From assembly GCA_019454415.1 (NCBI GenBank), contig JACFOI010000003.1, forward strand, positions 14,361 to 78,360: a stretch of 64,000 nucleotides of DNA. Direction: 5' to 3'. This document shows, in pieces, positions 1-64,000 of this stretch. The notes beneath the pieces were generated by a model. The model was not told the DNA's origin and did no database searches. It saw only the letters and a program-made list of their open reading frames with translations. This stretch comes from Patescibacteria group bacterium (GTDB taxonomy: Bacteria; Patescibacteriota; Microgenomatia; UBA1400; PJMF01). How positions within the stretch are numbered: position 1 is the stretch's first letter; each line of letters starts with the position of its first letter. The position numbers and the translations under genes are program-made.

Positions 1-893
1 GCGCGGGTGTGACAAAGGATCAGCTGGCCGCAGTCGCAGTCACGCAGGGACCTGGACTAGCTCCCGCGCTGGAAGTGGGCGTTGATTTTGCCAAGAAACT
101 GGCCAGTGAACTAGAACTCCCACTGATTCCGGTCAATCATATGGAAGGACATGTTCTGTCTGTGTTAGCACAACCCAGTCCCAAGACAACAGGACGCTCC
201 AACGAGAAGATGACGCCACCGATAAAACTACCCTGCCTGGCAGTAGTCATTTCCGGCGGACACACTGAGTTTGTACTTGTTCGGCAAATCGGCCAGTACG
301 AACGAATCGGCTGGACAGTGGATGATGCAGCCGGAGAAGTGTTGGATAAGTTCGGTCGAATGGTAGACTTGGGCTATCCTGCGGGTCCGGTCGTGGAACA
401 GTTTGCTAAGCTTGGCAATCCTCATGCCTTTCGCTTCCCGTTACCAATGACCACCACTGGCAACTATCTCATGAGCTTTTCGGGATTGAAAACAGCAGCC
501 CGAAAAAAAGTCGAAGAACTCACGGCCGCTCGCCCTCTCACTCAGCAGCAAGTTTGTGATTTATGCGCGAGTTTTCAATTTGCTGTCTTTCATGCTATTA
601 CATATAAATTGAACAAATTTTTGCTCAATCAAAAAACTACTTTAGACCAATCTGTTCTCTTCGGGATTTGGTTGGGCGGTGGAGTTGCAGCCAACGCTGT
701 GCTACGCCGAATGTTACGCAAAGCCATCGAACCCTATGGACTCTCTCTACAAGTCCCATACAGTAAAAAACTATGCAGTGACAACGCGGCCATGATTGGA
801 GTTGCAGCCAGCTTCAAACTGGAGCGAGGCGAACATACTTCGGCATTGGAGAGTGGGGAGCGCCGACCCCGTTGGCAAATCGGCGAGGCGTAA
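1..893 (+). CDS. tsaD: tRNA N6-adenosine threonylcarbamoyltransferase TsaD (Kae1/Gcp family), 5'-truncated by window edge
   Basis: Translation contains HMEGHxL, VISGGHTEFVLV, DDAAGEVLDKFGR and GGGVAANAVLR motifs typical of TsaD/Kae1. The N-terminal roughly 80 aa lie upstream of the window. Stop TAA at 891-893. Confidence 0.85.
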   Translation, partial: AGVTKDQLAAVAVTQGPGLAPALEVGVDFAKKLASELELPLIPVNHMEGHVLSVLAQPSPKTTGRSNEKMTPPIKLPCLAVVISGGHTEFVLVRQIGQYERIGWTVDDAAGEVLDKFGRMVDLGYPAGPVVEQFAKLGNPHAFRFPLPMTTTGNYLMSFSGLKTAARKKVEELTAARPLTQQQVCDLCASFQFAVFHAITYKLNKFLLNQKTTLDQSVLFGIWLGGGVAANAVLRRMLRKAIEPYGLSLQVPYSKKLCSDNAAMIGVAASFKLERGEHTSALESGERRPRWQIGEA

Positions 894-897
894 AAAC

Positions 898-2523
898 TTA
901 CGCAGCTGGGAGAACTAACCAGCTAATACTGATGTCATCTTCTTTGGAACGTTTATTCTCCCCCGACGGTAGGTGAGCCACTGCATGAGCATTATCAGCA
1001 AGATTATTCAAACGAATCGGTAACTTCTGTGGATCGATCAGCAACGGGCCGCTCTCTCCTTTTAACAGTGGATTATTGATGTTCCGGAGACCCAAAAGAA
1101 TGTTTCGGAGTCTCTCAAACGCGGCGGGTTCTTCTGCGTCGGTGCCTTCTGGAAACTCAGGAAAGCTATCGATAGGTTCCCCAAGCAGTGTCTGCTCCAT
1201 CTCACGTGTGGTTAAGTTATCGTGGATGCCGTCTGTAGTGCAAAAGAGCGCGATGTCATCATCTGCCAATCTATACTCGCCCACTGTAGGTTCTTTGCTT
1301 GAGTGAATAGTCCCTTCAGAAAGCTCTTGATCCACGAGGTTACGGAAGTTAAAAAGAAACTGTTCATCTTCAGGCAGCTGTTTCTGCGGATCTCTGACAT
1401 TATCGAACTTATCCTGAAGTGCTTTAGGTGAATCAATCCAGTCTTGTTGAAGTACTCCATGGTCTGTGGTCAAACAGACAACCCGTCCGGTGTTTTTGAC
1501 CACATAGACTCGAGAATCACCGGAATAGGAATAGACTGCCGTGCGTCTCCGACCTTCTTTGACCACAGTGGCACAGGCGAATGTAGTTGCCAGAACTGCC
1601 TGCTGTTCCCTTTCCGGCCGTGCCACGTTCTGTCTTCGCCAGTTCCACAGTCGATCGTCATGTAAATGATGCAAACCTTGTCTGTGCTGGCGCATCCGCG
1701 AAATAGCCAGCGTTGTAGCCAAGGCATACGCGTCTTTCACTTCTTCCGGAGTCGCATCAGGAGGAAGAAGCTCCAAAACTGCCTTAAATGCTTCACTACT
1801 CAACCTACTGGCTGTAGCCCCATCAAAGGCTGCGCTCACTCCGTCAAACGCTCCGATTGATCCACTCTCTAAGGCCATGACCGCATCTTGATTGGGACCA
1901 CCGTTTTCTCGTTCCTCGGCGATCGTTTTCCCACCGACCTCGTAAGGAGTCAGAGACGCTGTCTCTACAGACTGGGGATAATCGGGAGTTTTTTCCCAAA
2001 TAAGAGCCAGGGGATCGTTAGCATCCGGTCCTGTTTCAGCGCCTGCGAACTGGAGCTCACTCAGACCTAACCGGGACCGCTGGACATTGACGATGATTTT
2101 AAGTCGATCCAACAGCGGCATCCACCGCTCTTCCGGAACGATGGCAAACAGCCTGACTGCGGCAAGCAGTACTTCATGCGGAGAGAGATTTTTGGCCGGA
2201 TCATCAATCCACTGTTCTCCACACAGCTGTGATACCCGCTGCCTCAAGTTTTCCAATGCCTTGGCTTTATATTCAGAAGTAATGTTTTGATCCTGGAAAA
2301 GATAGTCACAGCTGAGCTCAGCATACGTTAGGAACTCAGCCAATGTCTGGGCTGTCGGAAGGGCTTCAAACGCCTGTTTACCTATCAGCTGGCTGACGTC
2401 CTGCAGATGATCAGCAGCGACTTTTTCCCGCATCTTGGTGGCCAGAGCAGTCAGCTTCTCGTGCGGACTGGGTTCTCGATTTTTCCTTTCGCCAGTCGCA
2501 TGAAGATCATTTTGTTGTTCCAT
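898..2523 (-). CDS. PP2C-family Ser/Thr protein phosphatase (SpoIIE/PPM-like) with roughly 200-aa N-terminal domain of unknown function
   Basis: C-terminal half has PPM motifs: GVSAAFDGATAS, YSGDSRVYVV, TTDHG, LFCTTDGIHDNL. ATG at 2521-2523. No partner kinase gene in window. Confidence 0.65.
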   Translation of the reverse strand: MEQQNDLHATGERKNREPSPHEKLTALATKMREKVAADHLQDVSQLIGKQAFEALPTAQTLAEFLTYAELSCDYLFQDQNITSEYKAKALENLRQRVSQLCGEQWIDDPAKNLSPHEVLLAAVRLFAIVPEERWMPLLDRLKIIVNVQRSRLGLSELQFAGAETGPDANDPLALIWEKTPDYPQSVETASLTPYEVGGKTIAEERENGGPNQDAVMALESGSIGAFDGVSAAFDGATASRLSSEAFKAVLELLPPDATPEEVKDAYALATTLAISRMRQHRQGLHHLHDDRLWNWRRQNVARPEREQQAVLATTFACATVVKEGRRRTAVYSYSGDSRVYVVKNTGRVVCLTTDHGVLQQDWIDSPKALQDKFDNVRDPQKQLPEDEQFLFNFRNLVDQELSEGTIHSSKEPTVGEYRLADDDIALFCTTDGIHDNLTTREMEQTLLGEPIDSFPEFPEGTDAEEPAAFERLRNILLGLRNINNPLLKGESGPLLIDPQKLPIRLNNLADNAHAVAHLPSGENKRSKEDDISISWLVLPAA

Positions 2524-2541
2524 AGCTCTTCCACTATAGCA

Positions 2542-2575
2542 AAAAGAGCAGCCACTCGGTGAGCGCTGCTCTTTT
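2542..2575 (-). terminator. Rho-independent terminator hairpin downstream of nrdJ
   Basis: Perfect 11-bp stem AAAAGAGCAGC (2542-2552) / GCTGCTCTTTT (2565-2575) with 12-nt loop, flanked by A-run on + (T-run on the - strand transcript). Lies between nrdJ stop (2601) and the next gene start (2523). Confidence 0.55.
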
Positions 2576-2600
2576 CTCTTTGTCGTCTTAATCCGTTGCC

Positions 2601-4811
2601 TTAAATCGGACAGGCACCGTTCTCACACTTCAGGTGTTCGTAGTCGATGTCCTCCAACAAGGACTCGTCTTTTTCGATCTCGTTGAGTGCTTTCATAAAC
2701 TCTGAGATCGTCACCGGCTGTTCGGGCTGGTACTCATAAGCAGTAGTATCCTGCTGTGGCATGACTGAGCAGCATTTGATCAATCCCTGATACTTGCGGA
2801 CCATGTCGCTGTACTCCTGGAAGGTGACACGCTTGGGGTCGTACTTCAGGGTGTAGGAAACCTGGTTACCGGTATCTGGTAAAGCGTTGCCTTTCTCATC
2901 TACACCGACGATCCAGTACTTCTCGAGAAGCATTAACCACTTGTACTGCTCTTCAGGAGTGGCTTCGGCTGCAGTGACCAGTTCACCATTCATCCCGATT
3001 CGACAGATAAGTGGCTGGGTCGGGAAGCCAACAGCAGTCGATCCCTGGTAGCTGCGGAGCTCTTTGACGGGATAGCCTTTCTTCTGGTACTTCTTGACCA
3101 TTGGGTCATCACTGCGGTACTGCACCCAGCGGATGTACTCACGCATACTGGGTAAATGAGCACCCTCTGTCAGCGCAAATAGCTTGGAAATCGTCCCTGA
3201 CGGCTTGATAGTAGTGTTTGTGTGAGGCACGTTCAGACCCAGCTTTTTGGAGTACTTCTCCGCCTCATCCACTACGGCGCGCTTGAAGCGGGCCAGAGTC
3301 AACCAGAACTCTTTGGCTTTTTCCTCGTCAATCAAGTCACGGAAAGCTAGTCCAAACTGGTTCCAGGCAAACTCATGGATCCCGGTCATACCTACACCAA
3401 TCCGGTTGGTCCGTTTGACTTCCCGATTGTAGAGACAGTCCATCGTGTTGACGCGGATCAAGGCTCGGGTGGCAGCGCGGAAAGCCTCCTCTGCGTCATC
3501 GATGGTGGGTGCAAAGTAAGGCACCACGTCGGCGATCACACAGTAACCACCCAGCATGTTTAGTGAGATCTCTCCACATGGATTAGGAATCTGGGAGTAG
3601 ACCTTGGCCCCGGCATTGCGGGCAACGTGAGCCAACATTCTCTCTGTCCGCTGGAATGGCTTGTACTTTGAGCTTTCTGCATACTTACCGTCTTGGTAGC
3701 CCTCGTAGCCGTCATCGTTTTGCACCAAGCGGTGCTGGTTAATGAAGCCCGGCTCGCCTGTTCCGTCTTCATATGAAGCTTTCAGGATTGCATCGAGTAC
3801 TTTGCGGGCATGGTTCGTCCGCTGCTTCCAGAACTTGTCGTCAACAGCCACAGAGTTGTTGGCGCTCCACAGGAAACCACCACGTTTAATGTTGATAAAG
3901 TCGAGGACTTCGGGGTCAGTCCAGACTTTGGTAGCAATCCGAGCACTGCGGCGTGCACCACCGACTAAAACACATTCAGCCAAGTAGTGATCGACAAACA
4001 TGGCTTGTTTCCACGGGGAGAGGCCAGCACCCTTCAAGGTGGCTGCTTTTTCAATCGCGTTCATCAGTGGCTTCGGACCGGATGACGGACGGTTCTGCAT
4101 CCCGCGGATAGGCTGACCTTTGGCGCGGACTTTGGAGAAGTCGAGAATCAGGATGTCATCCTTGTACTTTTTCTCGTAGGCCATGATTTCCATCATCTCG
4201 ACGGCCTGTGCCCAGCCCTCACGGCTGTCTGGGACTTCAAACCAGTGGATATTCTCACCATCGCCGTACTTATGTTTTGCGTCTCGGACACTCTCATCAA
4301 ATCCCCATACAAAATCTGGGTGGTCATCGGCAATCACACAGCGAACGTTGGGCATGTTATCCCAGTTCACCACACACATGTCGTCGTCGTAGGGACGTCC
4401 CACACCAGAGCCATTCATTAACAGGTAGAACAAGATGTAGGAGGAAGATGCCGTACTACAGTTAGTGAAGACCTCCATGTTGCGGGTCGGTTGAGTCTCG
4501 TCTCCATGCTGGAGATGGCGACCGGACATCAGGATTGAGCCGTTAGAGATGTGTCTCCTCATCAACTCGTACTCGGCATTCCTGTGCTTCTTGTCAGTCT
4601 TTCCTTTCAGTGCCGGAGTGTTCAGCAGTAAGGTGTTTCCGTTGGCAACACGGTCAGCGACCTCACTCCAAGTCTCCCAGCGCTCCTCGCCGTTTTTCTC
4701 AATAATCTTGCGAAGGTAGGTTCGCTTGGCAACTGCCATGCCCATGCCGCTATCGAGCTTTCGTTCGATGAACTTCATTTTTCGTTTTGGCAACGCACCG
4801 GCTGCTGTCAT
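2601..4811 (-). CDS. nrdJ: ribonucleotide reductase catalytic subunit, most likely class II (adenosylcobalamin-dependent, NrdJ)
   Basis: Active-site NPCGEISL motif, C-terminal CxxxxC tail (CENGACPI), N-terminal TYxRK...ETWSEVADRVA region. No beta-subunit (nrdB/F) gene adjacent and no N-terminal ATP-cone, so class II inferred. Start ATG overlaps nrdR stop (ATGA). Confidence 0.8.
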   Translation of the reverse strand: MTAAGALPKRKMKFIERKLDSGMGMAVAKRTYLRKIIEKNGEERWETWSEVADRVANGNTLLLNTPALKGKTDKKHRNAEYELMRRHISNGSILMSGRHLQHGDETQPTRNMEVFTNCSTASSSYILFYLLMNGSGVGRPYDDDMCVVNWDNMPNVRCVIADDHPDFVWGFDESVRDAKHKYGDGENIHWFEVPDSREGWAQAVEMMEIMAYEKKYKDDILILDFSKVRAKGQPIRGMQNRPSSGPKPLMNAIEKAATLKGAGLSPWKQAMFVDHYLAECVLVGGARRSARIATKVWTDPEVLDFINIKRGGFLWSANNSVAVDDKFWKQRTNHARKVLDAILKASYEDGTGEPGFINQHRLVQNDDGYEGYQDGKYAESSKYKPFQRTERMLAHVARNAGAKVYSQIPNPCGEISLNMLGGYCVIADVVPYFAPTIDDAEEAFRAATRALIRVNTMDCLYNREVKRTNRIGVGMTGIHEFAWNQFGLAFRDLIDEEKAKEFWLTLARFKRAVVDEAEKYSKKLGLNVPHTNTTIKPSGTISKLFALTEGAHLPSMREYIRWVQYRSDDPMVKKYQKKGYPVKELRSYQGSTAVGFPTQPLICRIGMNGELVTAAEATPEEQYKWLMLLEKYWIVGVDEKGNALPDTGNQVSYTLKYDPKRVTFQEYSDMVRKYQGLIKCCSVMPQQDTTAYEYQPEQPVTISEFMKALNEIEKDESLLEDIDYEHLKCENGACPI

Positions 4812-5263
4812 ACAGTCCTCCTCAACTTATCGATTTCCTGCTCAAAATCCTCCAGGCTATCAAAGTCCCGATAAACACTCGCAAAGAGCAGGTACGAGAG
4901 CTTATCGATTTTTTTCAGTTTGTTGATCACGAGGTTACCGATTTCCCAGCTTTTGACCTCGGTCGATGCCTTAATGCGCAGTTTACGCTCGACATCGTTG
5001 ATCATTTCCTCAATCTGGTCCATCGAGACAGGTCGCTTCCAGGTTGCCTTCGCAATACCTCGGCGCAGCTTGTCACGGTTGAACTGTTCCCGCTCACCAT
5101 CTTTCTTGACCACGATTAGGTCGACACCCTCTACCCGCTCGTAGGTAGTAAACCGCTTCAGACAGCGGTCGCAACGACGCCGACGCCGAATGCAGGATTG
5201 GTCTCCTGCATCACGTGTATCGGTTACCGTGGTCTGGCAGGCAAAGCAATACGGACACTTCAT
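4808..5263 (-). CDS. nrdR: transcriptional repressor NrdR (zinc ribbon + ATP-cone)
   Basis: MKCPYCF...CxxC zinc ribbon followed by an ATP-cone-like region. Immediately upstream of, and overlapping, the RNR gene, which is the classic arrangement. Confidence 0.9.
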   Translation of the reverse strand: MKCPYCFACQTTVTDTRDAGDQSCIRRRRRCDRCLKRFTTYERVEGVDLIVVKKDGEREQFNRDKLRRGIAKATWKRPVSMDQIEEMINDVERKLRIKASTEVKSWEIGNLVINKLKKIDKLSYLLFASVYRDFDSLEDFEQEIDKLRRTV

Positions 5264-5299
5264 ATCATTCTCAGTACAGATTCAGGTACTTACTCTGCC

Positions 5300-5350
5300 G
5301 ACACTGCATTTAGTATTTTTAGTAAGGAATAAATACTAAATATAGTTGTC
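5300..5350 (-). promoter_or_regulatory. candidate NrdR operator: long imperfect inverted repeat in nrdR-nrdJ promoter region
   Basis: TTTAGTATTT (5309-5318) and its exact reverse complement AAATACTAAA (5331-5340) separated by 12 nt. Arms extend imperfectly to GACACTGCATTTAGTATTT / AAATACTAAATATAGTTGTC. AT-rich palindrome 40-100 nt upstream of nrdR ATG (5263), resembling NrdR-box architecture. Confidence 0.4.
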
Positions 5351-5427
5351 ATTGGGCAAATAGAATCTCACGGAGACGGGTGAAGGTCAATGAAAAGAAA
5401 GTGATCAAAACCGATCAGTTTTATCGA

Positions 5428-5967
5428 TTAATTTTCTGCCAGCTGAGAACGCAACTTGGCAATCACCGCATCGTGTTCGACCAGGATTTGGTCGAGGGGT
5501 ACGCGTTGGGGGTCACTGAACTTCGGGGAGAGCTCCCGAATCTCTTTACTGTGGTAGGCCACAGCTCGAGCGACCCGTTCTCTGACGGAACTGGACGCTT
5601 TTCGATCGATAGAGTCTTGGGCAGCTTGGTGGAGGTAACTTTGGGCTTTGAGGAGGGTGGTCAGGGCGAGGTCGGATTCATTTTTGGCGAGCAGTTCTTT
5701 GGCGTAATCAAGGCGCCGATTGGCGTACTCTACCTTGATAAAAATTTGCTCCTGTGGACTTGCTGTCTCGAGTTGCAAGCGGTCCATCGCCATAATTACT
5801 TTATAGAGGGAGTGGTCAGGCAGGATCTTATGAGAAAAGTACAGTTTGCTTTCAGAAGCAGCCTGCCCTCCGTTTGAAGAAACCTGGGTTGCACTAAAAA
5901 GAGAGATAAACAGTACACTGCTCCCGAAGACCAATCCGAGCAGCGACAAGAGAAGGCGAGCTCTCAT
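5428..5967 (-). CDS. hypothetical secreted/anchored protein (N-terminal signal peptide MRARLLLSLLGLVFGSS)
   Basis: ORF with hydrophobic N-terminus when started at ATG 5965-5967. Coiled-coil-like remainder. No family recognised. Confidence 0.45.
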   Translation of the reverse strand: MRARLLLSLLGLVFGSSVLFISLFSATQVSSNGGQAASESKLYFSHKILPDHSLYKVIMAMDRLQLETASPQEQIFIKVEYANRRLDYAKELLAKNESDLALTTLLKAQSYLHQAAQDSIDRKASSSVRERVARAVAYHSKEIRELSPKFSDPQRVPLDQILVEHDAVIAKLRSQLAEN

Positions 5968-6046
5968 ACGCGTAGTATATTGTACCAATTCCTCGAGAAG
6001 AGTCAAATTAAAGATATCTTGAACCTTCCGCACAAACTGCCATTAC

Positions 6047-6850
6047 CTATCGAGTGTGGACCAACAGGACCATTCCCCAGATGGCGTGGGAGAGGGCCAG
6101 GGCGTAGATGTTGCGAACCCGGGCGAACAGCAGAGCCTGGCCTAGACCAAAGAAGAACAACAGCAAAAGTTGCCCTCCCACCAGGCTTAGGTCAAACCTG
6201 AGCAGGGTATTAGGAATATGGAATGCCAAGAAGATAAAGGCAGCCAGCAACGCCTGGTTGAGTAGCGTCCACTTGCGGTACTTCTCCATAATGACGGTCA
6301 TAATCCAGCAGTAGAAGAAGAGGGACTCCCAAAAACCAGTCATCATGGCGAGAAGGAACTCCCACCAGAAACCCTCTGCTGCAAATAAGGGTGCGGCTTG
6401 GACAACAGTGCCCCGCCGCGCGAGCGAAGCGAGCGCTCCGGCGAAGCCAAATAGACCACCAATGGCTAAGCCCATCCACAGACCGGACTGAAAGTAACGC
6501 GGGCTGACGGTCTCAGCAATAGGCCGGGAACGAGTGATCGAAACATATAGCCAGACCGGCAGACCGAAAAAAACTGCCTTACCGACACTCTCATCAAACC
6601 AGACCGGAAAGCGAAACAAATACCGATAAACACACCACATCACAAACACCAGCAAAAGTAGCGGGATAAATGCGATGTGTTGCGAAACAATCGGAGAACT
6701 AGTCGTAACTCTAACTGACGCAGCTGGCTGTCGATACTGACGCCGTAGCTGCGAAATGCCACTACTTTTTTTTGTCGCGCCCGAACCTTTCGTAGCTGTG
6801 CTACGTTTTCCCAGTTTACTAGGATTAACTTTGGGCTTGGATGGCATCAA
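6047..6850 (-). CDS. polytopic membrane protein, possible CPBP-family (CAAX/Abi-like) intramembrane protease, with Lys-rich N-terminal tail
   Basis: Multiple TM segments. Motif-like WESLFF (EExxxR-like), FLAFHIPN (FxxxH) and HAIWGMVLLVH (HxxxB). N-terminus MMPSKPKVNPSKLGKRSTATKGSGATKKSSG. Confidence 0.4.
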   Translation of the reverse strand: MMPSKPKVNPSKLGKRSTATKGSGATKKSSGISQLRRQYRQPAASVRVTTSSPIVSQHIAFIPLLLLVFVMWCVYRYLFRFPVWFDESVGKAVFFGLPVWLYVSITRSRPIAETVSPRYFQSGLWMGLAIGGLFGFAGALASLARRGTVVQAAPLFAAEGFWWEFLLAMMTGFWESLFFYCWIMTVIMEKYRKWTLLNQALLAAFIFLAFHIPNTLLRFDLSLVGGQLLLLFFFGLGQALLFARVRNIYALALSHAIWGMVLLVHTR

Positions 6851-7469
6851 GTACGGTTTGGAGTGATTGCTCCCTACTTAACTTGTAGGTATCTATGGTT
6901 AGATCGTAGAGTTTTGGGTTCCAAAAATCAATCGGCTTGTCTGCACTGATCACTCCCTTTTGAACGACCCACTCGTTCCACTCTTTGGCGTACATCTCTC
7001 GCCACTTTTTGGTGTTTTTCTCGTACCGAACGCGCATGTTATCAATAGCTTGTTGGGGAGAGACGTTATCTCTGTTCACAATTCGGTCAACACGGACGGC
7101 CTCGTCACTGCAGATCATCAGCACTTTTAGTGTCCCCTCAACTCCCTGAGCCATGAAACCGGACAGCCATGCTTCGAAAATCTGATGTTTGCCCTTTTGC
7201 AACCGCTCACGCATACCAAGGTCAACTTGGCGGTCGAAGTCAGGAGGATAAACTGTCGCGTCATGATGCAGACCTGTATTTTCTTTAAACAGACCCTGCA
7301 CGATGGCATAGTCACGCATGAACTCGCCCCCACTGAAACCTGTCCACTTTCCTCCATTATTCCCCAGTTCCTCTTTTAACATTCCCAACATTGTGGTCGA
7401 ACCGCATCCCGGAAGACCAGAGATGGTAATATTGTGATAGCGGTACTTTTGGCTCATAACCTTCTCCAA
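6825..7469 (-). CDS. cytidylate-kinase-like family P-loop NTPase (AAA_18/Cytidylate_kin2-like)
   Basis: Walker A ITISGLPGCGSTT near N-terminus. Size roughly 210 aa. Distinct from the canonical cmk at 15298-15984. Confidence 0.55.
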   Translation of the reverse strand: MEKVMSQKYRYHNITISGLPGCGSTTMLGMLKEELGNNGGKWTGFSGGEFMRDYAIVQGLFKENTGLHHDATVYPPDFDRQVDLGMRERLQKGKHQIFEAWLSGFMAQGVEGTLKVLMICSDEAVRVDRIVNRDNVSPQQAIDNMRVRYEKNTKKWREMYAKEWNEWVVQKGVISADKPIDFWNPKLYDLTIDTYKLSREQSLQTVLDAIQAQS

Positions 7470-7508
7470 CTAACTACGACTCATAGTGTGAGCGATTGTA
7501 CCTGCTAC

Positions 7509-8003
7509 TTAATTTTTTTTCAGCTGGCAATGGGTGGCTTGTTCCATAGTAGAGAGGACCATTGAAAGTCGACCAGCGGTCTCCTCCAATGTCAGCCGCC
7601 GTTCGTTGTGCGGGAAGTAATGAAATACTTGATTGCGACACTCCAGCCAAGTCTTCCAAACAGCGGCAGCGATATCTGCGCCGCATAGTCGTTTGACGTC
7701 GTCATACAGCCACCACTCATCACGCCGTATCGGGTGTACATCCGGATTCAGGGCTCTTCCGATCCGGAACCGTTTATCGGCATAGGTCGTGGCACTAATC
7801 AGACCTAAGTCAAAAAGGTACTGTTTCAAGAAACCCTCATACGCTTTGGCAGCCGGAAATAGGACAAAAGAGTAATCCGAGAATGCAGAGTGCATCCTTT
7901 CTTCTCTCTCGTATAATTCAAGTGAGATATGAAGAAGCTCTTTTTGCCATGGGGAAAGCTGATCGAACCATGGCTGCATCAGGACAGAGCGGAAACGTTG
8001 CAT
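7509..8003 (-). CDS. hypothetical protein (164 aa), co-directional partner of the Cmk-like kinase
   Basis: Clean ORF. No motif I can assign. Trp/Arg-rich. Confidence 0.4.
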   Translation of the reverse strand: MQRFRSVLMQPWFDQLSPWQKELLHISLELYEREERMHSAFSDYSFVLFPAAKAYEGFLKQYLFDLGLISATTYADKRFRIGRALNPDVHPIRRDEWWLYDDVKRLCGADIAAAVWKTWLECRNQVFHYFPHNERRLTLEETAGRLSMVLSTMEQATHCQLKKN

Positions 8004-8077
8004 AGGGGCAGGTCGGTGTTAGATAATACACTCCCAAATATAGAACGGTCGGCACTTGGAATACAAGGTTTGTTCCT

Positions 8078-10546
8078 GTGAGTACACCAGTCTCCAAACA
8101 ATCATCTGAGTCGAGCGAGAGACCAAATCTTGAAACTCGTTTATTGAATCCTTTCATCACTATGAAGAGCAAGAAGTGGCATCAGCTGTTCGCGGCCAAA
8201 CACCAGCCCAAAGTGAAAACCAAACAAAAATCTGACAAACCCAAGCGCCAATTACCCAAAGCACTGCGAATTATTTTATTCCCGATAATCAATCCATTTT
8301 TAAGATTTGGGTTACTTGCTTTACTCTTATGTGGAGTACTCGCCTTGCTGTATATGCTACGAGACCTTCCGTCTCCGACCCGCCTGACCGCCAGCGAAAA
8401 CTTCGCCGTCAGTACTCAAATCTTTGACCGAAAAGGACGCCTGCTCTATGAGATTTTTGCCGATGAAAATCGGATTCCGATTGAACTCGAAACACTTCCA
8501 CCCCATGTGTACCAAGCGACAATTGCGATTGAAGATAAAAACTTCTACAGTCACTGGGGCTTCGACATCATTGGTATCACCCGCGCAATCCGTAACACGC
8601 TGGAAGGAAAGCGGCTGGAGGGCGGCTCTACGATCACTCAGCAGTTGATCAAGACTGCGCTTTTGACCCGAGAACGCTCGATTCAACGTAAGATTAAAGA
8701 AGGTGTGCTGGCTGTCGTGACGGAACTGTTGTACTCAAAAGAGCAGATCTTGGAGATGTACCTTAATTACATTTCGTATGGTGGTACCTCGGTGGGCATC
8801 GAGTCAGCTGCACAGCGCTACTTTGATAAGCACGCTAAGGACTTGACGATCGCAGAGGCGGCACTTCTAGCCGGATTGCCGCAGTCGCCCAGTCAGTACT
8901 CACCGTTTGGTAGCTCACCTGAGTTGGCTAAACAACGCCAGCAAGAAGTTATCCGTCGCATGCAGGAAGACGGCTACATCACTGCCCAGCAAGCTGAACA
9001 GGCCAAGAATGAAGTCCTCAAGTTTGCGATCTCTAAAACCGATATTCAGGCCCCGCACTTTGTGTTCTATGTTCGTGACTTGCTGTATCAGAAGTACGGT
9101 GAAGAACGAGTTGAAAAAGGCGGGCTACGCGTCACTACTTCTTTGGATCTGGATCTTCAGAATGTAGCTCAAGCGTCTCTGTCGGCAGAGGTTGAATCTT
9201 TGCAGAGAGCTCAAGTCAGTAACGGTGCCAGTTTAATCATGAAACCCAACACCGGTGAGATCTTGGCAATGATCGGCTCCAAAGACTACTTCAATACCGC
9301 CGAAGATGGTCAGGTGAATGTTACGCTACGACCGCGGCAGCCAGGTTCATCGATTAAACCGATCATGTATGCGACTGCTTTCCAAGAGAAACTGCTTAAT
9401 CCTGGCTCGTACTTACTGGACATTCCTACCTGCTTTGAGGTCGTGAACCAAAAACCGTACTGTCCGAAAAACTACGACGGCAGCTTCCGCGGTCCGGTTA
9501 CCATCAGGCAAGCCCTTGGTAACTCATTGAACATTCCGGCGGTGAAGTCACTGCGGCTACTAGGCCTGGAGACCTTTATTAATCAGGCCACCAAGATGGG
9601 TATCACCAGTTGGAAAGACCCCTCTAACTACGGCTTGTCACTCACCCTTGGTGGTGGTGAAGTCCGGATGATTGATCTGGCCCAAGCATTTAGCGTCTTG
9701 GCTAATCAAGGCGTAAAAGTACCTGTGACTCCGATTCTGAAAGTGGAAGACTACAAAGGAAACGTGATTGAAGAAGTAAATCTTGATGAGCGGAAGAAAG
9801 ACCTGGCAGAAATGAGTGCCGATGAAGACGAGTTGGAAGTGGGAGATTTGGAACGCGTCATGAACCGCGCTCCGGCCTATCTGACCACCCATATTATGCA
9901 GGATAATAATGCCCGCGTCTCTGCCTTTGGACCCAACTCCAAGTTGGTTATCCCTGGCCAGATCGTCAGCGCCAAAACCGGAACGACGAACGACCTGAAA
10001 GATAACTGGACCGTCGGCTTCACTCCTGAGTTCTTAGTCATCACTTGGGTCGGCAATAATGACGGTTCGGCAATGAACCGCAATTTGGTTTCTGGCATCA
10101 CCGGTGCGGCACCGATCTTTAACGACATCATGTCTTACATCTTGCGGGATCAGCAGCCCATCATTCCCGAAAAGCCGGATGACGTCACCGCCGGGAATGT
10201 ATGTGTAACCGGCTTCCCTGCACAACCCGGTGAAAACTGCCCTCAGCAGCACCAAGAATTGTTCTGGCGGAAGTCTCAACCATCGAAAGCACAGTTTGTA
10301 ACCAAAGAAGTTTGGATCCATCCGGAGACTGGCCTACCGCTGCAAGCAGGTGAGTCCACCGACGGCCTAGTGTTGCAGACCAAGACAGTTCTGACTGATC
10401 CGTTCACCACCGACTACTGTCAGGACTGCGCGCGGCCAGTAGACGAACAAGGGAAGACGGTCTACGAACAGCACAACGTCGACGCGACTACCATCTACAG
10501 CAACGAAGACGTCCAAACGAATCAAGAGTCACAAACTGCCCAGTGA
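8078..10546 (+). CDS. class A penicillin-binding protein (PBP1A-type transglycosylase/transpeptidase)
   Basis: GT51 motifs EDKNFYSHWGFD, GGSTITQQL. Transpeptidase SSIKP, SLN, KTGT. GTG start. N-terminal Lys-rich cytoplasmic tail and TM. Confidence 0.9.
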   Translation: MSTPVSKQSSESSERPNLETRLLNPFITMKSKKWHQLFAAKHQPKVKTKQKSDKPKRQLPKALRIILFPIINPFLRFGLLALLLCGVLALLYMLRDLPSPTRLTASENFAVSTQIFDRKGRLLYEIFADENRIPIELETLPPHVYQATIAIEDKNFYSHWGFDIIGITRAIRNTLEGKRLEGGSTITQQLIKTALLTRERSIQRKIKEGVLAVVTELLYSKEQILEMYLNYISYGGTSVGIESAAQRYFDKHAKDLTIAEAALLAGLPQSPSQYSPFGSSPELAKQRQQEVIRRMQEDGYITAQQAEQAKNEVLKFAISKTDIQAPHFVFYVRDLLYQKYGEERVEKGGLRVTTSLDLDLQNVAQASLSAEVESLQRAQVSNGASLIMKPNTGEILAMIGSKDYFNTAEDGQVNVTLRPRQPGSSIKPIMYATAFQEKLLNPGSYLLDIPTCFEVVNQKPYCPKNYDGSFRGPVTIRQALGNSLNIPAVKSLRLLGLETFINQATKMGITSWKDPSNYGLSLTLGGGEVRMIDLAQAFSVLANQGVKVPVTPILKVEDYKGNVIEEVNLDERKKDLAEMSADEDELEVGDLERVMNRAPAYLTTHIMQDNNARVSAFGPNSKLVIPGQIVSAKTGTTNDLKDNWTVGFTPEFLVITWVGNNDGSAMNRNLVSGITGAAPIFNDIMSYILRDQQPIIPEKPDDVTAGNVCVTGFPAQPGENCPQQHQELFWRKSQPSKAQFVTKEVWIHPETGLPLQAGESTDGLVLQTKTVLTDPFTTDYCQDCARPVDEQGKTVYEQHNVDATTIYSNEDVQTNQESQTAQ

Positions 10547-10554
10547 GGGGAATC

Positions 10555-11790
10555 ATGAAGGTTTGGCTATTCCGTATCTTTGCGATAGTTCTGATGGCGT
10601 TTGCAGGCTGGGGTGGTTGGTATTGGTATACCCATATTCACAATGTTTTTTTGTTGAATCCGTTTGCCAACTCTTTCGATGAAACTCCACCGCTGTCCGG
10701 ATTAAAGTCCCCTGACTTTTTGGTCTATGGTTTTGCTCCTTACTGGAACCTAACCAAGACAGTTGTCCAACCTGAGCTGACCCACCTTGCCTACTTCTCG
10801 TTGGTGATTACGCCAGAGGGTGACCTAGACGGAATTTCCAATGAAGAAGCAGTTGACCCTGATGGTGATACGGGCAGTCGACGTTGGCGTTCTGAGCAGC
10901 TGAACACAGTGGTCAGTCAACTCCAGCCTCACCAAAAACTGACCGTGACTCTCACCCAGTTTGATAAAACCGGTATCGAAACTTTTCTGACCTCACCCTC
11001 TGCCCAAGCTCACTTTCAGGAAGCGCTCAGGAACTTTTTGAATACCACTACTCGCTCCGTGGCTGGTGTCAACATTGATATTGAGTATCCGGGAGAAGCG
11101 ACGGACGAGGTCCGGCAGGGTTACGTAACCCTGGTACGTAACACTCGTCAAACGTTGGATGAGTATGCGCAAAGAGCGCGAAAAGAGAAGTTAAATCTGT
11201 CGATCAGCGTCTATGCCAATGCTGCCACCCGAAAGCTGCTCTGGGATCTACCGGCCTTAATTCAAGATGTTGATCACGTGGTAGTGATGGCCTATGACTT
11301 TCATCGCCCGTCTTCACCAGTAGCCGGACCCGTGGCACCGTTGTTTGGCGCTAAACAGAACTGGGATAACGACGTAGTGCTGCATATGAAAGAGTTTTTG
11401 GAGTTAATTCCGGCCAGTAAAGTTCTGCTGGGGGTACCGTTTTACGGATATGAGTGGGAAACCACTACGGGTGATGCACGCTCACTGGTTTTTCCGGGAA
11501 CGGGGGCGACGGCAAGCTACAGTCGTGTGCGTCGATTGTTGACCAGTACCGAGTCTGCTGAAGTTGCAGATGGTCTGATCGTCCAAGGCTGGGACGAGGA
11601 TGCGCTATCACCCTATGTCATCTTCACCAAGGATGACCGACAGCACGTGATTTATTATGAAGATGCACGTTCACTAGGCTATAAGCTCCAGCTGGTAAAA
11701 GAGCTTCGATTGGGTGGAATCGCCATCTGGGCACTCGGATATGAAGATGGTTCGCGGGAACTCTGGGACGCGATTGCAAATGAACTCTAG
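10555..11790 (+). CDS. GH18-like (chitinase-like/YaaH-like) membrane-anchored glycoside hydrolase homolog
   Basis: N-terminal TM. GH18-like catalytic region GVNIDIEYP (DxDxE-like), MAYDFH, GYEWET. ATG 10555 preceded by GAGGGG SD. ORF-track GTG 10543 overlaps PBP stop. Confidence 0.55.
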   Translation: MKVWLFRIFAIVLMAFAGWGGWYWYTHIHNVFLLNPFANSFDETPPLSGLKSPDFLVYGFAPYWNLTKTVVQPELTHLAYFSLVITPEGDLDGISNEEAVDPDGDTGSRRWRSEQLNTVVSQLQPHQKLTVTLTQFDKTGIETFLTSPSAQAHFQEALRNFLNTTTRSVAGVNIDIEYPGEATDEVRQGYVTLVRNTRQTLDEYAQRARKEKLNLSISVYANAATRKLLWDLPALIQDVDHVVVMAYDFHRPSSPVAGPVAPLFGAKQNWDNDVVLHMKEFLELIPASKVLLGVPFYGYEWETTTGDARSLVFPGTGATASYSRVRRLLTSTESAEVADGLIVQGWDEDALSPYVIFTKDDRQHVIYYEDARSLGYKLQLVKELRLGGIAIWALGYEDGSRELWDAIANEL

Positions 11791-11882
11791 GAGCAGACTT
11801 GAGCCACGTATTGTTTAGTCAACCTTTTCTATAAGTCTTACAAATCTTATCAAAAACAGACAATTGAATACACTTCAGGCCG

Positions 11883-14375
11883 ATGCTAAGATCTGGCGAA
11901 ATGCCGAAGAAAAAGCGTCGTAGCCAGAAGAAAGTTCTCCAAGCTCCTCGCAAAAAGTCGCGCCTTCAAACTGCCAAAACACAACCCATAACCAAAGACA
12001 AGAAAAGCCGCGCTCACGCTAAAGCTGCAGCTCCGACCAAAGTAGCTGCTCGCAAATCCATCCGCAAAACAACCAGGAAAGTTACTTCCCTCAAAAAAAC
12101 TCGTTCTAGAAAACGCCATGATGTACAGGTCTTTCCGGAGCCGTTCGGACATAGATTCATCAGTAGCATACGGCAGTTTGGTGCTGGCTTTTTCCGGGAG
12201 TTGATCTACCCGTTTTACTACTTGTTCAGGTATCACTTTTTTGCCACGTTGCTTTCATTAGTGATGACAGCACTCATTCTAGGTGGAGCGTATTACACCT
12301 ACGACACTGCCTTTCGTGATTTGCCACAAGTCAGTCAGATTACGCAACGTAAACAACCACTGACCACCAAAATCCTCGATCGAAACGGAAAGGTCCTCTA
12401 CAACATCTACAAGGATCAAAACCGGACACTCATTCCTCTGGATAAAGTCCCACCTTCTATGAAGCTGGCGACAATCGCGATTGAAGATCGTGACTTTTAT
12501 TCACATCACGGCTTATCGATTCGTGGGATTGCCCGAGCTATTAAGGTTAATAGTGAGGGCAATCGCGTCCAGGGCGGGTCAACTATCACCCAGCAACTGG
12601 TGAAAATGACGCTGCTGACTCCGGAACGAACGTTTAAACGGAAAATCCGTGAAGCACTCTTGTCATTCCTGGTCGAACAAACCTACACCAAAGATGAGAT
12701 TCTAGAGATGTATTTGAATGAAGTCCCTTACGGTGGCTCCACCTACGGTGTCGAAGAGGCAGCTCAACGCTACTTTGGTAAGTCAGCCCGGCAGCTCAAC
12801 TTAGCAGAAAGTGCTTTCCTGGCTGGACTGCCGCAGTCACCTAGTTTGTACTCGCCGTTCGGTAGTTCACCCGAACTGGCCAAGCAGCGCCAACACGAAG
12901 TACTGCGTCGGATGGTGGAAGACGAGTACATCACTCAGGAGCAAGCAAGTGCAGCCGAACAAGCAGAGTTAGTATTCCGGCCGAACGTGACAGATATTCA
13001 GGCCCCGCACTTTGTGATGTATGTGAAGGATCTGTTGGCTCAGCAGTACGGAGAAGACCTAGTCAGCCAAGGTGGACTGGAAGTGACAACCACACTCGAC
13101 CTGGATCTGCAGAACGAAGCACAGGAGATTGTGAGCAAAGAGATGGAGTCTCTGGCTAAGCTCAAAATCAACAACGGGGCAGCACTGGTGACCAATCCCC
13201 ACACTGGTGAGATTCTAGCCATGGTCGGGAGCAAAGATTACTTTGATTTCGCCCATGACGGTCAAGTGAACGTGACGATGCGACCTCGGCAGCCAGGATC
13301 ATCCATTAAACCAATCACCTACTCCGTCGCGTTTGAGAACGGGATGTCACCGTCGACGATGGTGCTGGATGCACCCGTTTCCTTCCAGACACCCGGCTCA
13401 CCAGTGTACTCACCCAAGAACTACGATGGCCGTTTTCATGGTAACGTCACCCTCCGCGAGGCACTGGCCTCTTCCTATAACATCCCAGCAGTGAAAACCT
13501 TGGCCAGTATCGGCATCGATAACATGATCGACCAAGCTCAAGCCATGGGGATTACTACCTGGAAAGACCGCCAACGCTTTGGCCTTTCCTTGACCTTGGG
13601 TGGTGGAGACGTGCTGATGTCCGACATGGCAAAGGTCTACGGGACGTTTGCCAATGAAGGTGTCACCACTGATCTTTCACCGTTGCTGGAAGTTAAAACT
13701 GCTAAAGGGGACGTGCTCTATCACAACTTTTGTGCCCTAGATGGCCATGACTGTCAGGCAGTCAGAACTATTTCCCGAAAGACTGCTTATCAAATCACCG
13801 ATATCCTCAGTGACAACGTGGCACGAACACCAGCATTCGGACCCCGCTCCGTACTCGATATTCCTAACCAGCAGGTAGCAGTCAAAACCGGTACCACCAA
13901 TAACTTGCGGGACAACTGGACGATTGGCTACACCCAAGACCGCGTGGTGGCCGTCTGGGTCGGCAATAACGACAACAGTCCCATGAGCTACGTTGCATCA
14001 GGGATCACTGGTGCTTCTCCCATTTGGAATAAAATCATGCGCCTCACTCTTGATGATCAGAATCCGCATCAATTTCCACTGCCGGAGGGTTTAGTGAAGG
14101 TGAAGATCTGTGTGACCACGCGCACTCTCCCGTGTGCTGGTTGCCCGATCGTACGGGAGGAGCTGTTTGAAGTGGGGACTGAACCCCAGGCCGCATGTAA
14201 TCCCGGCCAGTTTGCATCTCCGCCACTTCAACCTGCGCCTACCCGGATGCCCAACGTTCTGCCACAGATCAATCGCGTTCCCAACCCCACCCCCAAACCC
14301 CAACAGACGCTACGTGCTACCCCCAAGCCCCAAACGCCACAGCGACCTGCGGTGCAGGCAGTGCCACTTCGCTAA
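11883..14375 (+). CDS. class A penicillin-binding protein paralog with Lys-rich N-terminus and Pro-rich C-terminal tail
   Basis: EDRDFYSHHGLS, GGSTITQQL, SSIKP, KTGT. N-terminal roughly 80 aa highly basic (KKKRRSQKK...). C-terminal roughly 55 aa P/Q/T-rich low complexity. Confidence 0.9.
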   Translation: MLRSGEMPKKKRRSQKKVLQAPRKKSRLQTAKTQPITKDKKSRAHAKAAAPTKVAARKSIRKTTRKVTSLKKTRSRKRHDVQVFPEPFGHRFISSIRQFGAGFFRELIYPFYYLFRYHFFATLLSLVMTALILGGAYYTYDTAFRDLPQVSQITQRKQPLTTKILDRNGKVLYNIYKDQNRTLIPLDKVPPSMKLATIAIEDRDFYSHHGLSIRGIARAIKVNSEGNRVQGGSTITQQLVKMTLLTPERTFKRKIREALLSFLVEQTYTKDEILEMYLNEVPYGGSTYGVEEAAQRYFGKSARQLNLAESAFLAGLPQSPSLYSPFGSSPELAKQRQHEVLRRMVEDEYITQEQASAAEQAELVFRPNVTDIQAPHFVMYVKDLLAQQYGEDLVSQGGLEVTTTLDLDLQNEAQEIVSKEMESLAKLKINNGAALVTNPHTGEILAMVGSKDYFDFAHDGQVNVTMRPRQPGSSIKPITYSVAFENGMSPSTMVLDAPVSFQTPGSPVYSPKNYDGRFHGNVTLREALASSYNIPAVKTLASIGIDNMIDQAQAMGITTWKDRQRFGLSLTLGGGDVLMSDMAKVYGTFANEGVTTDLSPLLEVKTAKGDVLYHNFCALDGHDCQAVRTISRKTAYQITDILSDNVARTPAFGPRSVLDIPNQQVAVKTGTTNNLRDNWTIGYTQDRVVAVWVGNNDNSPMSYVASGITGASPIWNKIMRLTLDDQNPHQFPLPEGLVKVKICVTTRTLPCAGCPIVREELFEVGTEPQAACNPGQFASPPLQPAPTRMPNVLPQINRVPNPTPKPQQTLRATPKPQTPQRPAVQAVPLR

Positions 14376-14381
14376 CTTCGT

Positions 14382-15044
14382 CTAGCGCAAATCCTGAATA
14401 TGCTGATTGAGAACTTCCAGGAATGGGGGCCGCCGCAGCCGCTGCTGCTCAACACCCCAGTCCGTGTACAGTTTATGTGTCAAAAGTTCATGACGGAAGA
14501 TTTTGGCCCGCCACCTGGCGGCCAGCGCAAAGATATGTTTTCCTTTTTCCCAACGTTCATGACTGAGCAACTCCAAGTCATCGAGATCTTTCAGGACTTT
14601 TGCTTCGAGGGTCATCACTGGCAAAAACTGGAACTGCGCGTGCTTGCGGATCGCATAGTAAACCTGCTGACGGAGGGGCTTTTCCAGTCCAATCTCTTTG
14701 GCAGCTTTTTCAAATAGAACAGCCGACCCCATACCATCCCATAGCTGATGAAAGAGTAGCTGCAGGGTATTTTTACCGACGCGACCGGCTTTCCAAGAAT
14801 CGTGCCAGCAGACACTCATAATCACCACATTTGGAGAAAGCACTTGGGCGAGTTTTGCGGAACGGCGCAGTAAGTAGGAAAAATCCTGAAGCATCCGTTC
14901 TACATGGCCGATGTCATGATATGGATCATGGCTGTGCTCCATGATGTCCAACGCTTGCTGGCAGAGCTTCAGTTCTGCGTCAGAAAGGTATGACCGGAAG
15001 GGCTGTAACGGATCTTTTTTCATCAACCACGGTTCATCATCCAC
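14382..15044 (-). CDS. HD-domain phosphohydrolase
   Basis: HDPYHDIGHVERM and WHDSWK motifs (HD metal-binding). Confidence 0.55.
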   Translation of the reverse strand: MDDEPWLMKKDPLQPFRSYLSDAELKLCQQALDIMEHSHDPYHDIGHVERMLQDFSYLLRRSAKLAQVLSPNVVIMSVCWHDSWKAGRVGKNTLQLLFHQLWDGMGSAVLFEKAAKEIGLEKPLRQQVYYAIRKHAQFQFLPVMTLEAKVLKDLDDLELLSHERWEKGKHIFALAARWRAKIFRHELLTHKLYTDWGVEQQRLRRPPFLEVLNQHIQDLR

Positions 15045-15295
15045 AGTACAAGTGAGATAGCAATTGTCAGAATCAAGAGAACTGGAGCAACAAAACGTTC
15101 TTTTTGTTTTCTTTTTCGTTCTGTATCTTTGAGGAACTTACGTTCTTCCCGGGCGAGTCGTTTGGCTTCTTTTTCTGCTTCTACCTCTTCTGTATTCCGC
15201 TGTAGCTCGTCAAGTTGATCCAAAAGCTCGTGGTCGCCCTGGTCAACATTGACCCCTTCCTCGTCTTTCTTTTTCCCTAAGCCAAACAGTCCCAT
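15023..15295 (-). CDS. small charged coiled-coil protein with C-terminal TM anchor
   Basis: 90-aa ORF, K/E-rich, then VAPVLLILTIAISLVLWMM. Overlaps HD gene start by 22 nt. Confidence 0.35.
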   Translation of the reverse strand: MGLFGLGKKKDEEGVNVDQGDHELLDQLDELQRNTEEVEAEKEAKRLAREERKFLKDTERKRKQKERFVAPVLLILTIAISLVLWMMNRG

Positions 15296-15297
15296 GA

Positions 15298-15984
15298 CTA
15301 CCCCTTTAAAGTTTTTGCTCGTTCCACAATTAAGTCGACAACTTCTTCAATCGTCAAGTTAGAAGTATCCAGCACCCAGGCACCTTCTACCACCTGCAAC
15401 GGATCGACAGCACGGTGCATATCACGATCATCTCGTTCCTGCAGGTCTTTGTATACCTCTTCAAATGTAACATCCTGTCCCCGAGTCTGTAGCTCGTAGT
15501 GACGTCGTTTTGCTCTGGTTTCGGTGGATGCAGTCAGGTAAATCTTTAAGTTTGAGTTGGGCAAAACTTTGAAGGTAATATCTCGACCTTCCATCACCAC
15601 GTCTTGGTGCTCGGCGATCTGCTGCTGTTTTTCGACCAGGTGTTCCCGTACTTTGGGGAGCGCTGCTACTTTTGAGGATCCCTGGCTGACGGCTTCAGTT
15701 CGGATTTCCCAAGAGGCGTCTTCACCATTGAGGAGGACGGTCGTCAACCGACCGTCTTGTTCACTTTCACCAGGATTGCGCATCTCGATCTTGTTTTGCT
15801 TCAGGAGTTCAACTAGTTTATCTTCTGATTCAAAGGGAAGGCTGTTGCGAAGAGCAATTAAAGCGGTCACCCGGTACATAGCCCCTGTGTCGACGTACAA
15901 CAGGCCGAGGCGCTGGGCAACTAAACGAGCGACTGTTCCCTTGCCAGCAGCAACTGGCCCATCGATAGCGATGTGCAAAGGCAT
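15298..15984 (-). CDS. cmk: cytidylate kinase
   Basis: IAIDGPVAAGKGTVARLVAQRLGLLYVDTGAMYR near N-terminus. ATG 15982-15984 with GGAGA SD. ORF-track extends further upstream to 16092. Confidence 0.9.
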   Translation of the reverse strand: MPLHIAIDGPVAAGKGTVARLVAQRLGLLYVDTGAMYRVTALIALRNSLPFESEDKLVELLKQNKIEMRNPGESEQDGRLTTVLLNGEDASWEIRTEAVSQGSSKVAALPKVREHLVEKQQQIAEHQDVVMEGRDITFKVLPNSNLKIYLTASTETRAKRRHYELQTRGQDVTFEEVYKDLQERDDRDMHRAVDPLQVVEGAWVLDTSNLTIEEVVDLIVERAKTLKG

Positions 15985-16027
15985 ATCATTCTCCTTTTCC
16001 TTCATCCGGGCAGGGTTCAGTGATTGG

Positions 16028-16246
16028 TTATCGACGCTTCTTGGTTGCAGCTTTTCGGGGCGAGGCATGTCTGGGCTCATGCATCCATTCATCCCGGTCG
16101 CAGGTCAACAAACCACCCAAACCAACGAGGATGAGGATCAACGGCCACAGATTCCAGAACTCCCGAGGGAGTAGTCCCAAGTTAGATGCAAGGACGATAA
16201 GTCCCATTGCGATCATTGAGGCTGGCCAGAAAACTTTTTTGGGCAT
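16028..16246 (-). CDS. small 2-TM membrane protein
   Basis: MPKKVFWPASMIAMGLIVLA...LILILVGLGGLL with GGAGA SD before ATG 16244-16246. Confidence 0.35.
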   Translation of the reverse strand: MPKKVFWPASMIAMGLIVLASNLGLLPREFWNLWPLILILVGLGGLLTCDRDEWMHEPRHASPRKAATKKRR

Positions 16247-16348
16247 AGGATCTCCTTCCCGCATTATTTCAAACTTCAACTCATTTTGGCAAGTACGGGG
16301 AGAAAATGCACCCCCCTGGATCGAGCACTCAAGACGTATAATACGGCT

Positions 16349-16801
16349 ATGATTTTGCTCGAGAATCGCAAAGCACGACAAGAGTACGAGTTCCTGGAAA
16401 GTTATCTGGCCGGGATTGTTTTGGATGGCCCGGAAGTTAAAAGTCTGCGTAATAAGAGCGGCAGCTTCACCGGTAGCTATATCAAAGTACTTGGCAATGA
16501 ACTATATCTCCTCAACGCCCAGATCACCCCTTATGCTTTCGCCGATAATCATGATTATGATCCGAAACGGACCAGGAAGTTACTCCTCAAGCGACGAGAG
16601 ATTGATACGCTTGTTGAGGCGACGTCCCAAAAGGGACTTTCACTGATTCCGCTACAATTTGAGCTGGTCGGCAAGAACATCAAGCTTCGTTTTGCTCTGG
16701 CGCGGGGTAAAAAACAGTATGAGCGACGTGCCGAGCTTCGTAAAAAAGCAATCGAGCGAGATATCCAACGAGAGATGAAGTCGAAAGTTCGTATTCGTTA
16801 A
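16349..16801 (+). CDS. smpB: SsrA-binding protein SmpB
   Basis: IENRKARQEYEFLESYLAGIVLDGPEVKSLR is the canonical SmpB N-terminus. Roughly 150 aa from ATG 16349. The tmRNA gene is not in this window. Confidence 0.9.
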   Translation: MILLENRKARQEYEFLESYLAGIVLDGPEVKSLRNKSGSFTGSYIKVLGNELYLLNAQITPYAFADNHDYDPKRTRKLLLKRREIDTLVEATSQKGLSLIPLQFELVGKNIKLRFALARGKKQYERRAELRKKAIERDIQREMKSKVRIR

Positions 16802-16811
16802 GTAGCCAGGG

Positions 16812-18707
16812 TCAGAGCTCAATCTCGTAGACGAGCGACCCGCTTAAGGCAAATGCTTTATGTTGCGGCTCGCTGGCGACAACAGCCGTCGCAGCGGCTA
16901 AATTTTCATTCTTGATCTCTTTGATAAACTGTCCTTCTTTATTCAACACGACCACTCTGCTTTTCTGCGGCTCGAGAACATATAAGTTCAACATTTCCGG
17001 TTTGGTAAAGAGAGTGATCGGAGAGCTAAACGGTTCTTTCATTCCGCTGACTGTAAAAGCAACTTCCCTGCCACTGGTCAACTTTTTAATCTCGCCGGTT
17101 TGCATACTCAGCCAAACGTCTCCGTCAATTGCGAAGGATTGAACCTGATTGAGATCGATTCCCTGACCCGCTTGGATCCAGGCAGTCGGTTTTCCGTCAA
17201 GTGAGTTGTCCGCGGTGTCATAACGGAAAATATTGTTCTGCTCCTTGCTCAAAACGTACAGATAGCGGTCGAACAGCCCCAACGTTTGACCAGTCTTGAT
17301 CGGATCATCAGGATTCTCTACCAGACTGGCTACGTCAGTGCCGCTCAGCGTAAATCGGAAGAGTCCTTCCCCTAGGAAGTACAAGAACTGGTCATCGGCT
17401 ACTAATGCTCGGATGTCCGGATACTCTCCGATTGGTAAGAGGGTTGGTTGTTTCCGTTCAATGTTGAGCGCCAAGATTTTCTTCTGGCCACTATCAAGGA
17501 AGAAAAGAGTGTCCAGCGTGGCATCAATGCGACTGGCAAGAAAGTTGGACTGAACTAACCGCAGGTCAAAGAAGATAGGCAAGTTCGGCAACTCTTCCTG
17601 GCCAGAAATACTCTGATAAAACTGACGGACCTCTTGAAGTTCTGCCAGAACGGCAGTCTGGAGGTACTGGGGTTGATTCTGCTTTTGCGACTCCGCCTCT
17701 AAGCTGGCGATTAACTGCTCAGCCCGTTGCCGGGCATCCACGGTGTTTTGCAACGAAAGCGTCCTGACCTCTTCAAACTGAATCTGAAATGGCTGCAGGG
17801 TTGCCTGGATCTGTTGCTGTTGTTGTTGCTGGCGATTCCGCCAAAAGACGAGAGCCCCCAGCAATAAAAGAATGACCGAAAAAAAGACGATCAAAACTTT
17901 GCCGAGTGAGCGACGCTGCTTTTGTCGAACATAGACATCTTTTGAGAAGAGCTGAGCGACCTCGTTTCTGATCAACAGTAGGGCCCCACCTATCCCCTTC
18001 AGGAGAGCTGTTACTTTGGAACCGCTGTTTGATGGCTGTATAACAACGCTCTCGCTGGCCGGGGTGGCCACTACTGGTTCGGCTGAGGCGTGAATATCTG
18101 CGGTCAATGCTTGATGGTCTTTTTCGGAGTCCACCACTGATAGCAGGGACACACCCGTCAATGCTTCGTCCGGAGCTCCGTCAAGCGCAGTACGTAGCTC
18201 AGCAGCATCGACAACACTCAGTACAGTTTCAGGCTGGGCTTTTAACAACTCACCCTGCACAACTTCTTGAAGTCCCTGTGCCGATCGAGTAAAGAGAACA
18301 TAGATATCATCAACTTGAATTTTTCCTTCGAGGAGCTGCAGCGTGCCTTCCGCACTCAGGATCTGTCCGAGCTTATCGCCGCGCTTTAGCCAGACACTGC
18401 CTTGATAGGCAGCAAGAACAACGTGCTCGTCAAAAGTGCAGACGCCTACCAGTGATAACTCAACTTCCATCCTTCCAGCAGTCGAGACGCATCGATCAAG
18501 AAGCTGGTGGAATTCAAGCGTATTGGTAGGCTGTTCGTGGGTGAGCTGTTCCTGGCAATAACTGAGAAAAGCTTCCCCGGCGGTCGGAGAGGAAATAGCG
18601 TACAGGACCACCAAGTCTTGAGTGGGATGGATAATGACACCGGAACGTTGGTGCGCATCTGCTCGGCCAACTAGTGAGCGTTGGGTGAGTCTCAACATCG
18701 AGGACAT
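16812..18707 (-). CDS. large single-pass membrane protein: cytoplasmic N-terminal domain (possibly degenerate PP2C-like), TM, poly-Gln tract, C-terminal beta-propeller-like repeats
   Basis: 631 aa. TM LGKVLIVFFSVILLLLGALVFW roughly residue 265. QQQQQQQ encoded at 17811-17831. Repeated YVL/FxxxG blade-like segments in C-terminal half. Confidence 0.55.
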   Translation of the reverse strand: MSSMLRLTQRSLVGRADAHQRSGVIIHPTQDLVVLYAISSPTAGEAFLSYCQEQLTHEQPTNTLEFHQLLDRCVSTAGRMEVELSLVGVCTFDEHVVLAAYQGSVWLKRGDKLGQILSAEGTLQLLEGKIQVDDIYVLFTRSAQGLQEVVQGELLKAQPETVLSVVDAAELRTALDGAPDEALTGVSLLSVVDSEKDHQALTADIHASAEPVVATPASESVVIQPSNSGSKVTALLKGIGGALLLIRNEVAQLFSKDVYVRQKQRRSLGKVLIVFFSVILLLLGALVFWRNRQQQQQQQIQATLQPFQIQFEEVRTLSLQNTVDARQRAEQLIASLEAESQKQNQPQYLQTAVLAELQEVRQFYQSISGQEELPNLPIFFDLRLVQSNFLASRIDATLDTLFFLDSGQKKILALNIERKQPTLLPIGEYPDIRALVADDQFLYFLGEGLFRFTLSGTDVASLVENPDDPIKTGQTLGLFDRYLYVLSKEQNNIFRYDTADNSLDGKPTAWIQAGQGIDLNQVQSFAIDGDVWLSMQTGEIKKLTSGREVAFTVSGMKEPFSSPITLFTKPEMLNLYVLEPQKSRVVVLNKEGQFIKEIKNENLAAATAVVASEPQHKAFALSGSLVYEIEL

Positions 18708-18714
18708 TGTAACA

Positions 18715-18951
18715 CTACATCAATGTCAGAAATGCAAATGCGAATGCAGCGATTGCCAACAATAAGTGCGCGAGACCAATCAGAAAGACGACACCGGAAA
18801 AGGGAGTGATGACTGTTTTACGCATCAGCTCGATCTGCCGGAGTGCGATGATGGCAAAGATGATGTAGAGGAAAAATCCCAAGTAGAACAGTATTCTGAC
18901 TCCGCCAAGGAGAATATCATTCAGGGAGCTGGGAGAGAGCGTCGGAAACAT
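18715..18951 (-). CDS. small 2-TM membrane protein
   Basis: 78 aa hydrophobic. Start ATG shares A with upstream gene stop (TAATG at 18949-18953). Confidence 0.4.
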   Translation of the reverse strand: MFPTLSPSSLNDILLGGVRILFYLGFFLYIIFAIIALRQIELMRKTVITPFSGVVFLIGLAHLLLAIAAFAFAFLTLM

Positions 18952-19763
18952 TAGATTGCCCTCCGATCAAGTTGTTCTTGCTCTTCTTCAATCATCATTT
19001 CGTTGAGGAAAGAAACGACTTTACTGGGGTGCGGAACATTTTCAAACTCAAACTCGGTGACCGTACCGGCCGTCTGGATACGAACGTTGCCATAGTCAAA
19101 GATCGAGCCAAGTGCACCAGCTGTCGTTGCCGAAACATCTTCAATGTTGTCAATCTTGGCATAGGAAACGTTCTTGAACAGCAAAGAGTTGAAGTCAACA
19201 TCGATGACTCTTTCGTCGGTAATGATGTAGACGTTGTAAAACCACGACAAGAAAACCTCAAGTGCATAACTGAGCACGATCAGGTACCAGCCGATGTTCG
19301 CTACAAACTGAAAGCGCGTAGGGAGAAAACTTAGCATGCCGATTGAGCTGACCAGAACAGGAACAAATAAAAGTCCCAGCACAATCAAGATATATTTCAC
19401 TTGGGTGACTACATGTTGGCGGAGCAATAAGATGACTTGCTCCTCAGAGTGCTGCGCCTCGAATGCGACATTGAACGGCTTGGCGGCAAAAGCGGCAAAA
19501 ACGTTGCGGGTGGGAGCTTCATGGCGCATCACATTTGAGTACTCGTCAACGTGTTTTGCGCGACGCTTTTCGTGAGTCATGCGGGGAGTGCTTTCTTCGG
19601 TATTCTCAGGAGCGTTTGAAGCATCAAGAACTTCTTCAGCTTCTTTGTGGAGACCAGGGGTACTCTCTTTTGGGGAGGAGGGTTTTCCAGTTTTCGATGA
19701 ATCGAAGATTTCCGGCATGGACAGATTATAACAGCCTCGATAAAAACTGGGACTAGCGCTCAA
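18951..19763 (-). CDS. bacterial PH-domain (bPH_2/DUF304-like) membrane protein
   Basis: Two TM helices followed by ITDERVIDVDFNSLLFKNVSYAKIDNIED typical of YdbS/YdbT-like PH domains. True start possibly at internal MPEIFD. Confidence 0.5.
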   Translation of the reverse strand: MSASPSFYRGCYNLSMPEIFDSSKTGKPSSPKESTPGLHKEAEEVLDASNAPENTEESTPRMTHEKRRAKHVDEYSNVMRHEAPTRNVFAAFAAKPFNVAFEAQHSEEQVILLLRQHVVTQVKYILIVLGLLFVPVLVSSIGMLSFLPTRFQFVANIGWYLIVLSYALEVFLSWFYNVYIITDERVIDVDFNSLLFKNVSYAKIDNIEDVSATTAGALGSIFDYGNVRIQTAGTVTEFEFENVPHPSKVVSFLNEMMIEEEQEQLDRRAI

Positions 19764-21522
19764 GCACAGCCATGAATGCTTCCTGGTTGAGCTGAACTTT
19801 CCCGATCTCCTTCATCCGTTTCTTGCCTTTGGCCTGTTTCTTGAGGAGCTTCTGACGACGGGTAACGTCTCCACCATACAGATGTGCCGTCACATCTTTG
19901 CGGTAGGCTTTGATCGTCTCTCGAGCAATGACCTTACCGCCGATGGCAGCCTGAATCGGAACCTCAAACTGTTGCCGGGGAACGACTTCTTTAAGGCGTT
20001 TGACGAGTGCTCGACCGATCTTCTCGGCATTTTCCCGAACCACGATCACTGACAAAGCATCGATCTGCTCGTGCTGGACAATAATGTTCAACTTCACTGC
20101 GTCCACCGGGACATAGCCGGTGACGTCATACTCCAACGAGGCAAACCCTGAGGAAACTGACTTTAAGTGGTCATGGAAGTGAACGATAATCTCCGCCAGT
20201 GGCAGCTCATACTCAATCCGAACCCGCGTCCCGACATCCTGCATGCTCAACAGCTTGCCACGGTGATCCTCAGCCAGCTGCATCACTGCTCCCAGGTAAC
20301 TCTTGGGTGTAAACAGAATCGCATGTGTCATCGGCTCTTTAATCTGACGAATGGTAGCAGGGTCTGGCATCTCGGCCGGGGTTTTGACCACCATCTCAGT
20401 TCCGTCCGTCCGCTCCACTTCATAGGTAACTGATGGTGAGGTGGCGATTAGCTCCAGATTGAACTCACGTTCCAGGCGTTCACGGACAATTTCGGCATGC
20501 AAGATACCCAGAAAACCAACTCGCAAACCGTTTCCCAGCGCGGGAGAGTGGGTCCCACTGAAACGCAGAGCTGCGTCATGGAGAGAGAGCTTCGCCATCG
20601 CATCTTGCAGCAAGACAAAGTCATCACCGTCAATTGGATAAAACTCCATATAGACCATCGGTAGTGGCTCTTTATAGCCCGGAAGCCGTGTCACATGATC
20701 TGCTGCGCTAGTAGTGGTAATTGTGTCTCCGACAGTCACCTGACTAACTTCTTTCAGGCCTGTACAGATGTACCCCACTTCCCCTGCTTCCAGACGGTCG
20801 GTCGGTGTCATATGAGGGGTGAAAACACCCAGCTCGATCGGCAAAAAGTTGGCCTTGGTGGCCATCAGCTGCAGCTTCTGTTTGTCCAGTACGCCATCAA
20901 TCACTCTGATATAGGCGATCACACCCTTGTGCTGGTCAAACTGGGAAGTGAAGACAAGAGCGCGTAGCGGCGCATCTTTCTTCCCTTGCGGTGGCCGGAT
21001 GTACTTGGTGACAGCCTCCATTAGTGCTTCCGTGTTCTGACCCGTCTTGGCAGAAACAGCCACGATCTTCTGTTCCTCGACGCCGAAAAGCTCCATCAGC
21101 TCCAGTTTGGCTGCGTCAACGTCGGCAGAGGGAAGGTCAATCTTGTTGATAACGGGGATAATATCGAGTCCGAGTTCTTTGGCTTTCTCGTAATTGGAGA
21201 GAGTCTGGGCTTGGACTCCCTGAGTTGCATCGACCACCAGCAGCGCTCCCTCACAAGCAGCCAGGGAACGACTCACTTCATATCCAAAGTCAACGTGTCC
21301 AGGGGTGTCGATCAGGTTTAGGATCGTACCGTGGTACTCCATCCGGACTGGGGCAAGTTTGATGGTGATTCCCCGTTCTTTCTCGATGGGATTACTGTCC
21401 ATCAAGCGCTCGGTAAACTCACGCTGAGAGACAGTGTGGGTGAGCTCCAACAAACGATCGGTTAACGTCGTTTTGCCGTGATCGATGTGCGCGATGATTG
21501 AAAAGTTTCTGATATCTGGCAG
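19753..21522 (-). CDS. lepA: translation elongation factor 4 (LepA)
   Basis: Full LepA similarity. Conserved G1 motif IRNFSIIAHIDHGKTTL lies upstream of the ORF-track start and in frame. Only 13 sense codons separate it from the rpsT stop, with no ATG/GTG/TTG, so a CTG at 21520-21522 (giving M-PDIRNFS) is the likely initiator. Confidence 0.85.
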   Translation of the reverse strand: MPDIRNFSIIAHIDHGKTTLTDRLLELTHTVSQREFTERLMDSNPIEKERGITIKLAPVRMEYHGTILNLIDTPGHVDFGYEVSRSLAACEGALLVVDATQGVQAQTLSNYEKAKELGLDIIPVINKIDLPSADVDAAKLELMELFGVEEQKIVAVSAKTGQNTEALMEAVTKYIRPPQGKKDAPLRALVFTSQFDQHKGVIAYIRVIDGVLDKQKLQLMATKANFLPIELGVFTPHMTPTDRLEAGEVGYICTGLKEVSQVTVGDTITTTSAADHVTRLPGYKEPLPMVYMEFYPIDGDDFVLLQDAMAKLSLHDAALRFSGTHSPALGNGLRVGFLGILHAEIVRERLEREFNLELIATSPSVTYEVERTDGTEMVVKTPAEMPDPATIRQIKEPMTHAILFTPKSYLGAVMQLAEDHRGKLLSMQDVGTRVRIEYELPLAEIIVHFHDHLKSVSSGFASLEYDVTGYVPVDAVKLNIIVQHEQIDALSVIVVRENAEKIGRALVKRLKEVVPRQQFEVPIQAAIGGKVIARETIKAYRKDVTAHLYGGDVTRRQKLLKKQAKGKKRMKEIGKVQLNQEAFMAVLER

Positions 21523-21537
21523 ATTCGTGAGAACAGC

Positions 21538-21858
21538 TTACTTCTTCGTAGTTTTTTTGGCCGTCTTCGCTTTGGCTGCTTTAGCTTTTGCCTTTGGGGC
21601 AGCTTTTGGGGCTGACTCGGCAGGGCTACTGGCTTTTTTGGCCAGTTGGCTCTTCATCCGAGCTGCTTTTTTGCGATGAATAATATGGCGTTTAACGGCT
21701 TTGTCGATGGCTGAGAAAGCGTTGCTAAGGTTTGATGGTTCAGCCTTTTTCTTAGCTGCATCAACAGCAGTTTTCAGGCGGGAACGAACCGGAGTATTCA
21801 CTTTGGCCTTGCGTTTGCTGACTTGTAAGGCTTTCTTAGCGTTTCGAAGAATTGGCAT
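21538..21858 (-). CDS. rpsT: 30S ribosomal protein S20 with Lys/Ala-rich C-terminal extension
   Basis: MPILRNAKKALQVSKRKAKVNTPVRSRLKTAV matches the S20 N-terminus. C-terminal roughly 35 aa KAAPKAKAKAAKAKTAKKTTKK (histone-H1-like). AAAGGA SD. Confidence 0.85.
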   Translation of the reverse strand: MPILRNAKKALQVSKRKAKVNTPVRSRLKTAVDAAKKKAEPSNLSNAFSAIDKAVKRHIIHRKKAARMKSQLAKKASSPAESAPKAAPKAKAKAAKAKTAKKTTKK

Positions 21859-21881
21859 GTTTTTCCTTTACTAGAGGCGTA

Positions 21882-21910
21882 ATTGTACTAAATTCTTCTC
21901 AAGAATACAA
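21882..21910 (-). promoter_or_regulatory. candidate sigma70-type promoter for rpsT-lepA
   Basis: On the - strand, TTGTAT (-35, 21905-21910), 17-nt spacer, TACAAT (-10, 21882-21887), roughly 25 nt upstream of rpsT ATG. Confidence 0.3.
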
Positions 21911-22018
21911 ACACTTCTTGGGAGGGGGTTATTGCCTATTCTGGACGCAGTAGTGGGTACCTGTGCCGGGAGTTCTAAAAATACATCTGAAAGAACCCGT
22001 AGTATTTCCTGTCCCAGT

Positions 22019-22468
22019 TTAACCTGCACAGTTGCCGTTCACTTTTTCGAGAGGCGCACTGACGCAAAATCGAGTCTGAGGATTTGCCCCATCTGCTCCG
22101 TAATAATTCTGTGACATTGAGCGAATCTGGTATACATAAGTGGTGTTATTAATTGGATCAACTGGTGTCATCCCAGAGGGGAAATAATTTCCTATAGCTA
22201 CCGTTGCCGAAGACAGGTTCCCAGCAGCATAGGGATATTCACCGTTTGTTGTATAGTACTGCTCCAGTGCTTTACTAGCTGCATCCACATCAGCTCTTCT
22301 TTTGGCATCTCGAGCGTTTTTCTGCGTGTTAGAAAACGCCACAATTCCAGCTGCCATGACTATTCCCATAATGGCTACTACTACCATCAGTTCAATCAGT
22401 GTAAATCCTAAAAGACGAAATGCGACGAGCGTACGCGACGAGGTGTGTTGCTCAACAGTCTTATCATA
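22019..22468 (-). CDS. type IV pilin-like protein (prepilin), start codon undetermined / possible frameshift
   Basis: Class III signal RLLG|FTLIELMVVVAIMGIV is encoded in frame upstream of the ORF-track ATG (22387). Coordinates are stop-to-stop. No ATG/GTG/TTG in frame upstream. An ATG-initiated short ORF MIRLLSNTPRRVRSSHFVF* sits in the +1 frame and would fuse if the A4 run at 22410-22413 were A5. Confidence 0.6.
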   Translation of the reverse strand, partial: YDKTVEQHTSSRTLVAFRLLGFTLIELMVVVAIMGIVMAAGIVAFSNTQKNARDAKRRADVDAASKALEQYYTTNGEYPYAAGNLSSATVAIGNYFPSGMTPVDPINNTTYVYQIRSMSQNYYGADGANPQTRFCVSAPLEKVNGNCAG

Positions 22469-22614
22469 TCATTCTTTAGATTGCTCTGTCAACCTTTTTT
22501 ATTAATAGACTCAAACGTTACCAAGTCAGAGAACTCTCTCTTTTTCAGTATAGCAAAAAGCGAAACGCATAGTTCCGCATCTACCGATTCAAAATTACGT
22601 TAAGATATAGCTGT

Positions 22615-24306
22615 ATGGTTTTCCGGCTTCCCAAAATCCTGAGTACTTATACCGAGTGGCTTGAGAGACAGCAGACCAGCATCCTTTCGGCTGCGGTCAT
22701 TATTACGGTGGCGAACATCGCCTCGGCAGTTTCCGGATTGGTCCGGCAGCGCCTGCTCATTTCTCACTTTTTTGACACGCTCTCTTCCCGACAAGCTTAC
22801 GAGGCCTTCCTGGTCGCTTTCCAGATTCCGGACATGATGTTCCAATTGATTGTCTTGGGTGCCGTTTCAGCTGCCTTCATTCCTATCCTGACCCTCTACA
22901 AAGATAACCACGAAGAAGAGCTACGTTACATGAACTCAATGATGAACAGTGTGCTCTTGATCTTTATTGTGGTAGGGATTGTGGTCTTTATCTTTGCTGA
23001 GCCACTGACCAAGTACCGGACCGGTGAGGCATTCACTCCTGAACAGCTAACGATTGCCGTTCATATGACCAGAATCATGGTCTTTGCCCAGTTTTTCTTT
23101 GCGATCTCTAACTTCTTCACCGGCATGCTCCAGTCATACAAACGCTTCATTGTTCCGGCCGTTGCCCCGATTTTGTACAACATCGGGATCTTGGCTGGTG
23201 CCTTTCTGTTATCGGCCCAGTTTGGGATCTACGCAGCCGGTATTGGCGTGGTGATCGGAGCTGCCCTCCACATGCTGGTCCAGCTTCCCCTTGCCTTCAA
23301 GTTGGGCTTTCGCTTCAAACCGATCATCGCTGTGCGTGATCCCGGAGTAGTTCGCACCTACAAGCTCACTCCTGCCCGTACAGCCAGCTTGGCGATCAAT
23401 CAGGTCCAGCAGTTATCTGATGGATTTTTTACGACGACGATTGGCAACCTCAGCTACTTGGTGATGAACTTGGCATCAGCGTTGATCACTATGCCGATTC
23501 GTTTTTTTGGCGTCCCGATCAGTCAGGCAGCCTTGCCGTTCTTATCCGAAGAGGCAACCGACAAGGATCTCTCCCGTTTCAAGGACCTTGTCCTTAAGTC
23601 GATCCATCAAATCTCATTTCTTGCCTATCCGGCTGCCGTGCTTTTACTGATCCTCCGCGTCCCCATTGTTCGTATCGTCTACGGAACACGCAACTTCCCT
23701 TGGGAAACGACCCTGATGACTGGGCGGGTGGTGGCCATTATTACGCTTTCAATTGCGGCTCAGGCTATTGTGCAGCTGCTGATCCGAGCCTTCTATGCAC
23801 TGAAAGATACCAAGACACCACTCTATATCACCATCATTACCGTCTTTTTCTATGTAGCCGGCTCGGCATTCTCAGTCTTTGTCCTGAAAGCTGGAGTTAT
23901 TGGCCTGGCGGTGGTACTAACTATCACTAACATCTTAGAAATGATCTTTTTCTTGTTCTATCTTGATAAAAAGGTCCGTGGTTTTGTGCGCAAGGAGTTC
24001 TGGATTCCACAGCTGAAGATGATCGTGACCAGCTTTTTGATGGCCGTGTTTCTGTATCTGCCGTTCCGCATTCTGGATGAGTTGGTCTTCGATACCAGCC
24101 GGACGATGGAGCTGATTCTGTTAACACTCAGCACGGGAACAATCGGTATGTTGGTGTATGTCTACTTTGCGCTGCTCCTCGACATCCGTGAGCTCTATAT
24201 CTTTACCAACTTGGTCAATAAGTTTGGCAACTGGCAAAAAACACTCTCCAAGAGCAGCGAAGTATTGGTGGAGTCACCCAATCTGACCGACGACGTTCAG
24301 CCGTAA
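22615..24306 (+). CDS. murJ: lipid II flippase MurJ (MviN)
   Basis: N-terminal SxxxxSxxTxxSRxLG-like region. AFQIPDMMFQL, GAVSAAFIPIL. Roughly 14 predicted TMs. 563 aa. Confidence 0.85.
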   Translation: MVFRLPKILSTYTEWLERQQTSILSAAVIITVANIASAVSGLVRQRLLISHFFDTLSSRQAYEAFLVAFQIPDMMFQLIVLGAVSAAFIPILTLYKDNHEEELRYMNSMMNSVLLIFIVVGIVVFIFAEPLTKYRTGEAFTPEQLTIAVHMTRIMVFAQFFFAISNFFTGMLQSYKRFIVPAVAPILYNIGILAGAFLLSAQFGIYAAGIGVVIGAALHMLVQLPLAFKLGFRFKPIIAVRDPGVVRTYKLTPARTASLAINQVQQLSDGFFTTTIGNLSYLVMNLASALITMPIRFFGVPISQAALPFLSEEATDKDLSRFKDLVLKSIHQISFLAYPAAVLLLILRVPIVRIVYGTRNFPWETTLMTGRVVAIITLSIAAQAIVQLLIRAFYALKDTKTPLYITIITVFFYVAGSAFSVFVLKAGVIGLAVVLTITNILEMIFFLFYLDKKVRGFVRKEFWIPQLKMIVTSFLMAVFLYLPFRILDELVFDTSRTMELILLTLSTGTIGMLVYVYFALLLDIRELYIFTNLVNKFGNWQKTLSKSSEVLVESPNLTDDVQP

Positions 24307-24370
24307 TTTTCTGCCTGACAACAATCCTATTCTTGGTCTCTAGTTGAACTGTGTGTACAATGGAAATCGA

Positions 24371-24940
24371 ATGAAGAAGCCTGCCAATATCAAGGTTAAT
24401 TTGCTGCCGAAGGATCCTTTCCTCAGTACACCTGTAGGGAAGCTGTTGCAGTGGGCCTTGAGCATTGGTCGGTATCTGGTGGTCTTTACTGAATTGGTAG
24501 TGATCATCAGCTTTGCCAGCCGTTTCACGATTGACCGGCAAATCACCGACTTGAACGTCGCCATTCTCCAGAAAGAAACAATTATCGATTCCTATGGCGA
24601 CCTCGAGCAGAACGTCCGCAACGTCCAGAAAAAGATCGAGACTTATCGACAGGTCGAACAACAGGAGAATGTAACTGATATTTTCCCGGTATTAACTGAA
24701 GTTACTCCTCCTGACGTGGTGCTGACAGATCTTCAGATGCGTCCAGGCCGCGTCACTTTGACCGGGATTACTCCTTCAAACGTTTCATTAGGAATTCTGA
24801 TCAATAACTTACAAGTATCCGGACGGTTTAGTGATATCTCGGTTGAACGTATTGGAACTGCCAAAGATACGAATAGCGGATTAGGCTTCAAGATCGAAGC
24901 AAACGTCAGGAAAGTAGCAACCACAAATGCCAACCAGTAG
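24371..24940 (+). CDS. pilN: type IV pilus assembly protein PilN-like
   Basis: N-terminal IKVNLLPKD (the INLLP signature), then a single TM, then a coiled-coil/ferredoxin-like periplasmic part. Confidence 0.65.
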   Translation: MKKPANIKVNLLPKDPFLSTPVGKLLQWALSIGRYLVVFTELVVIISFASRFTIDRQITDLNVAILQKETIIDSYGDLEQNVRNVQKKIETYRQVEQQENVTDIFPVLTEVTPPDVVLTDLQMRPGRVTLTGITPSNVSLGILINNLQVSGRFSDISVERIGTAKDTNSGLGFKIEANVRKVATTNANQ

Positions 24941-25595
24941 AAGTCGACAACTGACGACCATGCTCCTCCAGTTCTATGACCGGCCAATTGCCAAGGTTTC
25001 GCTGGAGCTGTTCTTCACCATCAGTGCGGTGATTATCTTTGCCGTGTTTGCGATCCGCCCGACTCTGCAAACCATGGGGACATTGATCAAAGAACTCGAA
25101 GACAAACGTGCCCTCAATCAGCGGCTCGCCCAGAAAGTCGCTGCGCTCTCTACTGCACAAACCCAGTATGAAGCAGTCAGAGAGAGGATCTCTCTGTTGG
25201 ATGAAGCCATTCCGCCGACCCCCCAGTTTGAGAAAGCCCTACTGATCATCGAAAAGTTGGCAAGTGAAAGCCAGCTGACCATCATTAACCTGCAAGCTAA
25301 GGAAGTCCCCAAAGAGCCTGATCCTGCAGAGGACGTTCCTTTTGAGCAAAAAGAACGAGCGACGCGATCGATCGTTCTGACTGTGACCGGTGACTATCCG
25401 ACCATTCGTCAGCTGATTGAAAATATTCAAGCTCAGCGGCGGGTATTGATCGTTGATACTGTGGTCTTCTCAGTCGTGGAACAACGGGGCAAGAAAGTTC
25501 TGCAAGCTGCCATCACTGTCAACGTACCGTTCTTCGCACCGGACTTAACTAAGCCGGCAGATCCGAGCCCGACACCTGATGACATAACACCATAA
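24927..25595 (+). CDS. PilO-like pilus assembly protein (TM + coiled coil)
   Basis: Cytoplasmic stub, a single TM (FFTISAVIIFAVFAI), a long coiled coil, and overlap with pilN end. Topology and size match PilO. Confidence 0.45.
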   Translation: MPTSRSRQLTTMLLQFYDRPIAKVSLELFFTISAVIIFAVFAIRPTLQTMGTLIKELEDKRALNQRLAQKVAALSTAQTQYEAVRERISLLDEAIPPTPQFEKALLIIEKLASESQLTIINLQAKEVPKEPDPAEDVPFEQKERATRSIVLTVTGDYPTIRQLIENIQAQRRVLIVDTVVFSVVEQRGKKVLQAAITVNVPFFAPDLTKPADPSPTPDDITP

Positions 25596-25597
25596 CT

Positions 25598-26104
25598 ATG
25601 AAATCACAGCTTTCGCAACTCCAGAAAAAACAGACACTCCTGAGGATTTTTATCTTTACGTTGGTGACGATCATCGTTTGGGTGGGTGTCACTCTGCTGC
25701 GCACTCAACAAGAAACTGGAATTCGGCCAGAGCTGAACAAAAAGGCAGAGGCACTCAACCCGAATGTGAGTGCCGAGACTCTAGATCAAATTGAACAGAA
25801 ACGAGCCTTCACTGATGCAGATTTGTCTGACTTTCCAATCTACTCGATCGTGACCCTCAAAACCGGTGAGCAGCAGTTGGTCGTGTTCTCAGCTTCTGAC
25901 AAAGCCCGTCGTGAAGTGACGCTGGAAAGCGGCACTCAGCCGCCAACCTCTTCCGTCCCACCGACTACTCTGGAAACGACTGATCAAGGTCCAACAGGCC
26001 CGGTCGAAAGCACTGTGACAGTCGAGAACTCTTCAAGCGTGGCTCCAGGGGCTCAACCGGTTTCTCCACCAACGGAGTCAGTGCCTCCAGCAACCGTACC
26101 GTAA
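25598..26104 (+). CDS. small anchored protein with Ser/Thr/Pro-rich C-terminus (possible PilP-like)
   Basis: N-terminal TM. C-terminal PPTSSVPPTTLETTDQGPTGP... low complexity. Confidence 0.35.
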   Translation: MKSQLSQLQKKQTLLRIFIFTLVTIIVWVGVTLLRTQQETGIRPELNKKAEALNPNVSAETLDQIEQKRAFTDADLSDFPIYSIVTLKTGEQQLVVFSASDKARREVTLESGTQPPTSSVPPTTLETTDQGPTGPVESTVTVENSSSVAPGAQPVSPPTESVPPATVP

Positions 26105-26193
26105 GCTCCCAAATACCGTCATAGTTCGATCCGTTTTCTTCGTCTCTTCTTCGCGTTGTTTTACCAGACCAATTTATCTACAGTAGTAAGGAA

Positions 26194-27750
26194 ATGAAAT
26201 CTGCGTTTGCCCAACGTCAAATTCCGACATTGCTTGGCTTAGGTGTTTTGATTGCCGCCCTAGTGGGTGGTATTGCGTTGATCGGAACTGGGGGAGGTGT
26301 TTTCGCTCCCCGGGCAACTCCTCAGACAACTCCCAAAAACTTAAAGATGACGAACATCAAGGACACCAGCTTTACGGTCTCGTTCATGACCGATGAGGCT
26401 ACCAGTGGCTTTGTGAAGTACGGTAAATCGCCGGATGCTCTCCAAACTCAGGCCAGTGACGATCGAGACCAACTGTCCGGGAGTGTCGGCCAATATAACT
26501 CACACTACATTACCCTCCGTGACCTTGATCCAGATACCCAGTATTACTTCACCGTCGGGACAGCATCAGTGCCTCGTTTTGATAGCAACGGGACACCATT
26601 TAGCCTTAAGACTGCCAGTCGGGGCGGAAATCCGACTGCGGCTAAGACAGCCTACGGTACCGTCAATGCCGCGAGCGGAGCACCGGCAGACGGAGCAATC
26701 GTGTACATGAATATCGACGGTGTCAGTGAGTTATCGGCGCTCGTCAAAGGATCCGGCAGTTGGGCTATTCCACTTTCCAACGCTCGAACTACTGATCTTT
26801 CCGGATACGCTAACTTACAACAAACTGACCTCGTCAGCATCTTTGTTCAAGGTACTCAACTCAGCGAGACGGCCACTGCCCAAGTGACGGTAGCCGAAAC
26901 GCAGCCTGTTCCCACACTAGTACTGGGAGTAGGTTCCGGGGCAACGATCGATACAGGCTTGCAAGCTGATGCCTCTCAGGCTTTCAGCGCTGAGACAGAG
27001 ACTACTGCTGACTCTCTGACAGCCCTTAGTCAAACGACTGAGTCAAGCGACTCTTCCGAAGCCTTTGTGAGTCCATCTGTCGAACCATCTGTGTCTCCAC
27101 TCTCTCAAGAGAACTCTGAAGCTACTGCTTCCCCGACTGTCGTCCCAAGTCCCAGTACTCAAACCGTCGATACCGTTGATCTTTCTATCCCTGAACAACA
27201 AACCGTTGATACTACCACTCCGACCATCACTGGAAAGGTTACGCCGAATACTGTCGTCTATGTAGAGATCCACTCCGAGACAGAGATTACTACTCAAGTC
27301 ACCACTGATGAAAACGGTGATTTTGTGCTGCCACTCGCCAGCACTCAAGGGTTAGAGCCGGGAGAGCATACTGTTACCTTGACGTATACTGACCCGAACA
27401 CAGGGGAACAAAAGCAAGTCACTCGAACTTTTTTTGTTTCAGGCACTCTTGCACAGGCCAATCCCAGCCCCTCACCATTTGGGACGTCCAATCCGTTTAC
27501 GATTCCGTCCCCCTCTCCGTCCCCTTCGCCGGAGCTCTCACCTTCTCCGACAGCAACAGAGAGCGCAACCGCTTCTGCTTCTCCACGAGTGGTGATGCCA
27601 GCAACTACGAGTGCTATTCCTCGATCTGGCTCAACTGAGATTACTATTGGCTTAATCCTGGCCGGATTATTTATGATTGGGTTAGGTGTGTGGAGTTATC
27701 GCTACAACATGACTCAAGCACTCATTGATTCCGAAGAAGAGTCCGCCTAA
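26194..27750 (+). CDS. cell-surface protein: signal/TM, FN3-like and Ig-like domains, Ser/Pro-rich stalk, C-terminal TM anchor
   Basis: FTVSFMTDEATSGFVKYGKSP...DTQYYFTV (FN3/PAP-N-like). Ig-like GEHTVTLTYTDPNTGEQ. SPSPSPSPSPELSPSPTATESATASASP stalk. C-terminal AIPRSGSTEITIGLILAGLFMIGLGVWSYRY. Confidence 0.6.
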   Translation: MKSAFAQRQIPTLLGLGVLIAALVGGIALIGTGGGVFAPRATPQTTPKNLKMTNIKDTSFTVSFMTDEATSGFVKYGKSPDALQTQASDDRDQLSGSVGQYNSHYITLRDLDPDTQYYFTVGTASVPRFDSNGTPFSLKTASRGGNPTAAKTAYGTVNAASGAPADGAIVYMNIDGVSELSALVKGSGSWAIPLSNARTTDLSGYANLQQTDLVSIFVQGTQLSETATAQVTVAETQPVPTLVLGVGSGATIDTGLQADASQAFSAETETTADSLTALSQTTESSDSSEAFVSPSVEPSVSPLSQENSEATASPTVVPSPSTQTVDTVDLSIPEQQTVDTTTPTITGKVTPNTVVYVEIHSETEITTQVTTDENGDFVLPLASTQGLEPGEHTVTLTYTDPNTGEQKQVTRTFFVSGTLAQANPSPSPFGTSNPFTIPSPSPSPSPELSPSPTATESATASASPRVVMPATTSAIPRSGSTEITIGLILAGLFMIGLGVWSYRYNMTQALIDSEEESA

Positions 27751-27762
27751 CATACAGAAACT

Positions 27763-28485
27763 GTGTTGAGTTCTTCATACCACTTTAGCTGGCAAAAACG
27801 AACGCTTGACGTCTGTTTAGCGCTGACCTTTTTGATCTTTTTATTCCCGTTGTTTTGTGGCGTGGTACTGCTCGTACTCGCCACTTCCGGTACCCCCATT
27901 CTGTTTTGGCAGGAGCGGCTGGGACATAACAAGAAGCCATTCAAAATGCTGAAGTTTCGTACTATGCGCCCAGGAGCCGAACAGATGAAGGAGAAGTTAA
28001 TTCCTCATAATGAAGCTCCCTGGCCGATGTTCAAGATGAAGAACGATCCGCGTTTTACTCAAGTGGGCAGGTTTCTTTCCCGGAGTGGTCTAGATGAGCT
28101 TCCCCAATTTTTCCAAATCTTGACTGGTGAGATGAGCTTTGTCGGTCCGCGACCACTGCCAGTACCTGAGGCCAAAAGCTTACCCCGTTCGTGGGCATTT
28201 CGTTATGAGGTCAAACCCGGTATTTTATCCGAGTGGGCAATTGCGCCGGATCGGTATGCGTCACTAAAACGCTGGCGCGAACTGGAGCTGGAAACTGTTA
28301 AAAAAGGCTCACTCTTCAATGATCTGCGGATCATTGGCCGCGGGTTTTTCTTTATGGTGTACGCCAACAAAACGCTACTCACCGATAAACCGAAGGTACG
28401 AACTCGCCGTCCTCGCCCAAGTGTAGCGACGCAAAACTTGCCGATCGGCAGTCGAAAACGAGCGCCGCTTGGGTCGTTTGCGTAA
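27763..28485 (+). CDS. initiating polyprenyl-phosphate phosphoglycosyltransferase (Bac_transf; WbaP/PglC/WcaJ C-terminal-domain type)
   Basis: MLKFRTM, PRFTQVGRFLSRSGLDELPQFFQILTGEMSFVGPRP. The 3' 111 nt overlap the convergent GT4 gene. Confidence 0.85.
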   Translation: MLSSSYHFSWQKRTLDVCLALTFLIFLFPLFCGVVLLVLATSGTPILFWQERLGHNKKPFKMLKFRTMRPGAEQMKEKLIPHNEAPWPMFKMKNDPRFTQVGRFLSRSGLDELPQFFQILTGEMSFVGPRPLPVPEAKSLPRSWAFRYEVKPGILSEWAIAPDRYASLKRWRELELETVKKGSLFNDLRIIGRGFFFMVYANKTLLTDKPKVRTRRPRPSVATQNLPIGSRKRAPLGSFA

Positions 28486-29469
28486 AAGTCTTCTGAGTAC
28501 TCTATTGAAGTCCGACTGACTGCTGGCTGCAAAAGTTTCTATCAGTGGCAGTGATGCAAAATCATCAGGTAATATTCCATGTGCTAATAAAGATGGTGTG
28601 TGAACCGCTACGGCCTCTAAAATCGTGATCGGGAAGCCTTCCAGCTCCGACGGCAGGACAAGATAGCGTGCCTGGGCCAACACTTCCCATTTTTCCTGAC
28701 CAATTGCGGATCCATACCAAGTTACGTACTTACTCTGGTACTGTTGGCGGAGCTTTCGCTCATACCCGGGTGTGTTTCCGTGTGTTCCGACAATTAAACA
28801 AGGAACACCAGTGGTGGCACAAAACTCAAGCAACCACTCCACTCGTTTCTCAGGAACTAGTCTCCCCAAGTACAGTAAGTAGTCCTCTCTCGAACGAGGC
28901 AACTGAGAAGCTCTGGGCTGAGGAAGTCCCGGATAGGCTAAATGGCATGGTCGGTGAGTAATCTGCTCGATCTTTTGCGCCAGGACTTCGGTGACCGCAA
29001 AGAGTTCTGCGGGTCGAACGACTTGCATCATGGCACTGAACGCAAACCGGAAGCCCATCCGTTCCCACCGCGTCCATTTTTTCCGTTGCCAGTCTAGGCT
29101 GTGGATCGTTACCCAAACTTTCTTTCCACACAACACAGGTAACCAGGAAAAAATAGCCATGCCCGCAGTGTGATACCAAACGATGTCAGTGTGCGTTATG
29201 CAAGCCAAGAGAGAAGAGGTGAAACTGTAGCTAAGAGCTTCGAGAACGCGTCCGGGGAGTGCCCAAAGTCCTTTGACTTTCACTCGCGGGATCGGCTCGC
29301 TGGAAACGACTTGCTCCTGATACGTCGAGCGCGTCAGGACCGTTACCTCTACTTCTTTGTCCTGCTCCACCATTGCCGAGACAGCAGAGTAAACATAGGT
29401 TTCCACACCACTGGTGCCCACAAAGTCAGCAGGGAATGCTCGTGGCCCAATAATGAGAATATTTTTCAT
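28375..29469 (-). CDS. GT4-family glycosyltransferase
   Basis: EGFPITILEA C-terminal EX7E motif. GT-B fold length. Confidence 0.75.
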   Translation of the reverse strand: MKNILIIGPRAFPADFVGTSGVETYVYSAVSAMVEQDKEVEVTVLTRSTYQEQVVSSEPIPRVKVKGLWALPGRVLEALSYSFTSSLLACITHTDIVWYHTAGMAIFSWLPVLCGKKVWVTIHSLDWQRKKWTRWERMGFRFAFSAMMQVVRPAELFAVTEVLAQKIEQITHRPCHLAYPGLPQPRASQLPRSREDYLLYLGRLVPEKRVEWLLEFCATTGVPCLIVGTHGNTPGYERKLRQQYQSKYVTWYGSAIGQEKWEVLAQARYLVLPSELEGFPITILEAVAVHTPSLLAHGILPDDFASLPLIETFAASSQSDFNRVLRRLLRKRPKRRSFSTADRQVLRRYTWARTASSYLRFIGE

Positions 29470-30584
29470 GATTGCACTGATCGATGTGTTGCAAGTCTTT
29501 GTATGTTCTGAGCAAAAAGTTCGGGCCGAAACTTTTGTGCCTGTCTAAAACAATCTATCATTTTTAGTGGTCTTTTTTGAAGCTTCTGGATCACTTTCAT
29601 GAGTGACTCTACGGTACGTTCTTCAAAGAAATACCCTGTTTCCCCTTCCTTCACCGTTTCCACCACTCCACCACTCTTATATGCCAAGACTGGGACGCCA
29701 GCTGATTGTGCTTCGACCGGGACAATTCCAAAATCTTCGTCCTCTGCAGCATACAGGAGGGCAATAGCAGACCGATACACTCTACCAAGTTTTTTCTCTG
29801 GAACAAATCCCAAAAACGTTACGGACGGTCCGGCCTCTTTCTCAAGCTCTTTTCGCAGATAACCATCACCGATCACTCTCAGCGGTAAACCAAGCTGGGT
29901 ACATGCATCAACAATCAGCTTGATACCCTTCTGTTTGACTAAGCGACTGTGTGCCACGAAGTACTTTGGCTCTTTACGCGTTTTCTTCAGAACAGGATAC
30001 GATGAAAACAGCAGCTCAACCGGTGGTGGAACAACCAGCGCGGGACGTTTATAAATCTTTTTAACTCGCTGCTGGACTTCCCGTGAGTTGACGATGATCA
30101 CATCCGGCTGTTTTCCTGCTTGCTGGTCGATCTGCCGAAGCCAACTCAGAAACGTTCTCCATATGCCAATCCGCGTAAACATCGAAAGCTCATGAGCGTA
30201 GCCGTACAAGAAACGTGGCGGAGTGTGCAAATAGCAGATATGCAGCGCGTCAGGGCGTTTCTTCACCAGCTTTGAGTTATAAGAGTGGCTTGATGTGAAG
30301 ATCAGATCGTATGCCTGAAGATCAAGCCTGGCAAAGTACCGCCAAGCTAACGGCTTCAGTAATGAAAAGTACTGTTGGAGGTTTGCTAGCCAAGGCAAAC
30401 TTTGCAAAGGGGAACATCGCCAATCATATTTTCCAAACTTTTGGTCGATCTGTGGGTTAGCCCGATTGATGAAGAAGGTAAAAAGGTCAGCATCAGGGTA
30501 GAGTTTGATTAACGTCTCAAGAACCTTCTCCGAGCCGCCAAACTCAAGCAAATTATCTTGAACTATAGCAACTTTTTTCTTCAT
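29466..30584 (-). CDS. GT4-family glycosyltransferase
   Basis: EDFGIVPVEAQSAGVPVLA motif. ATGA-type coupling with the upstream gene. Confidence 0.75.
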   Translation of the reverse strand: MKKKVAIVQDNLLEFGGSEKVLETLIKLYPDADLFTFFINRANPQIDQKFGKYDWRCSPLQSLPWLANLQQYFSLLKPLAWRYFARLDLQAYDLIFTSSHSYNSKLVKKRPDALHICYLHTPPRFLYGYAHELSMFTRIGIWRTFLSWLRQIDQQAGKQPDVIIVNSREVQQRVKKIYKRPALVVPPPVELLFSSYPVLKKTRKEPKYFVAHSRLVKQKGIKLIVDACTQLGLPLRVIGDGYLRKELEKEAGPSVTFLGFVPEKKLGRVYRSAIALLYAAEDEDFGIVPVEAQSAGVPVLAYKSGGVVETVKEGETGYFFEERTVESLMKVIQKLQKRPLKMIDCFRQAQKFRPELFAQNIQRLATHRSVQS

Positions 30585-31591
30585 AATGCCGGAATCGTTG
30601 TATTGTGATACGTACGGAAGTTATAAGGTGCCAACAGGGTATCAAATCTTACGTCGTTGTACCCGCGTAAGGTTATCTTTCTGTATTCCAGTAGTCGTGG
30701 TAGCTGCCATACCGTCTCTCCCCAGATTCTCGGATAGGTCAGGATTCCGCAACTCCACGAACCATAGATCAACACCCAAGCTTGCACCAGTAAGATATTC
30801 AGGACATTTCGAAGTATCTCCCTACCGGGCCAGCAGCAAATCAGTACCCATAGAATATTTCTGTAGGTTTGATAGAGAGCGAAAGTATTGCGCCGGCCGC
30901 CGGAACTGACTGAGCCGTGGTGATACGCAATAAGTTGCTCTGCTTTTTTGATCTCTCCACTACTCATCAGGATCCTGATACTCAGATCAACATCTTCGAG
31001 GTAGTAGTAGTAGATCGGATTAAAAAAGTAGCCATACCTCTCAATGAGCTTTTCCACAAACTCCCACCGTAGCAGCATACAGCCGGCAGTTGCCAGTGTC
31101 GTCGGAATCTTCCGATCACGACAGTTTTTGGCATATCCTGACCGGAAATACTCAACGCCAAAGACGTCAATCTGGGTTGGATCTGCTGCTTCCAGCATCA
31201 CTGGCGCATAGACTGCTGGTTGTCGCTTGGAACGACTCTTCTCTTCTTCTAGTGCAAGCTGCTCAAAAAAGTTCTCTGCTATCCATGCATCGTCATTGAG
31301 CAAAAGCAGCCAACCTGAGTGATCCATACGTACTTTGGGCAACAGAAAACTCACTGCAGTGTTATTGAGATCTGCAAAGCCGGAATTGGGAGGAGCTTGG
31401 ATAAACCGAACATGTTTAAACTCGTTTTTGAATGTTCTTGAAGGCTGTGAGGTAGAGACGACACAGATCGTGATCTGCCAATGGGAGCGTTTCTTTTGTT
31501 GCTCTATGCTCGCGATTGCCTGCCGAAGGAAAGGTCGCTGAGCCATTTTCAATGTAGAAGGAATAATGACTGTAACGTGGAGATCAGTCAT
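30581..31591 (-). CDS. GT2-family glycosyltransferase
   Basis: VTVIIPS... N-terminal GT-A region, DD-like acidic motifs. Confidence 0.65.
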   Translation of the reverse strand: MTDLHVTVIIPSTLKMAQRPFLRQAIASIEQQKKRSHWQITICVVSTSQPSRTFKNEFKHVRFIQAPPNSGFADLNNTAVSFLLPKVRMDHSGWLLLLNDDAWIAENFFEQLALEEEKSRSKRQPAVYAPVMLEAADPTQIDVFGVEYFRSGYAKNCRDRKIPTTLATAGCMLLRWEFVEKLIERYGYFFNPIYYYYLEDVDLSIRILMSSGEIKKAEQLIAYHHGSVSSGGRRNTFALYQTYRNILWVLICCWPGREILRNVLNILLVQAWVLIYGSWSCGILTYPRIWGETVWQLPRLLEYRKITLRGYNDVRFDTLLAPYNFRTYHNTTIPAL

Positions 31592-31603
31592 AATAGGTAT
31601 CGT

Positions 31604-33832
31604 ATGTTTACTGCTGTTGCAGAGAGAAAACAGCTTTTCTTTTTTACGCTTTTTTTCTCTGCGTGTTATTTCTTGCTATTGTTTTTGACAGAGGGGTTTT
31701 ACTCTCTATGGATTACACCAGCCCTCTTGCTATTGTACGGTGTTACTGCTTGGTACCTTCTCTTCAGAGAAAAGACAACAGTTCGTCAGCTTGATACTAG
31801 AGTCGCGATCGGCGGAGCAGTCGTGCTATTGGTACTACTGGCTCTTACTCCGTGGAGCCTCTCAATGCCAGCTAGCATCTCGCGGTGGACAACTTTAGCC
31901 CTGGGAGGTATCACTTTCCTCTTCTTTTTTACCACGCCTATTCTACAAAAACTTTCTCTCCGAACTCTTTTTACTAGCATGATTGTGCTCCATGCCCTCT
32001 TCGTGCTATTGGCACTCTTTGTGTTTGTTATTCCGGGATTGGGCGACTTCCTGCCCAGTGAGAATCTATTGAGCTTCACTGTCGGACACAATCATTCCTA
32101 CATTTTGTATCTGATCTCCCTTCCCCTGTGTTTATACTTCAGTACGCAGAGTAAAAGAAGTTGGGTGTGGCTTCTCTTAAGCGGTGTGTTCATCTTTGGA
32201 ATCATCCTCTCTTTCAGTCGGGTAGGACTCTTTTTACTCTTGATAGAGTTGATTTACTTTGTCGTCGTTCACCTTCACGGACAGCGCCTCGCACTTCTGA
32301 AACATCTGAGAACTCTGGCACTGTTATGCAGTATCTTGGTGATGATATATGGCGGATTGTTGTTCTTGCTCTCATTTTTTCCGCAACTGAGCTATGGCAC
32401 AAACTGTATTGTTCCTTTCTGGAAAGCCCAGTTCTGTAAAAACTTTGGAGCAGAGAGTCGTCCTCACTACTGGCAACAAGCACTGCAGGGTATTAAAACA
32501 AGTCCAATCTTGGGTACTGGAGGTGGAACGTTTAGCATCCTCTCTTTCCGCTACCGTCAGCATCAGGATGAGTACTCAGCCTACCCGCACAACGAGTATC
32601 TGCAGCTGATCGTGGAGTATGGCGTTGCAGGGTGGCTGATCGTGGCAGCGATAGCGATCAGCCTGCGCTTCATGTGGCAAAGGTGGCACCAAGTCTCCGA
32701 TCTGGCACGCCTGCTTATTTTTCTGAGTACGGTAACCGCGTTTGACTCGCTTTTCAACTTTAACTGGAGTTTTGTAGGCATCTTTGTGTTGGAGTCTCTT
32801 CTGTGGGCCGTGACGCTCAAAACAATCCACCTGGAGTTAGCTTCCAAAACTAAGAAAAGTAGCAGTCCACGCCTCATTTTTTTGGCTCTTCTGAGTGTAG
32901 GAGTGCCTCTCTGTTGGTTGTCTGCACGGTTTCTGTCAGCTGAGCTCCTGCTCAATCAACGCGACGAAGAGTATCTGCGACGTTTTCCTTATATTTCAGG
33001 GCGGGCCGAGCGAGCGTACTTTGACTCACAGACTTCTTCCGGCACTAAGGAGATGATTGAGGATCTGTATCGGAACAACGAAACCCTTGCTTGGCTGGCT
33101 GCGAGCAGGGCGGTAAGTCCACATACACAGCGGGATCTTTACCAGCGGTACTTAGAGCTCAATCCGATGAATCATGAGGCTCGGGTCCGTTTGATGATCG
33201 CTGCTACTCAAACCAATGATCCAAAGATTGTACTTACTCAACTGAACTGGCTATTGGATTTTTATTCTGTGACCGAAAAGCATACGATCAGGGACATTGA
33301 GCCCCAGTATTTGGAACGATTGATCAACTATGCGAACTCACTCAGTGCCGAAAATTCTGCTACGGCAGTGGACGTTACGCTGCTGGCATATCAATTTGAA
33401 CCTTGGCGGATAAATGAAGTGCAAACGATTTTTCTTCTTCAGCCACAAAAGTTTCCTCAGCAAGATGTTGCCAAGTTGCTCGATTCACTTGCTCCCTACC
33501 GACTCCAGTTTTATCTTAGTTCTCTCAATCCGTGGACCTGGGAGAAGATGCTTACTGCAGGCACCCATGAACGCTGGGCGGATATGAATCTCTATCTCAA
33601 ACTTATCTTGGTCTATACAGATTGGGATCCGCATGTTGTCTGGGCTACTATTTCTCGACTAATCACCAGTAAGTTAAAGGATCCTGAGTTCTCCGATTCT
33701 GCCCCAAAAAAGAAGGCTTTCTTAGATGCCTGGAGAAACAGTCTTGAAACCCTGGAAAAATTTGGTACTGTTGGCGATAAGCCTCTCGACACTAGTGGAT
33801 GGTCAGAGCAGATTGAGTCGTTTGCCCATTAA
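31604..33832 (+). CDS. Wzy_C (O-antigen ligase/PglL-like) polytopic membrane protein fused to C-terminal TPR-like domain
   Basis: Roughly 12 TMs. Signature loop YPHNEYLQLIVEYGVAGW. C-terminal roughly 300 aa soluble helical repeats (TPR-like). Confidence 0.75.
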   Translation: MFTAVAERKQLFFFTLFFSACYFLLLFLTEGFYSLWITPALLLLYGVTAWYLLFREKTTVRQLDTRVAIGGAVVLLVLLALTPWSLSMPASISRWTTLALGGITFLFFFTTPILQKLSLRTLFTSMIVLHALFVLLALFVFVIPGLGDFLPSENLLSFTVGHNHSYILYLISLPLCLYFSTQSKRSWVWLLLSGVFIFGIILSFSRVGLFLLLIELIYFVVVHLHGQRLALLKHLRTLALLCSILVMIYGGLLFLLSFFPQLSYGTNCIVPFWKAQFCKNFGAESRPHYWQQALQGIKTSPILGTGGGTFSILSFRYRQHQDEYSAYPHNEYLQLIVEYGVAGWLIVAAIAISLRFMWQRWHQVSDLARLLIFLSTVTAFDSLFNFNWSFVGIFVLESLLWAVTLKTIHLELASKTKKSSSPRLIFLALLSVGVPLCWLSARFLSAELLLNQRDEEYLRRFPYISGRAERAYFDSQTSSGTKEMIEDLYRNNETLAWLAASRAVSPHTQRDLYQRYLELNPMNHEARVRLMIAATQTNDPKIVLTQLNWLLDFYSVTEKHTIRDIEPQYLERLINYANSLSAENSATAVDVTLLAYQFEPWRINEVQTIFLLQPQKFPQQDVAKLLDSLAPYRLQFYLSSLNPWTWEKMLTAGTHERWADMNLYLKLILVYTDWDPHVVWATISRLITSKLKDPEFSDSAPKKKAFLDAWRNSLETLEKFGTVGDKPLDTSGWSEQIESFAH

Positions 33833-33848
33833 CGCCTCCAACAAAAAC

Positions 33849-34706
33849 ATGGCGAGTGCAAAGTATCCTTTTTTTTCTAGCTACCCACGTGTGTGCGGAG
33901 TAGTTTACGCGCTAAAGAGTGACACAATTCCGGATAAACGCATCTCTTTGGCACTGGCATCCGGAAATGAATGGGAGGCGCTACGTATAGCTTTGGAAAC
34001 TACGGCTCGAAGACATCGGTATATTGCGCTGTGTCTCTATTTTTTGACTAAGCGGCTGCATTGGCTTCCACCGTTGGCCGTGACGTTGTGGTTTTGCCGA
34101 ATAATTGGACCCGCTAGCTCCTGGTTCGAGTACCTACAACGGAGTTCAACTCGGCCATCATTGTTAACGGCGACTTCCATCTACACCCAACTTTTCTCTA
34201 AAAACAAAAAAGAAACTGGCTATATCCTCGACTTGGGTTGCGGACTAGGGCAGCTTCCCCAACGATTCCCCCGGCAACCTCATCGCCGTTGGATCTGCGT
34301 AGATAAAAACTTCTTCTCACTCTTTTTAGCCCAGCTTTATCACCGTCGCTCTGACATCATCTATGCGTGTGCTGACGTTGAGATTCAACATCTCTTCCCG
34401 AAGAGCTTCTTCTCTTCAGCTGTTTGTATTGACTGCTTCGACTTTATCTACCAGAAAGACAGCTTCCTGAGATATATCGCTCAAATCTTGAAAAAAGGTG
34501 GGACGTTTGTGATGATGAACATTCACGAGGAGCAGCCGGGAACTGAGCTCTGGGGATATGGGATCAATCGCACAGAAGTCAAAAAACTTTTGTTGGCCGA
34601 CTTCCAGAAAATTACTTGGCATGACCTGAACTTCCCTCTCCATAGTCAAAAACGTTCTTTGAGGGAAGTAGATTCGATGAGGTATAGCTTTGTAGCGTAC
34701 AAGTAA
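33849..34706 (+). CDS. class I SAM-dependent methyltransferase
   Basis: ILDLGCGLGQLP motif I. Start ATG 33849 after Wzy stop. Confidence 0.6.
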   Translation: MASAKYPFFSSYPRVCGVVYALKSDTIPDKRISLALASGNEWEALRIALETTARRHRYIALCLYFLTKRLHWLPPLAVTLWFCRIIGPASSWFEYLQRSSTRPSLLTATSIYTQLFSKNKKETGYILDLGCGLGQLPQRFPRQPHRRWICVDKNFFSLFLAQLYHRRSDIIYACADVEIQHLFPKSFFSSAVCIDCFDFIYQKDSFLRYIAQILKKGGTFVMMNIHEEQPGTELWGYGINRTEVKKLLLADFQKITWHDLNFPLHSQKRSLREVDSMRYSFVAYK

Positions 34707-34730
34707 AACTACCGTATTGATGAGTGTTTT

Positions 34731-35846
34731 ATGAAGATATTAGCGATTCTCGAACGCAATCCCGGAGGAGAGTACGCGGCTGCTCGAGCCCTCTTACATG
34801 CGTTAGAAGATAACGACTGTCAAATCGAGCTCGAAGAGCTATCTCCGCTTCAAACAACCGGTCTTTTTTCATACTTTGGCTGGATTCTTTTTTCGGTCTT
34901 CCGATCAGCGAAGTTGGCGGCGCACTACAAGGAAGGACGAGATGTTTATACGACTACCTATGTAGCTGCCCTTGGCATTTTACTACTGCGTCCCTTCACC
35001 CATCAAAAGCTGAGCTTTCATTATCACGGGAGTCGGATTCCGGCACCAGCTGGGAGAGACTGGCCGGCACTTCGTAAGTTGACACAGTCAGTTAAACACA
35101 CTGTGGTTATGCAGTTACACCGGATTGTCTTTTCAAAAACTGACCTACTGATAGTCCCCTCTGCCAAAATCCTTGAACAACTTCACACCGAGTTCCCCAC
35201 ACTAACCGATCGGGTGGCTCTTATTCCGAATGGTGTTGATACTCAATTTTTCCAACCGATCTCAAATGCAGAAAGACAGTCACTCCGTAAGCAGTACCGC
35301 ATTCCCAACGGCTCGTTTGTCTGTTTAGTCGTTTCTCGGGTCAACGCCGAAAAAGGCTTGATTGAATCCGTAGAGCTTGTCCGGGCCATCCAACGTTTCA
35401 GCAGGCATCGAGTTTTGGCGGTTTTTGCAGTTCCCAGTCAAGGGAACGATAGCCAGTATCTGCACCAGTTCTTGACGCATCTGCGTTCTTCGGAGGTTCC
35501 GCATCTGATTTTTGAAGATCATCAACAGCTGAATCAGCTTTACCAACTCAGTAACTGTGTTTTAAGTTGTTCACGACGGGAGGTATTTCCCCTTGTTCTG
35601 CTGGAAGCTGCTGCCTGTGGTACCCCATACTTTGCTGAGCCGAACGGCGCAATAGAGTATTATCTTCAACAGATCGATCCACAGCTAGTTCTGCCTCAGT
35701 CTCAGCAAGCTGCTGCCCGAAGAGTATTGGAAGAGACTCATCAAAATAAACTATCGGAGAAACTACGCGCTTTCGCTGTTTCTCACACTTGGCAGGCAAG
35801 TGCTGTCCGCCTTATGCAAAAACTGGAACAGCTCACAATCAGATGA
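34731..35846 (+). CDS. GT4-family glycosyltransferase
   Basis: GT-B length. VFPLVLLEAAACGTPYFAEPNGA motif. Confidence 0.7.
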   Translation: MKILAILERNPGGEYAAARALLHALEDNDCQIELEELSPLQTTGLFSYFGWILFSVFRSAKLAAHYKEGRDVYTTTYVAALGILLLRPFTHQKLSFHYHGSRIPAPAGRDWPALRKLTQSVKHTVVMQLHRIVFSKTDLLIVPSAKILEQLHTEFPTLTDRVALIPNGVDTQFFQPISNAERQSLRKQYRIPNGSFVCLVVSRVNAEKGLIESVELVRAIQRFSRHRVLAVFAVPSQGNDSQYLHQFLTHLRSSEVPHLIFEDHQQLNQLYQLSNCVLSCSRREVFPLVLLEAAACGTPYFAEPNGAIEYYLQQIDPQLVLPQSQQAAARRVLEETHQNKLSEKLRAFAVSHTWQASAVRLMQKLEQLTIR

Positions 35847-38782
35847 ACAAAAAGACACCGCAACGCTTTACGATCAAGAACATATTCAGAAAAAGATACC
35901 TTGTACTCGTTGTGTTGATCGCAGGTCTGATTGCGATCTTAAGTCTGGCTCAACCACCGGACTGGTGGCAGTTCTCTTTGACCGAACAAATCACCCAACA
36001 ACCAATCTTCAACAAAAAAAATATCTTACTTGCCACCAATCACGGCACAGTACTGGCAGTCCATCAGCGAACTGGCCAAGTAATCTGGGAACTCAAACAT
36101 GAAAAAGATATTGCTTCACAGCCATTCCTGAAAAATGACAAAGTCTATACATCCTATATCGACGGGACAGTCGTCGCAATAAACCCTGATACTGGGGAGT
36201 TCATTTGGCAGTATAAGCTGCCTGATTCTAAGCAAGTACATACTGGCCTACTTTACTCAGAAACTACACTTATTTTCGGCGATTCCGGGGGAATGGTACA
36301 CGGCTTGTCCCTGTCTGACGGTCGCGAAAAATGGTCCCTTCAAACTCCTAATCCGGACTCTGTGGACCAACTCCTGACTCCCAATGGCATAGTTTGGTTT
36401 GGCTCCGTCATTATGGATCGCTCCAAGCTGTATGTTATCCGCACTCATGGCTACATTGCCGAGATCAATCCTAATACTGGCAAACTGATTTGGGAGCAGA
36501 AGGTTCCTGGAACAGTCATTGGAGAGCCGTTGCTTACTCGTTCCAGTCTTTTTATTAGTACGGATCAAGTTCCGCTTGTTTCTCTCTCCCGAAGAAACGG
36601 AGAACTCTACACTGCACCGGAACCGCAAAACGCAACAACTATCTTTTGTCAGGTGAGTTATACCCAAAAAGGGATTCTGACTGATCTGTCAGAACGGGTG
36701 GATCTCAATATTCCCAGTATCCTTCCAGTCTATGAACAAGGACGTGGTGAGCAGATTATTCAGGTCGACAAATCCGGGAAGGTAGTTTCTTACGATCGGG
36801 CAACGCTGCGTCCCAAATGGCAAGTTGAGCTCAACTATGAACCTAAACGTTGTTTCTTTGACCAAGAGTACGGGTTATACCTTGGGTCTGCTACCGGCAC
36901 ACTTACGAAAGTCGACGTCAGAGAACAAAGAGTGCGCTGGCAGCAGCAACTGCCAAGTCGCCTTCTGTCTATTTTCTCAGTCTATAGACACAAGTTTGTC
37001 GAAAGGGAAAGTCAGAAAAAGTACTACTACACCAACTTTGTGCTTGTCAGTGACGACCAGGAAAACTTCTTCAGGATTAATCCTCAGACTGGTGAAGTGA
37101 TGTGGAGTTTCAAGATTGACGGCTCAATGTACGTGCCGCCTGTTCTCCATTTCGGACATCTGTTTATTGTGACAACTAATGGAGGACTGTATCGCCTCGA
37201 TCCCTTCACCGGAAAACCGGACCTTGGTCGACTTAGTCCGAAAGTCCAAGCCACACCCGTCAGCCAAACAGTCAAAGAGGGTGAAGTTTTTGAGCTGAAG
37301 GTGAAGGCTCCCTCTGATCGCTACAGTAATCCCTATACGGCAGTGGACTTAAGCGCGGAGTTTATTAACGTAGAAAACCGCAAGATCCAAGTACATGGAT
37401 TTTATTATGACAAGGGCGAGTGGCGAGTACGCTTTAATCCTCCCACTGATGGCAGGTGGCAGTGGACTCTTCATTGGAGAGATCCGTTTCAAAACAAGGA
37501 GTTGAGTGGCAGCTTTACGAGTGAAAGAAGCTATAGCGTACTTCAAGCAGACCCACAGACAGCAAAGTGGCTGACTAAAGACGGTAAAACAATTTTCCCG
37601 GTTGCGGGCATAAACGACTGCTTTGCCGACCTCAATCAAGACGGGTCACCCCTGAATGACTGGTTTACCCAGGATGGCTCTCTGAAAATCGCCACCACTT
37701 CGGGAGAGATTCCGCAAAAACTTAGCTTTAATTCACAAGTCGTCCCGATGGAATCTTACTTAGACACCTACCGGAACGGCTTTAACTTGTTCCGCCAGAA
37801 TGTGAGTAACTGTTCTCCACCGCTTTACTATGCAGAGAACTTTTTGTACTCCAAGTATCTTTCGCATGAAGGAAAACAGTTCGACGCACTCAGTCAGCAG
37901 CTTTTCCAAAGAGGGTACTCAGTTTGGTTCACCATGTTCAGCTTCTCTTTACCCTTTGATGGAGGTGTTCGGTATCCCGACGAACGATTTGCTTTGGAAA
38001 ATTACATTAAGTACGTAGTAGCGAGGTTTGGTGCTTATGTGGATGTTTGGGAAATCAGCAACGAGGCAGTTGCCAGTGATGAATATGTCCGGACTATTGC
38101 CCAGTTGATCGAAAAGAATGACCCATATAAAAGACTCATCAGTGTCAGCTGGGAAAAACCCCAACTGGACAGCATTACTCTAATCGCTCCACACTGGTAC
38201 CAGTCTGAGAATGACAACGAGTCTGACCTAGCGACGATCACTCAAATTAATAAGTTCAGCGAGTATAAAAAACCTGTTGTATTCGGTGAACATGGGAACC
38301 AGGAAAGAAACTGGGATCCGAGTTCGGCACATCGGATGAGGGTACGGACGTGGACAGCATTCTTTCATCAAGCAGGATTGGTATTTTGGAATCAGTCCAG
38401 CACCAAGGACTACTATAATCCTACTTTCCAGAACAGTAATATTTACCTGGGTGAAGAGGAACGGAACTACCAGTCAGTCTTTCTTCAGTTGACTCAGGGA
38501 CTACCTGTTAGTCTTGTTCCCCAGCCAGATCCTCCCCGAGGTAGTGGAATCCGTCCCTATGCACTGAAGAATGAGACGCTGCTTCTGTACTATATTTTCA
38601 ACTCGAATGTGGAGGAAAACTCCACTACGGTTATTACTAATACCCTCGCCGGGAGAGCAAAAGCAGAATGGTTTGACACGAAGACTGGTGAGCTTCTCCG
38701 TGCTGAAGAAGTCGATCCTGAAGCAACGTTAACCTCCCCGCCATTTACTCGTGATATCTTTGTCAAGCTCTCAGTGCTTTAG
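35843..38782 (+). CDS. membrane-anchored PQQ-like beta-propeller fused to GH5-like (TIM-barrel) glycoside hydrolase domain
   Basis: ATGA overlap start. N-terminal TM. Repeated GxVxAxxxxTGxxxW PQQ-type blades (residues roughly 80-480). C-terminal VWEISNEA (GH5 NEP-like acid/base) and FGEHG segments. Confidence 0.55.
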   Translation: MNKKTPQRFTIKNIFRKRYLVLVVLIAGLIAILSLAQPPDWWQFSLTEQITQQPIFNKKNILLATNHGTVLAVHQRTGQVIWELKHEKDIASQPFLKNDKVYTSYIDGTVVAINPDTGEFIWQYKLPDSKQVHTGLLYSETTLIFGDSGGMVHGLSLSDGREKWSLQTPNPDSVDQLLTPNGIVWFGSVIMDRSKLYVIRTHGYIAEINPNTGKLIWEQKVPGTVIGEPLLTRSSLFISTDQVPLVSLSRRNGELYTAPEPQNATTIFCQVSYTQKGILTDLSERVDLNIPSILPVYEQGRGEQIIQVDKSGKVVSYDRATLRPKWQVELNYEPKRCFFDQEYGLYLGSATGTLTKVDVREQRVRWQQQLPSRLLSIFSVYRHKFVERESQKKYYYTNFVLVSDDQENFFRINPQTGEVMWSFKIDGSMYVPPVLHFGHLFIVTTNGGLYRLDPFTGKPDLGRLSPKVQATPVSQTVKEGEVFELKVKAPSDRYSNPYTAVDLSAEFINVENRKIQVHGFYYDKGEWRVRFNPPTDGRWQWTLHWRDPFQNKELSGSFTSERSYSVLQADPQTAKWLTKDGKTIFPVAGINDCFADLNQDGSPLNDWFTQDGSLKIATTSGEIPQKLSFNSQVVPMESYLDTYRNGFNLFRQNVSNCSPPLYYAENFLYSKYLSHEGKQFDALSQQLFQRGYSVWFTMFSFSLPFDGGVRYPDERFALENYIKYVVARFGAYVDVWEISNEAVASDEYVRTIAQLIEKNDPYKRLISVSWEKPQLDSITLIAPHWYQSENDNESDLATITQINKFSEYKKPVVFGEHGNQERNWDPSSAHRMRVRTWTAFFHQAGLVFWNQSSTKDYYNPTFQNSNIYLGEEERNYQSVFLQLTQGLPVSLVPQPDPPRGSGIRPYALKNETLLLYYIFNSNVEENSTTVITNTLAGRAKAEWFDTKTGELLRAEEVDPEATLTSPPFTRDIFVKLSVL

Positions 38783-39978
38783 CTTGAGCTTTTGTGAATG
38801 TGTTCAAAGTTCAGAATCCCCAAGAAGAGGGTTGAGAAAAATACCTGAATTCCCAGGATGACAAAGGTGATGCCGGGAATGAAAACTCTCATTGTACTTT
38901 CAGGATTAAGATCACCGAACCCTTGCTTAGACCACAAAAGCAGTGTCCATGAACAGAAAATAAGACCAACTGTGCAGATTGCGCCACCTAGCAGCATCAT
39001 CACTTCTAAGTTCGTTCTATCGAACCTCCCGACTACCGGGGGTGACTGAACTGGCAGGTGAATCCGTTTGGCGAAGACATCGATGCAGAGCGACCAGTGG
39101 AAAAGTTGGTAACCAATATTCAATAGGGCGCCCAGAACCAGCATTGTGTGAATGCCTAAAGAGATATGCCCCAGTTCCAGGCTTTCCAACACCATGAAAA
39201 TCAAAACCGCTAAAGAGAGAATCAGAATAATAAGGGCTGGGAAAAAAAAGATCCAGTTTGGTGCAAAAAGCATCAAGAACCGGAGATGTCTCCAGCCGTC
39301 TCGAAACGTTCTGATGTGCGACTTGCGCTTTCTACCGTCCTTTCGATAGACGACCGGGACTTCTTGAATGTTGAGATGGAGTAGTGCTGCCCGAACAATC
39401 ATTTCAGAGGCAAACTCCATTCCCACGCACTGCAAATTCAGGCTTTTTACTACTGATTTACGCAGAGCACGAATGCCGGAGTGGTAATCTCCCAGATGAG
39501 TTCCAAAAAAGAGATTAGCCGTCCAGGTCAAAATTGGGTTGCCAATATAATAATGCAGCCAAGGCATTGCCCCTTTTTGTACCCCTCCTTTGAATCTGTT
39601 ACCGATAACCAAATCTGCGCCAGCTTGCAGCTTTTTTAAGAAAGGAGTGAGATGTCTAAGATCGTAGCTGAGATCCGAATCCGCAATGATGATGTACTCA
39701 CCCTTTGCCGCCACGAGTCCTCTATAGATTGCTGCTCCGTACCCACGTTTGGACTCTGTCACGACCCGAGCTCCGGCCTTTTTTGCAACTGCAATTGACT
39801 CATCGGAACTGCCGTTGTCAACGACGATGACTTCTCCTCTTTTTCTCTCCAGCCATCGTTTTGCTTCCTTCACACACTTACCCACTGTTGCCGCTTCGTT
39901 GAGGCATGGAAGAACAATGCTAACCGTAAGTGCAGTCGGTACTTTAGCAGACACTCGTGTTCGTAGTTTTCTTGACAA
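38779..39978 (-). CDS. GT2 polyprenol-phosphate sugar synthase (DPM1/GtrB/ArnC-like) with C-terminal TM domain
   Basis: VSIVLPCLNEAATVGKCV...VVDNGSSDES...ADSDLSYD GT-A motifs, then about 4 TMs. Confidence 0.7.
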   Translation of the reverse strand: MSRKLRTRVSAKVPTALTVSIVLPCLNEAATVGKCVKEAKRWLERKRGEVIVVDNGSSDESIAVAKKAGARVVTESKRGYGAAIYRGLVAAKGEYIIIADSDLSYDLRHLTPFLKKLQAGADLVIGNRFKGGVQKGAMPWLHYYIGNPILTWTANLFFGTHLGDYHSGIRALRKSVVKSLNLQCVGMEFASEMIVRAALLHLNIQEVPVVYRKDGRKRKSHIRTFRDGWRHLRFLMLFAPNWIFFFPALIILILSLAVLIFMVLESLELGHISLGIHTMLVLGALLNIGYQLFHWSLCIDVFAKRIHLPVQSPPVVGRFDRTNLEVMMLLGGAICTVGLIFCSWTLLLWSKQGFGDLNPESTMRVFIPGITFVILGIQVFFSTLFLGILNFEHIHKSSS

Positions 39979-40014
39979 AGGTATTCCTATATAACTATAA
40001 GAAAGGGGATCAAA

Positions 40015-41811
40015 TTGTTCTCTTCTTTTGTTTTATATCGTTCTTATACCAAAATGCAACAAATAGTGACTGTAGCAAGAAGTGTTTTGAGCTGGGTTTG
40101 GAAAAATGGCCTCTTTCTGTCTCTGGCAGTAGCAGCTGCTGCACTGAAACTTTGGTTGCTTGATAGTCAGGATCTCACCTATCAGGGTTACAGCTTTCAT
40201 GATGAAATGCTGTTTGTTCGTCTGGCCCACAATATTATCGAAAGTGGGTGGCTGGGACCTTACGATAACTTAACCCTCGCTAAGGGGACTTTCCTTCCGC
40301 TTTTTTTAGTATTTAACTGGGCGCTCGGACTTCCCTTGTTGGTGACACAACAGCTATTGTACATTGCGGCTGTCACAGCAATCTCTTGGGCTATTCGCCC
40401 ACTGATTAAAAACCGTTTCTTATTACTCTTCTTGTTTATCATCTTACTGTTCCAACCGGCTTCCTTTGAGGGAGACTCTACTGCCAGAATTTTACGGTCT
40501 TCCATAGGAACCAGTTTGTCACTCTTTATCTTTGCCGGTTTTTTCAGACTTTGTCTGACTAAAATTCGTCAAGTGGAAGCAATTTGGTTGGGGAGCCTGA
40601 CTGGATTAGCTCTTGGACTGTTTTGGATAAATCGTGAAGATAACTTATGGATTCTGCCGGCTGTCGCCATTCTATTGGGTGGAAAGTGGGTGATAAGTTT
40701 TTTCCGCCATCAAATAAATAAACCTCTCTTTACTTTCAGTTCAGCCGTACTGTGCTGGGCAGTATTGCCTGTTTTTCTTGTTTCTCTCGTGAATGTGCAC
40801 TTCTATCAAATTTTCACAGTAACTGAGTTCCAGCACTTTGCATTCCCCGAAGCCTACGGGGCACTGTTGCGGGTTCGTCCGGCGCAGCGTTATCGGTATA
40901 TTCCGGTTACCCGCAGTACGCGTCAGATACTGTACAAGCTGAGTCCGGCTTTTAAGGAACTAGAAATTCCTTTGGAAGATCACTATGCCTCGGGATGGGC
41001 AGAAAATAGTGTTGACCTAACTGGTTTTAAGCCGCGGGAGAAACAGGTTGCCGGTGGATGGTGGATGTGGGCACTGCGGGATGCAGTCAATGCGGCCGGC
41101 TACGGTTCGTCCGGTGCTACGGCAGCTGCTTACTATATCCGGCTAACAAACGAGATAAATGCACTTTGTGACGACGGAACGCTGATCTGCACACCGCCTC
41201 ATAAAGTGATGACCCCTGTTCTTTCTGTCGATGATTACCGGCGGATCATTCCCGGCTTCTTTGAGTTGTGGATCGCGTATTTTTCGCGGCAACATCTCTC
41301 TGTTTACAACAGTCACTCTTCCGGAACAGAACTCGACGAGTATCTTTTCCGCAGTCTCACCCACGAGAAACTCTACCACAACGAAGACTATTATTTTGAT
41401 GATTGGAACCAGGCGACCCTGAAACAAAAACAGCTCTATGTCTTAGAGCAGCTGACGAGAAAGTACCAAACGTATGCTTTGCCCTTTGTTCTTCTCGGTA
41501 TTTTAAGCTATATCTACATTGCTATCAGGCGAGACCAGTATGCATGGGTGCTGCTTGCTATTCCCGCTTCAACTCTTTTTCTTAACTTAGTAGTAACCAT
41601 CATTCACTTCACCTCTTTTTGGGCATTCGGGAACGTCTACTTAAGTCCAATGTACCCATTATTTTTGATTTTCTCTTTCCTGAGTATTCTACGGGTACCC
41701 AGTCATTTACGCAGAGAGTGGGAGTTCTCACCGTTCAATAAAACCAAACCGCGGATCCTGAAGAAGGGTTTTAGTGATCTCGTCCGCGTAGATCCGGTGA
41801 GCCAGAACTGA
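40015..41811 (+). CDS. GT-C fold membrane glycosyltransferase (PMT_2/ArnT-like)
   Basis: Polytopic. First-loop acidic motif FHDEMLFVRLAHNI (DE motif of the GT39/GT83 family). Large C-terminal periplasmic domain. Confidence 0.55.
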   Translation: MFSSFVLYRSYTKMQQIVTVARSVLSWVWKNGLFLSLAVAAAALKLWLLDSQDLTYQGYSFHDEMLFVRLAHNIIESGWLGPYDNLTLAKGTFLPLFLVFNWALGLPLLVTQQLLYIAAVTAISWAIRPLIKNRFLLLFLFIILLFQPASFEGDSTARILRSSIGTSLSLFIFAGFFRLCLTKIRQVEAIWLGSLTGLALGLFWINREDNLWILPAVAILLGGKWVISFFRHQINKPLFTFSSAVLCWAVLPVFLVSLVNVHFYQIFTVTEFQHFAFPEAYGALLRVRPAQRYRYIPVTRSTRQILYKLSPAFKELEIPLEDHYASGWAENSVDLTGFKPREKQVAGGWWMWALRDAVNAAGYGSSGATAAAYYIRLTNEINALCDDGTLICTPPHKVMTPVLSVDDYRRIIPGFFELWIAYFSRQHLSVYNSHSSGTELDEYLFRSLTHEKLYHNEDYYFDDWNQATLKQKQLYVLEQLTRKYQTYALPFVLLGILSYIYIAIRRDQYAWVLLAIPASTLFLNLVVTIIHFTSFWAFGNVYLSPMYPLFLIFSFLSILRVPSHLRREWEFSPFNKTKPRILKKGFSDLVRVDPVSQN

Positions 41812-42690
41812 GGGATGAGTTTCACTCTTCGACACAAACATTTTTTGCTGCTCAGGAGTATTGTCGGGCGCAGGCATTTTGAAGGTGAGAACAGGAAAAC
41901 CAGCTTTTTTGTACACCTCAGTCATCGCCAAGCTGTCCGGATTCGAGGTTAAGAGTGAATCTAATGAAACGTACAACGCGTTTTTCTTGGGGAAGTCCGG
42001 AAGCAGCTTCTGCACAACGCACCAGTTTTTGGTATCTGCTTCTAGAGAGCGCTTGACTCGCTGCGGATATACTACTGTTACATCAATCTCTGCCCAATCT
42101 TCAGAGACATCCCAAACCGTTTCTCCCTCGCACTGCTCTAGCTCTTCTTCACCCTCAGGCCCGTACCAGGAGTATTTCTTCAGGAATGCATCGTTATGGA
42201 CGATGCCAAAGATTGAAAGATCGGCCTTCTGTCCGGTCCGCAAGAATGCTTTATACTTCCGCCACTGATCGACAATGTTATTTCCTTCAATCGCGAAAAC
42301 GAGTACTTTCGTAGGACGATACTCGTTTAGTTTCTTCTCCAAAAGATCGGCGAACCGTTCCTGCTCCCGGACACCCACACCCCAAACATACGAATCTCCA
42401 TAGAGGGCAATTGTGAACTCATTGGTGGCCTGTGTCCCTAAAATGCGAGGATCTTTCTGTTCATAGATAAACTCTTCCAGCGCGAGCATGTCCTGAGCCC
42501 GGGTACCATATCCTGCTAATCGGTGATAGGTACTATCCTCTACCACCCAGTAACCATGTGCCTCTGATTTTTGAAAAAAGAACTTATCAAAAAAGTAGTG
42601 TTCAGCCACCCAATAACAGGCTGCCAGGGTAAAACAGACACTGACAGACAACATACAAAAAAGCGTAAATAGTTTAAGCGATCTTGGCAT
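41728..42690 (-). CDS. SGNH/GDSL-family hydrolase (esterase/acyltransferase-like), N-terminally anchored
   Basis: GDSYVWGVG block I. Paralog of 58467-59567. Confidence 0.65.
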   Translation of the reverse strand: MPRSLKLFTLFCMLSVSVCFTLAACYWVAEHYFFDKFFFQKSEAHGYWVVEDSTYHRLAGYGTRAQDMLALEEFIYEQKDPRILGTQATNEFTIALYGDSYVWGVGVREQERFADLLEKKLNEYRPTKVLVFAIEGNNIVDQWRKYKAFLRTGQKADLSIFGIVHNDAFLKKYSWYGPEGEEELEQCEGETVWDVSEDWAEIDVTVVYPQRVKRSLEADTKNWCVVQKLLPDFPKKNALYVSLDSLLTSNPDSLAMTEVYKKAGFPVLTFKMPAPDNTPEQQKMFVSKSETHPSVLAHRIYADEITKTLLQDPRFGFIER

Positions 42691-42698
42691 AGATGATG

Positions 42699-43511
42699 TT
42701 ACAAACCTTCAATATCATCAATTGAAGGATAAATGTTGTAACGCTTTTGGTTAATAGGGATCTGGGAGCCAATATGAACTCTATAGTTATCGAACATAAC
42801 AACTTCGTTCTCATTAACCACACGTACTGTCAGATCGGCCCAGATCACGACATCCTTGTATATAGGATGTTTCCTGATGTGTAAGTTCCCGGAGCTATCC
42901 TGAGTAATTTGCGTTGCTGGACTCACCTCTACCTTAGTAATTTTGACTAGCTGCTTGCCCAGTGAGTTAGTAACTGTATCTCCCACGTGGATCTCCTTTG
43001 CCAAGGTGGGAGCAATACTCCCCAAAAAGGTTTTGACATGAATCACCTTCTCCGTTGCATTTACTTGAGCAGTCCCGGGGACATCAGTCACGATTCCGTC
43101 AAACGTAACATCATGAAGATTGAACCTCATGGGAGTTCCATACATTAAGTTTTTCCCGCGGGCAGAGTACAGTTTAGTCCGGGTGTCGTAGGTGGCCCGG
43201 AGCCGGATATCCAAATAAACAACTTTGTTCTCCGGAGTAATTGAGTAGCTTTCTACATTTACAATCTCGGCGATTGTCCGTCCTACCACGTCCCTTTCTA
43301 GATCACCGACATGGAATCGCCATGAGTAATCATTTCTGGGGGTGTCATGTGCAGTCAGTACTTCCTGATTCGTCACTTTAAAACGAATAGTAATGTAGGT
43401 GGACTTCCGATAGAAGAAAAAGAAGAAACCGACCAGCACTACTACTGCTGCACTGAAGATGAGTGTGTCTACCCAGTGTAGCTTGCGTAACTTTTTCAGA
43501 ATTTTTTTCAT
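42699..43511 (-). CDS. N-terminally anchored uncharacterized protein (paralog of 52371-53252)
   Basis: Basic N-terminus + TM (AAVVVLVGFFFFFYRK) + beta-rich domain. Clear paralogy to 52371-53252. Confidence 0.45.
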   Translation of the reverse strand: MKKILKKLRKLHWVDTLIFSAAVVVLVGFFFFFYRKSTYITIRFKVTNQEVLTAHDTPRNDYSWRFHVGDLERDVVGRTIAEIVNVESYSITPENKVVYLDIRLRATYDTRTKLYSARGKNLMYGTPMRFNLHDVTFDGIVTDVPGTAQVNATEKVIHVKTFLGSIAPTLAKEIHVGDTVTNSLGKQLVKITKVEVSPATQITQDSSGNLHIRKHPIYKDVVIWADLTVRVVNENEVVMFDNYRVHIGSQIPINQKRYNIYPSIDDIEGL

Positions 43512-45064
43512 GCACTCCTCTTTCCTGCAGACAGATAATACCAGAACGCACCAAAACCAAGAACTAAACCCAAAAATGGGAACTCAACAATACCAATATG
43601 CGGTAAGAGTGTCCAGAAGACGAGGGCGACAAGCAGTCCACTGAGAAAGGTCAGTCTGTAGAACTGGGGTTGGCCCCTTTGAGCTGGGTTGACGATGCAG
43701 TACCTGGCTAACCAGAACAACGGTAACAAAAAAATCAGCAGTCCGATCAGTCCGATCTCCATCCACAACTGGATATATGCCAGGTGAACGACTGCGGGAA
43801 AGACGGTCATCACCCCATCCGGGAAAAGCCGTTGAAGGACATACTCATTGGTGCCTATTCCGTATCCGATAAATGGGTTGGCAATGATCGCCTCTCTAGC
43901 TTCATTGACCATCCTGACCCGGATAGCTAAACCTGCACCTTGATAACCGGCATTCACACTCAACAAAATTCTGGGAATGATCCCAAATGCACTTAATGCA
44001 AATGCAACGACTCCATAGGCTAAGATTCTTCGGCGGCCGATTTTGCGTAACACTACCAAGATTCTTTTCTTATATACCACTCCGCAGAGGAAAAGTAGCA
44101 AGACTGCTCCGATCAATACTGATCGGCTCTGTGTAAGTAAAACCACAAACAGACCAGCCAGACCCGTTCCGATAAGTGGGACTGATTTTTTTTCGATACC
44201 ATAGGGCAAAATCACCGACGACAAGAGTGCCGAAACAAAGGCTAACTGATTGTGGAACATGAAGGTTCCCATCACTCGGAACACTGCATTGTTTTCATCT
44301 AGTCCTGTGGCAAAGCTGCCCGAGCTATTTGCCTCAAACGGAAGTCCGGCACTTCGTTGAAACCACAGCTGCAGCACGCTGACAAAAAACTGTGTGCAGA
44401 TCATAGCCGTGAGTGTCAGAACAAAAAATGAAAGAAACTTTGGGTACTTGACCAGCCCAAAGCAGATTCCCAGCGCCACAAAGTACATCATGCTGTACTG
44501 GAAAAGCCAAACTATCGACAGGGCTGGGAACGGAGAATACACCGTAATGCCATATAGGCAGTAACCAACAAAAAGCAACCATACCAATGTAATTGCACCC
44601 ATTACCACTAACAGTCGCTGGGGGATCTTCCGGAAGTTTTTCAGTAGATCTCTTATCAGAGCTGCAGCTGCCAGCACAAAAAAGAAGCTGGCCATGTGGA
44701 AAAAATAAGCAATGGAGTAACCCTCATAGTATTGAGGTTCCAAAATTGCATTCCCTCGAATTACTTCTACGTCATATCCCTTATTAGGGTGAACAAACTG
44801 CAAGGTAAATATATAGGTCAGAAAAAAGCCCAAGAAAACACTTTTCAGATTTCTTGATAGTAGAATTGCTACAATAAGATATAGTAGGAAAAACTGTCGA
44901 ATGCCGTCGATCAGACCAGTAGAAGACACAGCCACTGTGAGTGCGAACAGAACAGGAGTAAAAACGAATGGCCGATCCCAAATGCTATGTACTCGTTCGA
45001 GGCAGGAACGCCCTGCCGTACGTAGAACGCTGTTTGCGGTCAATACTTTGCCAAACATACTCAA
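43508..45064 (-). CDS. Wzy_C-like (O-antigen polymerase/ligase family) polytopic membrane protein
   Basis: About 12 TMs. Loop AVVHLAYIQLWMEIGLIG similar to the Wzy_C signature. 5' end overlaps divergent GT2, so the start is uncertain. Confidence 0.55.
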   Translation of the reverse strand: MSMFGKVLTANSVLRTAGRSCLERVHSIWDRPFVFTPVLFALTVAVSSTGLIDGIRQFFLLYLIVAILLSRNLKSVFLGFFLTYIFTLQFVHPNKGYDVEVIRGNAILEPQYYEGYSIAYFFHMASFFFVLAAAALIRDLLKNFRKIPQRLLVVMGAITLVWLLFVGYCLYGITVYSPFPALSIVWLFQYSMMYFVALGICFGLVKYPKFLSFFVLTLTAMICTQFFVSVLQLWFQRSAGLPFEANSSGSFATGLDENNAVFRVMGTFMFHNQLAFVSALLSSVILPYGIEKKSVPLIGTGLAGLFVVLLTQSRSVLIGAVLLLFLCGVVYKKRILVVLRKIGRRRILAYGVVAFALSAFGIIPRILLSVNAGYQGAGLAIRVRMVNEAREAIIANPFIGYGIGTNEYVLQRLFPDGVMTVFPAVVHLAYIQLWMEIGLIGLLIFLLPLFWLARYCIVNPAQRGQPQFYRLTFLSGLLVALVFWTLLPHIGIVEFPFLGLVLGFGAFWYYLSAGKRSA

Positions 45065-45786
45065 ATATAGTCATTCTATTTGTTGACGACGCCTCTGAAT
45101 ATAACAGAGAAACGAAAAAAAAGATCAACAAACAACTAGAAAGACATATTGTTGTATGGCGGAAAGAACGCTACTACTCGGTGCGCAACGCATACGAGAT
45201 GATTCACACTTACTGTGATGATCCGGAGGGGATCGTCATTAACTTAGATGCTGATGATTGGTTTTCAACCCCCAGATCGGTGGAGAGGCTGGTACGGTTT
45301 TACAAAAAAGAAAAATGTTTGTTCAGCTACGGCGACTGTTATGTGTGGTCGGGCCAAGATAGTGGCCATACTGAGTGGTCCGACGAAAACTTTGCCAAGC
45401 TCAACTTTTCTTCGTTGCCACTCGCTTCCAAATACATGGAAGCATGCAACATTTCCTATACTAAAAAAGTGAATACCCGTCGGAACTTTCGAGATATCCC
45501 ATTTGTGGTACTGCATCCCCGAAGTTGGAAAGTAAAAGCATTTCGCCTAATTCCTAAGACAGCATTTCAGCGGCCAGACGGAACCTGGTTACACTTTTGT
45601 GAAGACCAAGCAATCTTTTTTTCCCTGTTCGAGATGTTCCCAGAGAGATATGCCGTCTGCCCTCTTCCACTGTCGGTCTACAACCAAGCAAACCCGGCGG
45701 CTGACATTAAGCGTTATCGCCTAGAAACTCTTCGTGATGAAATAGAGATCCGGCGGAAACCCAAGTATGCAACGATTTCGCTATAA
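44968..45786 (+). CDS. GT2-family glycosyltransferase
   Basis: CYVLVRGRNALPYVERCLRSILCQTYSNIVILFVDDASEYN (GT-A N-terminus with DD motif). Confidence 0.6.
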   Translation: MADPKCYVLVRGRNALPYVERCLRSILCQTYSNIVILFVDDASEYNRETKKKINKQLERHIVVWRKERYYSVRNAYEMIHTYCDDPEGIVINLDADDWFSTPRSVERLVRFYKKEKCLFSYGDCYVWSGQDSGHTEWSDENFAKLNFSSLPLASKYMEACNISYTKKVNTRRNFRDIPFVVLHPRSWKVKAFRLIPKTAFQRPDGTWLHFCEDQAIFFSLFEMFPERYAVCPLPLSVYNQANPAADIKRYRLETLRDEIEIRRKPKYATISL

Positions 45787-47347
45787 CATTCACTGCTCCA
45801 AGCTTCTCAGTCTGCCAGTACTGGGCAACCTACTTTATCGGATGCAGCTTCTGATGGTGAAAGCAGGTCTCTCCACACAGTATTGGATCTCCCGAAAGGA
45901 TGTTCCCCTGCGCGGACAGCTTCTGACCGAGATCGAAAAACGGGCAGTGATCATGTTTTGTTCGGCGTGGCAGCTCGGTCGCCAATTGGAAAATTTACAT
46001 GGAAAGTATGTCTTTGATTACACAGGACCTCATCCCAAACACTTGTCTCTGACTGAGCTTTATAACCTGGAATGGGCGTTAATTCTGGCCCAAAGCGTTA
46101 CTTCCCAGAGCATCAAGAAACTGGGAAACCTTCTCCCCCAAAGCTATCCTTTTTGGAGGCCGTATATTCTTTCAGTCCATCAGCAGCTGGACGTTCAGTG
46201 TGACTTTGTCCAACAGACCCTCAATGAACTTTTAGCCCAGGGTAATACAGTCATTCTGTTTAGCCATGTTCAACAGCCTGATACAGTGAAACAAGAACTT
46301 CGTAAGCATCGTCGTCTGATCTATTTCTCGAGTGTCTGTCCGTTGCGTACCTCTCTCTTGCCATTTCGACTGCAGAAGGATGTCCAGTCAGTGTGGGAGA
46401 GTATTGTTCGTCGAACCTTGTATCAGTATGCGCCACCTCAGCATCATCCGGTCTTGTGGTGTTTTGACCCTGATGACGCGAATATCTTACACTTTTGCCC
46501 TCCCCAGACCACGATTATTTTTGATTGTGTTGACTACTACACCAGTACCGACCAAGAGTTAAATAAGAGGGTCACTCGTGATCAACGCCGCTTGATAGAC
46601 GCCGCTGACCTGATGTTTGTGAACTCCAGAACTTTAAAGAAGCTCCACTCTAAACAACGAATGGATAACTTGTTGGTTCCTCAAGGCTTTGACCAACAAA
46701 CTTTTTTTGTGAATAGCAAAGGCAGGCGTTCAAAAACGTCGATTCGTTTCTTCCAGAAACTTAATCGCACCAAAACAAAGTATCGAGCAGTTGTGTCCTT
46801 CGCCGGGGCACTTTCCTATCGAGTCGACTATCCGATGCTCATAGATCTGATCAAACACTGTCCCAAGTATTTGTTTTGTTTACCGGAGACTGAACTTTCT
46901 TGGCCGACTGAAGATCAAGCTGTAGCTTGGCAGCAGCAGCTTCAGCACCTTAGGAAGCTACCGAATGTACTCTGGTTTCCCCGGCTGCAACGCAGTGAAG
47001 TGCGGGCACTTTTGGAAAAAACTACGGTCGGGTTGATCCCTTATGACACTTCCTTTGAGTTAAATCGTTACTGTTTCCCGATGAAGTTCTTCGAGTATCT
47101 GAGCATGGGCTTGCCTGTCCTTTCTACACCTATTCACGAGTTAAAGTACTATCCTCAGTTTGTCTCACTTGGAAAGAATAGTCTCGAACTACGCAAAAAG
47201 TTACACGTTTTAGTAAGAAAGCGAGTGACAAGTCAAACAAAAGAGGCCATGAAACAGTTGTGTTTAGAACACACATGGCAGAAAAAGATTGACGCAATTC
47301 TCTCTGCTATTGATCTCTATCAACGGCGGTACCACCGATTTGTGTAG
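45767..47347 (+). CDS. GT-B glycosyltransferase (GT4-like C-terminal domain), paralog of 49616-50872
   Basis: YCFPMKFFEYLSMGLPVLSTPIHELKY aligns with CCFPMKIMEYFFAQRPVVSTPIPSLLDY in the paralog. Confidence 0.55.
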   Translation: MQRFRYNIHCSKLLSLPVLGNLLYRMQLLMVKAGLSTQYWISRKDVPLRGQLLTEIEKRAVIMFCSAWQLGRQLENLHGKYVFDYTGPHPKHLSLTELYNLEWALILAQSVTSQSIKKLGNLLPQSYPFWRPYILSVHQQLDVQCDFVQQTLNELLAQGNTVILFSHVQQPDTVKQELRKHRRLIYFSSVCPLRTSLLPFRLQKDVQSVWESIVRRTLYQYAPPQHHPVLWCFDPDDANILHFCPPQTTIIFDCVDYYTSTDQELNKRVTRDQRRLIDAADLMFVNSRTLKKLHSKQRMDNLLVPQGFDQQTFFVNSKGRRSKTSIRFFQKLNRTKTKYRAVVSFAGALSYRVDYPMLIDLIKHCPKYLFCLPETELSWPTEDQAVAWQQQLQHLRKLPNVLWFPRLQRSEVRALLEKTTVGLIPYDTSFELNRYCFPMKFFEYLSMGLPVLSTPIHELKYYPQFVSLGKNSLELRKKLHVLVRKRVTSQTKEAMKQLCLEHTWQKKIDAILSAIDLYQRRYHRFV

Positions 47348-49616
47348 CATATTGAGAGAGTTCCATAGCCGACTGTGGGTCTCTTTCTTGATAAAGCTGG
47401 GCTTGTCGGGAGAGCTGTTCCGCGAGTGGACCCTTCAGCTTGTAATTGAATGCATACTCCGGACCCATCTTTTCTTCCCATGCCAGGATAACCTTGCTAT
47501 ATGCAATCAAAACCTGGGCTTCTTGTTTTGTAGTTGAGGAGCTTTCCTGCCAGGAGGTAAGAATAAGCTCAGCGACTTCCCAGTCATACTCACCCATTCT
47601 TAGGATGTTATTCATCAACTGCTCAGCAATTTCCGGTTGTCCTTGAGCAAGTGCTTGCTGTAGTTGGAGAGATTCACCTGCATACAACGGCCGGGCATAT
47701 CGAAACACAAAATCAGTATCGAGTATGTTAAGCAGGGGGAGAGTTTCAGAAATGGGAAGTTGCGCTATCTGCTCTAGGACAGGTAAAGAAGGATATAGAA
47801 ACTGCTCGGGCTGGAGCGTATAGCTTAGCTCATAGAAATGTAGCGCTTGAATGGGGTTCTTATCCAGTAGTTGATTGGCCTTCTCTATTCCCAAAGCTGC
47901 AATGACACCATTTTCCGGATAAGAGTAGTTATCCAATAAGTTCCGGTTACTTCTTTCGATCCATGTTGTGAGCGCTTGCTCGGCCAGGTCGTTATCCTCC
48001 CCTTTCAGAGCAGCATCCACGTACTGGAAGTATCGGAGCTGATTATGGGGATCAAGCGGAATAGCAGTTTGTAGGTACTTTGCCTTTTGCGTGGAAGGAA
48101 TATTAGCTGCTTGCGCCGCGGAGTCCCAAATCCGCGGATGGTGTCCATATAAAGTGAATAGGAAGTTTTGTGTTGAAGTAGAGATAAGCTCCGGCTGGGA
48201 TAAACTGTTCTCTACCCGCCAGTATGCAAAAGGGAAAAGGGAGAGTGCTGTATCGTACTGTTTCTTTTGCCAGAAAAACACTGACGTCAGATAAAGTCCG
48301 GCCCAAAGCAGAGTACCTACTGCCAGCGTCGCAAAGTAAACCTTCACTCCCATGCCGGAAGCAGGAAGGAAGAATTGTGTGTGCTTGCGAGTAATCCAGG
48401 TACGAAACCGACGGACAAAAGCTCCCAAACTGCTTTCTTGCTTGACCTCACTGATCCAGCAAGCGGTGACAATCAAGAAAAGTAACCAAAGGCCTATCAA
48501 ATGCAGACTAAAGTTGAAAAAAGACTCCAGAATTACTGCCAATACAGCAAGGGCAAAACAGAACGACAGCCTCTGGTGTGGGAATCGCAGTTGATAGAGT
48601 CCCTTCCGAATGATCCAGAAGAAAAAAACCAAGAAGAGCAGCCCTCCCAACAGTCCGTACTCAGTGAATGCTTGGAGGAGCTCATTGTGAGCGTAACCAG
48701 AATACAGTCCCTCTCTGCTTTGGAGTCGAAGAGAAACTAAAGAGAACGTTCCGCCACCCCATCCAGTCAGCGGACGCTGGATCAAAGCTTGGAGAGCCTG
48801 TCTCCAGTACTCAGGTCTCAGTTCCTGATGAAGAGGTTTACAAAGCTGCGCTTGAAAAACCGGGTACGGACAGTCACCACTAGTCGTCATCACTAACGAC
48901 CAAGCAAGAGAGACAGCAAGTAATACTCCGAAAGAAAGAAAAAGTAACCCTGCCCCTAACTTCTTCAACTTTTTATCGGCAGTGGTAAACCACAGCACTC
49001 CTACCTCGGTAACTCCCAAGACAATACCCAAGCGGGCAAAGGTCAGTAACAAGCTGCCAAATACAAAGACTATTCCCAGCCGAGCAAGCCAGCTTTTCTT
49101 CTCTTCTGCTGTCCACCAGAGCAAAGGTAAGGCTAGTAAGAATAACACTGCTGCCTGGTTGTGGCCGTACATCGCTGTCAATAGCGTGGTACTGGGAAGA
49201 TATGATGAAAGCTGAGGAACTGCTGTATAGAGGAAAGTCAGCGCACCGAGGCACACAGCCAAGGTACTAACACCTAGGGCCATGGCTGACGTAGTCAACC
49301 ACCTTGGGTTTCTGAGAAGCGTAAAGACGAACACCAGATAAGAGAGCGCATAGAAGATAGCAGCGTTGACTGTTAAAGGGATGCTTATTGTGGTCAAGAG
49401 TGACAGGAATGTGATCCCGACCAAAGCTCCGAACAGGTAGATCGGTAAAATAAACTGTGAGACTCTTTCAAACTTAACTTCCCGAATAAAAAATAGCTCT
49501 AACAGCGCCAATAATCCAAAAAGTGGAATGCCAAGTGTTGTTTCCCCAAAAATTAAGAGCAAGAACAGCAAACAAAAAAAAATCAAAAAGTAGATGGCTT
49601 GCGAGCCTGAATACAT
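47307..49616 (-). CDS. Wzy_C (O-antigen ligase/PglL-like) membrane protein fused to C-terminal TPR-like domain (paralog of 31604-33832)
   Basis: Signature YAHNELLQAFTEYGLLGG. C-terminal roughly 330 aa helical repeats. Confidence 0.75.
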   Translation of the reverse strand: MYSGSQAIYFLIFFCLLFLLLIFGETTLGIPLFGLLALLELFFIREVKFERVSQFILPIYLFGALVGITFLSLLTTISIPLTVNAAIFYALSYLVFVFTLLRNPRWLTTSAMALGVSTLAVCLGALTFLYTAVPQLSSYLPSTTLLTAMYGHNQAAVLFLLALPLLWWTAEEKKSWLARLGIVFVFGSLLLTFARLGIVLGVTEVGVLWFTTADKKLKKLGAGLLFLSFGVLLAVSLAWSLVMTTSGDCPYPVFQAQLCKPLHQELRPEYWRQALQALIQRPLTGWGGGTFSLVSLRLQSREGLYSGYAHNELLQAFTEYGLLGGLLFLVFFFWIIRKGLYQLRFPHQRLSFCFALAVLAVILESFFNFSLHLIGLWLLFLIVTACWISEVKQESSLGAFVRRFRTWITRKHTQFFLPASGMGVKVYFATLAVGTLLWAGLYLTSVFFWQKKQYDTALSLFPFAYWRVENSLSQPELISTSTQNFLFTLYGHHPRIWDSAAQAANIPSTQKAKYLQTAIPLDPHNQLRYFQYVDAALKGEDNDLAEQALTTWIERSNRNLLDNYSYPENGVIAALGIEKANQLLDKNPIQALHFYELSYTLQPEQFLYPSLPVLEQIAQLPISETLPLLNILDTDFVFRYARPLYAGESLQLQQALAQGQPEIAEQLMNNILRMGEYDWEVAELILTSWQESSSTTKQEAQVLIAYSKVILAWEEKMGPEYAFNYKLKGPLAEQLSRQAQLYQERDPQSAMELSQYATQIGGTAVDRDQ

Positions 49617-50872
49617 CAGGTAGATGGTATCATCTCGCTGAGATACTCATCAACGGAATCCAGCTTGCGCTTCCATGTTTGATTGAGGGCTATGTTCCGA
49701 AGCTTTTGTTGTTGATCTTTCGACCATTTTACTTGGAGGGCCTTTTGAATAGCCCTGGAAAACTGTCGAGATGTATTACCAAAGAAAACAAACTCTTTAT
49801 AGTCTAGTAAGGAAGGGATGGGCGTTGAGACTACTGGTCTTTGTGCAAAAAAGTACTCCATGATCTTCATCGGGAAGCAGCACACATTAAACTCCCACTG
49901 TAAGTCATAAGGAACGATCAAGACATCGCATTCTTTCATCATCGGAAGCAGCTGATTTCTTTTCAGTAATTGAATCCAAGTCACATTTGTTTTTCTCAGT
50001 AGGTGATCAAGTTTTTTTTCGCTGGCCTCACTCTGGCCTACCGATTGATCTTTTCCTCTAGGCCCCACAAATAAAAAATTCCACTCAGGATGCTGCTGCG
50101 TGACTCGCAGTAACATCTCTACATCCAAACGTTGGTTCACACCGCCGAAAAAGCCGATCAACGGACGTGTTTCTTTTCGTAGTTTTTGCAACTTCCTCCG
50201 AACTGCCAAAGGAGGCTGGGTGGGGGTTTTGAATCCCTGGAGATCAAAGCCCTGAGGGACTTGCCGCGGAGCGATCTGTGCAAGTGGCTCTATCCGCGAC
50301 AAAACGGGCCGCGTCAGAACTGTAATGCTACGGGCAGCTTGGATTAACAGCCGCCGCTGCTGGTCAAGCTTCTGCCTTGATTGAACATCCATTGTCGTAT
50401 GCCAATCCACACAGTCAAAGTGGAGATGCCAGCTTTTAAAGAAAGGCAATACGTCAATATCCTGGGGATGAAAAATCCATAGTATCCGCTGAGCGTCTGG
50501 TTGTTGCCTCCCGATAAGTAAGGAAAAGAGCAAAAGATTAAGCTGAAGATTAAGATATTTAGAAAATGAGAACCTTTGGAAAGGCAAAAACTGGAATACA
50601 CCTAAATAGATTGGCTGTCTGAGAGCCTTTAGTTGATCTGCAGTTCGGAGCGGAAGGAAACTTCGCGCTTGTGTAACTCCATTTAACCAATGCTTCCATC
50701 CGGTTTTTCCTCGCCAGCTTTCCCCAAGAGCCAGTATAATGACCACATTTTGAGCAGCTAGCTCGCCTGCTGTTCGAAAAACAAAGTCGCAAATGCCTTC
50801 CGGGCGATCATACGTCGGAATACAAACTAACTTATGGCTCAAAAATCGTCGGTGTTGCAAGCTACTTTTCAT
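49616..50872 (-). CDS. GT-B glycosyltransferase paralog
   Basis: See 45767-47347. Shares 1 nt with the upstream gene. Confidence 0.55.
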   Translation of the reverse strand: MKSSLQHRRFLSHKLVCIPTYDRPEGICDFVFRTAGELAAQNVVIILALGESWRGKTGWKHWLNGVTQARSFLPLRTADQLKALRQPIYLGVFQFLPFQRFSFSKYLNLQLNLLLFSLLIGRQQPDAQRILWIFHPQDIDVLPFFKSWHLHFDCVDWHTTMDVQSRQKLDQQRRLLIQAARSITVLTRPVLSRIEPLAQIAPRQVPQGFDLQGFKTPTQPPLAVRRKLQKLRKETRPLIGFFGGVNQRLDVEMLLRVTQQHPEWNFLFVGPRGKDQSVGQSEASEKKLDHLLRKTNVTWIQLLKRNQLLPMMKECDVLIVPYDLQWEFNVCCFPMKIMEYFFAQRPVVSTPIPSLLDYKEFVFFGNTSRQFSRAIQKALQVKWSKDQQQKLRNIALNQTWKRKLDSVDEYLSEMIPST

Positions 50873-52387
50873 TCCCTTCTCACTCGATGGCAGCTCAACA
50901 AACTATATCACCTCATCACTGATAATTCGTACCAGTCGGTACCGTGGGTGACGCTGCTTTTTTGCGTACTGAGCGCCGTCTTACCCAGTAACAAGCTGTT
51001 CTTTGTTGTGGCAACACTCTATTTTTTGGCGTTGGTTTACATTACCCGTTCAATCTATAAAGCACTCTTTTTTGCCTTCATTCCGTTTGGGATGCTGAAC
51101 ATTGGGCAGATCTACATCACGACTGTTATTCCGTTTAATCAGTTGAAAGGGACCACCTACTATGAAGGGCGACAGCTTTATTTTCGGTTCTCTCCCTTTT
51201 TCGTGTTGGGCATAACCTCAGCCGTCCTGCTGATGTTAGAAATCATTCGGCGAAAGGGTCAACATATCTTTACGATTCCTCACTTGTTTGTGCTAGGCAG
51301 TGTTCTGTTTAGCCTTGTATCTGTTTTTCATACTGAGCAACAGCCACTCTTCTCACTAGCGACTGTACTCGGGACAGTTGGCTCGATTTGTTGGATCCTA
51401 CTTGCCCAGCTTCTGCTGAAAGATTCTCGTTTTCTGGAACAAACAAAGATTCTGAAGACATTTTTACTCGTTCTGATCCTGATGACGTCGCTCCAAACCG
51501 GCGTCGCACTCGCTCAATACGTTAAACGGTCGACCCTCAATCTACGTATCGAACAGTCAACTATCATTCCCACCTTCGGCCAAGGTGCTGACGAAGATGC
51601 GACACAGTTCCGACCTATTGGTCTCCAAACACATGCCAATGATCTGGCAAATGACTTACTTATTTTCCTCTTCACAGGTATTTTGCTCCTTGAGTGGCTG
51701 CGTTCCCGGAAACAACATTTCCCCTGGTGGTTTGAACTTTTTTTCATCACTGAGGCAGTGGTCGTGATTGTGCTTACTCAGAGCCGGACTGCTTACCTAG
51801 CTCTTTTGGCGAGTAGTCTGTTTTTCTTTTTTGCTCAGCGACAAAGAAGCCTTGATTTGATCAAGGAGTTGGAGAAACATCTGAGACCGTTTGTTTTTGT
51901 CCTAGTTATTGCCGCGCTACTTTTCGTTCCTCTTGTCTCACGAAGACTTCTTTACTCGCTCAATAGCTTTGGGACCGGTGGCGGCTTTACTACCAGACAA
52001 CAGCTGGAAAAAGAAGCCATCCTCCTTGTCCAAAAAAATATACTGTGGGGCGTAGGACCTGGAATGTTCATCCCTGCTGCCTTCAAAGAAAATCCTCAGG
52101 GCATCATGCGGTACTTTCCGGAAGCTGTGCATAACGGGTACCTGCTCTTTATTTCTGAGCACGGACTCCTGTCATCAATCTGCATACTTCTCTTCTTTTA
52201 CTTTCTACTCAAAGAGTATGAGAAGTACCCTAATACGATGTTGCGAACTGTGATGCACACCGGCTTGATCAGCATCTTAGTGATGATGTTGCTTCATCCT
52301 TTTCAGAACTTTATTACGCTGTTTGTCTTGATTTCCTGGTTGTTGGTGTATATTCAGCAAGGAGCAAAGTATGAACCTAAAAAGTAA
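50834..52387 (+). CDS. Wzy_C-like (O-antigen ligase family) polytopic membrane protein
   Basis: Signature FPEAVHNGYLLFISEHGLLS. About 12 TMs. Confidence 0.65.
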   Translation: MAQKSSVLQATFHSLLTRWQLNKLYHLITDNSYQSVPWVTLLFCVLSAVLPSNKLFFVVATLYFLALVYITRSIYKALFFAFIPFGMLNIGQIYITTVIPFNQLKGTTYYEGRQLYFRFSPFFVLGITSAVLLMLEIIRRKGQHIFTIPHLFVLGSVLFSLVSVFHTEQQPLFSLATVLGTVGSICWILLAQLLLKDSRFLEQTKILKTFLLVLILMTSLQTGVALAQYVKRSTLNLRIEQSTIIPTFGQGADEDATQFRPIGLQTHANDLANDLLIFLFTGILLLEWLRSRKQHFPWWFELFFITEAVVVIVLTQSRTAYLALLASSLFFFFAQRQRSLDLIKELEKHLRPFVFVLVIAALLFVPLVSRRLLYSLNSFGTGGGFTTRQQLEKEAILLVQKNILWGVGPGMFIPAAFKENPQGIMRYFPEAVHNGYLLFISEHGLLSSICILLFFYFLLKEYEKYPNTMLRTVMHTGLISILVMMLLHPFQNFITLFVLISWLLVYIQQGAKYEPKK

Positions 52388-53252
52388 GCCGCTGCAGACT
52401 ATTTGGAAAAGAGTGCGTTCCCTCGGTTGGATTGACCTTATCGGCGTATGTATTTTTCTGGGCATACTGAGTGTCGCTTTCTTTTTCTTTTTACGAAAAG
52501 CCGACTATGCGTACATCACTCTTCGTGTCTCCCAATCCGATAACATGAATCCCTACAGTGATCAGGCACCTGTTTGGTTTATTGAAAAGATTCAGCCCGG
52601 CTTAAAAGAGACTGACGGCCTGGGCAGGGACAACGTCGTGATTGAAAAAGTTCATCGTTTCAAATCTTCTGACTTGAATCAGGATTTTTACGTCGACCTC
52701 AAAGTCAGATCTGTCTACAACTCCAGAACTAAACAGTTTACCTACAATGGATCCACCTTGCTGATCGGCAGCTACCAGTCTTTTAAACTTCAGGGAATTC
52801 AGCTTTCCGGAGTGATCGTCGATGTTCGCGAGCAAGATACACCGCGTGAAGAAAAAACCTTCCTGGTGGAAGGGTACGTGAATCCGGCCTACAACGACGA
52901 ACAGTATAGTGTGGCCAACACAGTGGTGGACGGTATCAAGAACTATCTGGCCGACACATTGTTTACCGGTCTCAAGACAGTCGACGTAGATGGTCAGGCC
53001 ACCGCCGAGATTATTAGTATTCAAAAGCGTCCAGCTAGACGTCAGTTTGTTTCCGGATCGTCCTTTGTGAGCGTTCCCGATCCTGAGAGACAACGAGTTG
53101 AGATGACTTTAAGAATCAAGGGGGTCAAAATTAATGATGCCTATTACTACAAGAACGAAGCACCCATTGTCGTAAACTCAACGATCTATTTGACGTTCCC
53201 TCAAAGTAATATCAACTTTACCCTTACTCATTTTGAGGAAGAAAAAAAGTAG
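52371..53252 (+). CDS. N-terminally anchored uncharacterized protein (paralog of 42699-43511)
   Basis: Same architecture and alignable blocks (YITLRV/YITIRF, SRTKQFTY/TRTKLYSA). Confidence 0.45.
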   Translation: MNLKSKPLQTIWKRVRSLGWIDLIGVCIFLGILSVAFFFFLRKADYAYITLRVSQSDNMNPYSDQAPVWFIEKIQPGLKETDGLGRDNVVIEKVHRFKSSDLNQDFYVDLKVRSVYNSRTKQFTYNGSTLLIGSYQSFKLQGIQLSGVIVDVREQDTPREEKTFLVEGYVNPAYNDEQYSVANTVVDGIKNYLADTLFTGLKTVDVDGQATAEIISIQKRPARRQFVSGSSFVSVPDPERQRVEMTLRIKGVKINDAYYYKNEAPIVVNSTIYLTFPQSNINFTLTHFEEEKK

Positions 53253-53267
53253 AAAAATATTTCTTTC

Positions 53268-54881
53268 TCACTGTGATGAAGAAGGTTCTGTGCTTACGTC
53301 GTTGCTGCATAACCAGCTAGAACTGGCATCATTCTCTGTTTCTTTGCGACAGCAGTGTTCAATGTTTCTCTCTCCATTCTGGTAGTAGCTGGAGACCGTG
53401 TAAGCTGTTTGATTCTTTAGAAAAATTATCTTCTTCTGCTGGAGGCTGGAACATGAGATCAAAGGGCGCGCAACCAGTTCAGACTCAAACTGAGCTGACT
53501 CATTCGAGCGACTCATGATAGCAGGCAGCTCGTCCAGATTATTGGTATTCAGGAGTGTCAGCCAGGACCACGACGGTAAAAGAATGATATTGCTGCTCTC
53601 CAACGTTTCCCCAACCTCCACTTGCTCCTTTTTCAAAAACTCAATTTTTTGAGCCTCTTTTCTTTGAAGGTTGATTGTAGTCTTCCAAATTTCGACATAC
53701 GAGCGGACCCAGAAAACAGACGTCAACCCGAGGAGTAATCCTACAGAAACTTTGAACACAGGTAAAGCTCGTTCTCGTATCTTTCTGTTGATTACCTCAG
53801 CACTGGTGCAAAAAAACATCACCAAAATCGGGGTAAATAAGCGAGGCAGAAATAGAGAAAGCCTTGGAAGGAACTGATAAAAGAAGAAACGCTGTGAGAG
53901 AAAAGGCATCACAAGTGAGATCGATACAATTAGCAGGCAGGGCAACACTACCAGCGCTCCCAAGTCAAAAGAACTTGTCCAGAATAGTGGCTTCTTCTTC
54001 TTTTGGAAAATCAAAACCAGACTGGCTGCTATTGCCAAATAGAACAGCACTGTTGCCAGTGACAGGGACACCGGCCCTAAAAAGTAGTTCGTTTCAAAAC
54101 CAAGTAAAGTGAAGAATAGACTTGGAATGTTGAAGAAGCCGGGAATCGGAATCCAGGATGCTTCTTCAAACTGGCGTTTCACTGAAAAACCAGCCAAGAG
54201 AAAAAACTCCCCCAGACTCAGGATACTGAGTGCTATTGCCGGCCAGTGTCTAAAAGTTTTCTCTTTTAGGTCATCTGCTACTAGCCAAGCGACCACCCCC
54301 AACGTCAAAAAGAAAAATGCATAGGAGATCGCGTTCCCCAGCAAGAGGAGCGCGATCACCATCAGCAGATATTTTTTTGATCGATCTTGCTGAAAGCTTT
54401 TGAGTGCAATGTAGGTCAACGATGCTATTAAACACACTAGACCATACATACGGAGATGAATGCCCGTGAATACAAAAAATGGATCAAGGAACAGCGTGAC
54501 TGCTAAAAAGAGAACGGCAGACGTGGCCCACTGTTGCTTTCTCACCCACCACAGCACACACACACCGCCCAGAAGTTGTGGTAACACGCTCAATAGCAAT
54601 CGGAGAACAAACAGATTGCTGGTGAAAACCAGCAGACCCTTTAAGAAAATATACGAGAGTCCGGGATGAACATCTCTATTCTGAATCAGAAGCTCGAATG
54701 GAGTTCTGCTCCAGGAGAAAAGAAGCGAGAACTGTTCGTCCAACCACAAGGGATAGTGGGCGGTCAAAGTTATTCTGATGAAGAAGCCCAAGCCTATGAT
54801 CAGACACAGAAAAAAAGTGACGAGTTTATGTGACATATGTTGAGAAAAGCGAAACCAACTGGTGTGTAACTTGATCGTCAC
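53268..54881 (-). CDS. GT-C fold membrane glycosyltransferase (PMT_2/ArnT-like), second copy
   Basis: AHYPLWLDEQFSLLFSW DE motif in the first loop. More than 10 TMs. Confidence 0.55.
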   Translation of the reverse strand: MTIKLHTSWFRFSQHMSHKLVTFFLCLIIGLGFFIRITLTAHYPLWLDEQFSLLFSWSRTPFELLIQNRDVHPGLSYIFLKGLLVFTSNLFVLRLLLSVLPQLLGGVCVLWWVRKQQWATSAVLFLAVTLFLDPFFVFTGIHLRMYGLVCLIASLTYIALKSFQQDRSKKYLLMVIALLLLGNAISYAFFFLTLGVVAWLVADDLKEKTFRHWPAIALSILSLGEFFLLAGFSVKRQFEEASWIPIPGFFNIPSLFFTLLGFETNYFLGPVSLSLATVLFYLAIAASLVLIFQKKKKPLFWTSSFDLGALVVLPCLLIVSISLVMPFLSQRFFFYQFLPRLSLFLPRLFTPILVMFFCTSAEVINRKIRERALPVFKVSVGLLLGLTSVFWVRSYVEIWKTTINLQRKEAQKIEFLKKEQVEVGETLESSNIILLPSWSWLTLLNTNNLDELPAIMSRSNESAQFESELVARPLISCSSLQQKKIIFLKNQTAYTVSSYYQNGERNIEHCCRKETENDASSSWLCSNDVSTEPSSSQ

Positions 54882-56061
54882 TGAACTGCTTCAGGATCTT
54901 CTGTCTTGCCAAGGCTCGTATGCGCTGACGTTGTCGGACCGAGAGTTGCAACACTTCGTTTACCTTGTCGGCAATCTGCTTGGCATCTGCACTTTCAACA
55001 AGAAAGCCGTCCTTGCCATCTGTAATAACCTCGTCTATGCCTCCCAGTCTGGTGGTAATAACGATTAAACCACATGCCATCGCCTCTTTGACAGCATTGG
55101 GATGTACATCATGTACTCCCTCTTTGTCCTGAACTGAAGGAAGAATGAAGAGCTCTGCTGAGCGTAGAGTATCCTGTAGTTTTTGGTCGTGGGAGAGAGC
55201 TCCTACTAAGGAGACACTATCAGCAAGATGAACTTTCCCTATCTGCTTTTCTAAATCCGATCTCAAGCTTCCCTCACCGACGATGGTGCAGTGAATATGC
55301 TTATGTTTTTTCTTCAGCAACTGCATGGCATCAATCAGGTGGCTAAAGCCTTTTGCCTCTTCCAGTCGGCCGACGCTCACGAGGCGGGGAGCTTCTCTGG
55401 TAGGTTGTGCATTGGTAGTTCTTGGCGGCGAGAAGAAGCGAGTATCAATTCCTGGTGAAGAGATAACCACTGTTTTTTTCTGGATTGCGGCATTGCCTTT
55501 CAGTTGCTTCAGTGCAAACTCTCTCGAATACTCCGACTGGAAAATTACTGCTGATGCAACGTGCATTTTGCTTTCAAGATACCTCCGTTTCACTAAGAGG
55601 TAGTAGGTATGAAAAATAACTATAAGAGGCAGACCTGAAAGCCTGGCCGTACAGAGCCCAAAAACAAAAGATCGGTCGTCTTCGTGGACATAGACGACCT
55701 GAGCACCTCGCTGTTGAGCTTGATAGGCAGGAATTACAGCCTTGATAAAAATCTTTAGTGATTCCTTATCAGGAAAGTACCGCAATACTTCCGCTAAAAG
55801 AGAAAAGTAGCGAACTGGCTGGTGCAGAACCCACCAGATATGGGTAAAGAATAGTTGCCACGAGAGCGGCCCAAAAACTTTCGCAGGACAATCGAAGGCT
55901 GGAAACTGTGTTTTACCCACTTTGGGATGAGCTGAGCCGTTGCCCACTTTTTCCCGCCAAATTGTTCCTTTGACCCCTTGTTGTTGGAGCTGGTAGAGCT
56001 CATTAATCACAAAGGTTTCACTGAGTACCGGATAGCTGAACAAAAAGACAGCGATATGCAT
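54826..56061 (-). CDS. GT4-family glycosyltransferase
   Basis: HPNAVKEAMACGLIVITTRLGGIDEVI and EAKGFSHLIDAM motifs. Start ATG 56059-56061 (MHIAVF) or 56082. Confidence 0.7.
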   Translation of the reverse strand: MHIAVFLFSYPVLSETFVINELYQLQQQGVKGTIWREKVGNGSAHPKVGKTQFPAFDCPAKVFGPLSWQLFFTHIWWVLHQPVRYFSLLAEVLRYFPDKESLKIFIKAVIPAYQAQQRGAQVVYVHEDDRSFVFGLCTARLSGLPLIVIFHTYYLLVKRRYLESKMHVASAVIFQSEYSREFALKQLKGNAAIQKKTVVISSPGIDTRFFSPPRTTNAQPTREAPRLVSVGRLEEAKGFSHLIDAMQLLKKKHKHIHCTIVGEGSLRSDLEKQIGKVHLADSVSLVGALSHDQKLQDTLRSAELFILPSVQDKEGVHDVHPNAVKEAMACGLIVITTRLGGIDEVITDGKDGFLVESADAKQIADKVNEVLQLSVRQRQRIRALARQKILKQFSDDQVTHQLVSLFSTYVT

Positions 56062-56091
56062 TTCCCCATCCTCATGATACATTCAGAGCCG

Positions 56092-56967
56092 ATGAAAGCA
56101 GCGACCTCTGCTCGATCTACGTATCCGAAAATTAGTATCGTCACTCCATCCTATAACCAAGGACAGTTTTTGGAGCAAACAATTCGCTCTATTCTAGATC
56201 AAGGCTATCCGAATCTCGAGTACATTATTATTGATGGCGGCTCGACCGATGATTCCAAAAAAATTATCAAAAAGTATGCTCCCCAGCTGAAGTATTGGGT
56301 CAGTGAGAGAGATCAGGGACAGGCAGACGCCATTAATAAAGGCTTCTCACATGCAACCGGCGAGATCATGGGCTGGCTCAACAGCGATGATATTTTGATG
56401 CCGGGCTCACTGCACTTGATCGCAAAGATCTTTGGGGAGCTTCCTCAAGTTGACTGGATAAGTAGTACTACCCAGACTATTACACAGCATGGTCATGTGC
56501 ATCATCTCGGCCTCCGTCCCGTGTTCTTCCAGAAACTGATTGCTGCTGGTTGGTATCATGGACTGGGACTGGGCTTCTTAATGCAGGAAGGGACATTCTG
56601 GCGCCGCTCCCTTTGGGAAAAAATTGGCGCAAAGGTCAATCAACTTCATTACGGGATGGACTTTGAACTCTGGAAACGTTTTGCAGAGCACACTGCTCCA
56701 TTGGCTGTACACGTGCCCTTGGCCGCGTTTCGTCTAAACCCCCAGCGCAAGTCCAAAGCTATTCAGCAGTACTATCAGGAGATTGGGGTTCAACTGCCGC
56801 TCTTTTTCACCTATCTAAGTAAAGGTCTACGTCTGGGTCTACAGTTACCTCGCAAACTTAGACTCACGCAACAGCTTTACTATGACTTGGGAACTGAACG
56901 ATGGCAGTACACACCCGATATTTTCTCCCGACTGACCGGAAAAGATCAACCAAAGAGCTTTGAATAG
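56092..56967 (+). CDS. GT2-family glycosyltransferase
   Basis: ISIVTPSYNQGQFLEQTIRSILDQGYPNLEYIIIDGGSTDDS. Confidence 0.7.
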   Translation: MKAATSARSTYPKISIVTPSYNQGQFLEQTIRSILDQGYPNLEYIIIDGGSTDDSKKIIKKYAPQLKYWVSERDQGQADAINKGFSHATGEIMGWLNSDDILMPGSLHLIAKIFGELPQVDWISSTTQTITQHGHVHHLGLRPVFFQKLIAAGWYHGLGLGFLMQEGTFWRRSLWEKIGAKVNQLHYGMDFELWKRFAEHTAPLAVHVPLAAFRLNPQRKSKAIQQYYQEIGVQLPLFFTYLSKGLRLGLQLPRKLRLTQQLYYDLGTERWQYTPDIFSRLTGKDQPKSFE

Positions 56968-56971
56968 AACT

Positions 56972-57736
56972 TCATGCCTTGGTATTGCGCACTTGGGTAA
57001 AAAAGATTCTCAGTAAGAAAAGCGGCGTAATAACTAAATATCGCTGCCAGAGACGGCGGGGCTCATTGATCAAACGGAACAGCCACTCTAATCCGTTTCG
57101 TTGCATCCATCTGGGCGCCTGGTTGACAGTCCCAGCCAGGAACGGAATCGCTGCTCCAACGCACCAATAGGTAATCGGCATTTTTAATGTATCCCGCAGA
57201 TACGTTCCTAGTAGTACTTGATTCGGTGAACCAATTCCGATCCAGACAAACTTCGGGACAAAGCCTTTGATCAGCTTGCCGAGTCGTTTCCGTTCCTCGG
57301 GATCTGTGCTATCCCCAACTAAGATCAGTTGGGCTGTTTTTTGTTTAATTTTTTGGTGAAATTTTTTGGCAAGCTCTTCATAGACCGTTAGATTCGGGCA
57401 AAGGATAGTGTACTTTGCGTTGGGATAGCGATCTAAAGTAGCAGCCAGGATATCCGGACCATACACCCGTTCTACTTGTTGTTTGACCTTACCTCGGAAC
57501 CACCAGACCAGCGGCATTCCGTCTGTCGTCAAAAAATCTACCTTCTGGTAGGTACTGGCAATCGTGGGATCGTTATCGACTCTAGCTAAGTCGTAGAGGG
57601 TACACGGCAATACCACCTGCCCTCGGGGGGACTTATTATTCCATAGCTCATCCATGACCATATTGAAGGGACCAACAATGAAACACAGATTGACAGTTCC
57701 ACAGCTGAGACTAAGCCGAAGAGGTAGTGAGTTCAT
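56972..57736 (-). CDS. GT26 WecG/TagA/CpsF-family glycosyltransferase (N-acetylmannosaminyl/linkage-unit transferase type)
   Basis: FLTTDGMPLVWW, TYWCVGAAIPFLAG, WLFRLINEPRRLWQRY. Confidence 0.75.
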   Translation of the reverse strand: MNSLPLRLSLSCGTVNLCFIVGPFNMVMDELWNNKSPRGQVVLPCTLYDLARVDNDPTIASTYQKVDFLTTDGMPLVWWFRGKVKQQVERVYGPDILAATLDRYPNAKYTILCPNLTVYEELAKKFHQKIKQKTAQLILVGDSTDPEERKRLGKLIKGFVPKFVWIGIGSPNQVLLGTYLRDTLKMPITYWCVGAAIPFLAGTVNQAPRWMQRNGLEWLFRLINEPRRLWQRYLVITPLFLLRIFFTQVRNTKA

Positions 57737-58470
57737 GATAAACGTAGCTCTACATTGTTCTTAAAAGCCCGGCCTGCTACACACTCTGGATACTGCCATA
57801 TCCCATTCTGAAAAAGCAATGGCACTTGAGAGTTATATACAGTAACGGCTTCTATTTTATCTGGTGAAGACCATGAAAGCGACGTAGGTGAAGTTACCAC
57901 TTGCCAAAACTGAGGCCACCGCCAGTTACTCAGTTGAAGTGCATAAGGGATATCAACGTAATACAGCAAACGTTCTGTGGGAACATATTTTTCAAGGATA
58001 CGTCGAACTAAAAGATGATCTGCATGCTGTCCTACTCCGAGCGGACAAACAACTACCGCCTCTGTTTTGACTTCCTGCTGGAGCCTAAGCTCCAGTTGAG
58101 ACTGCCAGGAGGCTGAATCCTTAATCGTTCCGGCAAATAACTCTTGGTGAGTCTGATAAGTAGGAGTAGAGTCCTGTTCACGGAAGCCAGCGTCGACCAG
58201 ATTCAGCCACTTATAACTAGCCACTCCTAACTTTCCCATGCTTTCTCTATCTTCTTGTCCACGTACCTTTTCAAACTCTGTTACCGACTCTACATGGCCT
58301 TTTTTCATGAACTCAATAGAGTCCTTTGAGAGGTGCTCTGCTCCGAACCTCGTAAAAACGGTTATGACTTCTACTTTCATACCCTTTTTTGCCCAAGCCA
58401 GAATATGCTCCCCGCAGGATAAGCTGGCATCATCGAAGTGGGGTGAAAAGACTTGAATGTTTACACTCAT
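57733..58470 (-). CDS. PIG-L/LmbE-family N-acetylglucosaminyl deacetylase
   Basis: VFSPHFDDASLSCGEHI (HxDD motif). Confidence 0.7.
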   Translation of the reverse strand: MSVNIQVFSPHFDDASLSCGEHILAWAKKGMKVEVITVFTRFGAEHLSKDSIEFMKKGHVESVTEFEKVRGQEDRESMGKLGVASYKWLNLVDAGFREQDSTPTYQTHQELFAGTIKDSASWQSQLELRLQQEVKTEAVVVCPLGVGQHADHLLVRRILEKYVPTERLLYYVDIPYALQLSNWRWPQFWQVVTSPTSLSWSSPDKIEAVTVYNSQVPLLFQNGIWQYPECVAGRAFKNNVELRLS

Positions 58471-59567
58471 TTTTCTGCCTGATCAATAAGGTGATGTGTC
58501 ATGATGTAATCATAGAGGATCTGGGCAAAGAAACGGTTTGCAGCTGCAGAGGGATGCTCTTCTCTCTTGCTGACTGTGTAGTTAACTCGAAGCTCTTCAC
58601 CGCTATCCGGCTGATCCGCTAAGACATTTTTTCCTGTTTTTTTCAACTCATTCACGTACTCGGAAAGTGCCGAAGTCTGCCAAAAGAAGCTATCAAAAGC
58701 AATATAGACAGCACGCTGCGTGGGTAATTTAGACAAAACTGTCTGGAACATACAGTAGTTCTTGGTATTTGGGTTAGTAAACGTTTCATCTACACGTTGG
58801 TGAAGATCATACGCTTGCGCATCAACCGGGTTTTTATCGTTGTATGGAAAGTCATAGATGGCTCTGATTTGGTCACAGCCATGTTCTATTTGAGCGTACG
58901 CATCTGGGTCATACCGATCGGCATTATTGAAGAGCAAGTCATTGTCCACGATCCCAAAAATAAAAAGATCCACATCCGGATGCTGTTCTAAAATAATTTG
59001 ATACTTCAGATAATTATCAAATATATTATCGCCGGCCATACCATACGAAAGAATCTTAACTTTACTTTCCCCTCCGAGCATCTTTTCGAGTACATGGGTG
59101 AACCGGTCGTTTTCCCTGAGGCCTTGCCCCCACACATAGGAGTCACCGATAACTGCAATCGTAAAGCGATGCGGTGTCGAGGTACCGAGGACTGTCGGCT
59201 GTCTTCCTTCTTTTTTATCTTGAATAAATTGGTGAAGCTGAATCATCTCCGCCGCTCTTTTGCCAAAGGCCTCATACTTCCGACCAGGCGAAAAGTAACC
59301 ATGAGCAGCAGAACGCTGGTAAAAGAAAAGATCAAAGTAGTAACGCTCGGCAACCTGATAGCAAACAACCACTGAAAGAGCCATGGAAAGTACGACCAGT
59401 CCCACACGAAAAAGTGGAGTCTGCCAACGATGAGACTCTATAGTTTTTATTGAGCTTTCCTGAATCACAAAAGCATGTAAATAAATGCACTTACCGGAGA
59501 AGCAGTTGTAAAGGTGACCAGGATGCCGAAGATGACAATCACGATCACTGGTGGAATAAGCCACCAC
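58467..59567 (-). CDS. SGNH/GDSL-family hydrolase paralog
   Basis: GDSYVWGQG. Alignable with 41728-42690 over the full length. Start uncertain. Confidence 0.6.
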   Translation of the reverse strand: MVAYSTSDRDCHLRHPGHLYNCFSGKCIYLHAFVIQESSIKTIESHRWQTPLFRVGLVVLSMALSVVVCYQVAERYYFDLFFYQRSAAHGYFSPGRKYEAFGKRAAEMIQLHQFIQDKKEGRQPTVLGTSTPHRFTIAVIGDSYVWGQGLRENDRFTHVLEKMLGGESKVKILSYGMAGDNIFDNYLKYQIILEQHPDVDLFIFGIVDNDLLFNNADRYDPDAYAQIEHGCDQIRAIYDFPYNDKNPVDAQAYDLHQRVDETFTNPNTKNYCMFQTVLSKLPTQRAVYIAFDSFFWQTSALSEYVNELKKTGKNVLADQPDSGEELRVNYTVSKREEHPSAAANRFFAQILYDYIMTHHLIDQAEK

Positions 59568-59600
59568 TTTTTGTTCTTCATTAAAAATTGGAACAGCTCT

Positions 59601-61442
59601 TTATACATGCTTCCTCCGTGATCTAGTTGTCTTTACTTTTTTCGATAAAACTCTTTTTCTTTTTTTCCTGATGACAAATTGATCAAGTACTAAAACGTCA
59701 ATGTCAGTATGCAGAAAACAGTTGATCGCATCTCTTGGAGTACAGACAATCGGCTCTCCTCGAATATTAAATGATGTATTAATAATAACTGGTACACCAG
59801 TTTTTTTCCTATACTCATCGATCAAATCATAGTATAGCGGATTATCATCTCGATGGAGAGTCTGGAGACGACCAGTTCCGTCCACGTGCACCACCGCGGG
59901 GACGTCTCGTTCTCCAATCTTAGGTTTGAATGGATAAACCATCAGCATGTACCGAGCGGACTTTGGTAATTGTCGGTCAGACTTAAAGTAGGTTGAGGTG
60001 TACTTCTCTAAAATGACTGGAGCAAATGGCCGGAAGAGCTCTCGATGCTTAACTTTTTCATTAATGATATCGCGCATCTCTACTGTGGCAGCCGAAGCCA
60101 GAATGCTCCGAGAACCCAGCGCACGTGGTCCCCACTCCATTCTGCCTTGGAACCAGCCGATGATCTGCTGGTCGGCGACCATCTTGGCAATATCTTTGGC
60201 TAATGTGCGTTTACTCTTTACAAACTCATACTTTAAACCAGCCTCCTTGAGCGCGGTTTGAATCTCGTACCAGCTGAAGGAAGGTCCCAAGAAAGGGGTG
60301 AACTCTTCCGAAAATTTCTTATGCAGCTGAGCTGAGGCTTTTTCGTTTAGCCGGGGCAGACCGAGCTCCTCCGGATGAAAGCGAAGGTACAGAGCAGCTC
60401 CCATGGCGCCGCCAGCATCACCTGGATCCGGCGGGATAAAAAGCTTTTTGTATGGAGTTGAGCGCAACAGTTTGCCGTTCATGACCGAGTTCAGCGCGAC
60501 ACCACCGGCTAGACAGAGGTGTGGAGTGCGGTGGTGTTTGTACTCAGCATTCAGGATATGGAAAACAATCTCTTCAAGTTTGGCCTGAAGGGATGCCGCA
60601 ATGTTCTCGTAGTGTCGCTCCATCGGACTTTCCGGTTTGCGAGTGGGGTAGCCCAACAACTTCTCAAGCTTCTCTGAGTACATGTGATCCGACCAGTCGA
60701 AGTCAAAGTATTCCATGTTGAGCGAAAAGCTTCCGTCAGGATGCAAGGTTATGAGCTGATCAAGCTTGTCCTTAAAAGGCTCAGGGTCACCATAGGCGGC
60801 AAGTCCCATCACTTTATACTCTGCGTCGTTCACCGAAAAACCCAGATACGCAGTCATCGTGCTGTACAACAGCCCGAGTGAGTGAGGAAACTTTATCTCC
60901 CGATCAATCGTCAGTTTTTTTCCTTTTCCATAGCCGACCGTGGTCGTTGCCCACTCTCCTACTCCATCTAAAGTCATAACTGTTGCTTCAGGGAAGCCGG
61001 ACAGATAGTAGGCGCTTGCTGCATGGGCTAGGTGGTGTTCAAGATAAAAGACTTTTCCGTAGTAGTTCAGTTCATCTTTCAGAACTTCTGAGATCTTCAA
61101 TTTGATGTTTAGCCAAGAGCCAAAACTGTTTTGATACACCCCGTAACTTTTGGGGAAGTGCTGAAGATGTTGGTGGATCACCCGATCAAACTTAATGATC
61201 GGCTTCTCATAAAAAACGATTGCATCAAGCTCATTAGCTGCCAGCTTTCCTTCATTTAGGCAGTACAAGATTGCTTGCTTCGGAAAGTTGTTATCATGTT
61301 TTTTTCGAGTAAAACGCTCTTCAGCTGCAGCAGCCACGATGGTGTCATCGACTATTAAACACGCAGCCGCATCGTGATAGTAACAAGAGATTCCTAAAAT
61401 TTTCATACGTTCCCACTCGCTAGTACATTGCTTTAATGTCAA
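59601..61442 (-). CDS. NodU/CmcH-family carbamoyltransferase
   Basis: MKILGISCYYHDAAACLIVDD N-terminus (Kae1/HypF-like fold), 613 aa. Confidence 0.85.
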   Translation of the reverse strand: MTLKQCTSEWERMKILGISCYYHDAAACLIVDDTIVAAAAEERFTRKKHDNNFPKQAILYCLNEGKLAANELDAIVFYEKPIIKFDRVIHQHLQHFPKSYGVYQNSFGSWLNIKLKISEVLKDELNYYGKVFYLEHHLAHAASAYYLSGFPEATVMTLDGVGEWATTTVGYGKGKKLTIDREIKFPHSLGLLYSTMTAYLGFSVNDAEYKVMGLAAYGDPEPFKDKLDQLITLHPDGSFSLNMEYFDFDWSDHMYSEKLEKLLGYPTRKPESPMERHYENIAASLQAKLEEIVFHILNAEYKHHRTPHLCLAGGVALNSVMNGKLLRSTPYKKLFIPPDPGDAGGAMGAALYLRFHPEELGLPRLNEKASAQLHKKFSEEFTPFLGPSFSWYEIQTALKEAGLKYEFVKSKRTLAKDIAKMVADQQIIGWFQGRMEWGPRALGSRSILASAATVEMRDIINEKVKHRELFRPFAPVILEKYTSTYFKSDRQLPKSARYMLMVYPFKPKIGERDVPAVVHVDGTGRLQTLHRDDNPLYYDLIDEYRKKTGVPVIINTSFNIRGEPIVCTPRDAINCFLHTDIDVLVLDQFVIRKKRKRVLSKKVKTTRSRRKHV

Positions 61443-61647
61443 TAGGTCGGCCGTGTTTTTCCCAAGTTGAAGTCACTCCCTTCTTTTCAAGAAACTCTAC
61501 GCCCATTAACTTTGCAAAGATGGAAGTCAGTCCGAACCCCAACAGATAGATAGCTTGGAGAAAGATCCAGGTAAAGACTCGCTGTTGGAGAAGACGTATT
61601 TTTTGAAAAAAGGAAATGATTTGATTCCACATATGATTTTTTATCCC

Positions 61648-62757
61648 TTAATATGCCCTATTTTGCCACATTTTGTGGGCGTCTTCCCATCTCCTCGTAG
61701 CCTTGGCGCGAACGTCTGGTGGTATAAACTGCGTTGAGAGCTTTGCAGGAACTCGCCAGCTATTCGCCCAGATGAAACCATAACTGAAAACCGGGTCCGT
61801 TTTACGTAACCTTACCTCCTGGAATCGTATCTCGCCAGCCTGAATTTGTTTACTGAGCTCTTCGTTATCAAAGAAAATTGGCTGCTTCTTTCCTTGGAAA
61901 GCATTCCTAACCATCTTTCTGGGTGCGGGAAAAATTCCCCACTCTCGTTCAACAAATAGGTGCTCCTGGAGTCCAGAGACGAACAGGACTCCGTTATTTT
62001 TGAGGAGCTCTGGGCTGGAGGCCTGCTGCAACACCGGAACCGGGGCCTGCAAACTTTGCAAGGTATCGATCAGCGTTATGACGTCTAAGCTGTGCGGTCG
62101 TACCAGACGCAAAAAATGCGCATCGGCACAGATACGGATGACGTTTTCCCCAGAATAGAATGCCTTGGACAGAAAAAGATTACTAAAGTTCGAGTCCAGC
62201 GAGATGATCTTTAACTTCGGATACGCCTGCTGCATCTCAGTAAAGTTGTTGACTATCCCGGAACCGACATCTAACCAGAGGATCTTTCGCTGACGCTGAG
62301 GTCGCACCAGCAAGGCTGCTAGCGGAAAGTGAATCGCCAATGCATCCTGCCACTCATCGCGGGTAAAGTAGTATTTCACCAGATGTTTTGGCAGGAAGAG
62401 TGATAGAAGCCTTGCGCACTGCACCTTGCCGATCTTTTGGAGAAAATCGGTTGAAAGGAATCGGGAGAGTAAAGGTTTACTCCGTTTTATCCATATCTGC
62501 TCGGGATGAAACTTTCTTCTCTGGGTCAAACCTAAAAGAACAGCCGCCGTGAAATCTTTCTGCCGGAGATAATCAAGAATTTGCCGATTTAACGGCTTAA
62601 AGAGATACAGGATCCCTTCAATAATAGGGAACTCATCACAGTTACAGACGAGCGAGCCGAAAACGATCTGCTGGCCGTGTTTTTTCCAGATTGCACCGAT
62701 TTTGAAATGTTCATAACAGAGTGGGCACTGAAGAAGCTTGACGTCACTAAGTAGCAT
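61648..62757 (-). CDS. SAM-dependent methyltransferase with N-terminal Trm112-like zinc-ribbon-type domain
   Basis: LLQCPLCYEH...CNCDEFPIIEGILYL then LDVGSGIVNN motif I. Confidence 0.55.
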   Translation of the reverse strand: MLLSDVKLLQCPLCYEHFKIGAIWKKHGQQIVFGSLVCNCDEFPIIEGILYLFKPLNRQILDYLRQKDFTAAVLLGLTQRRKFHPEQIWIKRSKPLLSRFLSTDFLQKIGKVQCARLLSLFLPKHLVKYYFTRDEWQDALAIHFPLAALLVRPQRQRKILWLDVGSGIVNNFTEMQQAYPKLKIISLDSNFSNLFLSKAFYSGENVIRICADAHFLRLVRPHSLDVITLIDTLQSLQAPVPVLQQASSPELLKNNGVLFVSGLQEHLFVEREWGIFPAPRKMVRNAFQGKKQPIFFDNEELSKQIQAGEIRFQEVRLRKTDPVFSYGFIWANSWRVPAKLSTQFIPPDVRAKATRRWEDAHKMWQNRAY

Positions 62758-63718
62758 GGTCGTTGTACCACTGCGCTGTTCTTTGCAGACCGTCCTCCAA
62801 AGTAATAACCGGCTGCCAACCAGTCTTGCGTGTCAGGCGTGAAGAATCAAGCCACGACCGTCGCTGTTCCGTAAGGGAACGATCCTGATAAGTAATGTTT
62901 AGTTTTTTCTTAGCAAGAGAAGCACACAGCTCTGCAAGCTTGTGTGTAGTAGTAGGAATGCCGGTACCTACGACAAAAACGCCGGTGCATCCATGTTCTG
63001 CTACTGCTACATTTGCGGCCACCACGTCATCGACATAGATATAGTCGCGTTCATGTGTGCCGTCTCCGTAGATAACAAGTGGCTGACCCTCACTGAGGAG
63101 ACTCATAAACCTTGCAACCACCCCCGCTTCACCGTCCAAAGACTGCCTGGGTCCGTAGACATTCGCATAGCGCAAGCTGGCTACCTTTACTCCGGATTGT
63201 TGACTGTACCAATTCCAATACAACTCAGCAGCATACTTCGCGGCTCCATAGGGTGAGACTACGGCGATCTCCGAACCTTGGTGGTACGGAGGATTCTCTA
63301 ACCCACCGAAAACAGCCGAAGAAGAAGAGAAAACTATCTGAGTAGGGTTATAGCGATCAGTATCCGAGAGTTTGAGACAAGCTTGGATGAGGCTGAGTGT
63401 GCCACCAATGTTACTTTGGGCATCTTCCAGTGGTCGCTTGAGGGCAGCTCTGAGTTGAGAATGTCCCGCCAAATGGTAAATAGTTTTAGGCTGATGAGTA
63501 GAGATAATTTTGATTAATTGATCATTTTTATTCAGATCCATTTCATAAAACTCAACACCCGAAGGAAGGTTCGCCTTCTGCCCACTACTTAAGTCATCAA
63601 TCACGATGACTTTCTTCCCTCGTTTGACCCAATACTCTGTGAGATGGGAGCCGATGAAACCGGCTCCACCGGTAACCAAAACAGAAGCTGTGATATGTTT
63701 CCCGCTCATTACTTCCAA
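62747..63718 (-). CDS. NAD-dependent sugar epimerase/dehydratase (GalE/SDR-extended family)
   Basis: VLVTGGAGFIGSHL Rossmann motif. YxxxK region. Confidence 0.8.
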   Translation of the reverse strand: MEVMSGKHITASVLVTGGAGFIGSHLTEYWVKRGKKVIVIDDLSSGQKANLPSGVEFYEMDLNKNDQLIKIISTHQPKTIYHLAGHSQLRAALKRPLEDAQSNIGGTLSLIQACLKLSDTDRYNPTQIVFSSSSAVFGGLENPPYHQGSEIAVVSPYGAAKYAAELYWNWYSQQSGVKVASLRYANVYGPRQSLDGEAGVVARFMSLLSEGQPLVIYGDGTHERDYIYVDDVVAANVAVAEHGCTGVFVVGTGIPTTTHKLAELCASLAKKKLNITYQDRSLTEQRRSWLDSSRLTRKTGWQPVITLEDGLQRTAQWYNDHAT

Positions 63719-64000
63719 GTCTTTCTGTAGGCGGCTACGACTTCCTTGCCACCGTCCAGTTTAACTTTCCCTTTCTCTAACCACACAAAGCGTTGATAGT
63801 GGGGCTCAATAAAACTCATCACGTGACTGACAGTGATGATGGTCTTATTCTGGTGAAAGAACTCCTCAATACGGTTAAAGCATTTCTTCTGAAAGTTGGC
63901 ATCACCTGTGGCGATCATTTCATCAAGCACCAGAATGTCCGGATCTGCGTGGACAGCCACGGAAAATCCGAGTCTGAGCTTCATTCCCTCTGAGTAAGTA
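63709..64000 (-). CDS. ABC transporter ATP-binding protein (Wzt/TagH-type polysaccharide exporter), 5'-truncated by window edge
   Basis: Walker B ILVLDE and H-loop VSH in the C-terminal 91 aa. The N-terminal part lies beyond 64000. Confidence 0.65.
   Translation of the reverse strand, partial: TYSEGMKLRLGFSVAVHADPDILVLDEMIATGDANFQKKCFNRIEEFFHQNKTIITVSHVMSFIEPHYQRFVWLEKGKVKLDGGKEVVAAYRKTWK

What the first reader, a model, noticed from the sequence alone, without database searches (positions are those of the whole stretch)
22019..22468. Type IV prepilin gene with no usable start codon: homopolymer frameshift or non-canonical initiation
The prepilin cleavage site and hydrophobic helix (RLLG|FTLIELMVVVAIMGIV) are encoded in frame upstream of the first ATG, but no ATG/GTG/TTG occurs between them and the upstream in-frame stop. 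A short ATG-initiated ORF in the neighbouring frame (MIRLLSNTPRRVRSSHFVF*) would join precisely, giving ...HFVFLG|FTLIEL, if the A4 run at 22410-22413 were A5. This is the signature of either a homopolymer sequencing error, a phase-variable or slippery-run-controlled pilin, or a pseudogene. Pilin genes are classic phase-variation targets.
Basis: seen in the sequence. Interest (0 to 1): 0.55.

Follow-up and report, generated by a model that had tools for sequence, protein, structure and literature searches.

The report
Startless pilin genes with frame-setting repeat
This pilin gene from an uncultivated Patescibacteria bacterium really has no in-frame start codon, and so do its sister copies in every related assembly found; the likeliest reason is an on/off switch set by the copy number of a 13-base repeat in the leader, not the short A-run or a sequencing error.

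Summary
On the minus strand, the prepilin motif RLLG|FTLIELMVVV lies upstream of the first ATG (22387). No ATG, GTG or TTG lies between it and the in-frame TGA. A short ORF in another frame (ATG 22467, stop TAG 22410-22408) would fuse to it if the A4 run were A5.

The A-run explanation is not supported. Ten alleles from at least six samples cover three paralogous pilin loci, and all have exactly four T. All share a near-identical 5' module of about 100 nt: TTGACA, 18 nt, TGnTATGAT, the short ORF, then a 13-nt tandem unit (CTCGTCGCGTACG).

- **Repeat count.** Eight alleles have one unit and two have three. Only two or five units would put the ATG/TTG in frame, giving MIRLLSNTPRRVRSSRTLVAFRLLG|FTLIEL. 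No such allele was found.
- **Not pseudogenes.** The coding regions are under purifying selection (pN/pS 0.05 and 0.24).
- **Recombination.** One cassette has recently recombined into a pilin gene that has a normal start.

Best reading: a family of translationally silent, opa-like contingency pilin genes. This is inferred, not shown. The window copy also carries a premature TAA (22021-22019), where four other sequences of this locus have CAA.

The parts
22547..22555 (-). Conserved TG-n-TATACT island (extended -10-like), just downstream of a terminator-like hairpin (22578-22560). It may be a distal promoter whose transcript would include ATG 22467.
   Evidence: Alignment A1 shows TTTG[CT]TATACTGA conserved at all three loci, although the sequence around it has diverged.
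22463..22492 (-). Proximal promoter-like site: -35 TTGACA (22492-22487), 18-nt spacer, TG-n-TATGAT (-10 hexamer 22468-22463).
   Evidence: scores it 11 of 12 with an extended -10 TG. It is invariant or nearly so in all alleles. No experiment shows that it is used.
22408..22467 (-). Short ORF ATG..TAG (MIRLLSNTPRRVRSSHFVF*). It is out of frame with the pilin. It would be the leader-peptide ORF if the repeat had 2 units.
   Evidence: The ATG lies inside the predicted -10 hexamer.
22453..22455 (-). TTG in frame with ATG 22467, 7 nt after the -10 hexamer. Candidate start of a leaderless mRNA.
   Evidence: Related pilins with normal starts show the same geometry. In L015 the -10 ends at 63 and the ATG is at 72. 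In L013 the -10 ends at 602 and the ATG is at 611. The role of the TTG is inferred.
22422..22442 (-). 13-nt tandem unit CTCGTCGCGTACG (22442-22430) plus a partial unit CTCGTCGC (22429-22422), making 1.6 copies. It has no stop codon in any frame. This is the proposed frame-setting repeat.
   Evidence: It is unique in the window. L006 has 3.6 perfect copies. Unit counts across alleles are 1 or 3. In silico, n=2 and n=5 are in frame.
22410..22413 (-). T4 run (A4 on the plus strand).
   Evidence: It is exactly 4 in all 10 alleles.
22391..22408 (-). Prepilin peptidase site and N-terminal motif: G-1 (22408-22406), F1 (22405-22403), T2, L3, I4 and E5 (22393-22391).
   Evidence: PF07963. The T2 and L3 codons differ between loci only by synonymous changes: ACA CTG, ACC TTA and ACA TTG.
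22019..22408 (-). Pilin coding frame from G-1 to the stop used in this MAG. The annotated product MBW7943992.1 (122 aa) starts at ATG 22387.
22019..22021 (-). Premature TAA, specific to this MAG. The other locus-A sequences have CAA (Gln).
   Evidence: L001, L014, and P0122 and P0123.
21929..22018 (-). Cut-off C-terminal 29 codons plus the original stop (TGTGNTTGSFRCIFRTPGTGTHYCVQNRQ*). They include the family's conserved C-terminal Cys pair and the ..YCxxNRQ end.

Best explanation
The gene belongs to a small family of type IV pilin paralogs in one uncultivated Patescibacteria lineage. At least three loci exist: A beside murJ/rpsT (this window), B after pnp, and C after rpoC. A fourth is probable.

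Each copy has its own promoter-like module, followed by a start codon that is out of frame with the pilin: ATG 22467, or the leaderless-type TTG 22455. A 13-nt tandem unit lies between the start and the prepilin cleavage site. Because 13 is not a multiple of 3, the number of units sets the frame. One or three units leaves the pilin untranslated (OFF). Two or five units fuses an Arg-rich 21-25-residue leader to G|FTLIEL (ON).

The unit number changes either by slippage or by gene conversion of the 5' module between the paralogs. So the family would work like Neisseria opa genes: constitutively transcribed, translationally phase-variable, and recombining.

- **Shown:** the anatomy, the unit-number polymorphism, the frame arithmetic, purifying selection, and recombination.
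- **Inferred:** that the promoter and start codon are used, that the 2-unit state occurs in cells, and that the switch is fast enough to matter.

The window's own copy is also truncated by a nonsense codon. In this MAG it may be defective even if switched on.
For: 1. **Same arrangement everywhere.** All 10 alleles from independent assemblies show the split, with T4 invariant.
2. **Variable repeat.** The 13-nt unit is a perfect tandem repeat, 3.6 copies in L006. At locus C the count is 1 in L010 and 3 in L006 and L012.
3. **Frame arithmetic.** In silico, n=2 and n=5 give MIRLLSNTPRRVRSSRTLVAFRLLG|FTLIEL. n=0, 1, 3, 4 and 6 are out of frame. The unit is open in all three frames.
4. **Selection on the coding regions.** Locus B, L005 vs L009: pS 0.072, pN 0.0039. 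Locus C: pS 0.077, pN 0.018. Between paralogs dN/dS is about 0.17-0.20. The T2 and L3 codons change only synonymously, so the pilin frame is read from before T2.
5. **Conserved 5' module.** It is nearly identical between paralogs whose synonymous sites are saturated, and it is mosaic between loci. L010 and L012 differ at 2 of 915 nt downstream of the repeat, yet differ in unit number, unit sequence and promoter SNPs. The module therefore turns over much faster than point mutations accumulate.
6. **Promoter geometry.** The promoter-like site scores 11 of 12 with an extended -10. The TTG sits 7 nt after the -10, matching ATGs 8 nt after the -10 in related pilins with normal starts.
7. **No RNA element.** The leader has no Rfam match and no more RNA structure than shuffled sequence. 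This fits a translated leader rather than a structured regulatory RNA.
8. **Leader length.** Leaders of 20-28 residues occur elsewhere in the family.
Against: - No 2-unit (ON) allele was found among the 10 alleles. No protein with the predicted leader exists in the 5.8-billion-protein collection. With about 6 independent observations and random phase, this has a probability of about 0.07-0.1. That is weak evidence, but it points the wrong way.
- Copy number is low (1.6-3.6 units), so slippage should be much slower than in classical contingency loci.
- ATG 22467 lies inside the predicted -10 hexamer. Use of TTG as a leaderless start is unproven.
- The in-frame state at n=2 has a 1-in-3 chance of being coincidence.
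- A position-weight score of the residues before G-1 did not favour this frame over the alternatives.
- Some alleles share ancestry. Two contigs (L012, L017) start inside the repeated module, so parts of the mosaicism could be assembly chimeras.
Confidence: 0.45

Rival explanations
1. Silent donor cassettes, as in pilS/pilE. The startless loci are never translated where they sit. They serve as reservoirs whose variable central region is copied by gene conversion into pilin genes that have a normal start codon.
For: - Pilin P0125 (locus L013) has a normal start (METYRFLPGRRG|FTLIEL) and its own promoter. It is about 99.7% identical to locus B over a central stretch of about 345 nt with sharp borders, but only 16-86% identical in the flanks.
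- All 10 alleles are OFF.
- Purifying selection on donor cassettes is expected.
- Gene conversion between the loci is visible.
Against: - Unlike pilS, each copy keeps a complete N-terminus from G-1, a strong conserved promoter-like module and a short ORF. A pure donor needs none of these.
- Only one mosaic was found among 126 homologs.
- The recipient sits next to DUF2958 and Replic_Relax genes, which suggests a mobile element. It was not shown to share a genome with loci A-C.
Confidence: 0.2
2. Unconventional decoding makes the 1-unit and 3-unit states productive. Ribosomes translating the short ORF would shift into the pilin frame at U UUU AGG A. In n=1 this is -1 or +2, with tRNA-Phe at UUU and UAG in the A site. 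In n=3 it is +1 at UUU-AGG. In both cases the tRNA would re-pair on UUA with GGA next. A variant of this idea is initiation at a non-canonical codon.
For: - Selection on the coding regions persists while the loci stay at 1 unit in diverged strains.
- In both out-of-frame phases a UUU codon of the T4 run is followed by a slow codon: the UAG stop, or AGG, the least-used Arg codon at 4.1 per 1000.
- T4-AGG is invariant.
- A second gene in the window, lepA, also lacks a canonical start in four assemblies, so unusual initiation does occur here.
Against: - There is no X XXY YYZ heptamer.
- The -1 re-pairing (UUU to CUU) and the +2 re-pairing (UUU to UUA) each mismatch at one position.
- No stimulatory structure was found; fold z-scores are +1.5, -0.3 and +1.2.
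- Two different shifts would be needed for n=1 and n=3.
- The perfect +1 slip in n=1 leads to a dead-end frame (RIYTD*).
- No CTG or ATH codon lies in the pilin frame upstream of F1, and ACG is absent from locus B.
- No Shine-Dalgarno-like sequence lies upstream of G-1.
Confidence: 0.13
3. Decaying pseudogenes. The family lost its start through a 13-nt deletion that spread by gene conversion, and it is now being eroded.
For: - The window copy has a second lesion, TAA for CAA, which removes 29 residues including a conserved Cys pair.
- All alleles are OFF.
Against: - pN/pS is 0.05 at locus B and 0.24 at locus C since the strains split. By my own hand calculation, not a tool result, the binomial P is about 3e-4 and about 0.01.
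- All other copies have intact ORFs.
- The promoter module is conserved: 0 differences in about 95 nt between L005 and L009, where about 7 would be expected at neutral divergence.
Confidence: 0.1
4. Homopolymer sequencing or assembly error (true A5), or A-run slippage as the switch.
For: One extra T would join the two frames exactly.
Against: - The run is T4 in all 10 alleles. They come from at least six samples, four data sources and three loci.
- A 4-base run is not hypermutable. This rests on established knowledge of slipped-strand mispairing.
Confidence: 0.03

Closest known systems
Neisseria opa genes: CTCTT pentamer repeats in the signal-peptide coding region, multi-copy family, inter-locus recombination (reviewed in PMC4534519)
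   Same: - A tandem repeat whose unit is not divisible by 3 lies between the start codon and the mature protein, so copy number sets the frame.
- Several paralogous loci each have their own promoter.
- The loci exchange sequence by recombination.
- Most copies are OFF in any one genome.
   Different: - The unit is 13 nt, not 5.
- Only 1.6-3.6 copies are present, against roughly 7-28 in opa (from my own knowledge).
- The protein is a type IV pilin, not an outer-membrane adhesin.
- The host is a Patescibacteria/CPR bacterium.
- No ON allele and no switching have been observed.
Neisseria pilE/pilS pilin antigenic variation by gene conversion (PMC4534519)
   Same: - There are multiple non-expressed pilin copies.
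- One documented transfer moved a variable central cassette, bounded by short conserved sequences, into a pilin with a working start.
   Different: - pilS copies lack a promoter, a ribosome-binding site and the N-terminal coding region. These copies keep all of them and lack only an in-frame start.
- No expression locus was shown in the same genome.
Streptococcus gallolyticus pil1 phase variation: GCAGA repeats in an upstream leader-peptide ORF coupled to transcription attenuation (PMC3894217)
   Same: - A variable tandem repeat sits inside a short ORF upstream of a pilus gene.
- The repeat number changes where that ORF ends.
   Different: - No terminator lies between the short ORF and the pilin.
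- The pilin has no start codon of its own, so attenuation alone cannot turn it on.
- Pil1 is a sortase pilus, not a type IV pilus.
Neisseria pilC poly-G tract in the signal-peptide region, a homopolymer frameshift switch (PMC4534519; details from my own knowledge)
   Same: A frameshift switch in the leader region of a pilus-associated gene.
   Different: The homopolymer here has only 4 bases and is invariant.

Membership tests
Type IV pilin / class III signal peptide protein (PF07963 N_methyl) | G at -1, F at +1 and E at +5, followed by a hydrophobic helix | tested here: met
   RLLG|FTLIELMVVVAIMGIV. PF07963 matches at E 2.4e-6 and PF08334 at E 1.7e-4. About 400 homologs, named by their sources as prepilin-type or type II secretion system proteins.
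Type IV pilin / class III signal peptide protein (PF07963 N_methyl) | A translated leader peptide with a start codon upstream of G-1 | tested here: not met
   No ATG, GTG or TTG lies in frame between the TGA and G-1 in any of the 10 alleles.
Type IV pilin / class III signal peptide protein (PF07963 N_methyl) | Complete C-terminal domain with the family's conserved Cys pair and ..YCxxNRQ end | tested here: not met
   The window copy stops at TAA 22021-22019, 29 codons early. The feature is met in L001, L014 and L017.
Translational phase variation by a coding tandem repeat (opa type) | Tandem repeat, unit not a multiple of 3, located between the start codon and the mature protein | tested here: met
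   A 13-nt unit at 22442-22422, downstream of ATG 22467 and TTG 22455 and upstream of G-1 at 22408.
Translational phase variation by a coding tandem repeat (opa type) | Copy number differs between strains at the same locus | tested here: met
   Locus C has 1 unit in L010 and 3 units in L006 and L012. L010 and L012 are otherwise 2 of 915 nt apart.
Translational phase variation by a coding tandem repeat (opa type) | Some copy number gives an open frame through to the protein | tested here: met
   In silico, n=2 and n=5 are in frame with no stop codon.
Translational phase variation by a coding tandem repeat (opa type) | ON alleles exist in nature | tested here: not met
   0 of 10 alleles. The predicted leader has no match in the protein collection.
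Translational phase variation by a coding tandem repeat (opa type) | Reversible switching within a population at high frequency | not testable with these tools
   This needs read-level data or culture. The low copy number (1.6-3.6) predicts slow slippage.
pilS-type silent pilin cassette | Lacks a promoter, a ribosome-binding site and the 5' coding region | tested here: not met
   A promoter-like site scoring 11 of 12 is present, and the N-terminus from G-1 is complete.
pilS-type silent pilin cassette | The variable segment is copied into an expressed pilin gene | tested here: inconclusive
   One clear mosaic, L013 vs locus B. It is unknown whether both lie in the same genome, and the direction of transfer is unknown.
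Programmed ribosomal frameshift site | Slippery heptamer (X XXY YYZ), or a prfB-like shift site that leads into the productive frame | tested here: not met
   The sequence is GUC UUU UAG GA. The perfect +1 slip leads to RIYTD*. The productive -1 or +2 shift requires a mismatch.
Programmed ribosomal frameshift site | Downstream stimulatory RNA structure | tested here: not met
   The folds are no more stable than shuffled sequence, with z-scores of +1.5, -0.3 and +1.2. No Rfam hit.
Leader-peptide attenuation switch (S. gallolyticus pil1 type) | Terminator between the repeat-bearing short ORF and a structural gene that has its own start | tested here: not met
   The short ORF overlaps the G-1 codon. 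No terminator is predicted there, and the pilin has no start of its own.

The most novel reading that the evidence does not exclude
The 1-unit and 3-unit states are not OFF. In this reading the invariant U UUU AGG A sequence acts as a recoding site. It would funnel ribosomes from either out-of-frame leader ORF into the pilin frame: +2 or -1 at UUU-UAG, and +1 at UUU-AGG. These pilins would then be made without any in-frame start codon. Such a two-directional frameshift or hop site would be a new kind of site. It could be linked to whatever lets lepA in the same genome do without a canonical start.
Probability: 0.1. Interest if true: 0.85.

Novelty: new variant of a known kind. Interest (0 to 1): 0.6.

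Why it matters
Patescibacteria (CPR) bacteria are tiny and mostly episymbiotic. Type IV pili are thought to be central to how they attach to hosts and take up DNA (my own knowledge).

I found no paper linking phase variation, or frameshifting, to pilins in this group. If confirmed, this family of pilin genes would show that contingency-locus strategies known from host-adapted pathogens also operate in uncultivated environmental symbionts. The genes are kept intact by selection, silent in every assembly, share a recombining 5' module, and carry a frame-setting 13-nt repeat.

There is also a practical point for annotation. Gene callers truncate these genes to start at M7 and label them hypothetical protein or GspG.

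If the genes are instead expressed in the state seen here, they would reveal an unknown way of starting or recoding translation.

Tried and rejected
- **TGA recoding (codes 4 or 25) to extend the frame upstream.** Rejected. TGA ends 31 of 82 long ORFs and the standard code gives long ORFs throughout.
- **Genome-wide loss of canonical starts.** Rejected. I ran Pfam on 10 other stop-to-stop ORFs whose first canonical start comes late. None has a domain upstream of that start. Only lepA does.
- **A structured RNA or riboswitch in the leader.** No Rfam match at E up to 10, and no more structure than shuffled sequence.
- **Scoring which frame gives the more pilin-like leader.** I built a weight matrix from 99 family leaders. 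All candidates scored between -3.6 and -0.3, against a family mean of 6.4. Inconclusive.
- **Other gene calls that start at MVVVAI.**
  - P0104 (locus L007) really has the ATG leader MYPPKKRNAHHKAG.
  - P0116 (locus L008) has a GTG leader (MPKSG).
  - P0002 (locus L002) has ATG MSREG.
  - These are gene-caller miscalls, not further examples.
- **Searches for more alleles.**
  - Two exact-pattern scans of the species-representative genomes found nothing.
  - Two scans of viral contigs found nothing.
  - The one metagenome scan gave 4 loci.
  - DNA for P0057 and P0126, which belong to the same MAG, could not be retrieved.
- **A hop from UUU to the F1 UUU codon.** It lands in frame but removes G-1, so the product could not be processed. 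Rejected on biological grounds.
- **Suppressor tRNA for TAA.** No tRNA genes in the window or in 11 loci. Untestable here.

Full report
**1. The observation**

On the minus strand the pilin frame reads TGA-YDKTVEQHTSSRTLVAFRLLG|FTLIELMVVVAIMGIV. It contains no ATG, GTG or TTG before ATG 22387, which encodes M7 of the mature protein. A second frame holds ATG 22467-22465 .. MIRLLSNTPRRVRSSHFVF .. TAG 22410-22408. The plus-strand A4 run is at 22410-22413, and one more base there would join the two frames.

The N-terminus matches PF07963 and PF08334. The protein has about 400 homologs, which their sources name as Patescibacteria prepilin-type or type II secretion system proteins. Those homologs are 140-180 residues long, have leaders mostly 6-12 residues long, and end in ..YCxxNRQ.

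- ATG 22467 lies inside the -10 hexamer of a strong promoter-like site. The site is TTGACA, 18 nt, TG-n-TATGAT, and it scores 11 of 12.
- The ORF ends at a TAA (22021-22019), after which 29 more pilin-like codons follow in frame.

**2. Source and surroundings**

The 122-residue product is NCBI MBW7943992.1, from a MAG named "Patescibacteria group bacterium" with H3C70 locus tags. Its neighbours are murJ (divergent), pilN, pilO, rpsT and lepA. The genetic code is standard: TAA, TGA and TAG all end long ORFs.

**3. Related sequences**

Exact-protein look-ups and one metagenome scan gave nine further alleles. They fall into three paralogous loci:

| Locus | Position | Alleles |
|---|---|---|
| A | next to murJ/rpsT | window, L001, L014, L017 |
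| B | between pnp and deoC | L005, L009, L011 |
| C | after rpoC | L006, L010, L012 |

L010 and L011 lie on the same 356-kb contig, so the loci coexist in one genome. A fourth N-truncated pilin call, P0057 (H3C70_00870), comes from the window's own MAG, but its DNA could not be retrieved.

The three pilins are only about 55-60% identical, and their synonymous sites are saturated (pS about 0.7). Even so, all ten alleles share an almost identical 5' module of about 100 nt. It runs from AAAAAG-TTGACAG through the short ORF to GGATTTAC. All ten lack an in-frame start, and all ten have exactly T4.

This rules out a random homopolymer error. It also makes the A-run an unlikely switch.

**4. What varies**

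The module contains a 13-nt tandem unit, CTCGTCGCGTACG, followed by a partial unit CTCGTCGC. In the window this is 22442-22422. Eight alleles have one full unit. L006 and L012 have three (TRF reports 3.6 perfect copies).

Because 13 mod 3 = 1, the unit count sets the frame. Rebuilding the window allele in silico with 0-6 units shows that 2 or 5 units give MIRLLSNTPRRVRSSRTLVAFRLLG|FTLIELMVVV. With 0, 1, 3, 4 or 6 units the gene is out of frame. The unit has no stop codon in any frame.

L010 (1 unit, GCGCG variant) and L012 (3 units) differ at only 2 of 915 nt downstream of the repeat. They nevertheless differ in unit number, unit sequence and promoter SNPs. The module is also a patchwork of variants shared between loci. 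It therefore changes much faster than point mutations accumulate, at least partly through gene conversion between paralogs. One caveat is that L012 and L017 begin inside the module, so some joins could be assembly artefacts.

**5. The genes are not dead**

| Comparison | Synonymous differences | Non-synonymous differences | pS | pN |
|---|---|---|---|---|
| Locus B (L005 vs L009) | 8.5 | 1.5 | 0.072 | 0.0039 |
| Locus C (L006 vs L010) | 8 | 6 | 0.077 | 0.018 |

Over the same divergence, the roughly 95 nt from TTGACA to G-1 at locus B are identical.

The T2 and L3 codons differ between loci only synonymously: ACA CTG, ACC TTA and ACA TTG. Selection therefore sees the pilin frame from upstream of T2. 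This argues against initiation at the conserved in-frame ATT (I4) or at M7.

**6. Where translation could start**

The pilin frame upstream of F1 has no CTG or ATH codon. ACG is missing at locus B. AAG lies 3 nt after the -10 hexamer. No Shine-Dalgarno-like sequence lies upstream of G-1.

The leader has no Rfam match and no more structure than shuffled sequence.

Related pilins with normal starts (L013, L015) have their ATG 8 nt after a TACGAT -10, which implies leaderless mRNAs. In the window, TTG 22455 sits 7 nt after the -10 and is in frame with ATG 22467. Whichever of the two is used, the frame logic is the same.

**7. Recombination with a started pilin**

P0125 (L013) has the leader METYRFLPGRRG, its own promoter, and a DUF2958 gene upstream. 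It is about 99.7% identical to locus B over a central stretch of about 345 nt with sharp borders, and divergent outside it. No other such mosaic was found among 126 homologs.

**8. Interpretation**

The best-supported model is a family of opa-like contingency pilin genes. They would be transcribed from a conserved module, translationally OFF in the consensus state, and switched ON when the 13-nt unit number becomes 2. That change could come from slippage or from conversion of the module.

Against the model:
- No ON allele or ON-type protein was found.
- The copy number is low.
- Use of the start codon is unproven.

The rivals are silent donor cassettes (supported by the mosaic, weakened by the conserved promoter and complete N-terminus), recoding at U UUU AGG A, and decay. 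The weight-matrix test of leader quality was inconclusive.

The window copy has an extra nonsense codon that is absent from L001, L014, P0122 and P0123. This particular copy may therefore be defective.

**9. Comparison with known systems**

- **opa (PMC4534519).** It works most like opa, with a repeat in the signal-peptide region. It differs in unit length, copy number, protein class and host.
- **pilS/pilE (PMC4534519).** It shares cassette transfer, but not the truncated architecture.
- **S. gallolyticus pil1 (PMC3894217).** It shares a repeat in a short upstream ORF, but has no terminator and the pilin has no start of its own.

I found no report of phase-variable pilins in Patescibacteria.

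**10. Verdict**

The proposed homopolymer mechanism is wrong. The likely mechanism is a new variant of a known kind, and it remains unproven.

Noticed in passing
window 21454-21540 (minus strand); also L001, L014, L017: lepA has no canonical start codon either. Its P-loop N-terminus (..NLPDIRNFSIIAHIDHGKTTL) is encoded in frame directly after the rpsT stop TAA (21540-21538), with no ATG, GTG or TTG before it. rpsT and lepA share one frame, separated only by that TAA. Homologs start 2-10 residues before IRNFSII, so CTG 21522-21520 (MPD|IRNF) is the likeliest start. The arrangement is identical in four assemblies. Gene callers start lepA 17-45 codons too late, which removes the P-loop.
   Followed up: partly
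window 22019-22021; L002 3455-3469: In-frame TAA occurs twice where relatives have Gln (CAA). In the window it is NCAG-TAA-TGTGN, with CAA in L001, L014, P0122 and P0123. In L002 it is YYCA-TAA-NRQ-TAG, where homologs end YYCAQNRQ. With the rpsT-TAA-lepA junction this makes three places where reading through TAA would give a sensible protein. They may simply be C-to-T nonsense mutations. No tRNA genes were available to test for a suppressor.
   Followed up: partly
L002 796-3972; L013 1-1150: Close relatives of these pilins with normal start codons (MSREG|FTLIEL and METYRFLPGRRG|FTLIEL) sit directly after a DUF2958 gene. In L002 they are also near Replic_Relax and an OLD-family nuclease, which suggests a plasmid or integrative element. 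One of them carries the central cassette of chromosomal locus B almost unchanged.
   Followed up: partly
window 22547-22578 (minus strand): A second conserved island, TTTG[CT]TATACTGA (extended -10-like), lies about 85 nt upstream of the TTGACA and just after a terminator-like hairpin. All three pilin loci keep it, although the spacer between it and the main module has diverged.
   Followed up: no
window 22429-22436; loci B and L010: The repeat unit exists in two forms, ..GCGTACGC.. and ..GCGCGCGC... The TA-to-CG double change keeps the 8-nt palindrome. This could point to a DNA-level binding site, or it could be chance.
   Followed up: no
protein P0057 (NCBI H3C70_00870), not in the window: A fourth pilin of the same MAG is also annotated from MVVVAIIG, so it lacks the G|FTLIEL motif in its annotation. 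It may be a fourth startless paralog. Its DNA could not be retrieved.
   Followed up: no
window 24344-26104: pilN and pilO follow murJ with no recognisable pilM between them. The next ORF (25598-26104, 168 aa) has no Pfam match.
   Followed up: no

Follow-up and report, generated by a model that had tools for sequence, protein, structure and literature searches.

In the type IVa pilus machines of Myxococcus, Pseudomonas, and Thermus, the actin-like PilM belongs to a PilM-PilN-PilO-PilP(-PilQ) alignment subcomplex. Its pilN and pilO genes are adjacent or overlapping and encode bitopic proteins with PilN and PilO domains, and pilO is followed by genes for two more envelope proteins. An INLLP-type peptide at the N terminus of PilN is what PilM binds in crystal structures from Thermus and Pseudomonas (PDB 2ych and 5eou). 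Pilus loci of CPR and Gram-positive bacteria, such as pilM1-pilN1-pilO1 of Nanosynbacter lyticus TM7x, come from outer-membrane-less cells, lack PilQ, and encode PilN and PilO homologues barely above family thresholds; in TM7x, pilM, pilN, and pilO adjoin the motor genes. The PilM, PilN, PilO, PilB, and PilC families are widespread across the CPR, and nearly all Microgenomates encode a sortase (PMC6744442). The complete Microgenomates genome Ch65 is reported to have a sortase and, separately, a single locus encoding pilins, PilD, PilB, PilT, PilC, and PilM (PMC7143001).

Gene content and conserved order at the murJ-pilN locus

The window analyzed here is a 64,000-nt stretch from a Microgenomates lineage (Patescibacteria/CPR). 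On its plus strand, genes for MurJ, a PilN-like protein, a PilO-like protein, p168, and p518 follow one another in that order. The features up to p518 are:

22019 to ~22450, minus strand: type IV prepilin-like gene; class III signal with FRLLG before the cleavage site and FTLIELMVVVAIMG after it; T2SSG domain
22463 to 22492, minus strand: sigma-70-like promoter facing the pilin gene; TTGACA, 18-nt spacer, TG-TATGAT
22615 to 24306, plus strand: MurJ lipid II flippase, 563 aa; Pfam MurJ, E = 2.8e-75
24356 to 24361, plus strand: TACAAT, a −10-like box separated from the pilN ATG by 9 nt
24371 to 24940, plus strand: PilN-like bitopic protein, 189 aa; PF05137
24927 to 25595, plus strand: PilO-like bitopic protein, 222 aa, or 211 aa if the next ATG is the start; PF04350
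25598 to 26104, plus strand: p168, small bitopic protein, 168 aa; tblastn among related loci, no family match
26194 to 27750, plus strand: p518, whole gene, 518 aa; conserved Microgenomates surface protein

The placement of murJ directly 5' of a pilN with an INLLP motif in the first-pass annotation agrees with the Pfam and NCBIfam matches. MurJ scored 269.2 bits against the murJ_mviN equivalog model TIGR01695 (cutoff, 235.55). The PilN domain (42.9 bits, E = 5e-11; Pfam gathering cutoff, 22.8) and the PilO domain (26.7 bits; cutoff, 22) were also above threshold, and the PilO-like protein had weak T2SSM_b and GspM matches as well. The top PDB matches, both weak, were Myxococcus xanthus PilN (E = 0.38, PilN profile) and PilO (3jc8_Oa, E = 0.014). 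The PilN-like protein has a short cytoplasmic N terminus (MKKPANIKVNLLPKDPF) with an INLLP-type peptide, KVNLLPKDPF in the window, and then one transmembrane (TM) helix. Its start is most likely ATG 24371 rather than TTG 24344 of the mechanical open reading frame (ORF), and in L001 the gene is called with a length of 189 aa. VNLLPKDPF corresponds to the PilM-binding peptide, and the pattern I/V-N-L-[LV]-P-K-D-P-F was kept in the PilN orthologues examined; 74 of these were extracted, 69 of them having a clean start.

The pilO gene directly follows pilN, with a 14-nt overlap, and is followed by the two Ser/Thr/Pro-rich proteins already described in the first-pass annotation, p168 and the 518-aa FN3/Ig protein p518, which composition and Pfam domains bear out. 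A search 3' of pilO for PilP or Secretin domains found neither, p168 having no family and p518 only FN3/Ig families. p168 consists of a short cytoplasmic N terminus, a TM helix with an invariant Trp, a conserved ectodomain of ~50 aa (LAxPLxPxI...ExK..Y...EL..FPIY), and a variable tail that is Ser/Thr/Pro rich or acidic across relatives; in the window, its C-terminal third is 54% Ser/Thr/Pro. Neither Pfam nor NCBIfam placed it in a known family. The locus differs from the type IVa subcomplex in that pilM is not adjacent, PilP and the secretin are absent, neither p168 nor p518 is a member of a pilus family, the module is unlinked to pilB/C/T or pilins, and the organism has no outer membrane. Unlike in TM7x, pilN and pilO are split off beside murJ, and they are joined to the lineage-specific p168 and p518.

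This arrangement is fixed in the lineage. Among 80 species-level genomes (Pacebacteria, Woesebacteria, and Microgenomates), gene order was scored in 68 loci, and the four-gene module (PilN-like, PilO-like, p168, and p518) followed murJ in the same order and orientation in 66 of them, with p168 not required for the score. With tblastn, p168 itself was picked up in 57/80 loci, lying between PilO and p518. The absence of pilM from the murJ-pilN site is the normal state for the lineage. A damaged operon was considered and is ruled out by the identical order in 66/68 species-level Microgenomates genomes. In one genome (L009), murJ is inverted and the module is intact. Synteny ends immediately 3' of p518, where the downstream genes vary. 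Synteny alone is weak evidence, since the unrelated lepA, rpsT, and murJ are just as fixed (61/63 loci). In ~80 related species, no PilM, PilT/PilB-type ATPase, or pilin was found at a distance of 10 kb or less from the module, so the link to a pilus comes only from PilN/PilO homology and the PilM-binding motif.

The first-pass annotation had the pilus block begin with murJ. The adjacency is deeply conserved, but a single operon is not indicated, since pilN has its own promoter: a comparable −10 box lies 8 to 12 nt ahead of the pilN start codon in most related loci. That spacing suggests a near-leaderless pilN transcript, and murJ is probably a separate transcription unit. Because pilN has this conserved box, murJ appears to be a neighbor and not the first gene of the block; with the adjacency of the unrelated lepA and rpsT likewise conserved, the arrangement looks like frozen synteny rather than one operon.

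Directly upstream of murJ, on the opposite strand, lies the type IV prepilin-like gene, which was missing from the first-pass annotation. It is an insertion between rpsT and murJ seen only in the present lineage; a motif search of 80 related loci found no pilin motif. An in-frame ATG, GTG, or TTG was looked for 5' of the cleavage site, and none was found. The sequence is identical in an independent JGI assembly (L086). The promoter facing the gene has 11/12 consensus matches in a consensus scan, which is its only basis.

Architecture and C-terminal signal of p518

p518 was found at 80 genome loci and has 485 full-length homologues with 43 to 78% identity. Its parts, and the gene that follows it, are:

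26221 to 26286, plus strand: N-terminal TM helix, residues 10 to 31; IPT..G..L conserved, then invariant F-x-P-R-A
26329 to 26928, plus strand: FN3 domain (residues 46 to 125) and second beta-sandwich (~150 to 245); Pfam, AlphaFold
26935 to 27162, plus strand: disordered spacer 1, 59% Ser/Thr/Pro/Ala; AlphaFold, composition
27172 to 27438, plus strand: Ig-like domain (Big_13, residues 335 to 410); Pfam, AlphaFold
27451 to 27609, plus strand: Ser/Pro-rich stalk, 74% Ser/Thr/Pro/Ala; AlphaFold, composition
27610 to 27648, plus strand: juxtamembrane motif S-A-I-P-R-S-G-S-T-E-I-T; family alignment
27649 to 27747, plus strand: C-terminal TM helix and acidic tail, YNMTQALIDSEEESA; alignment, AlphaFold
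27763 to 28485, plus strand: Bac_transf phosphoglycosyl transferase, separated from p518 by 12 nt

In the protein, Ser/Thr/Pro-rich spacers carry an FN3 domain (Pur_ac_phosph_N/fn3 match, residues 46 to 126) and a pair of Ig-like beta-sandwich domains (AlphaFold mean pLDDT, 75). Conservation is highest in the FN3 domain and second beta-sandwich (SDDRDQLSG, SGSWAIPLSNAR).

On circumstantial grounds, the Ser/Thr/Pro spacers may plausibly be O-glycosylated. As in O-glycosylation by Wzy_C oligosaccharyltransferases (Neisseria PglL and Pseudomonas TfpO/PilO), envelope proteins here carry low-complexity Ser/Ala/Pro-rich spacers, and near p518 the window contains four or more Wzy_C genes together with a phosphoglycosyl transferase gene and numerous glycosyltransferase genes; the enzyme-substrate pairing is putative. 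The glycan island beside p518 is not conserved in relatives, among which only Bac_transf recurs directly after p518 (20/66 species).

The C terminus of p518 had been described as a motif, a TM helix, and a basic tail. The tripartite layout stands and is common to unrelated proteins of the lineage, but the tail is acidic: past SYRY the protein continues for 14 further residues, NMTQALIDSEEESA, and the YNMTQALIDSEEESA segment has a net charge of −4, with net negative tails in most family members. The juxtamembrane consensus of the family is [AS]-T-x-S-[AG]-[IVLM]-P-x-S-G-S-[VT]-x-T-T, followed by a hydrophobic helix. The window pentapeptide is IPRSG, and [IVLM]P[VKR]SG occurs in 157/197 family members. 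No Pro-containing motif was found in the other 40, nearly all of which replace xPxSG with TYKSG, LMEAG, or the like and keep SGS-V-x-T and the helix.

Sortase LPXTG signals (TIGR01167) likewise stand at the very C terminus of a secreted multidomain protein, where Pro-x-[Ser/Thr]-Gly is followed by a hydrophobic helix and a short tail. However, p518 has Ser for Thr and Ile, Val, or Met for Leu, and its motif is extended (T-x-S-[AG]-x-P-x-S-G-S-x-x-T-T). The LPXTG_anchor model TIGR01167 did not match the p518 C terminus even at E ≤ 10, and neither p518 nor its last 56 residues matched the NCBIfam models of exosortase, archaeosortase, and rhombosortase signals (PEP-CTERM, PGF-CTERM, GlyGly-CTERM, and VPDSG-CTERM). 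The earlier statement that the signal is neither LPXTG nor PEP thus fits the models, but in effect the motif appears to be an LPXTG-type variant, [IVLM]PxSG, that grades into LPRTG/LPQTG. Genes near p518 in relatives end in LPRTG-STETT, LPQTG, LPRSG, and LPKAG, and the neighboring LPQTG protein scored 15.6 bits against TIGR01167 (cutoff, 15.9).

The first-pass annotation had proposed looking for a shared tripartite C terminus on other surface proteins, and one was found. A 44-position profile of the C-terminal module, searched against 1.84 billion representatives, gave 96 matches, of which about a dozen are full-length proteins unlike the p518 body that end in xPxSGSxxTT, a TM helix, and a basic tail. 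These proteins have an N-terminal TM-QDxRQQA, as in Microgenomates proteins of the fetched loci. A variant sortase-type signal is the best reading of the p518 C terminus. The chief alternative, which we consider a serious contender at somewhat under even chances, is a permanent, uncleaved TM anchor, with both ends of p518 in the membrane, the ectodomain looping out, and the motif and helix packing against the helices of PilN, PilO, and p168. It would account for the acidic tail, the failed LPXTG_anchor match, and the survival of SGSVxTT and the helix in the ~20% of orthologues that have lost the Pro, and AlphaFold models residues 481 to 515 as one long helix. Gly491, Gly498, and Trp500 are conserved in this Gly-rich helix and count against the sortase reading, because a discarded segment would not be expected to conserve them. 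No sortase was found in the window or in any fetched flank of relatives. On the other side, the same module, with basic tails, on unrelated proteins and its gradation into LPRTG-STETT within one lineage are shared sorting-signal behavior, and sortase is common throughout Microgenomates.

Alternative roles for the module

p518 could be a conventional surface protein or adhesin that is not physically linked to PilN/PilO, its position reflecting gene order frozen in a small genome that seldom rearranges. Foldseek matched only tandem FN3/Ig adhesins, one relative (L078) has a p518 homologue without adjoining PilN/PilO, and many loci have further surface-protein genes after p518. We regard this explanation as unlikely, given that the order is held in 66/68 loci with short gaps on one strand while the genes downstream of p518 vary, that the N-terminal domains keep 40 to 70% identity and many invariant residues, which is unusually conserved for an adhesin, and that each fetched locus has a single p518 copy (one duplicate assembly aside).

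Lower still in our estimation is a non-pilus envelope complex tied to peptidoglycan synthesis through MurJ and lipid II. FtsA is a structural relative of PilM, and lipid II is the acceptor for sortases; the PilN peptide might dock onto FtsA, for example, or lipid II might be loaded with p518 at the flipping site. The position of murJ directly upstream in 66/68 species, the absence of pilus genes within 10 kb in all related loci, and two class A PBP genes in the window would suit such a complex. Against it are the conserved promoter of pilN, the intact module beside the inverted murJ of L009, the equal synteny of lepA and rpsT, which have no functional link, and the PilN and PilO matches above threshold together with the kept PilM-binding motif. 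An extended form is also improbable, and marginally more so: a pilus-independent Microgenomates envelope machine in which the PilN-type peptide would recruit PilM or FtsA to the lipid II flipping site, and a new C-terminal sorting signal of the PxSGSxxTT type, served by its own processing enzyme, would attach p518 to lipid II or peptidoglycan.

Location of pilM and proposed function

The search proposed in the first-pass annotation for pilM, pilB/T/C, prepilin peptidase, and sortase was run on the window and found none there. ORFs of ≥150 aa had no match to the PilM, T2SSE, T2SSF, prepilin peptidase, or sortase families, and pilB/T/C/D were not found within the 64 kb. PilM_2 had no match in the window, so pilN is not encoded beside pilM, and a Pseudomonas/Myxococcus/Thermus (Pa/Mx/Tt) PilM profile had none among 1,170 ORFs from 85 loci. 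Of the two possibilities first raised, that PilM is absent or encoded elsewhere, the second is favored: pilM probably has a separate location in the genome, because PilN keeps its PilM-binding N terminus and Ch65 has PilM at a separate locus. A pilus machine that truly lacks pilM and works without the actin-like protein is very unlikely; no pilM was seen in the window, ~5 kb beyond its start, or ~1.4 Mb of related flanks, but the PilM-binding peptide is strongly conserved, PilM is reported both from the complete Ch65 genome and widely in the CPR, and the window amounts to just ~6% of a genome of ~1 Mb.

Taken as a whole, the explanation that we favor, at slightly better than even odds, is that the module is the membrane-to-wall part of a type IV pilus machine, with pilM elsewhere and p518 fastened outward. 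The pilM gene would lie together with pilB/T/C/D and the pilins, and PilM would dock onto the conserved N-terminal peptide of PilN. In these walled cells without an outer membrane, PilN/PilO, p168, and p518 would form the part between membrane and wall, with p518 in the operon slot of diderm PilP/PilQ and murJ adjacent through inherited synteny, as are lepA and rpsT. The variant sortase-type signal would fasten p518 outward and link it to peptidoglycan; alternatively, p518 may be held in the membrane by its C-terminal helix.

Gene content and synteny of the pilN-pilO module

The genes of the block, and the one that follows it, are as follows.

22615-24306, plus strand: MurJ, 563 aa (Pfam MurJ, E = 2.8e-75; NCBIfam murJ_mviN, 269 bits against a cutoff of 235.55)
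24344-24940, plus strand: PilN-domain protein, 198 aa as a mechanically called ORF (PF05137, 42.9 bits against a cutoff of 22.8)
24927-25595, plus strand: PilO-domain protein, 222 aa (PF04350, 26.7 bits against a cutoff of 22; weak GspM/T2SSM_b matches)
25598-26104, plus strand: p168, a bitopic protein of 168 aa without a Pfam or NCBIfam match
26194-27750, plus strand: p518, an FN3/Ig surface protein of 518 aa (Pur_ac_phosph_N/fn3 at residues 46-126; Big_13 at residues 335-410)
27763-28485, plus strand: Bac_transf sugar transferase, 240 aa (Pfam, E = 5e-50)

The Pfam scan of the remaining window identified LepA, S20, SmpB, NrdR, two class A penicillin-binding proteins, DUF5667, and a large glycosyltransferase island that includes at least four Wzy_C genes, a gene content typical for a Patescibacteria (CPR) genome. 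A GH18 chitinase-like gene flanked by the two penicillin-binding protein genes (8078-14375, plus strand) lies ~8 kb upstream of murJ.

The p518 family comprises 485 homologues (43 to 78% identity over full-length alignments), labeled hypothetical where named. Scanning one genome per species yielded 80 p518 loci, onto which the window proteins were mapped. Informative record labels were Patescibacteria, Microgenomates, Pacebacteria, or Woesebacteria in every case; many loci labeled "uncultured Pseudomonadales" and three labeled as other phyla were taken as mislabels. MurJ (plus strand), PilN, PilO, and p518 kept their order and orientation in 66 of the 68 loci with enough upstream DNA, p168 was found between PilO and p518 in 57/80 loci, and LepA and S20 (both minus strand) lay upstream of MurJ in 61/63. 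Two loci were exceptions: one (L009) has murJ inverted and the module whole, and the other (L078) has a p518 homologue without adjoining PilN/PilO. In the latter, a divergent lineage, the homologue ends in VPKAG and sits right beside an inverted murJ, the intervening PilN, PilO, and p168 all being missing (region 7980-11413); the gene of a conjugation-type ATPase is close by (17033-18490). Gene-order conservation stops at the 3′ end of p518: only 20 of 66 loci have Bac_transf as the next gene, and the genes found there in other loci are varied, often encoding very large secreted proteins. In several species, giant ORFs of ~3300 aa, of a secreted-protein class with a QDxRQQA motif, lie directly downstream of p518.

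Start and promoter of pilN

A TACAAT-like −10 box precedes the pilN start codon by 8 to 12 nt in the MurJ-PilN spacers of most of ~70 species (loci L003 to L082). In the window, the ATG at 24371 sits 9 nt after a TACAAT box and is most likely the true pilN start, giving a protein of 189 aa, the length annotated in other assemblies. A CTGCC(C) element is also recurrent near the pilN start in these spacers. Because the −10 box is so close to the start codon in most loci, the spacers suggest a separate, conserved pilN transcript that may be leaderless or nearly so. The first-pass annotation had the pilus block begin with murJ; the adjacency is real, but pilN has a −10 box of its own. Taken together with the synteny, this box makes murJ a conserved neighbor rather than the start of a pilus operon, and the simplest reading of the link between pilN/pilO and murJ is inherited gene order.

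Whereabouts of PilM and the pilus motor

No PilM, PilB/PilT ATPase, PilC, prepilin peptidase, or sortase was found by Pfam among all window ORFs of at least 150 aa, and tblastn with approximate queries (Pseudomonas aeruginosa PilM, with one mismatch to PDB 5eox; P. aeruginosa PilT; Staphylococcus aureus SrtA) gave no match in the window and 82 loci. A profile built from only three PilM sequences (Pseudomonas, Myxococcus, and Thermus) detected no PilM-like ORF among 1170 ORFs of related loci (best E = 0.45). The 80 related loci contained no pilin motif and no PilT/PilB-like ATPase within 10 kb, exact-protein look-up revealed no pilus genes in the ~5 kb beyond the window start, and a PilM alignment had no match in viral contigs. 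Since the relatives uniformly lack PilM here, its lack is the ancestral state of the lineage and not a local loss.

The PilN N terminus reads [I/V]-N-L-[L/V]-P-K-D-P-F in every orthologue examined (74 were extracted, 69 of them with a clean start). It corresponds to the peptide bound by PilM in established structural work; PDB entries 2ych, 5eox, and 5eou are the PilM and PilM-PilN-peptide structures. In the published complete genome of Microgenomates bacterium Ch65, pilins, PilD, PilB, PilT, PilC, and PilM occupy one locus, whose listed genes do not include PilN or PilO (PMC7143001). The PilM, PilN, PilO, PilB, PilT, and PilC families are widespread across CPR (PMC6744442; PMC12206443). Of the two options in the first-pass annotation, PilM absent or encoded elsewhere, absence holds for the locus and the window; the conserved PilN peptide and the Ch65 locus favor a pilM elsewhere in the genome. 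A split system is likely, with pilM beside the motor and pilin genes while pilN and pilO stay next to murJ. The pilus link itself, drawn from homology and a single motif, is the weakest part of this account.

A pilin gene beside murJ

A prepilin gene that had gone unmentioned in the original inventory of the block lies on the minus strand between rpsT and murJ (22019 to ~22450), with a class III signal (…FRLLG↓FTLIELMVVVAIMG…) and a T2SSG domain. As no pilin motif occurs in the 80 related loci, this gene is an insertion peculiar to the lineage of the window. Over 22019-22492 (minus strand), a strong promoter-like site accompanies a perfect class III signal (FRLLG↓FTLIEL…). There is no in-frame ATG, GTG, or TTG from the upstream stop to the cleavage site; a CTG/TTG start occurs only in a different frame (…LLSNTPRRVRSSHFVF, then a stop). 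An independent JGI assembly (L086) carries the identical sequence, and several Logan contigs break within the pilin N terminus. The gene may be frameshifted or a pseudogene, it may use a non-canonical start, or a repeated pilin N terminus may have been misassembled.

Metagenome contigs were also scanned for the 23-nt DNA encoding the pilin N terminus, as a hunt for the pilus locus. Contigs L098, L100, L103, L104, and L117 carried it together with PilM_2 + GspL_C + PilN fusions of ~490 to 530 aa (GspL type); L104 was rejected as the main pilus locus, being a type II secretion locus of an unrelated, non-CPR bacterium. Pilin/pseudopilin N-terminal DNA can thus be identical across distant phyla. 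Related pilins on L101 and L116 were orphans.

Architecture of p168 and p518

In p168, a short cytoplasmic N terminus leads into a transmembrane (TM) helix that carries an invariant Trp; next come a conserved ~50-residue ectodomain (LAxPLxPxI…ExK..Y…EL..FPIY) and a variable tail that is Ser/Thr/Pro-rich or acidic. The AlphaFold model of p518 (40 input sequences; mean pLDDT of 75, >90 in folded parts) has the following layout.

Residues 10-31: TM helix
Residues 46-125: FN3 domain
Residues ~150-245: second beta-sandwich
Residues 248-323: disordered spacer, 59% Ser/Thr/Pro/Ala
Residues 327-415: Ig-like domain
Residues 420-480: disordered stalk, 74% Ser/Thr/Pro/Ala
Residues 481-515: C-terminal helix

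Foldseek matches in the PDB were almost only tandem FN3/Ig adhesin-like proteins. An enzymatic role was rejected, as matches to purple acid phytase cover only the FN3-like N-terminal domain, and so was a prepilin-type signal, as there is no G↓FTLIE motif. By eye, no canonical signal-peptidase site follows the N-terminal helix. Conservation is highest in the N-terminal domain pair, where many residues are invariant (e.g., SDDRDQLSG and SGSWAIPLSNAR); this is unusual for a plain adhesin.

The C terminus of p518

The motif-bearing segment reads …ATTSAIPRSGSTEIT…, and [A/S]-T-x-S-[A/G]-[I/V/L/M]-P-[V/K/R]-S-G-S-[V/T]-x-T-T fits 157 of 197 distinct family members. A helix with conserved Gly491, Gly498, and Trp500 follows, then a short tail. 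The first-pass annotation had described this tail as basic, which is wrong: p518 ends …GVWSYRYNMTQALIDSEEESA, and the residues after the helix are acidic.

Several features do not fit a sorting signal. Tails in the family average 11 residues and are net negative in most members; the helix residues are conserved; and the Pro-containing motif is missing from 40 of the 197 members, of which nearly all have TYKSG, LMEAG, or similar instead while keeping SGS-V-x-T and the helix. The C terminus matched neither TIGR01167, even at E ≤ 10, nor any PEP-CTERM, PGF-CTERM, GlyGly-CTERM, or VPDSG-CTERM model, and no sortase was found in the window or any flank by Pfam or SrtA tblastn, nor any credible one by a TLxTC-type regular expression. 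A permanent C-terminal membrane anchor is accordingly a serious possibility, if short of probable.

Other evidence fits a sorting signal. A 44-position profile of the C-terminal module, searched against 1.84 billion representative proteins, had only 96 matches, most of them p518 orthologues or fragments thereof. About 12 were full-length proteins unlike the p518 body (P0175, P0190, P0196, P0197, P0199, P0202, P0205, P0207, and others), with different domains (Cys-rich repeats, cohesin, Big_1), ending in …xPxSGSxxTT, a Gly-rich helix, and a basic tail. The C-terminal module is therefore shared with unrelated proteins, and this library-wide search overturned the specificity to the p518 family that a first local profile had indicated. 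Neighboring genes in the fetched loci encode C termini with ELPRTG-STETT…, LPQTG, LPVTG, LPETG, LPRSG, LPVAG, or LPKAG plus a helix; the LPQTG protein scored 15.6 bits on TIGR01167 against a cutoff of 15.9. Sortase is reported as near-ubiquitous in Microgenomates (PMC6744442) and is encoded by the Ch65 genome (PMC7143001). The shared module, the graded LPXTG-like neighbors, and the commonness of sortase therefore make the p518 module look like one end of an LPx[T/S/A]G continuum, and we lean toward a variant sortase-type signal. The layout had been called sorting-signal-like but neither LPXTG nor PEP; the shared layout and the lack of TIGR01167 and PEP-CTERM matches bear this out, although the distance from LPXTG appears to be one of degree.

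The non-p518 carriers of the module have an N-terminal TM + QDxRQQA motif in common with Microgenomates proteins of the fetched loci. A TM helix with x-Q-D-x-R-Q-Q-A, sometimes >100 residues from the N terminus, occurs in L018:12321-16364, L047:10065-19910, L058:9126-19100, L076:9935-19825, and P0190/P0196/P0197/P0207. The window also carries a gene for an Rce1-like/CPBP-family intramembrane protease (6047-6850, minus strand) without any link to p518; other systems have candidate C-terminal processing enzymes in this family.

Putative glycosylation of p518

The p518 spacers are Ser/Thr/Pro-rich, and a phosphoglycosyl transferase gene directly follows p518 in the window, as it does in 20 of 66 species. 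These circumstantial observations make the spacers putative targets of glycosylation by the adjoining island. Wzy_C (O-antigen ligase/PglL-type) genes lie at 31481-33832 (plus strand), 43508-45064 (minus), 47307-49616 (minus), and 50834-52387 (plus), within a glycosyltransferase island of ~35 kb (surrounding 28 to 63 kb), in a host that should lack lipopolysaccharide. The Wzy_C family takes in the PglL/TfpO protein O-oligosaccharyltransferases, and the window products could be either glycopolymer polymerases or protein O-oligosaccharyltransferases.

Implications for the pilus machine of Microgenomates

We infer that PilN and PilO would pair in the membrane as the usual heterodimer and bind a PilM encoded at another locus, with p168 and p518 as lineage-specific partners that may carry this platform toward the wall. 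The p518 gene takes the position that PilP/PilQ occupy in diderms. The N-terminal helix would secure the inner end of the protein, and a sortase would link its outer end to peptidoglycan; otherwise the C-terminal helix would retain that end. The components are of known kinds (MurJ, PilN, PilO, FN3/Ig surface proteins, LPXTG-like signals). Within the searchable literature, three points appear not to have been described before: the lineage-wide split of pilN/pilO from pilM, the fixed coupling of pilN/pilO to two uncharacterized proteins (p168 and p518), and the PxSGSxxTT variant signal.

These findings refine current views and overturn none. Separation of pilM from pilN and pilO would explain the "incomplete" pilus loci of Microgenomates in operon-based annotation, and the PxSGSxxTT-plus-helix module marks out a set of Microgenomates surface proteins and offers a testable motif for uncharacterized CPR sortases. 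CPR bacteria rely on type IV pili for host attachment and DNA uptake, and we know of no account of how the machine is supported where a wall is present and an outer membrane is lacking. Encoded behind pilN/pilO across the entire class, p168 and p518 are specific candidates for the outer portion that the pilus machine otherwise lacks.

Follow-up and report, generated by a model that had tools for sequence, protein, structure and literature searches.

A real, conserved gene cluster of about 40 kb, which starts at position 27763 of the 64-kb window (the whole stretch of DNA analysed) and continues past its end, assembles sugar chains on lipid carriers in a Patescibacteria (CPR) bacterium with a tiny genome; the chains are exported and then joined to acceptors or lengthened on the cell's exterior by four ligase-like enzymes and two GT-C transferases. 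With a probability of roughly 0.45, we read it as the host's main, vertically inherited envelope-glycan assembly locus, working like a Gram-positive S-layer/surface-protein (slg) cluster with added decoration modules, in which Wzy_C proteins carrying a TPR domain glycosylate surface-protein stalks. Protein O-glycosylation is plausible but unproven, with acceptors that are candidates only; the sequence itself carries no sign that pilin or other proteins are the target. Nearly all the genes inventoried by a first-pass annotation of this DNA were confirmed. That annotation spoke of an island, a misleading word for vertically conserved synteny, kept in relatives at 35–75% identity and in a congener (L013) at 60–85%.

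The locus opens with a small, PglC-size initiating phosphoglycosyltransferase with one TM helix (27763–28485, + strand; PF02397, Bac_transf, 170 bits), as previously called, which aligns solely to the C-terminal catalytic part of the EPS_sugtrans/WbaP models. The "about 10" GT2/GT4 enzymes noted earlier count out as six GT4 or GT4-like proteins and four GT2s. Two GT4 genes (28375–29469 and 29466–30584, both −) and a weak GT2 (30581–31591, −) are joined by 4-nt overlaps, which fits an operon. Further Pfam assignments are a SAM methyltransferase (33726–34706, +), a GT4 (34731–35846, +), a GT2 (44968–45786, +), a 526-aa GT4-like protein (45767–47347, +) that is a paralogue of a 418-aa GT4 (49616–50872, −), and a GT4 (54826–56082, −) and a GT2 (55978–56967, +) scoring 124 and 104 bits, respectively. 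The locus also encodes a 997-aa protein, anchored by an N-terminal TM helix (35789–38782, +), with a PQQ-type beta-propeller (PF13360, 145 bits) and a DUF5060/apiosidase-like region (PF16586, 60 bits; weak Apiosidase match). It is kept in the relatives L005, L007, L012, and L013 and is a putative extracytoplasmic glycan-processing enzyme. An SGNH/GDSL hydrolase with an N-terminal TM helix (41728–42690, −; PF13472, E 5e-6, below cutoff) is 36% identical to a second one (58467–59567, −; Pfam), whose gene forms a run with those for a TagA/WecG GT26 (56972–57736, −) and a PIG-L/LmbE deacetylase (57733–58470, −), neighbours overlapping by 4 nt. Next come a carbamoyltransferase (59601–61442, −; PF02543, 272 bits; PF16861, 233 bits), with small membrane ORFs on either side (within 59465–61632) of 47 aa (DUF5989, called in the near-identical contig L001) and 70 aa, the second of the two methyltransferases (methyltransferase-like, 61648–62757, −; Pfam), and the one epimerase, an NAD-dependent sugar epimerase/dehydratase (62747–63718, −; Pfam).

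The window ends inside a Wzt/TagH-type ABC ATPase gene, of which the C-terminal ~94 codons are present (63719–64000, −); their translation is identical to the 265-aa ABC_tran protein of L001. That contig contains the full 265-aa ABC_tran alongside a permease (ABC2_membrane, 252 aa), with a PRTase and the UDP-galactopyranose mutase Glf after these; by this comparison the rest of the ATPase gene, the Wzm permease, the PRTase, and Glf lie past the window end. The TagA/WecG, LmbE, carbamoyltransferase, and Wzt/TagH-type ATPase calls of the first-pass annotation thus all stand by Pfam or translation. So does its statement that no Wzx is recognisable, for the locus and 4 kb beyond; it had held that a Wzx and a Wzz just outside the window would indicate a conventional Wzy-dependent polysaccharide locus, and neither is seen in those 4 kb. 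The window has a single MOP-family flippase, the lipid II flippase MurJ, which lies outside the cluster (22615–24306, +; PF03023, 254 bits; TIGR01695, 269 bits, clearing the equivalog cutoff of 235.6).

Four Wzy_C proteins are encoded (PF04932, 45–67 bits versus a 31.7-bit cutoff), an unusual density that is real and also conserved across relatives. Two are long. The first (31604–33832, +; 61.8 bits), a Wzy_C membrane domain followed by a C-terminal TPR-like domain, is 742 aa from M42 of a 783-aa ORF beginning at 31481 (the 742-aa form is MBW7944002.1); the second (47307–49616, −; 45.2 bits) has 769 aa and ~13 TM helices and is 28% identical to the first over 618 aa. In the second, hydropathy and the positive-inside rule, read by hand, place outward both the C-terminal TPR domain and the catalytic loop, which bears a Cys pair and R195/R267/H310. 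These three residues are invariant across 67 diverse family members and have counterparts in WaaL (R215/R288/H338) and PglL (R224/R298/H349) (PMC3643930). The family profile of the long proteins matches TPR proteins, including OGT, as well as WaaL (7TPG) at E 2e-4, the sole solved structure that a profile search with their membrane domain matched. The TPR domain is confined to the long proteins, so the earlier description of Wzy_C-TPR proteins fits these two and not the two short ones.

The short proteins are each paired with a DUF4330 partner. One, of 518 aa (43508–45064, −; 58.6 bits), overlaps by 4 nt the gene for a bitopic DUF4330 protein (42699–43511, −; PF14221, 53.9 bits), a pair kept in L005, L007, and L012; the other (50834–52387, +; 66.7 bits) overlaps by 17 nt that for a 293-aa DUF4330-like protein (52371–53252, +) 26% identical to the first partner. 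From these overlaps, each short protein and its partner are probably translationally coupled. The Wzy_C assignment is at family level: sequence alone does not separate O-OTase, ligase, and polymerase roles, and a curated NCBIfam subfamily took in none of the four.

GT2 and GT-C pairs are common decoration modules, and one is present here. A membrane GT2 (38779–39978, −; PF00535, 98 bits) resembles polyprenyl-phosphate-sugar synthases; its best NCBIfam matches, AglJ and dolichyl-P-hexose transferase, are both below cutoffs, and it has three C-terminal TM helices, its orthologues carrying GT2_TM_C. It putatively supplies the donor for two GT-C enzymes, one of 598 aa that adjoins it (40015–41811, +) and one from a lineage-restricted family (53268–54881, −; 537-aa ORF, database form 522 aa). 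Both have the GT-C fold and acidic first-loop motif previously ascribed to them: for the second, the best 27 Foldseek matches to an AF2 model (pLDDT 77) are all GT-C (Pmt4, STT3, PglB, ArnT (TM 0.45)), D48 E49 is invariant in the family, and PMT_2 reaches E 0.0097 in 2 of 11 members; DD/DE motifs are invariant in the GT-C families. The genes for this enzyme and the long Wzy_C type are the fastest-evolving of the locus, as expected of glycan- or acceptor-specific enzymes. A GT2 polyprenyl-P-sugar synthase adjoining a GT-C with an acidic first-loop motif recalls GtrB/GtrA/Gtr*, ArnC/ArnT, CsbB/YfhO, GacI-L, and Ppm1/Pmt, and distant Proteobacteria have the same pairing, in one case together with a DedA/VTT protein. 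Unlike in these two-step outer-face systems, no GtrA-type flippase was seen, and the two GT-C families have no Pfam, NCBIfam, or PDB sequence match, nor does profile comparison link one to the other.

Just two proteins rich in Ser/Thr/Pro are encoded in the window. Their genes immediately precede that of the initiating transferase, in the same orientation, and both proteins are candidate glycan acceptors. One is a 168-aa bitopic protein with one TM helix and an S/T/P-rich tail (25598–26104, +; 57% S/T/P in a 40-aa window). The other is a 518-aa surface protein (26194–27750, +; Pfam fn3/purple-acid-phosphatase-N and Big) with an SPSPSP stalk (70% S/T/P) and a C-terminal IPRSG and TM anchor. As its gene stops 12 nt short of the initiating-transferase gene, in the same orientation, the two are probably co-transcribed; the congener L013, the one relative compared for it, has this arrangement too. 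Upstream lie PilN (24344–24940, +; PF05137, E 5e-11) and PilO (24927–25595, +; PF04350, E 7e-6), and the order MurJ-PilN-PilO is kept in L013. Of the neighbours in the first-pass annotation, PilN, PilO, and the SPSPSP protein are therefore in place, but the pilin is not adjacent.

The polyprenol-PP pathway, the polyprenol-P-sugar/GT-C pair, and the ABC exporter of the proposed multi-module locus are all present. These machineries had been called normally separate, yet an initiating transferase, GTs, methyl cap, Wzm/Wzt, and Wzy_C protein are exactly the layout of the Geobacillus slg cluster, and also that of ABC-dependent O-antigen loci with WaaL. The slg clusters comprise WsaP, WsaC-F, Wzm/Wzt, and WsaB in Geobacillus stearothermophilus NRS 2004/3a, and WsfB is the Paenibacillus alvei counterpart (PMC2943079). 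The locus shares with them a Bac_transf initiating enzyme, several cytoplasmic GTs, methyltransferase capping, Wzm/Wzt, a Wzy_C transferase, and a monoderm cell, as well as a TPR tied to the transferase, which is fused in WsfB and comes from the adjoining WsaA for WsaB; the likeness to WsaB/WsfB is one of layout and domain architecture, as described in PMC2943079. It differs in having four Wzy_C proteins of two architectures rather than one, two GT-C enzymes and a polyprenyl-P-sugar synthase in addition, no rml genes, no recognisable adjoining S-layer gene, and a CPR host.

In the model we propose, the small phosphoglycosyltransferase would start a glycan on polyprenyl phosphate, which the GT4, GT2, and GT26 enzymes would lengthen, the epimerase, Glf, and LmbE supplying or editing sugars and the methyl- and carbamoyltransferases modifying or capping the chain. 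Wzm/Wzt would carry the lipid-linked glycan outward, where the two Wzy_C-TPR enzymes may transfer it en bloc onto an extracytoplasmic acceptor, most likely Ser/Thr-rich surface-protein stalks such as that of the SPSPSP protein. The short Wzy_C proteins with their DUF4330 partners could be polymerases or second ligases. The GT2 would make a polyprenyl-P-monosaccharide from which the GT-C enzymes add the monosaccharide on the outer face, and the SGNH hydrolases and propeller/GH-like protein may remodel the product. That a single exporter would serve what look like several pathways leaves the model incomplete.

It is possible, if doubtful, that the locus makes wall or capsular polysaccharide only, the Wzy_C proteins serving to polymerise or ligate EPS or one or two secondary wall polymers, which would be released or fixed to peptidoglycan by LCP enzymes encoded elsewhere, with no protein glycosylated. 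A GH-like enzyme, Glf beside Wzm/Wzt, and TagA would be no less at home in a wall or capsular polysaccharide locus. The set of TagA/WecG, LmbE, Wzm/Wzt, and adjoining Glf recalls galactan and wall-polymer loci of the ABC-dependent kind, and the GH-like propeller and SGNH hydrolases are typical polysaccharide-trimming partners. Paralogue pairs (the long Wzy_C, SGNH, GT4-like 45767/49616, and DUF4330 42699/52371 proteins) suggest two polymer pathways, a short Wzy_C protein and DUF4330 could be polymerase and co-polymerase, PBPs and MurJ lie nearby, and PglL_A is absent. However, no Wzx, Wzz/PCP, or LCP is found in the 64 kb and 4 kb beyond, and no TagO, TagB/F, or TagD was recognised in the sequence examined. 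The apparent co-transcription of S/T/P-rich surface proteins with the initiating transferase also speaks against it, as does the outward TPR fused to Wzy_C, reported for the O-OTases WsfB and PglL and not for Wzy polymerases (PMC2943079).

It is unlikely that the Wzy_C enzymes place the glycan, once exported, on a lipid anchor in the membrane, to form a molecule like LTA or a lipoglycan that would replace LPS in a monoderm CPR cell. Among solved structures, the catalytic loop has its nearest homologue in WaaL of Cupriavidus metallidurans (PDB 7TPG; ABC-dependent O-polysaccharide), a ligase with a lipid acceptor and likewise a Wzy_C protein with Arg/Arg/His. GT-C and polyprenyl-P-sugar modules decorate LTA in Firmicutes, as CsbB/YfhO does. 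Patescibacteria/CPR are known to lack LPS and lipid A, which makes it improbable that a Wzy_C enzyme acts on lipid A-core as WaaL does, and another lipid could serve. Against this, glycolipid-anchor synthesis genes (LtaS, YpfP/UgtP-like) were not recognised in the window, and the TPR domain argues for a protein or polymer partner. Compared with WaaL, the long proteins carry one more TM helix besides this domain of ~300 aa, four paralogues are encoded, and the setting is not that of an LPS core, although Wzm/Wzt/Glf recall galactan-type O-PS loci.

Dedicated TfpO/PilO- or TfpW-like modification of the pilin (22019–22387, −; GFTLIEL motif) by Wzy_C or GT-C enzymes is very improbable: PilN/PilO and this ORF lie within 6 kb, the pilin of P. 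aeruginosa Pa5196 receives its glycan from a GT-C enzyme, TfpW (bioRxiv 10.1101/2020.04.19.049825), and pilin glycosylation is predicted, not shown, in Saccharibacteria (PMC11623550), but the ORF is 5.4 kb from the cluster on the opposite strand, lacks any ATG/GTG/TTG before GFTLIEL while a TGA stands in frame upstream, is replaced by a GT4 gene in L013, and adjoins no transferase, unlike tfpO/pglL. The Wzy_C link to pilin made by the first-pass annotation is further weakened by its own suggested profile, PglL_A (PF15864), which like Wzy_C_2 gave no signal in the Wzy_C proteins even at E<=10. PglL, TfpO (PilO), and PglS share the Wzy_C domain with conserved R/R/H. We know of no characterised members from outside Gram-negative Proteobacteria. 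PglL prefers low-complexity Ser/Ala/Pro-rich acceptor regions (PMC3643930), which resemble the neighbouring SP-rich stalk.

The slg-like reading, with transfer by the Wzy_C-TPR enzymes to surface-protein stalks, draws on the LPS-less host, the outward TPR of the long Wzy_C proteins, and the S/T/P-rich proteins upstream of the initiating transferase; on these grounds a protein-acceptor model is reasonable, and the locus may be the principal site of envelope-glycan assembly in this bacterium.

We mapped the ORFs between 20 and 64 kb and searched them with the Pfam and NCBIfam models, which recovered the glycan-gene inventory of the first-pass annotation and confirmed its observation as a whole. 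The locus (27763-64000) contains a small Bac_transf enzyme as the initiating transferase (27763-28485), six GT4 or GT4-like enzymes, four GT2 enzymes, and four Wzy_C proteins, which score 45.2-66.7 bits against the 31.7-bit gathering score of PF04932. Pfam also places a TagA/WecG enzyme, a PIG-L/LmbE protein, a carbamoyltransferase, two methyltransferases, an epimerase, two SGNH hydrolases, and a 997-aa beta-propeller/DUF5060 protein in the locus. This last protein (35789-38782) is membrane-anchored, carries a PQQ-type beta-propeller and a weak apiosidase-like (GH140-type) domain in addition to DUF5060, and is kept in all relatives. A 369-aa methyltransferase-like protein returned no record on exact look-up, by which TagA was recovered; the four near-identical metagenome contigs (L001-L004) have a 369-aa gene call without a Pfam match at the corresponding position. 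Coding density is essentially 100%, and 4-nt gene overlaps are frequent. What distinguishes the locus is its CPR host, a set of four Wzy_C proteins divided between two architectures, and two unannotated GT-C families.

The last 94 codons of the window, on the minus strand, encode the C-terminus of an ABC ATPase. In L001 the sequence continues with the 265-aa ABC_tran ATPase, which is without a C-terminal carbohydrate-binding extension, a 252-aa ABC2_membrane permease, a purine-type PRTase, and the UDP-galactopyranose mutase Glf. The locus thus includes the ABC-2 permease and ATPase pair (Wzm/Wzt or TagG/TagH) of an ABC-dependent pathway. The PRTase was considered as a DPA-type (UbiA-like) enzyme for an arabinose donor, and this was ruled out, as it is a soluble PF00156 protein of the purine-salvage type. 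The first-pass annotation had noted no recognizable Wzx, and this holds: the locus and the 4 kb past the window end lack both Wzx and Wzz/PCP, which would be expected of a Wzx/Wzy-dependent pathway. The only MOP protein in the window is an equivalog-level MurJ. With this MurJ lying downstream of a GH18 chitinase-like gene and the class A penicillin-binding proteins of 822 and 830 aa that flank it (8078-14375), a large part of the window is devoted to envelope biogenesis. Two large ORFs of 541 and 631 aa (898-2523 and 16812-18707, minus strand) have no significant Pfam match.

The first-pass annotation viewed the locus as a union of three normally separate machineries, a premise that fails. Modules for GT2 and GT-C decoration are routine in wall-polysaccharide and LPS systems, including Gtr, Arn, CsbB/YfhO, and GacI-L. 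Moreover, the slg cluster for S-layer glycosylation in Geobacillus already unites a Bac_transf initiator, cytoplasmic GTs, a methyl cap, Wzm/Wzt export, and a Wzy_C transferase, WsaB (PMC2943079). In gene content our locus matches this layout, with an initiating transferase, GTs, a methyltransferase, Wzm/Wzt, and Wzy_C proteins with TPRs; a C-terminal TPR motif has been reported in WsfB and PglL (PMC2943079). Only TagA-like and TagGH-like components of the wall teichoic acid pathway are found, and TagO, TagB/F, TagD, and LCP are absent from the window. One part of the original interpretation that stands is a multi-part Wzy_C/ABC/GT-C surface-glycan system.

The Wzy_C proteins are of two kinds, long (783 and 769 aa) and short (518 and 517 aa), and none of the four falls in a curated NCBIfam subfamily. 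The first long protein probably starts at M42 (position 31604; 31604-33832, plus strand), giving 742 aa as in MBW7944002.1; this start removes a 111-nt overlap between the mechanically called 783-aa ORF, which begins at 31481, and the divergent GT2 gene. The second is encoded at 47307-49616 (minus strand). A word-indexed search gave the impression of a tiny family of 15 proteins, which was overturned by an exhaustive HMM search that found at least 400 cluster representatives (50% identity) at E≤1e-30, mostly full length (650-1100 aa). Only two members are named by source, both from Patescibacteria.

An alignment of 67 diverse members of the long family has eight invariant residues: G151, R195, C259, R267, G285, G287, H310, and G321. 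The catalytic Arg/Arg/His set is R215/R288/H338 in E. coli WaaL and R224/R298/H349 in PglL (PMC3643930), to which R195, R267, and H310 correspond. Both short proteins show the equivalent SR and H motifs. Against the PDB, a first profile of the long family retrieved a single weak TPR motif but not WaaL. Only the 67-sequence profile matched WaaL (7TPG), aligning with it at the catalytic loop (E 2e-4), and its positions ~490-713 match many TPR proteins, including the TPR domain of OGT. Hydropathy and the positive-inside rule, applied by hand, predict ~13 TM helices, with the TPR domain and a catalytic loop bearing a conserved Cys pair both outside the cell.

Each short Wzy_C gene overlaps a gene for a bitopic DUF4330 protein, and the pairing is kept in relatives. 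One pair (42699-45064) overlaps by 4 nt, with DUF4330 at 42699-43511 and Wzy_C at 43508-45064 (minus strand); the other (50834-53252) overlaps by 17 nt, with Wzy_C at 50834-52387 (plus strand) and its partner at 52371-53252. DUF4330 has no PDB match, and a literature search returned nothing on it. All-against-all BLAST identifies paralogues among the long Wzy_C (28% identity), the short Wzy_C (24%), the DUF4330 (270/293 aa, 26%), the SGNH (320/366 aa, 36%), and the GT proteins (526/418 aa, 26%). Five pairs at 24-36% identity suggest an ancient internal duplication that gave rise to two parallel sub-pathways.

The locus also encodes two polytopic proteins, of 598 aa (40015-41811, plus strand) and 537 aa (53268-54881, minus strand), that the first-pass annotation took for PMT/ArnT-like transferases. 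Neither has a significant match in Pfam (examined to E≤10), NCBIfam, or PDB sequences, family profiles included; the 537-aa protein reaches PMT_2 at E 4.2 (0.0097 for the best member of its family), and the 598-aa family has no match to the PMT_2/ArnT families. As sequence searches gave nothing, the GT-C assignment comes only through predicted structures (pLDDT 91 for the 598-aa and 77 for the 537-aa protein), which have the GT-C membrane fold. The first 27 Foldseek matches of the 537-aa model are all GT-C enzymes, among them Pmt4, STT3, PglB, ArnT, PimE, AftA/B, and DPY19. Both proteins are thus predicted to share the fold of PMT_2/ArnT, yet belong to neither Pfam family. Alignment of the homologues gathered (104 for the 598-aa and 11 for the 537-aa protein) shows an acidic pair of the first extracytoplasmic loop to be invariant, D63 D64 in 40 sequences of the former family and D48 E49 in all 11 of the latter. 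A comparison of the two family profiles detected no relation, so we reject the idea that they are paralogues.

The 598-aa family numbers more than 100 homologues, including proteins from Proteobacteria and Opitutaceae and some of ~1000 aa, and is covered by neither a Pfam nor an NCBIfam model. The 598-type gene adjoins a GT2 in two distant proteobacterial genomes (L015, 6001-7938; L016, 6001-7884), in one of them with a DedA/VTT protein in between, an arrangement that resembles an Arn-like module of three parts not yet described. This adjacency supports the proposed pairing of donor synthase and GT-C for the GT2 at 38779-39978, which is matched best in NCBIfam by AglJ and dolichyl-P-hexose transferase.

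Proteins identical to or clustered with those of the locus (MBW7943991.1, MBW7944002.1, and MBW7944020.1) come from Patescibacteria group bacterium, and MAG UBA924 is a relative of the source organism. In relatives these genes lie on contigs of 1.17-1.28 Mb; if these ~1.2 Mb contigs approximate the genome, the locus makes up roughly 3% of it. Gene order is collinear across the whole locus in relatives whose proteins are 35-75% identical, which indicates that the locus is core and inherited vertically, not a mobile island; the latter is rejected also because GC is only slightly lower (0.44-0.48 versus 0.48-0.52). The fastest-evolving proteins are the two long Wzy_C and the 537-aa GT-C, at 35-41% identity to their orthologues in three relatives (L005, L007, and L012) versus 50-75% for neighbors. 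Thus the putatively outward-facing transferases (31481-33832, 47307-49616, and 53268-54881) evolve faster than adjacent genes.

Only two proteins in the window contain segments of at least 55% Ser/Thr/Pro, a 168-aa protein (25598-26104) and a 518-aa surface protein with an SPSPSP stalk (26194-27750). Their genes directly precede that of the initiating transferase, share its strand, and are spaced by gaps of 89 and 12 nt, an arrangement kept in a congener (L013). After the stalk, the C-terminus of the 518-aa protein (27640-27750) consists of IPRSGSTE (LPESGSTE in the L013 counterpart at 8438-9976), a hydrophobic helix, and a charged tail, and resembles a sortase-type sorting signal. No recognizable S-layer protein was found. 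Based on the predicted outward TPR domain of the long Wzy_C proteins, the Ser/Thr/Pro-rich proteins beside the initiating transferase, and a taxon for which the lack of LPS is established, we regard a protein acceptor for the locus glycan as plausible; this much of the original acceptor idea survives, without pilin as the target.

We favor, at a probability of roughly 45%, an slg-like pathway. A glycan would be assembled in the cytoplasm on polyprenyl phosphate, exported by Wzm/Wzt, and transferred en bloc by the Wzy_C-TPR enzymes to surface-protein stalks. The two GT-C enzymes would add single sugars at the outer face from a polyprenyl-P-sugar made by the GT2, and the SGNH and GH-like proteins may trim the product or edit its acyl groups. 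The short Wzy_C/DUF4330 pairs could be polymerases or additional ligases, the role of DUF4330 being a guess. The main rival, a wall or capsular polysaccharide locus without a protein target, is a weaker though serious candidate, as TagA, Glf/Wzm/Wzt, and the GH-like enzyme fit it equally well; however, the 68 kb covered contain no Wzx, Wzz, or LCP gene. A lipid-anchored glycan is improbable. Lipid A and core genes, beside which a WaaL O-antigen ligase would be expected, are absent from the window.

The first-pass annotation also linked the locus to a type IV pilin-like ORF (within 22019-22475, minus strand). No ATG, GTG, or TTG precedes the GFTLIEL processing motif of this ORF, and a TGA at 22471-22469 interrupts the frame upstream. 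Were the T-run at ~22411-22414 one T longer, the ORF would continue from an ATG farther upstream, giving MIRLLSNTPRRVRSSHFVFLGFTLIEL; the start problem could reflect an assembly error, a pseudogene, or slippage; UGA recoding (code 25) was rejected, as the long ORFs of the window read cleanly in code 11. Genes for PglL and TfpO typically lie beside and co-oriented with their pilin target (21 of 31 PglL homologues; tfpO downstream of pilA), whereas this ORF is on the opposite strand, 5.4 kb from the locus and 9 kb from the nearest Wzy_C gene. It is missing at this position in L013, where a GT4 gene directly upstream of MurJ stands in place of the S20 and pilin genes and a LepA homologue is likewise undetected. 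None of the four Wzy_C proteins matches Wzy_C_2 or PglL_A (PF15864), the motif that separates PglL from WaaL, even at E≤10. The pilin link is thus weak, and a dedicated pilin glycosylation system is very unlikely.

An slg-like protein glycosylation pathway would matter for organisms that live attached to other microbes and whose surface chemistry is poorly known. A recent study of the Saccharibacteria pilus terms the glycosylation of these organisms "unexplored" (PMC11623550). More speculatively, the Wzy_C-TPR proteins may form a large, possibly Patescibacteria-wide family of general protein O-oligosaccharyltransferases. These would attach glycans, exported by the ABC transporter and decorated by the GT-C enzymes, to Ser/Pro-rich surface proteins and perhaps pilins of the episymbionts, and the short Wzy_C/DUF4330 pairs would be a new polymerase/co-factor module. 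The locus supplies testable parts: the TPR-fused Wzy_C family, the Wzy_C/DUF4330 pair, two unannotated GT-C families, and two candidate acceptors. Should the protein-acceptor model fail, the product of the locus would still be the likely main polymer of the wall or surface in this lineage. If it holds, Wzy_C-type O-glycosylation extends to CPR bacteria, and the locus could add new O-oligosaccharyltransferases for glyco-engineering. If the O-oligosaccharyltransferase reading is correct, this would be the first defined surface-glycosylation system of the CPR and a determinant of host attachment.
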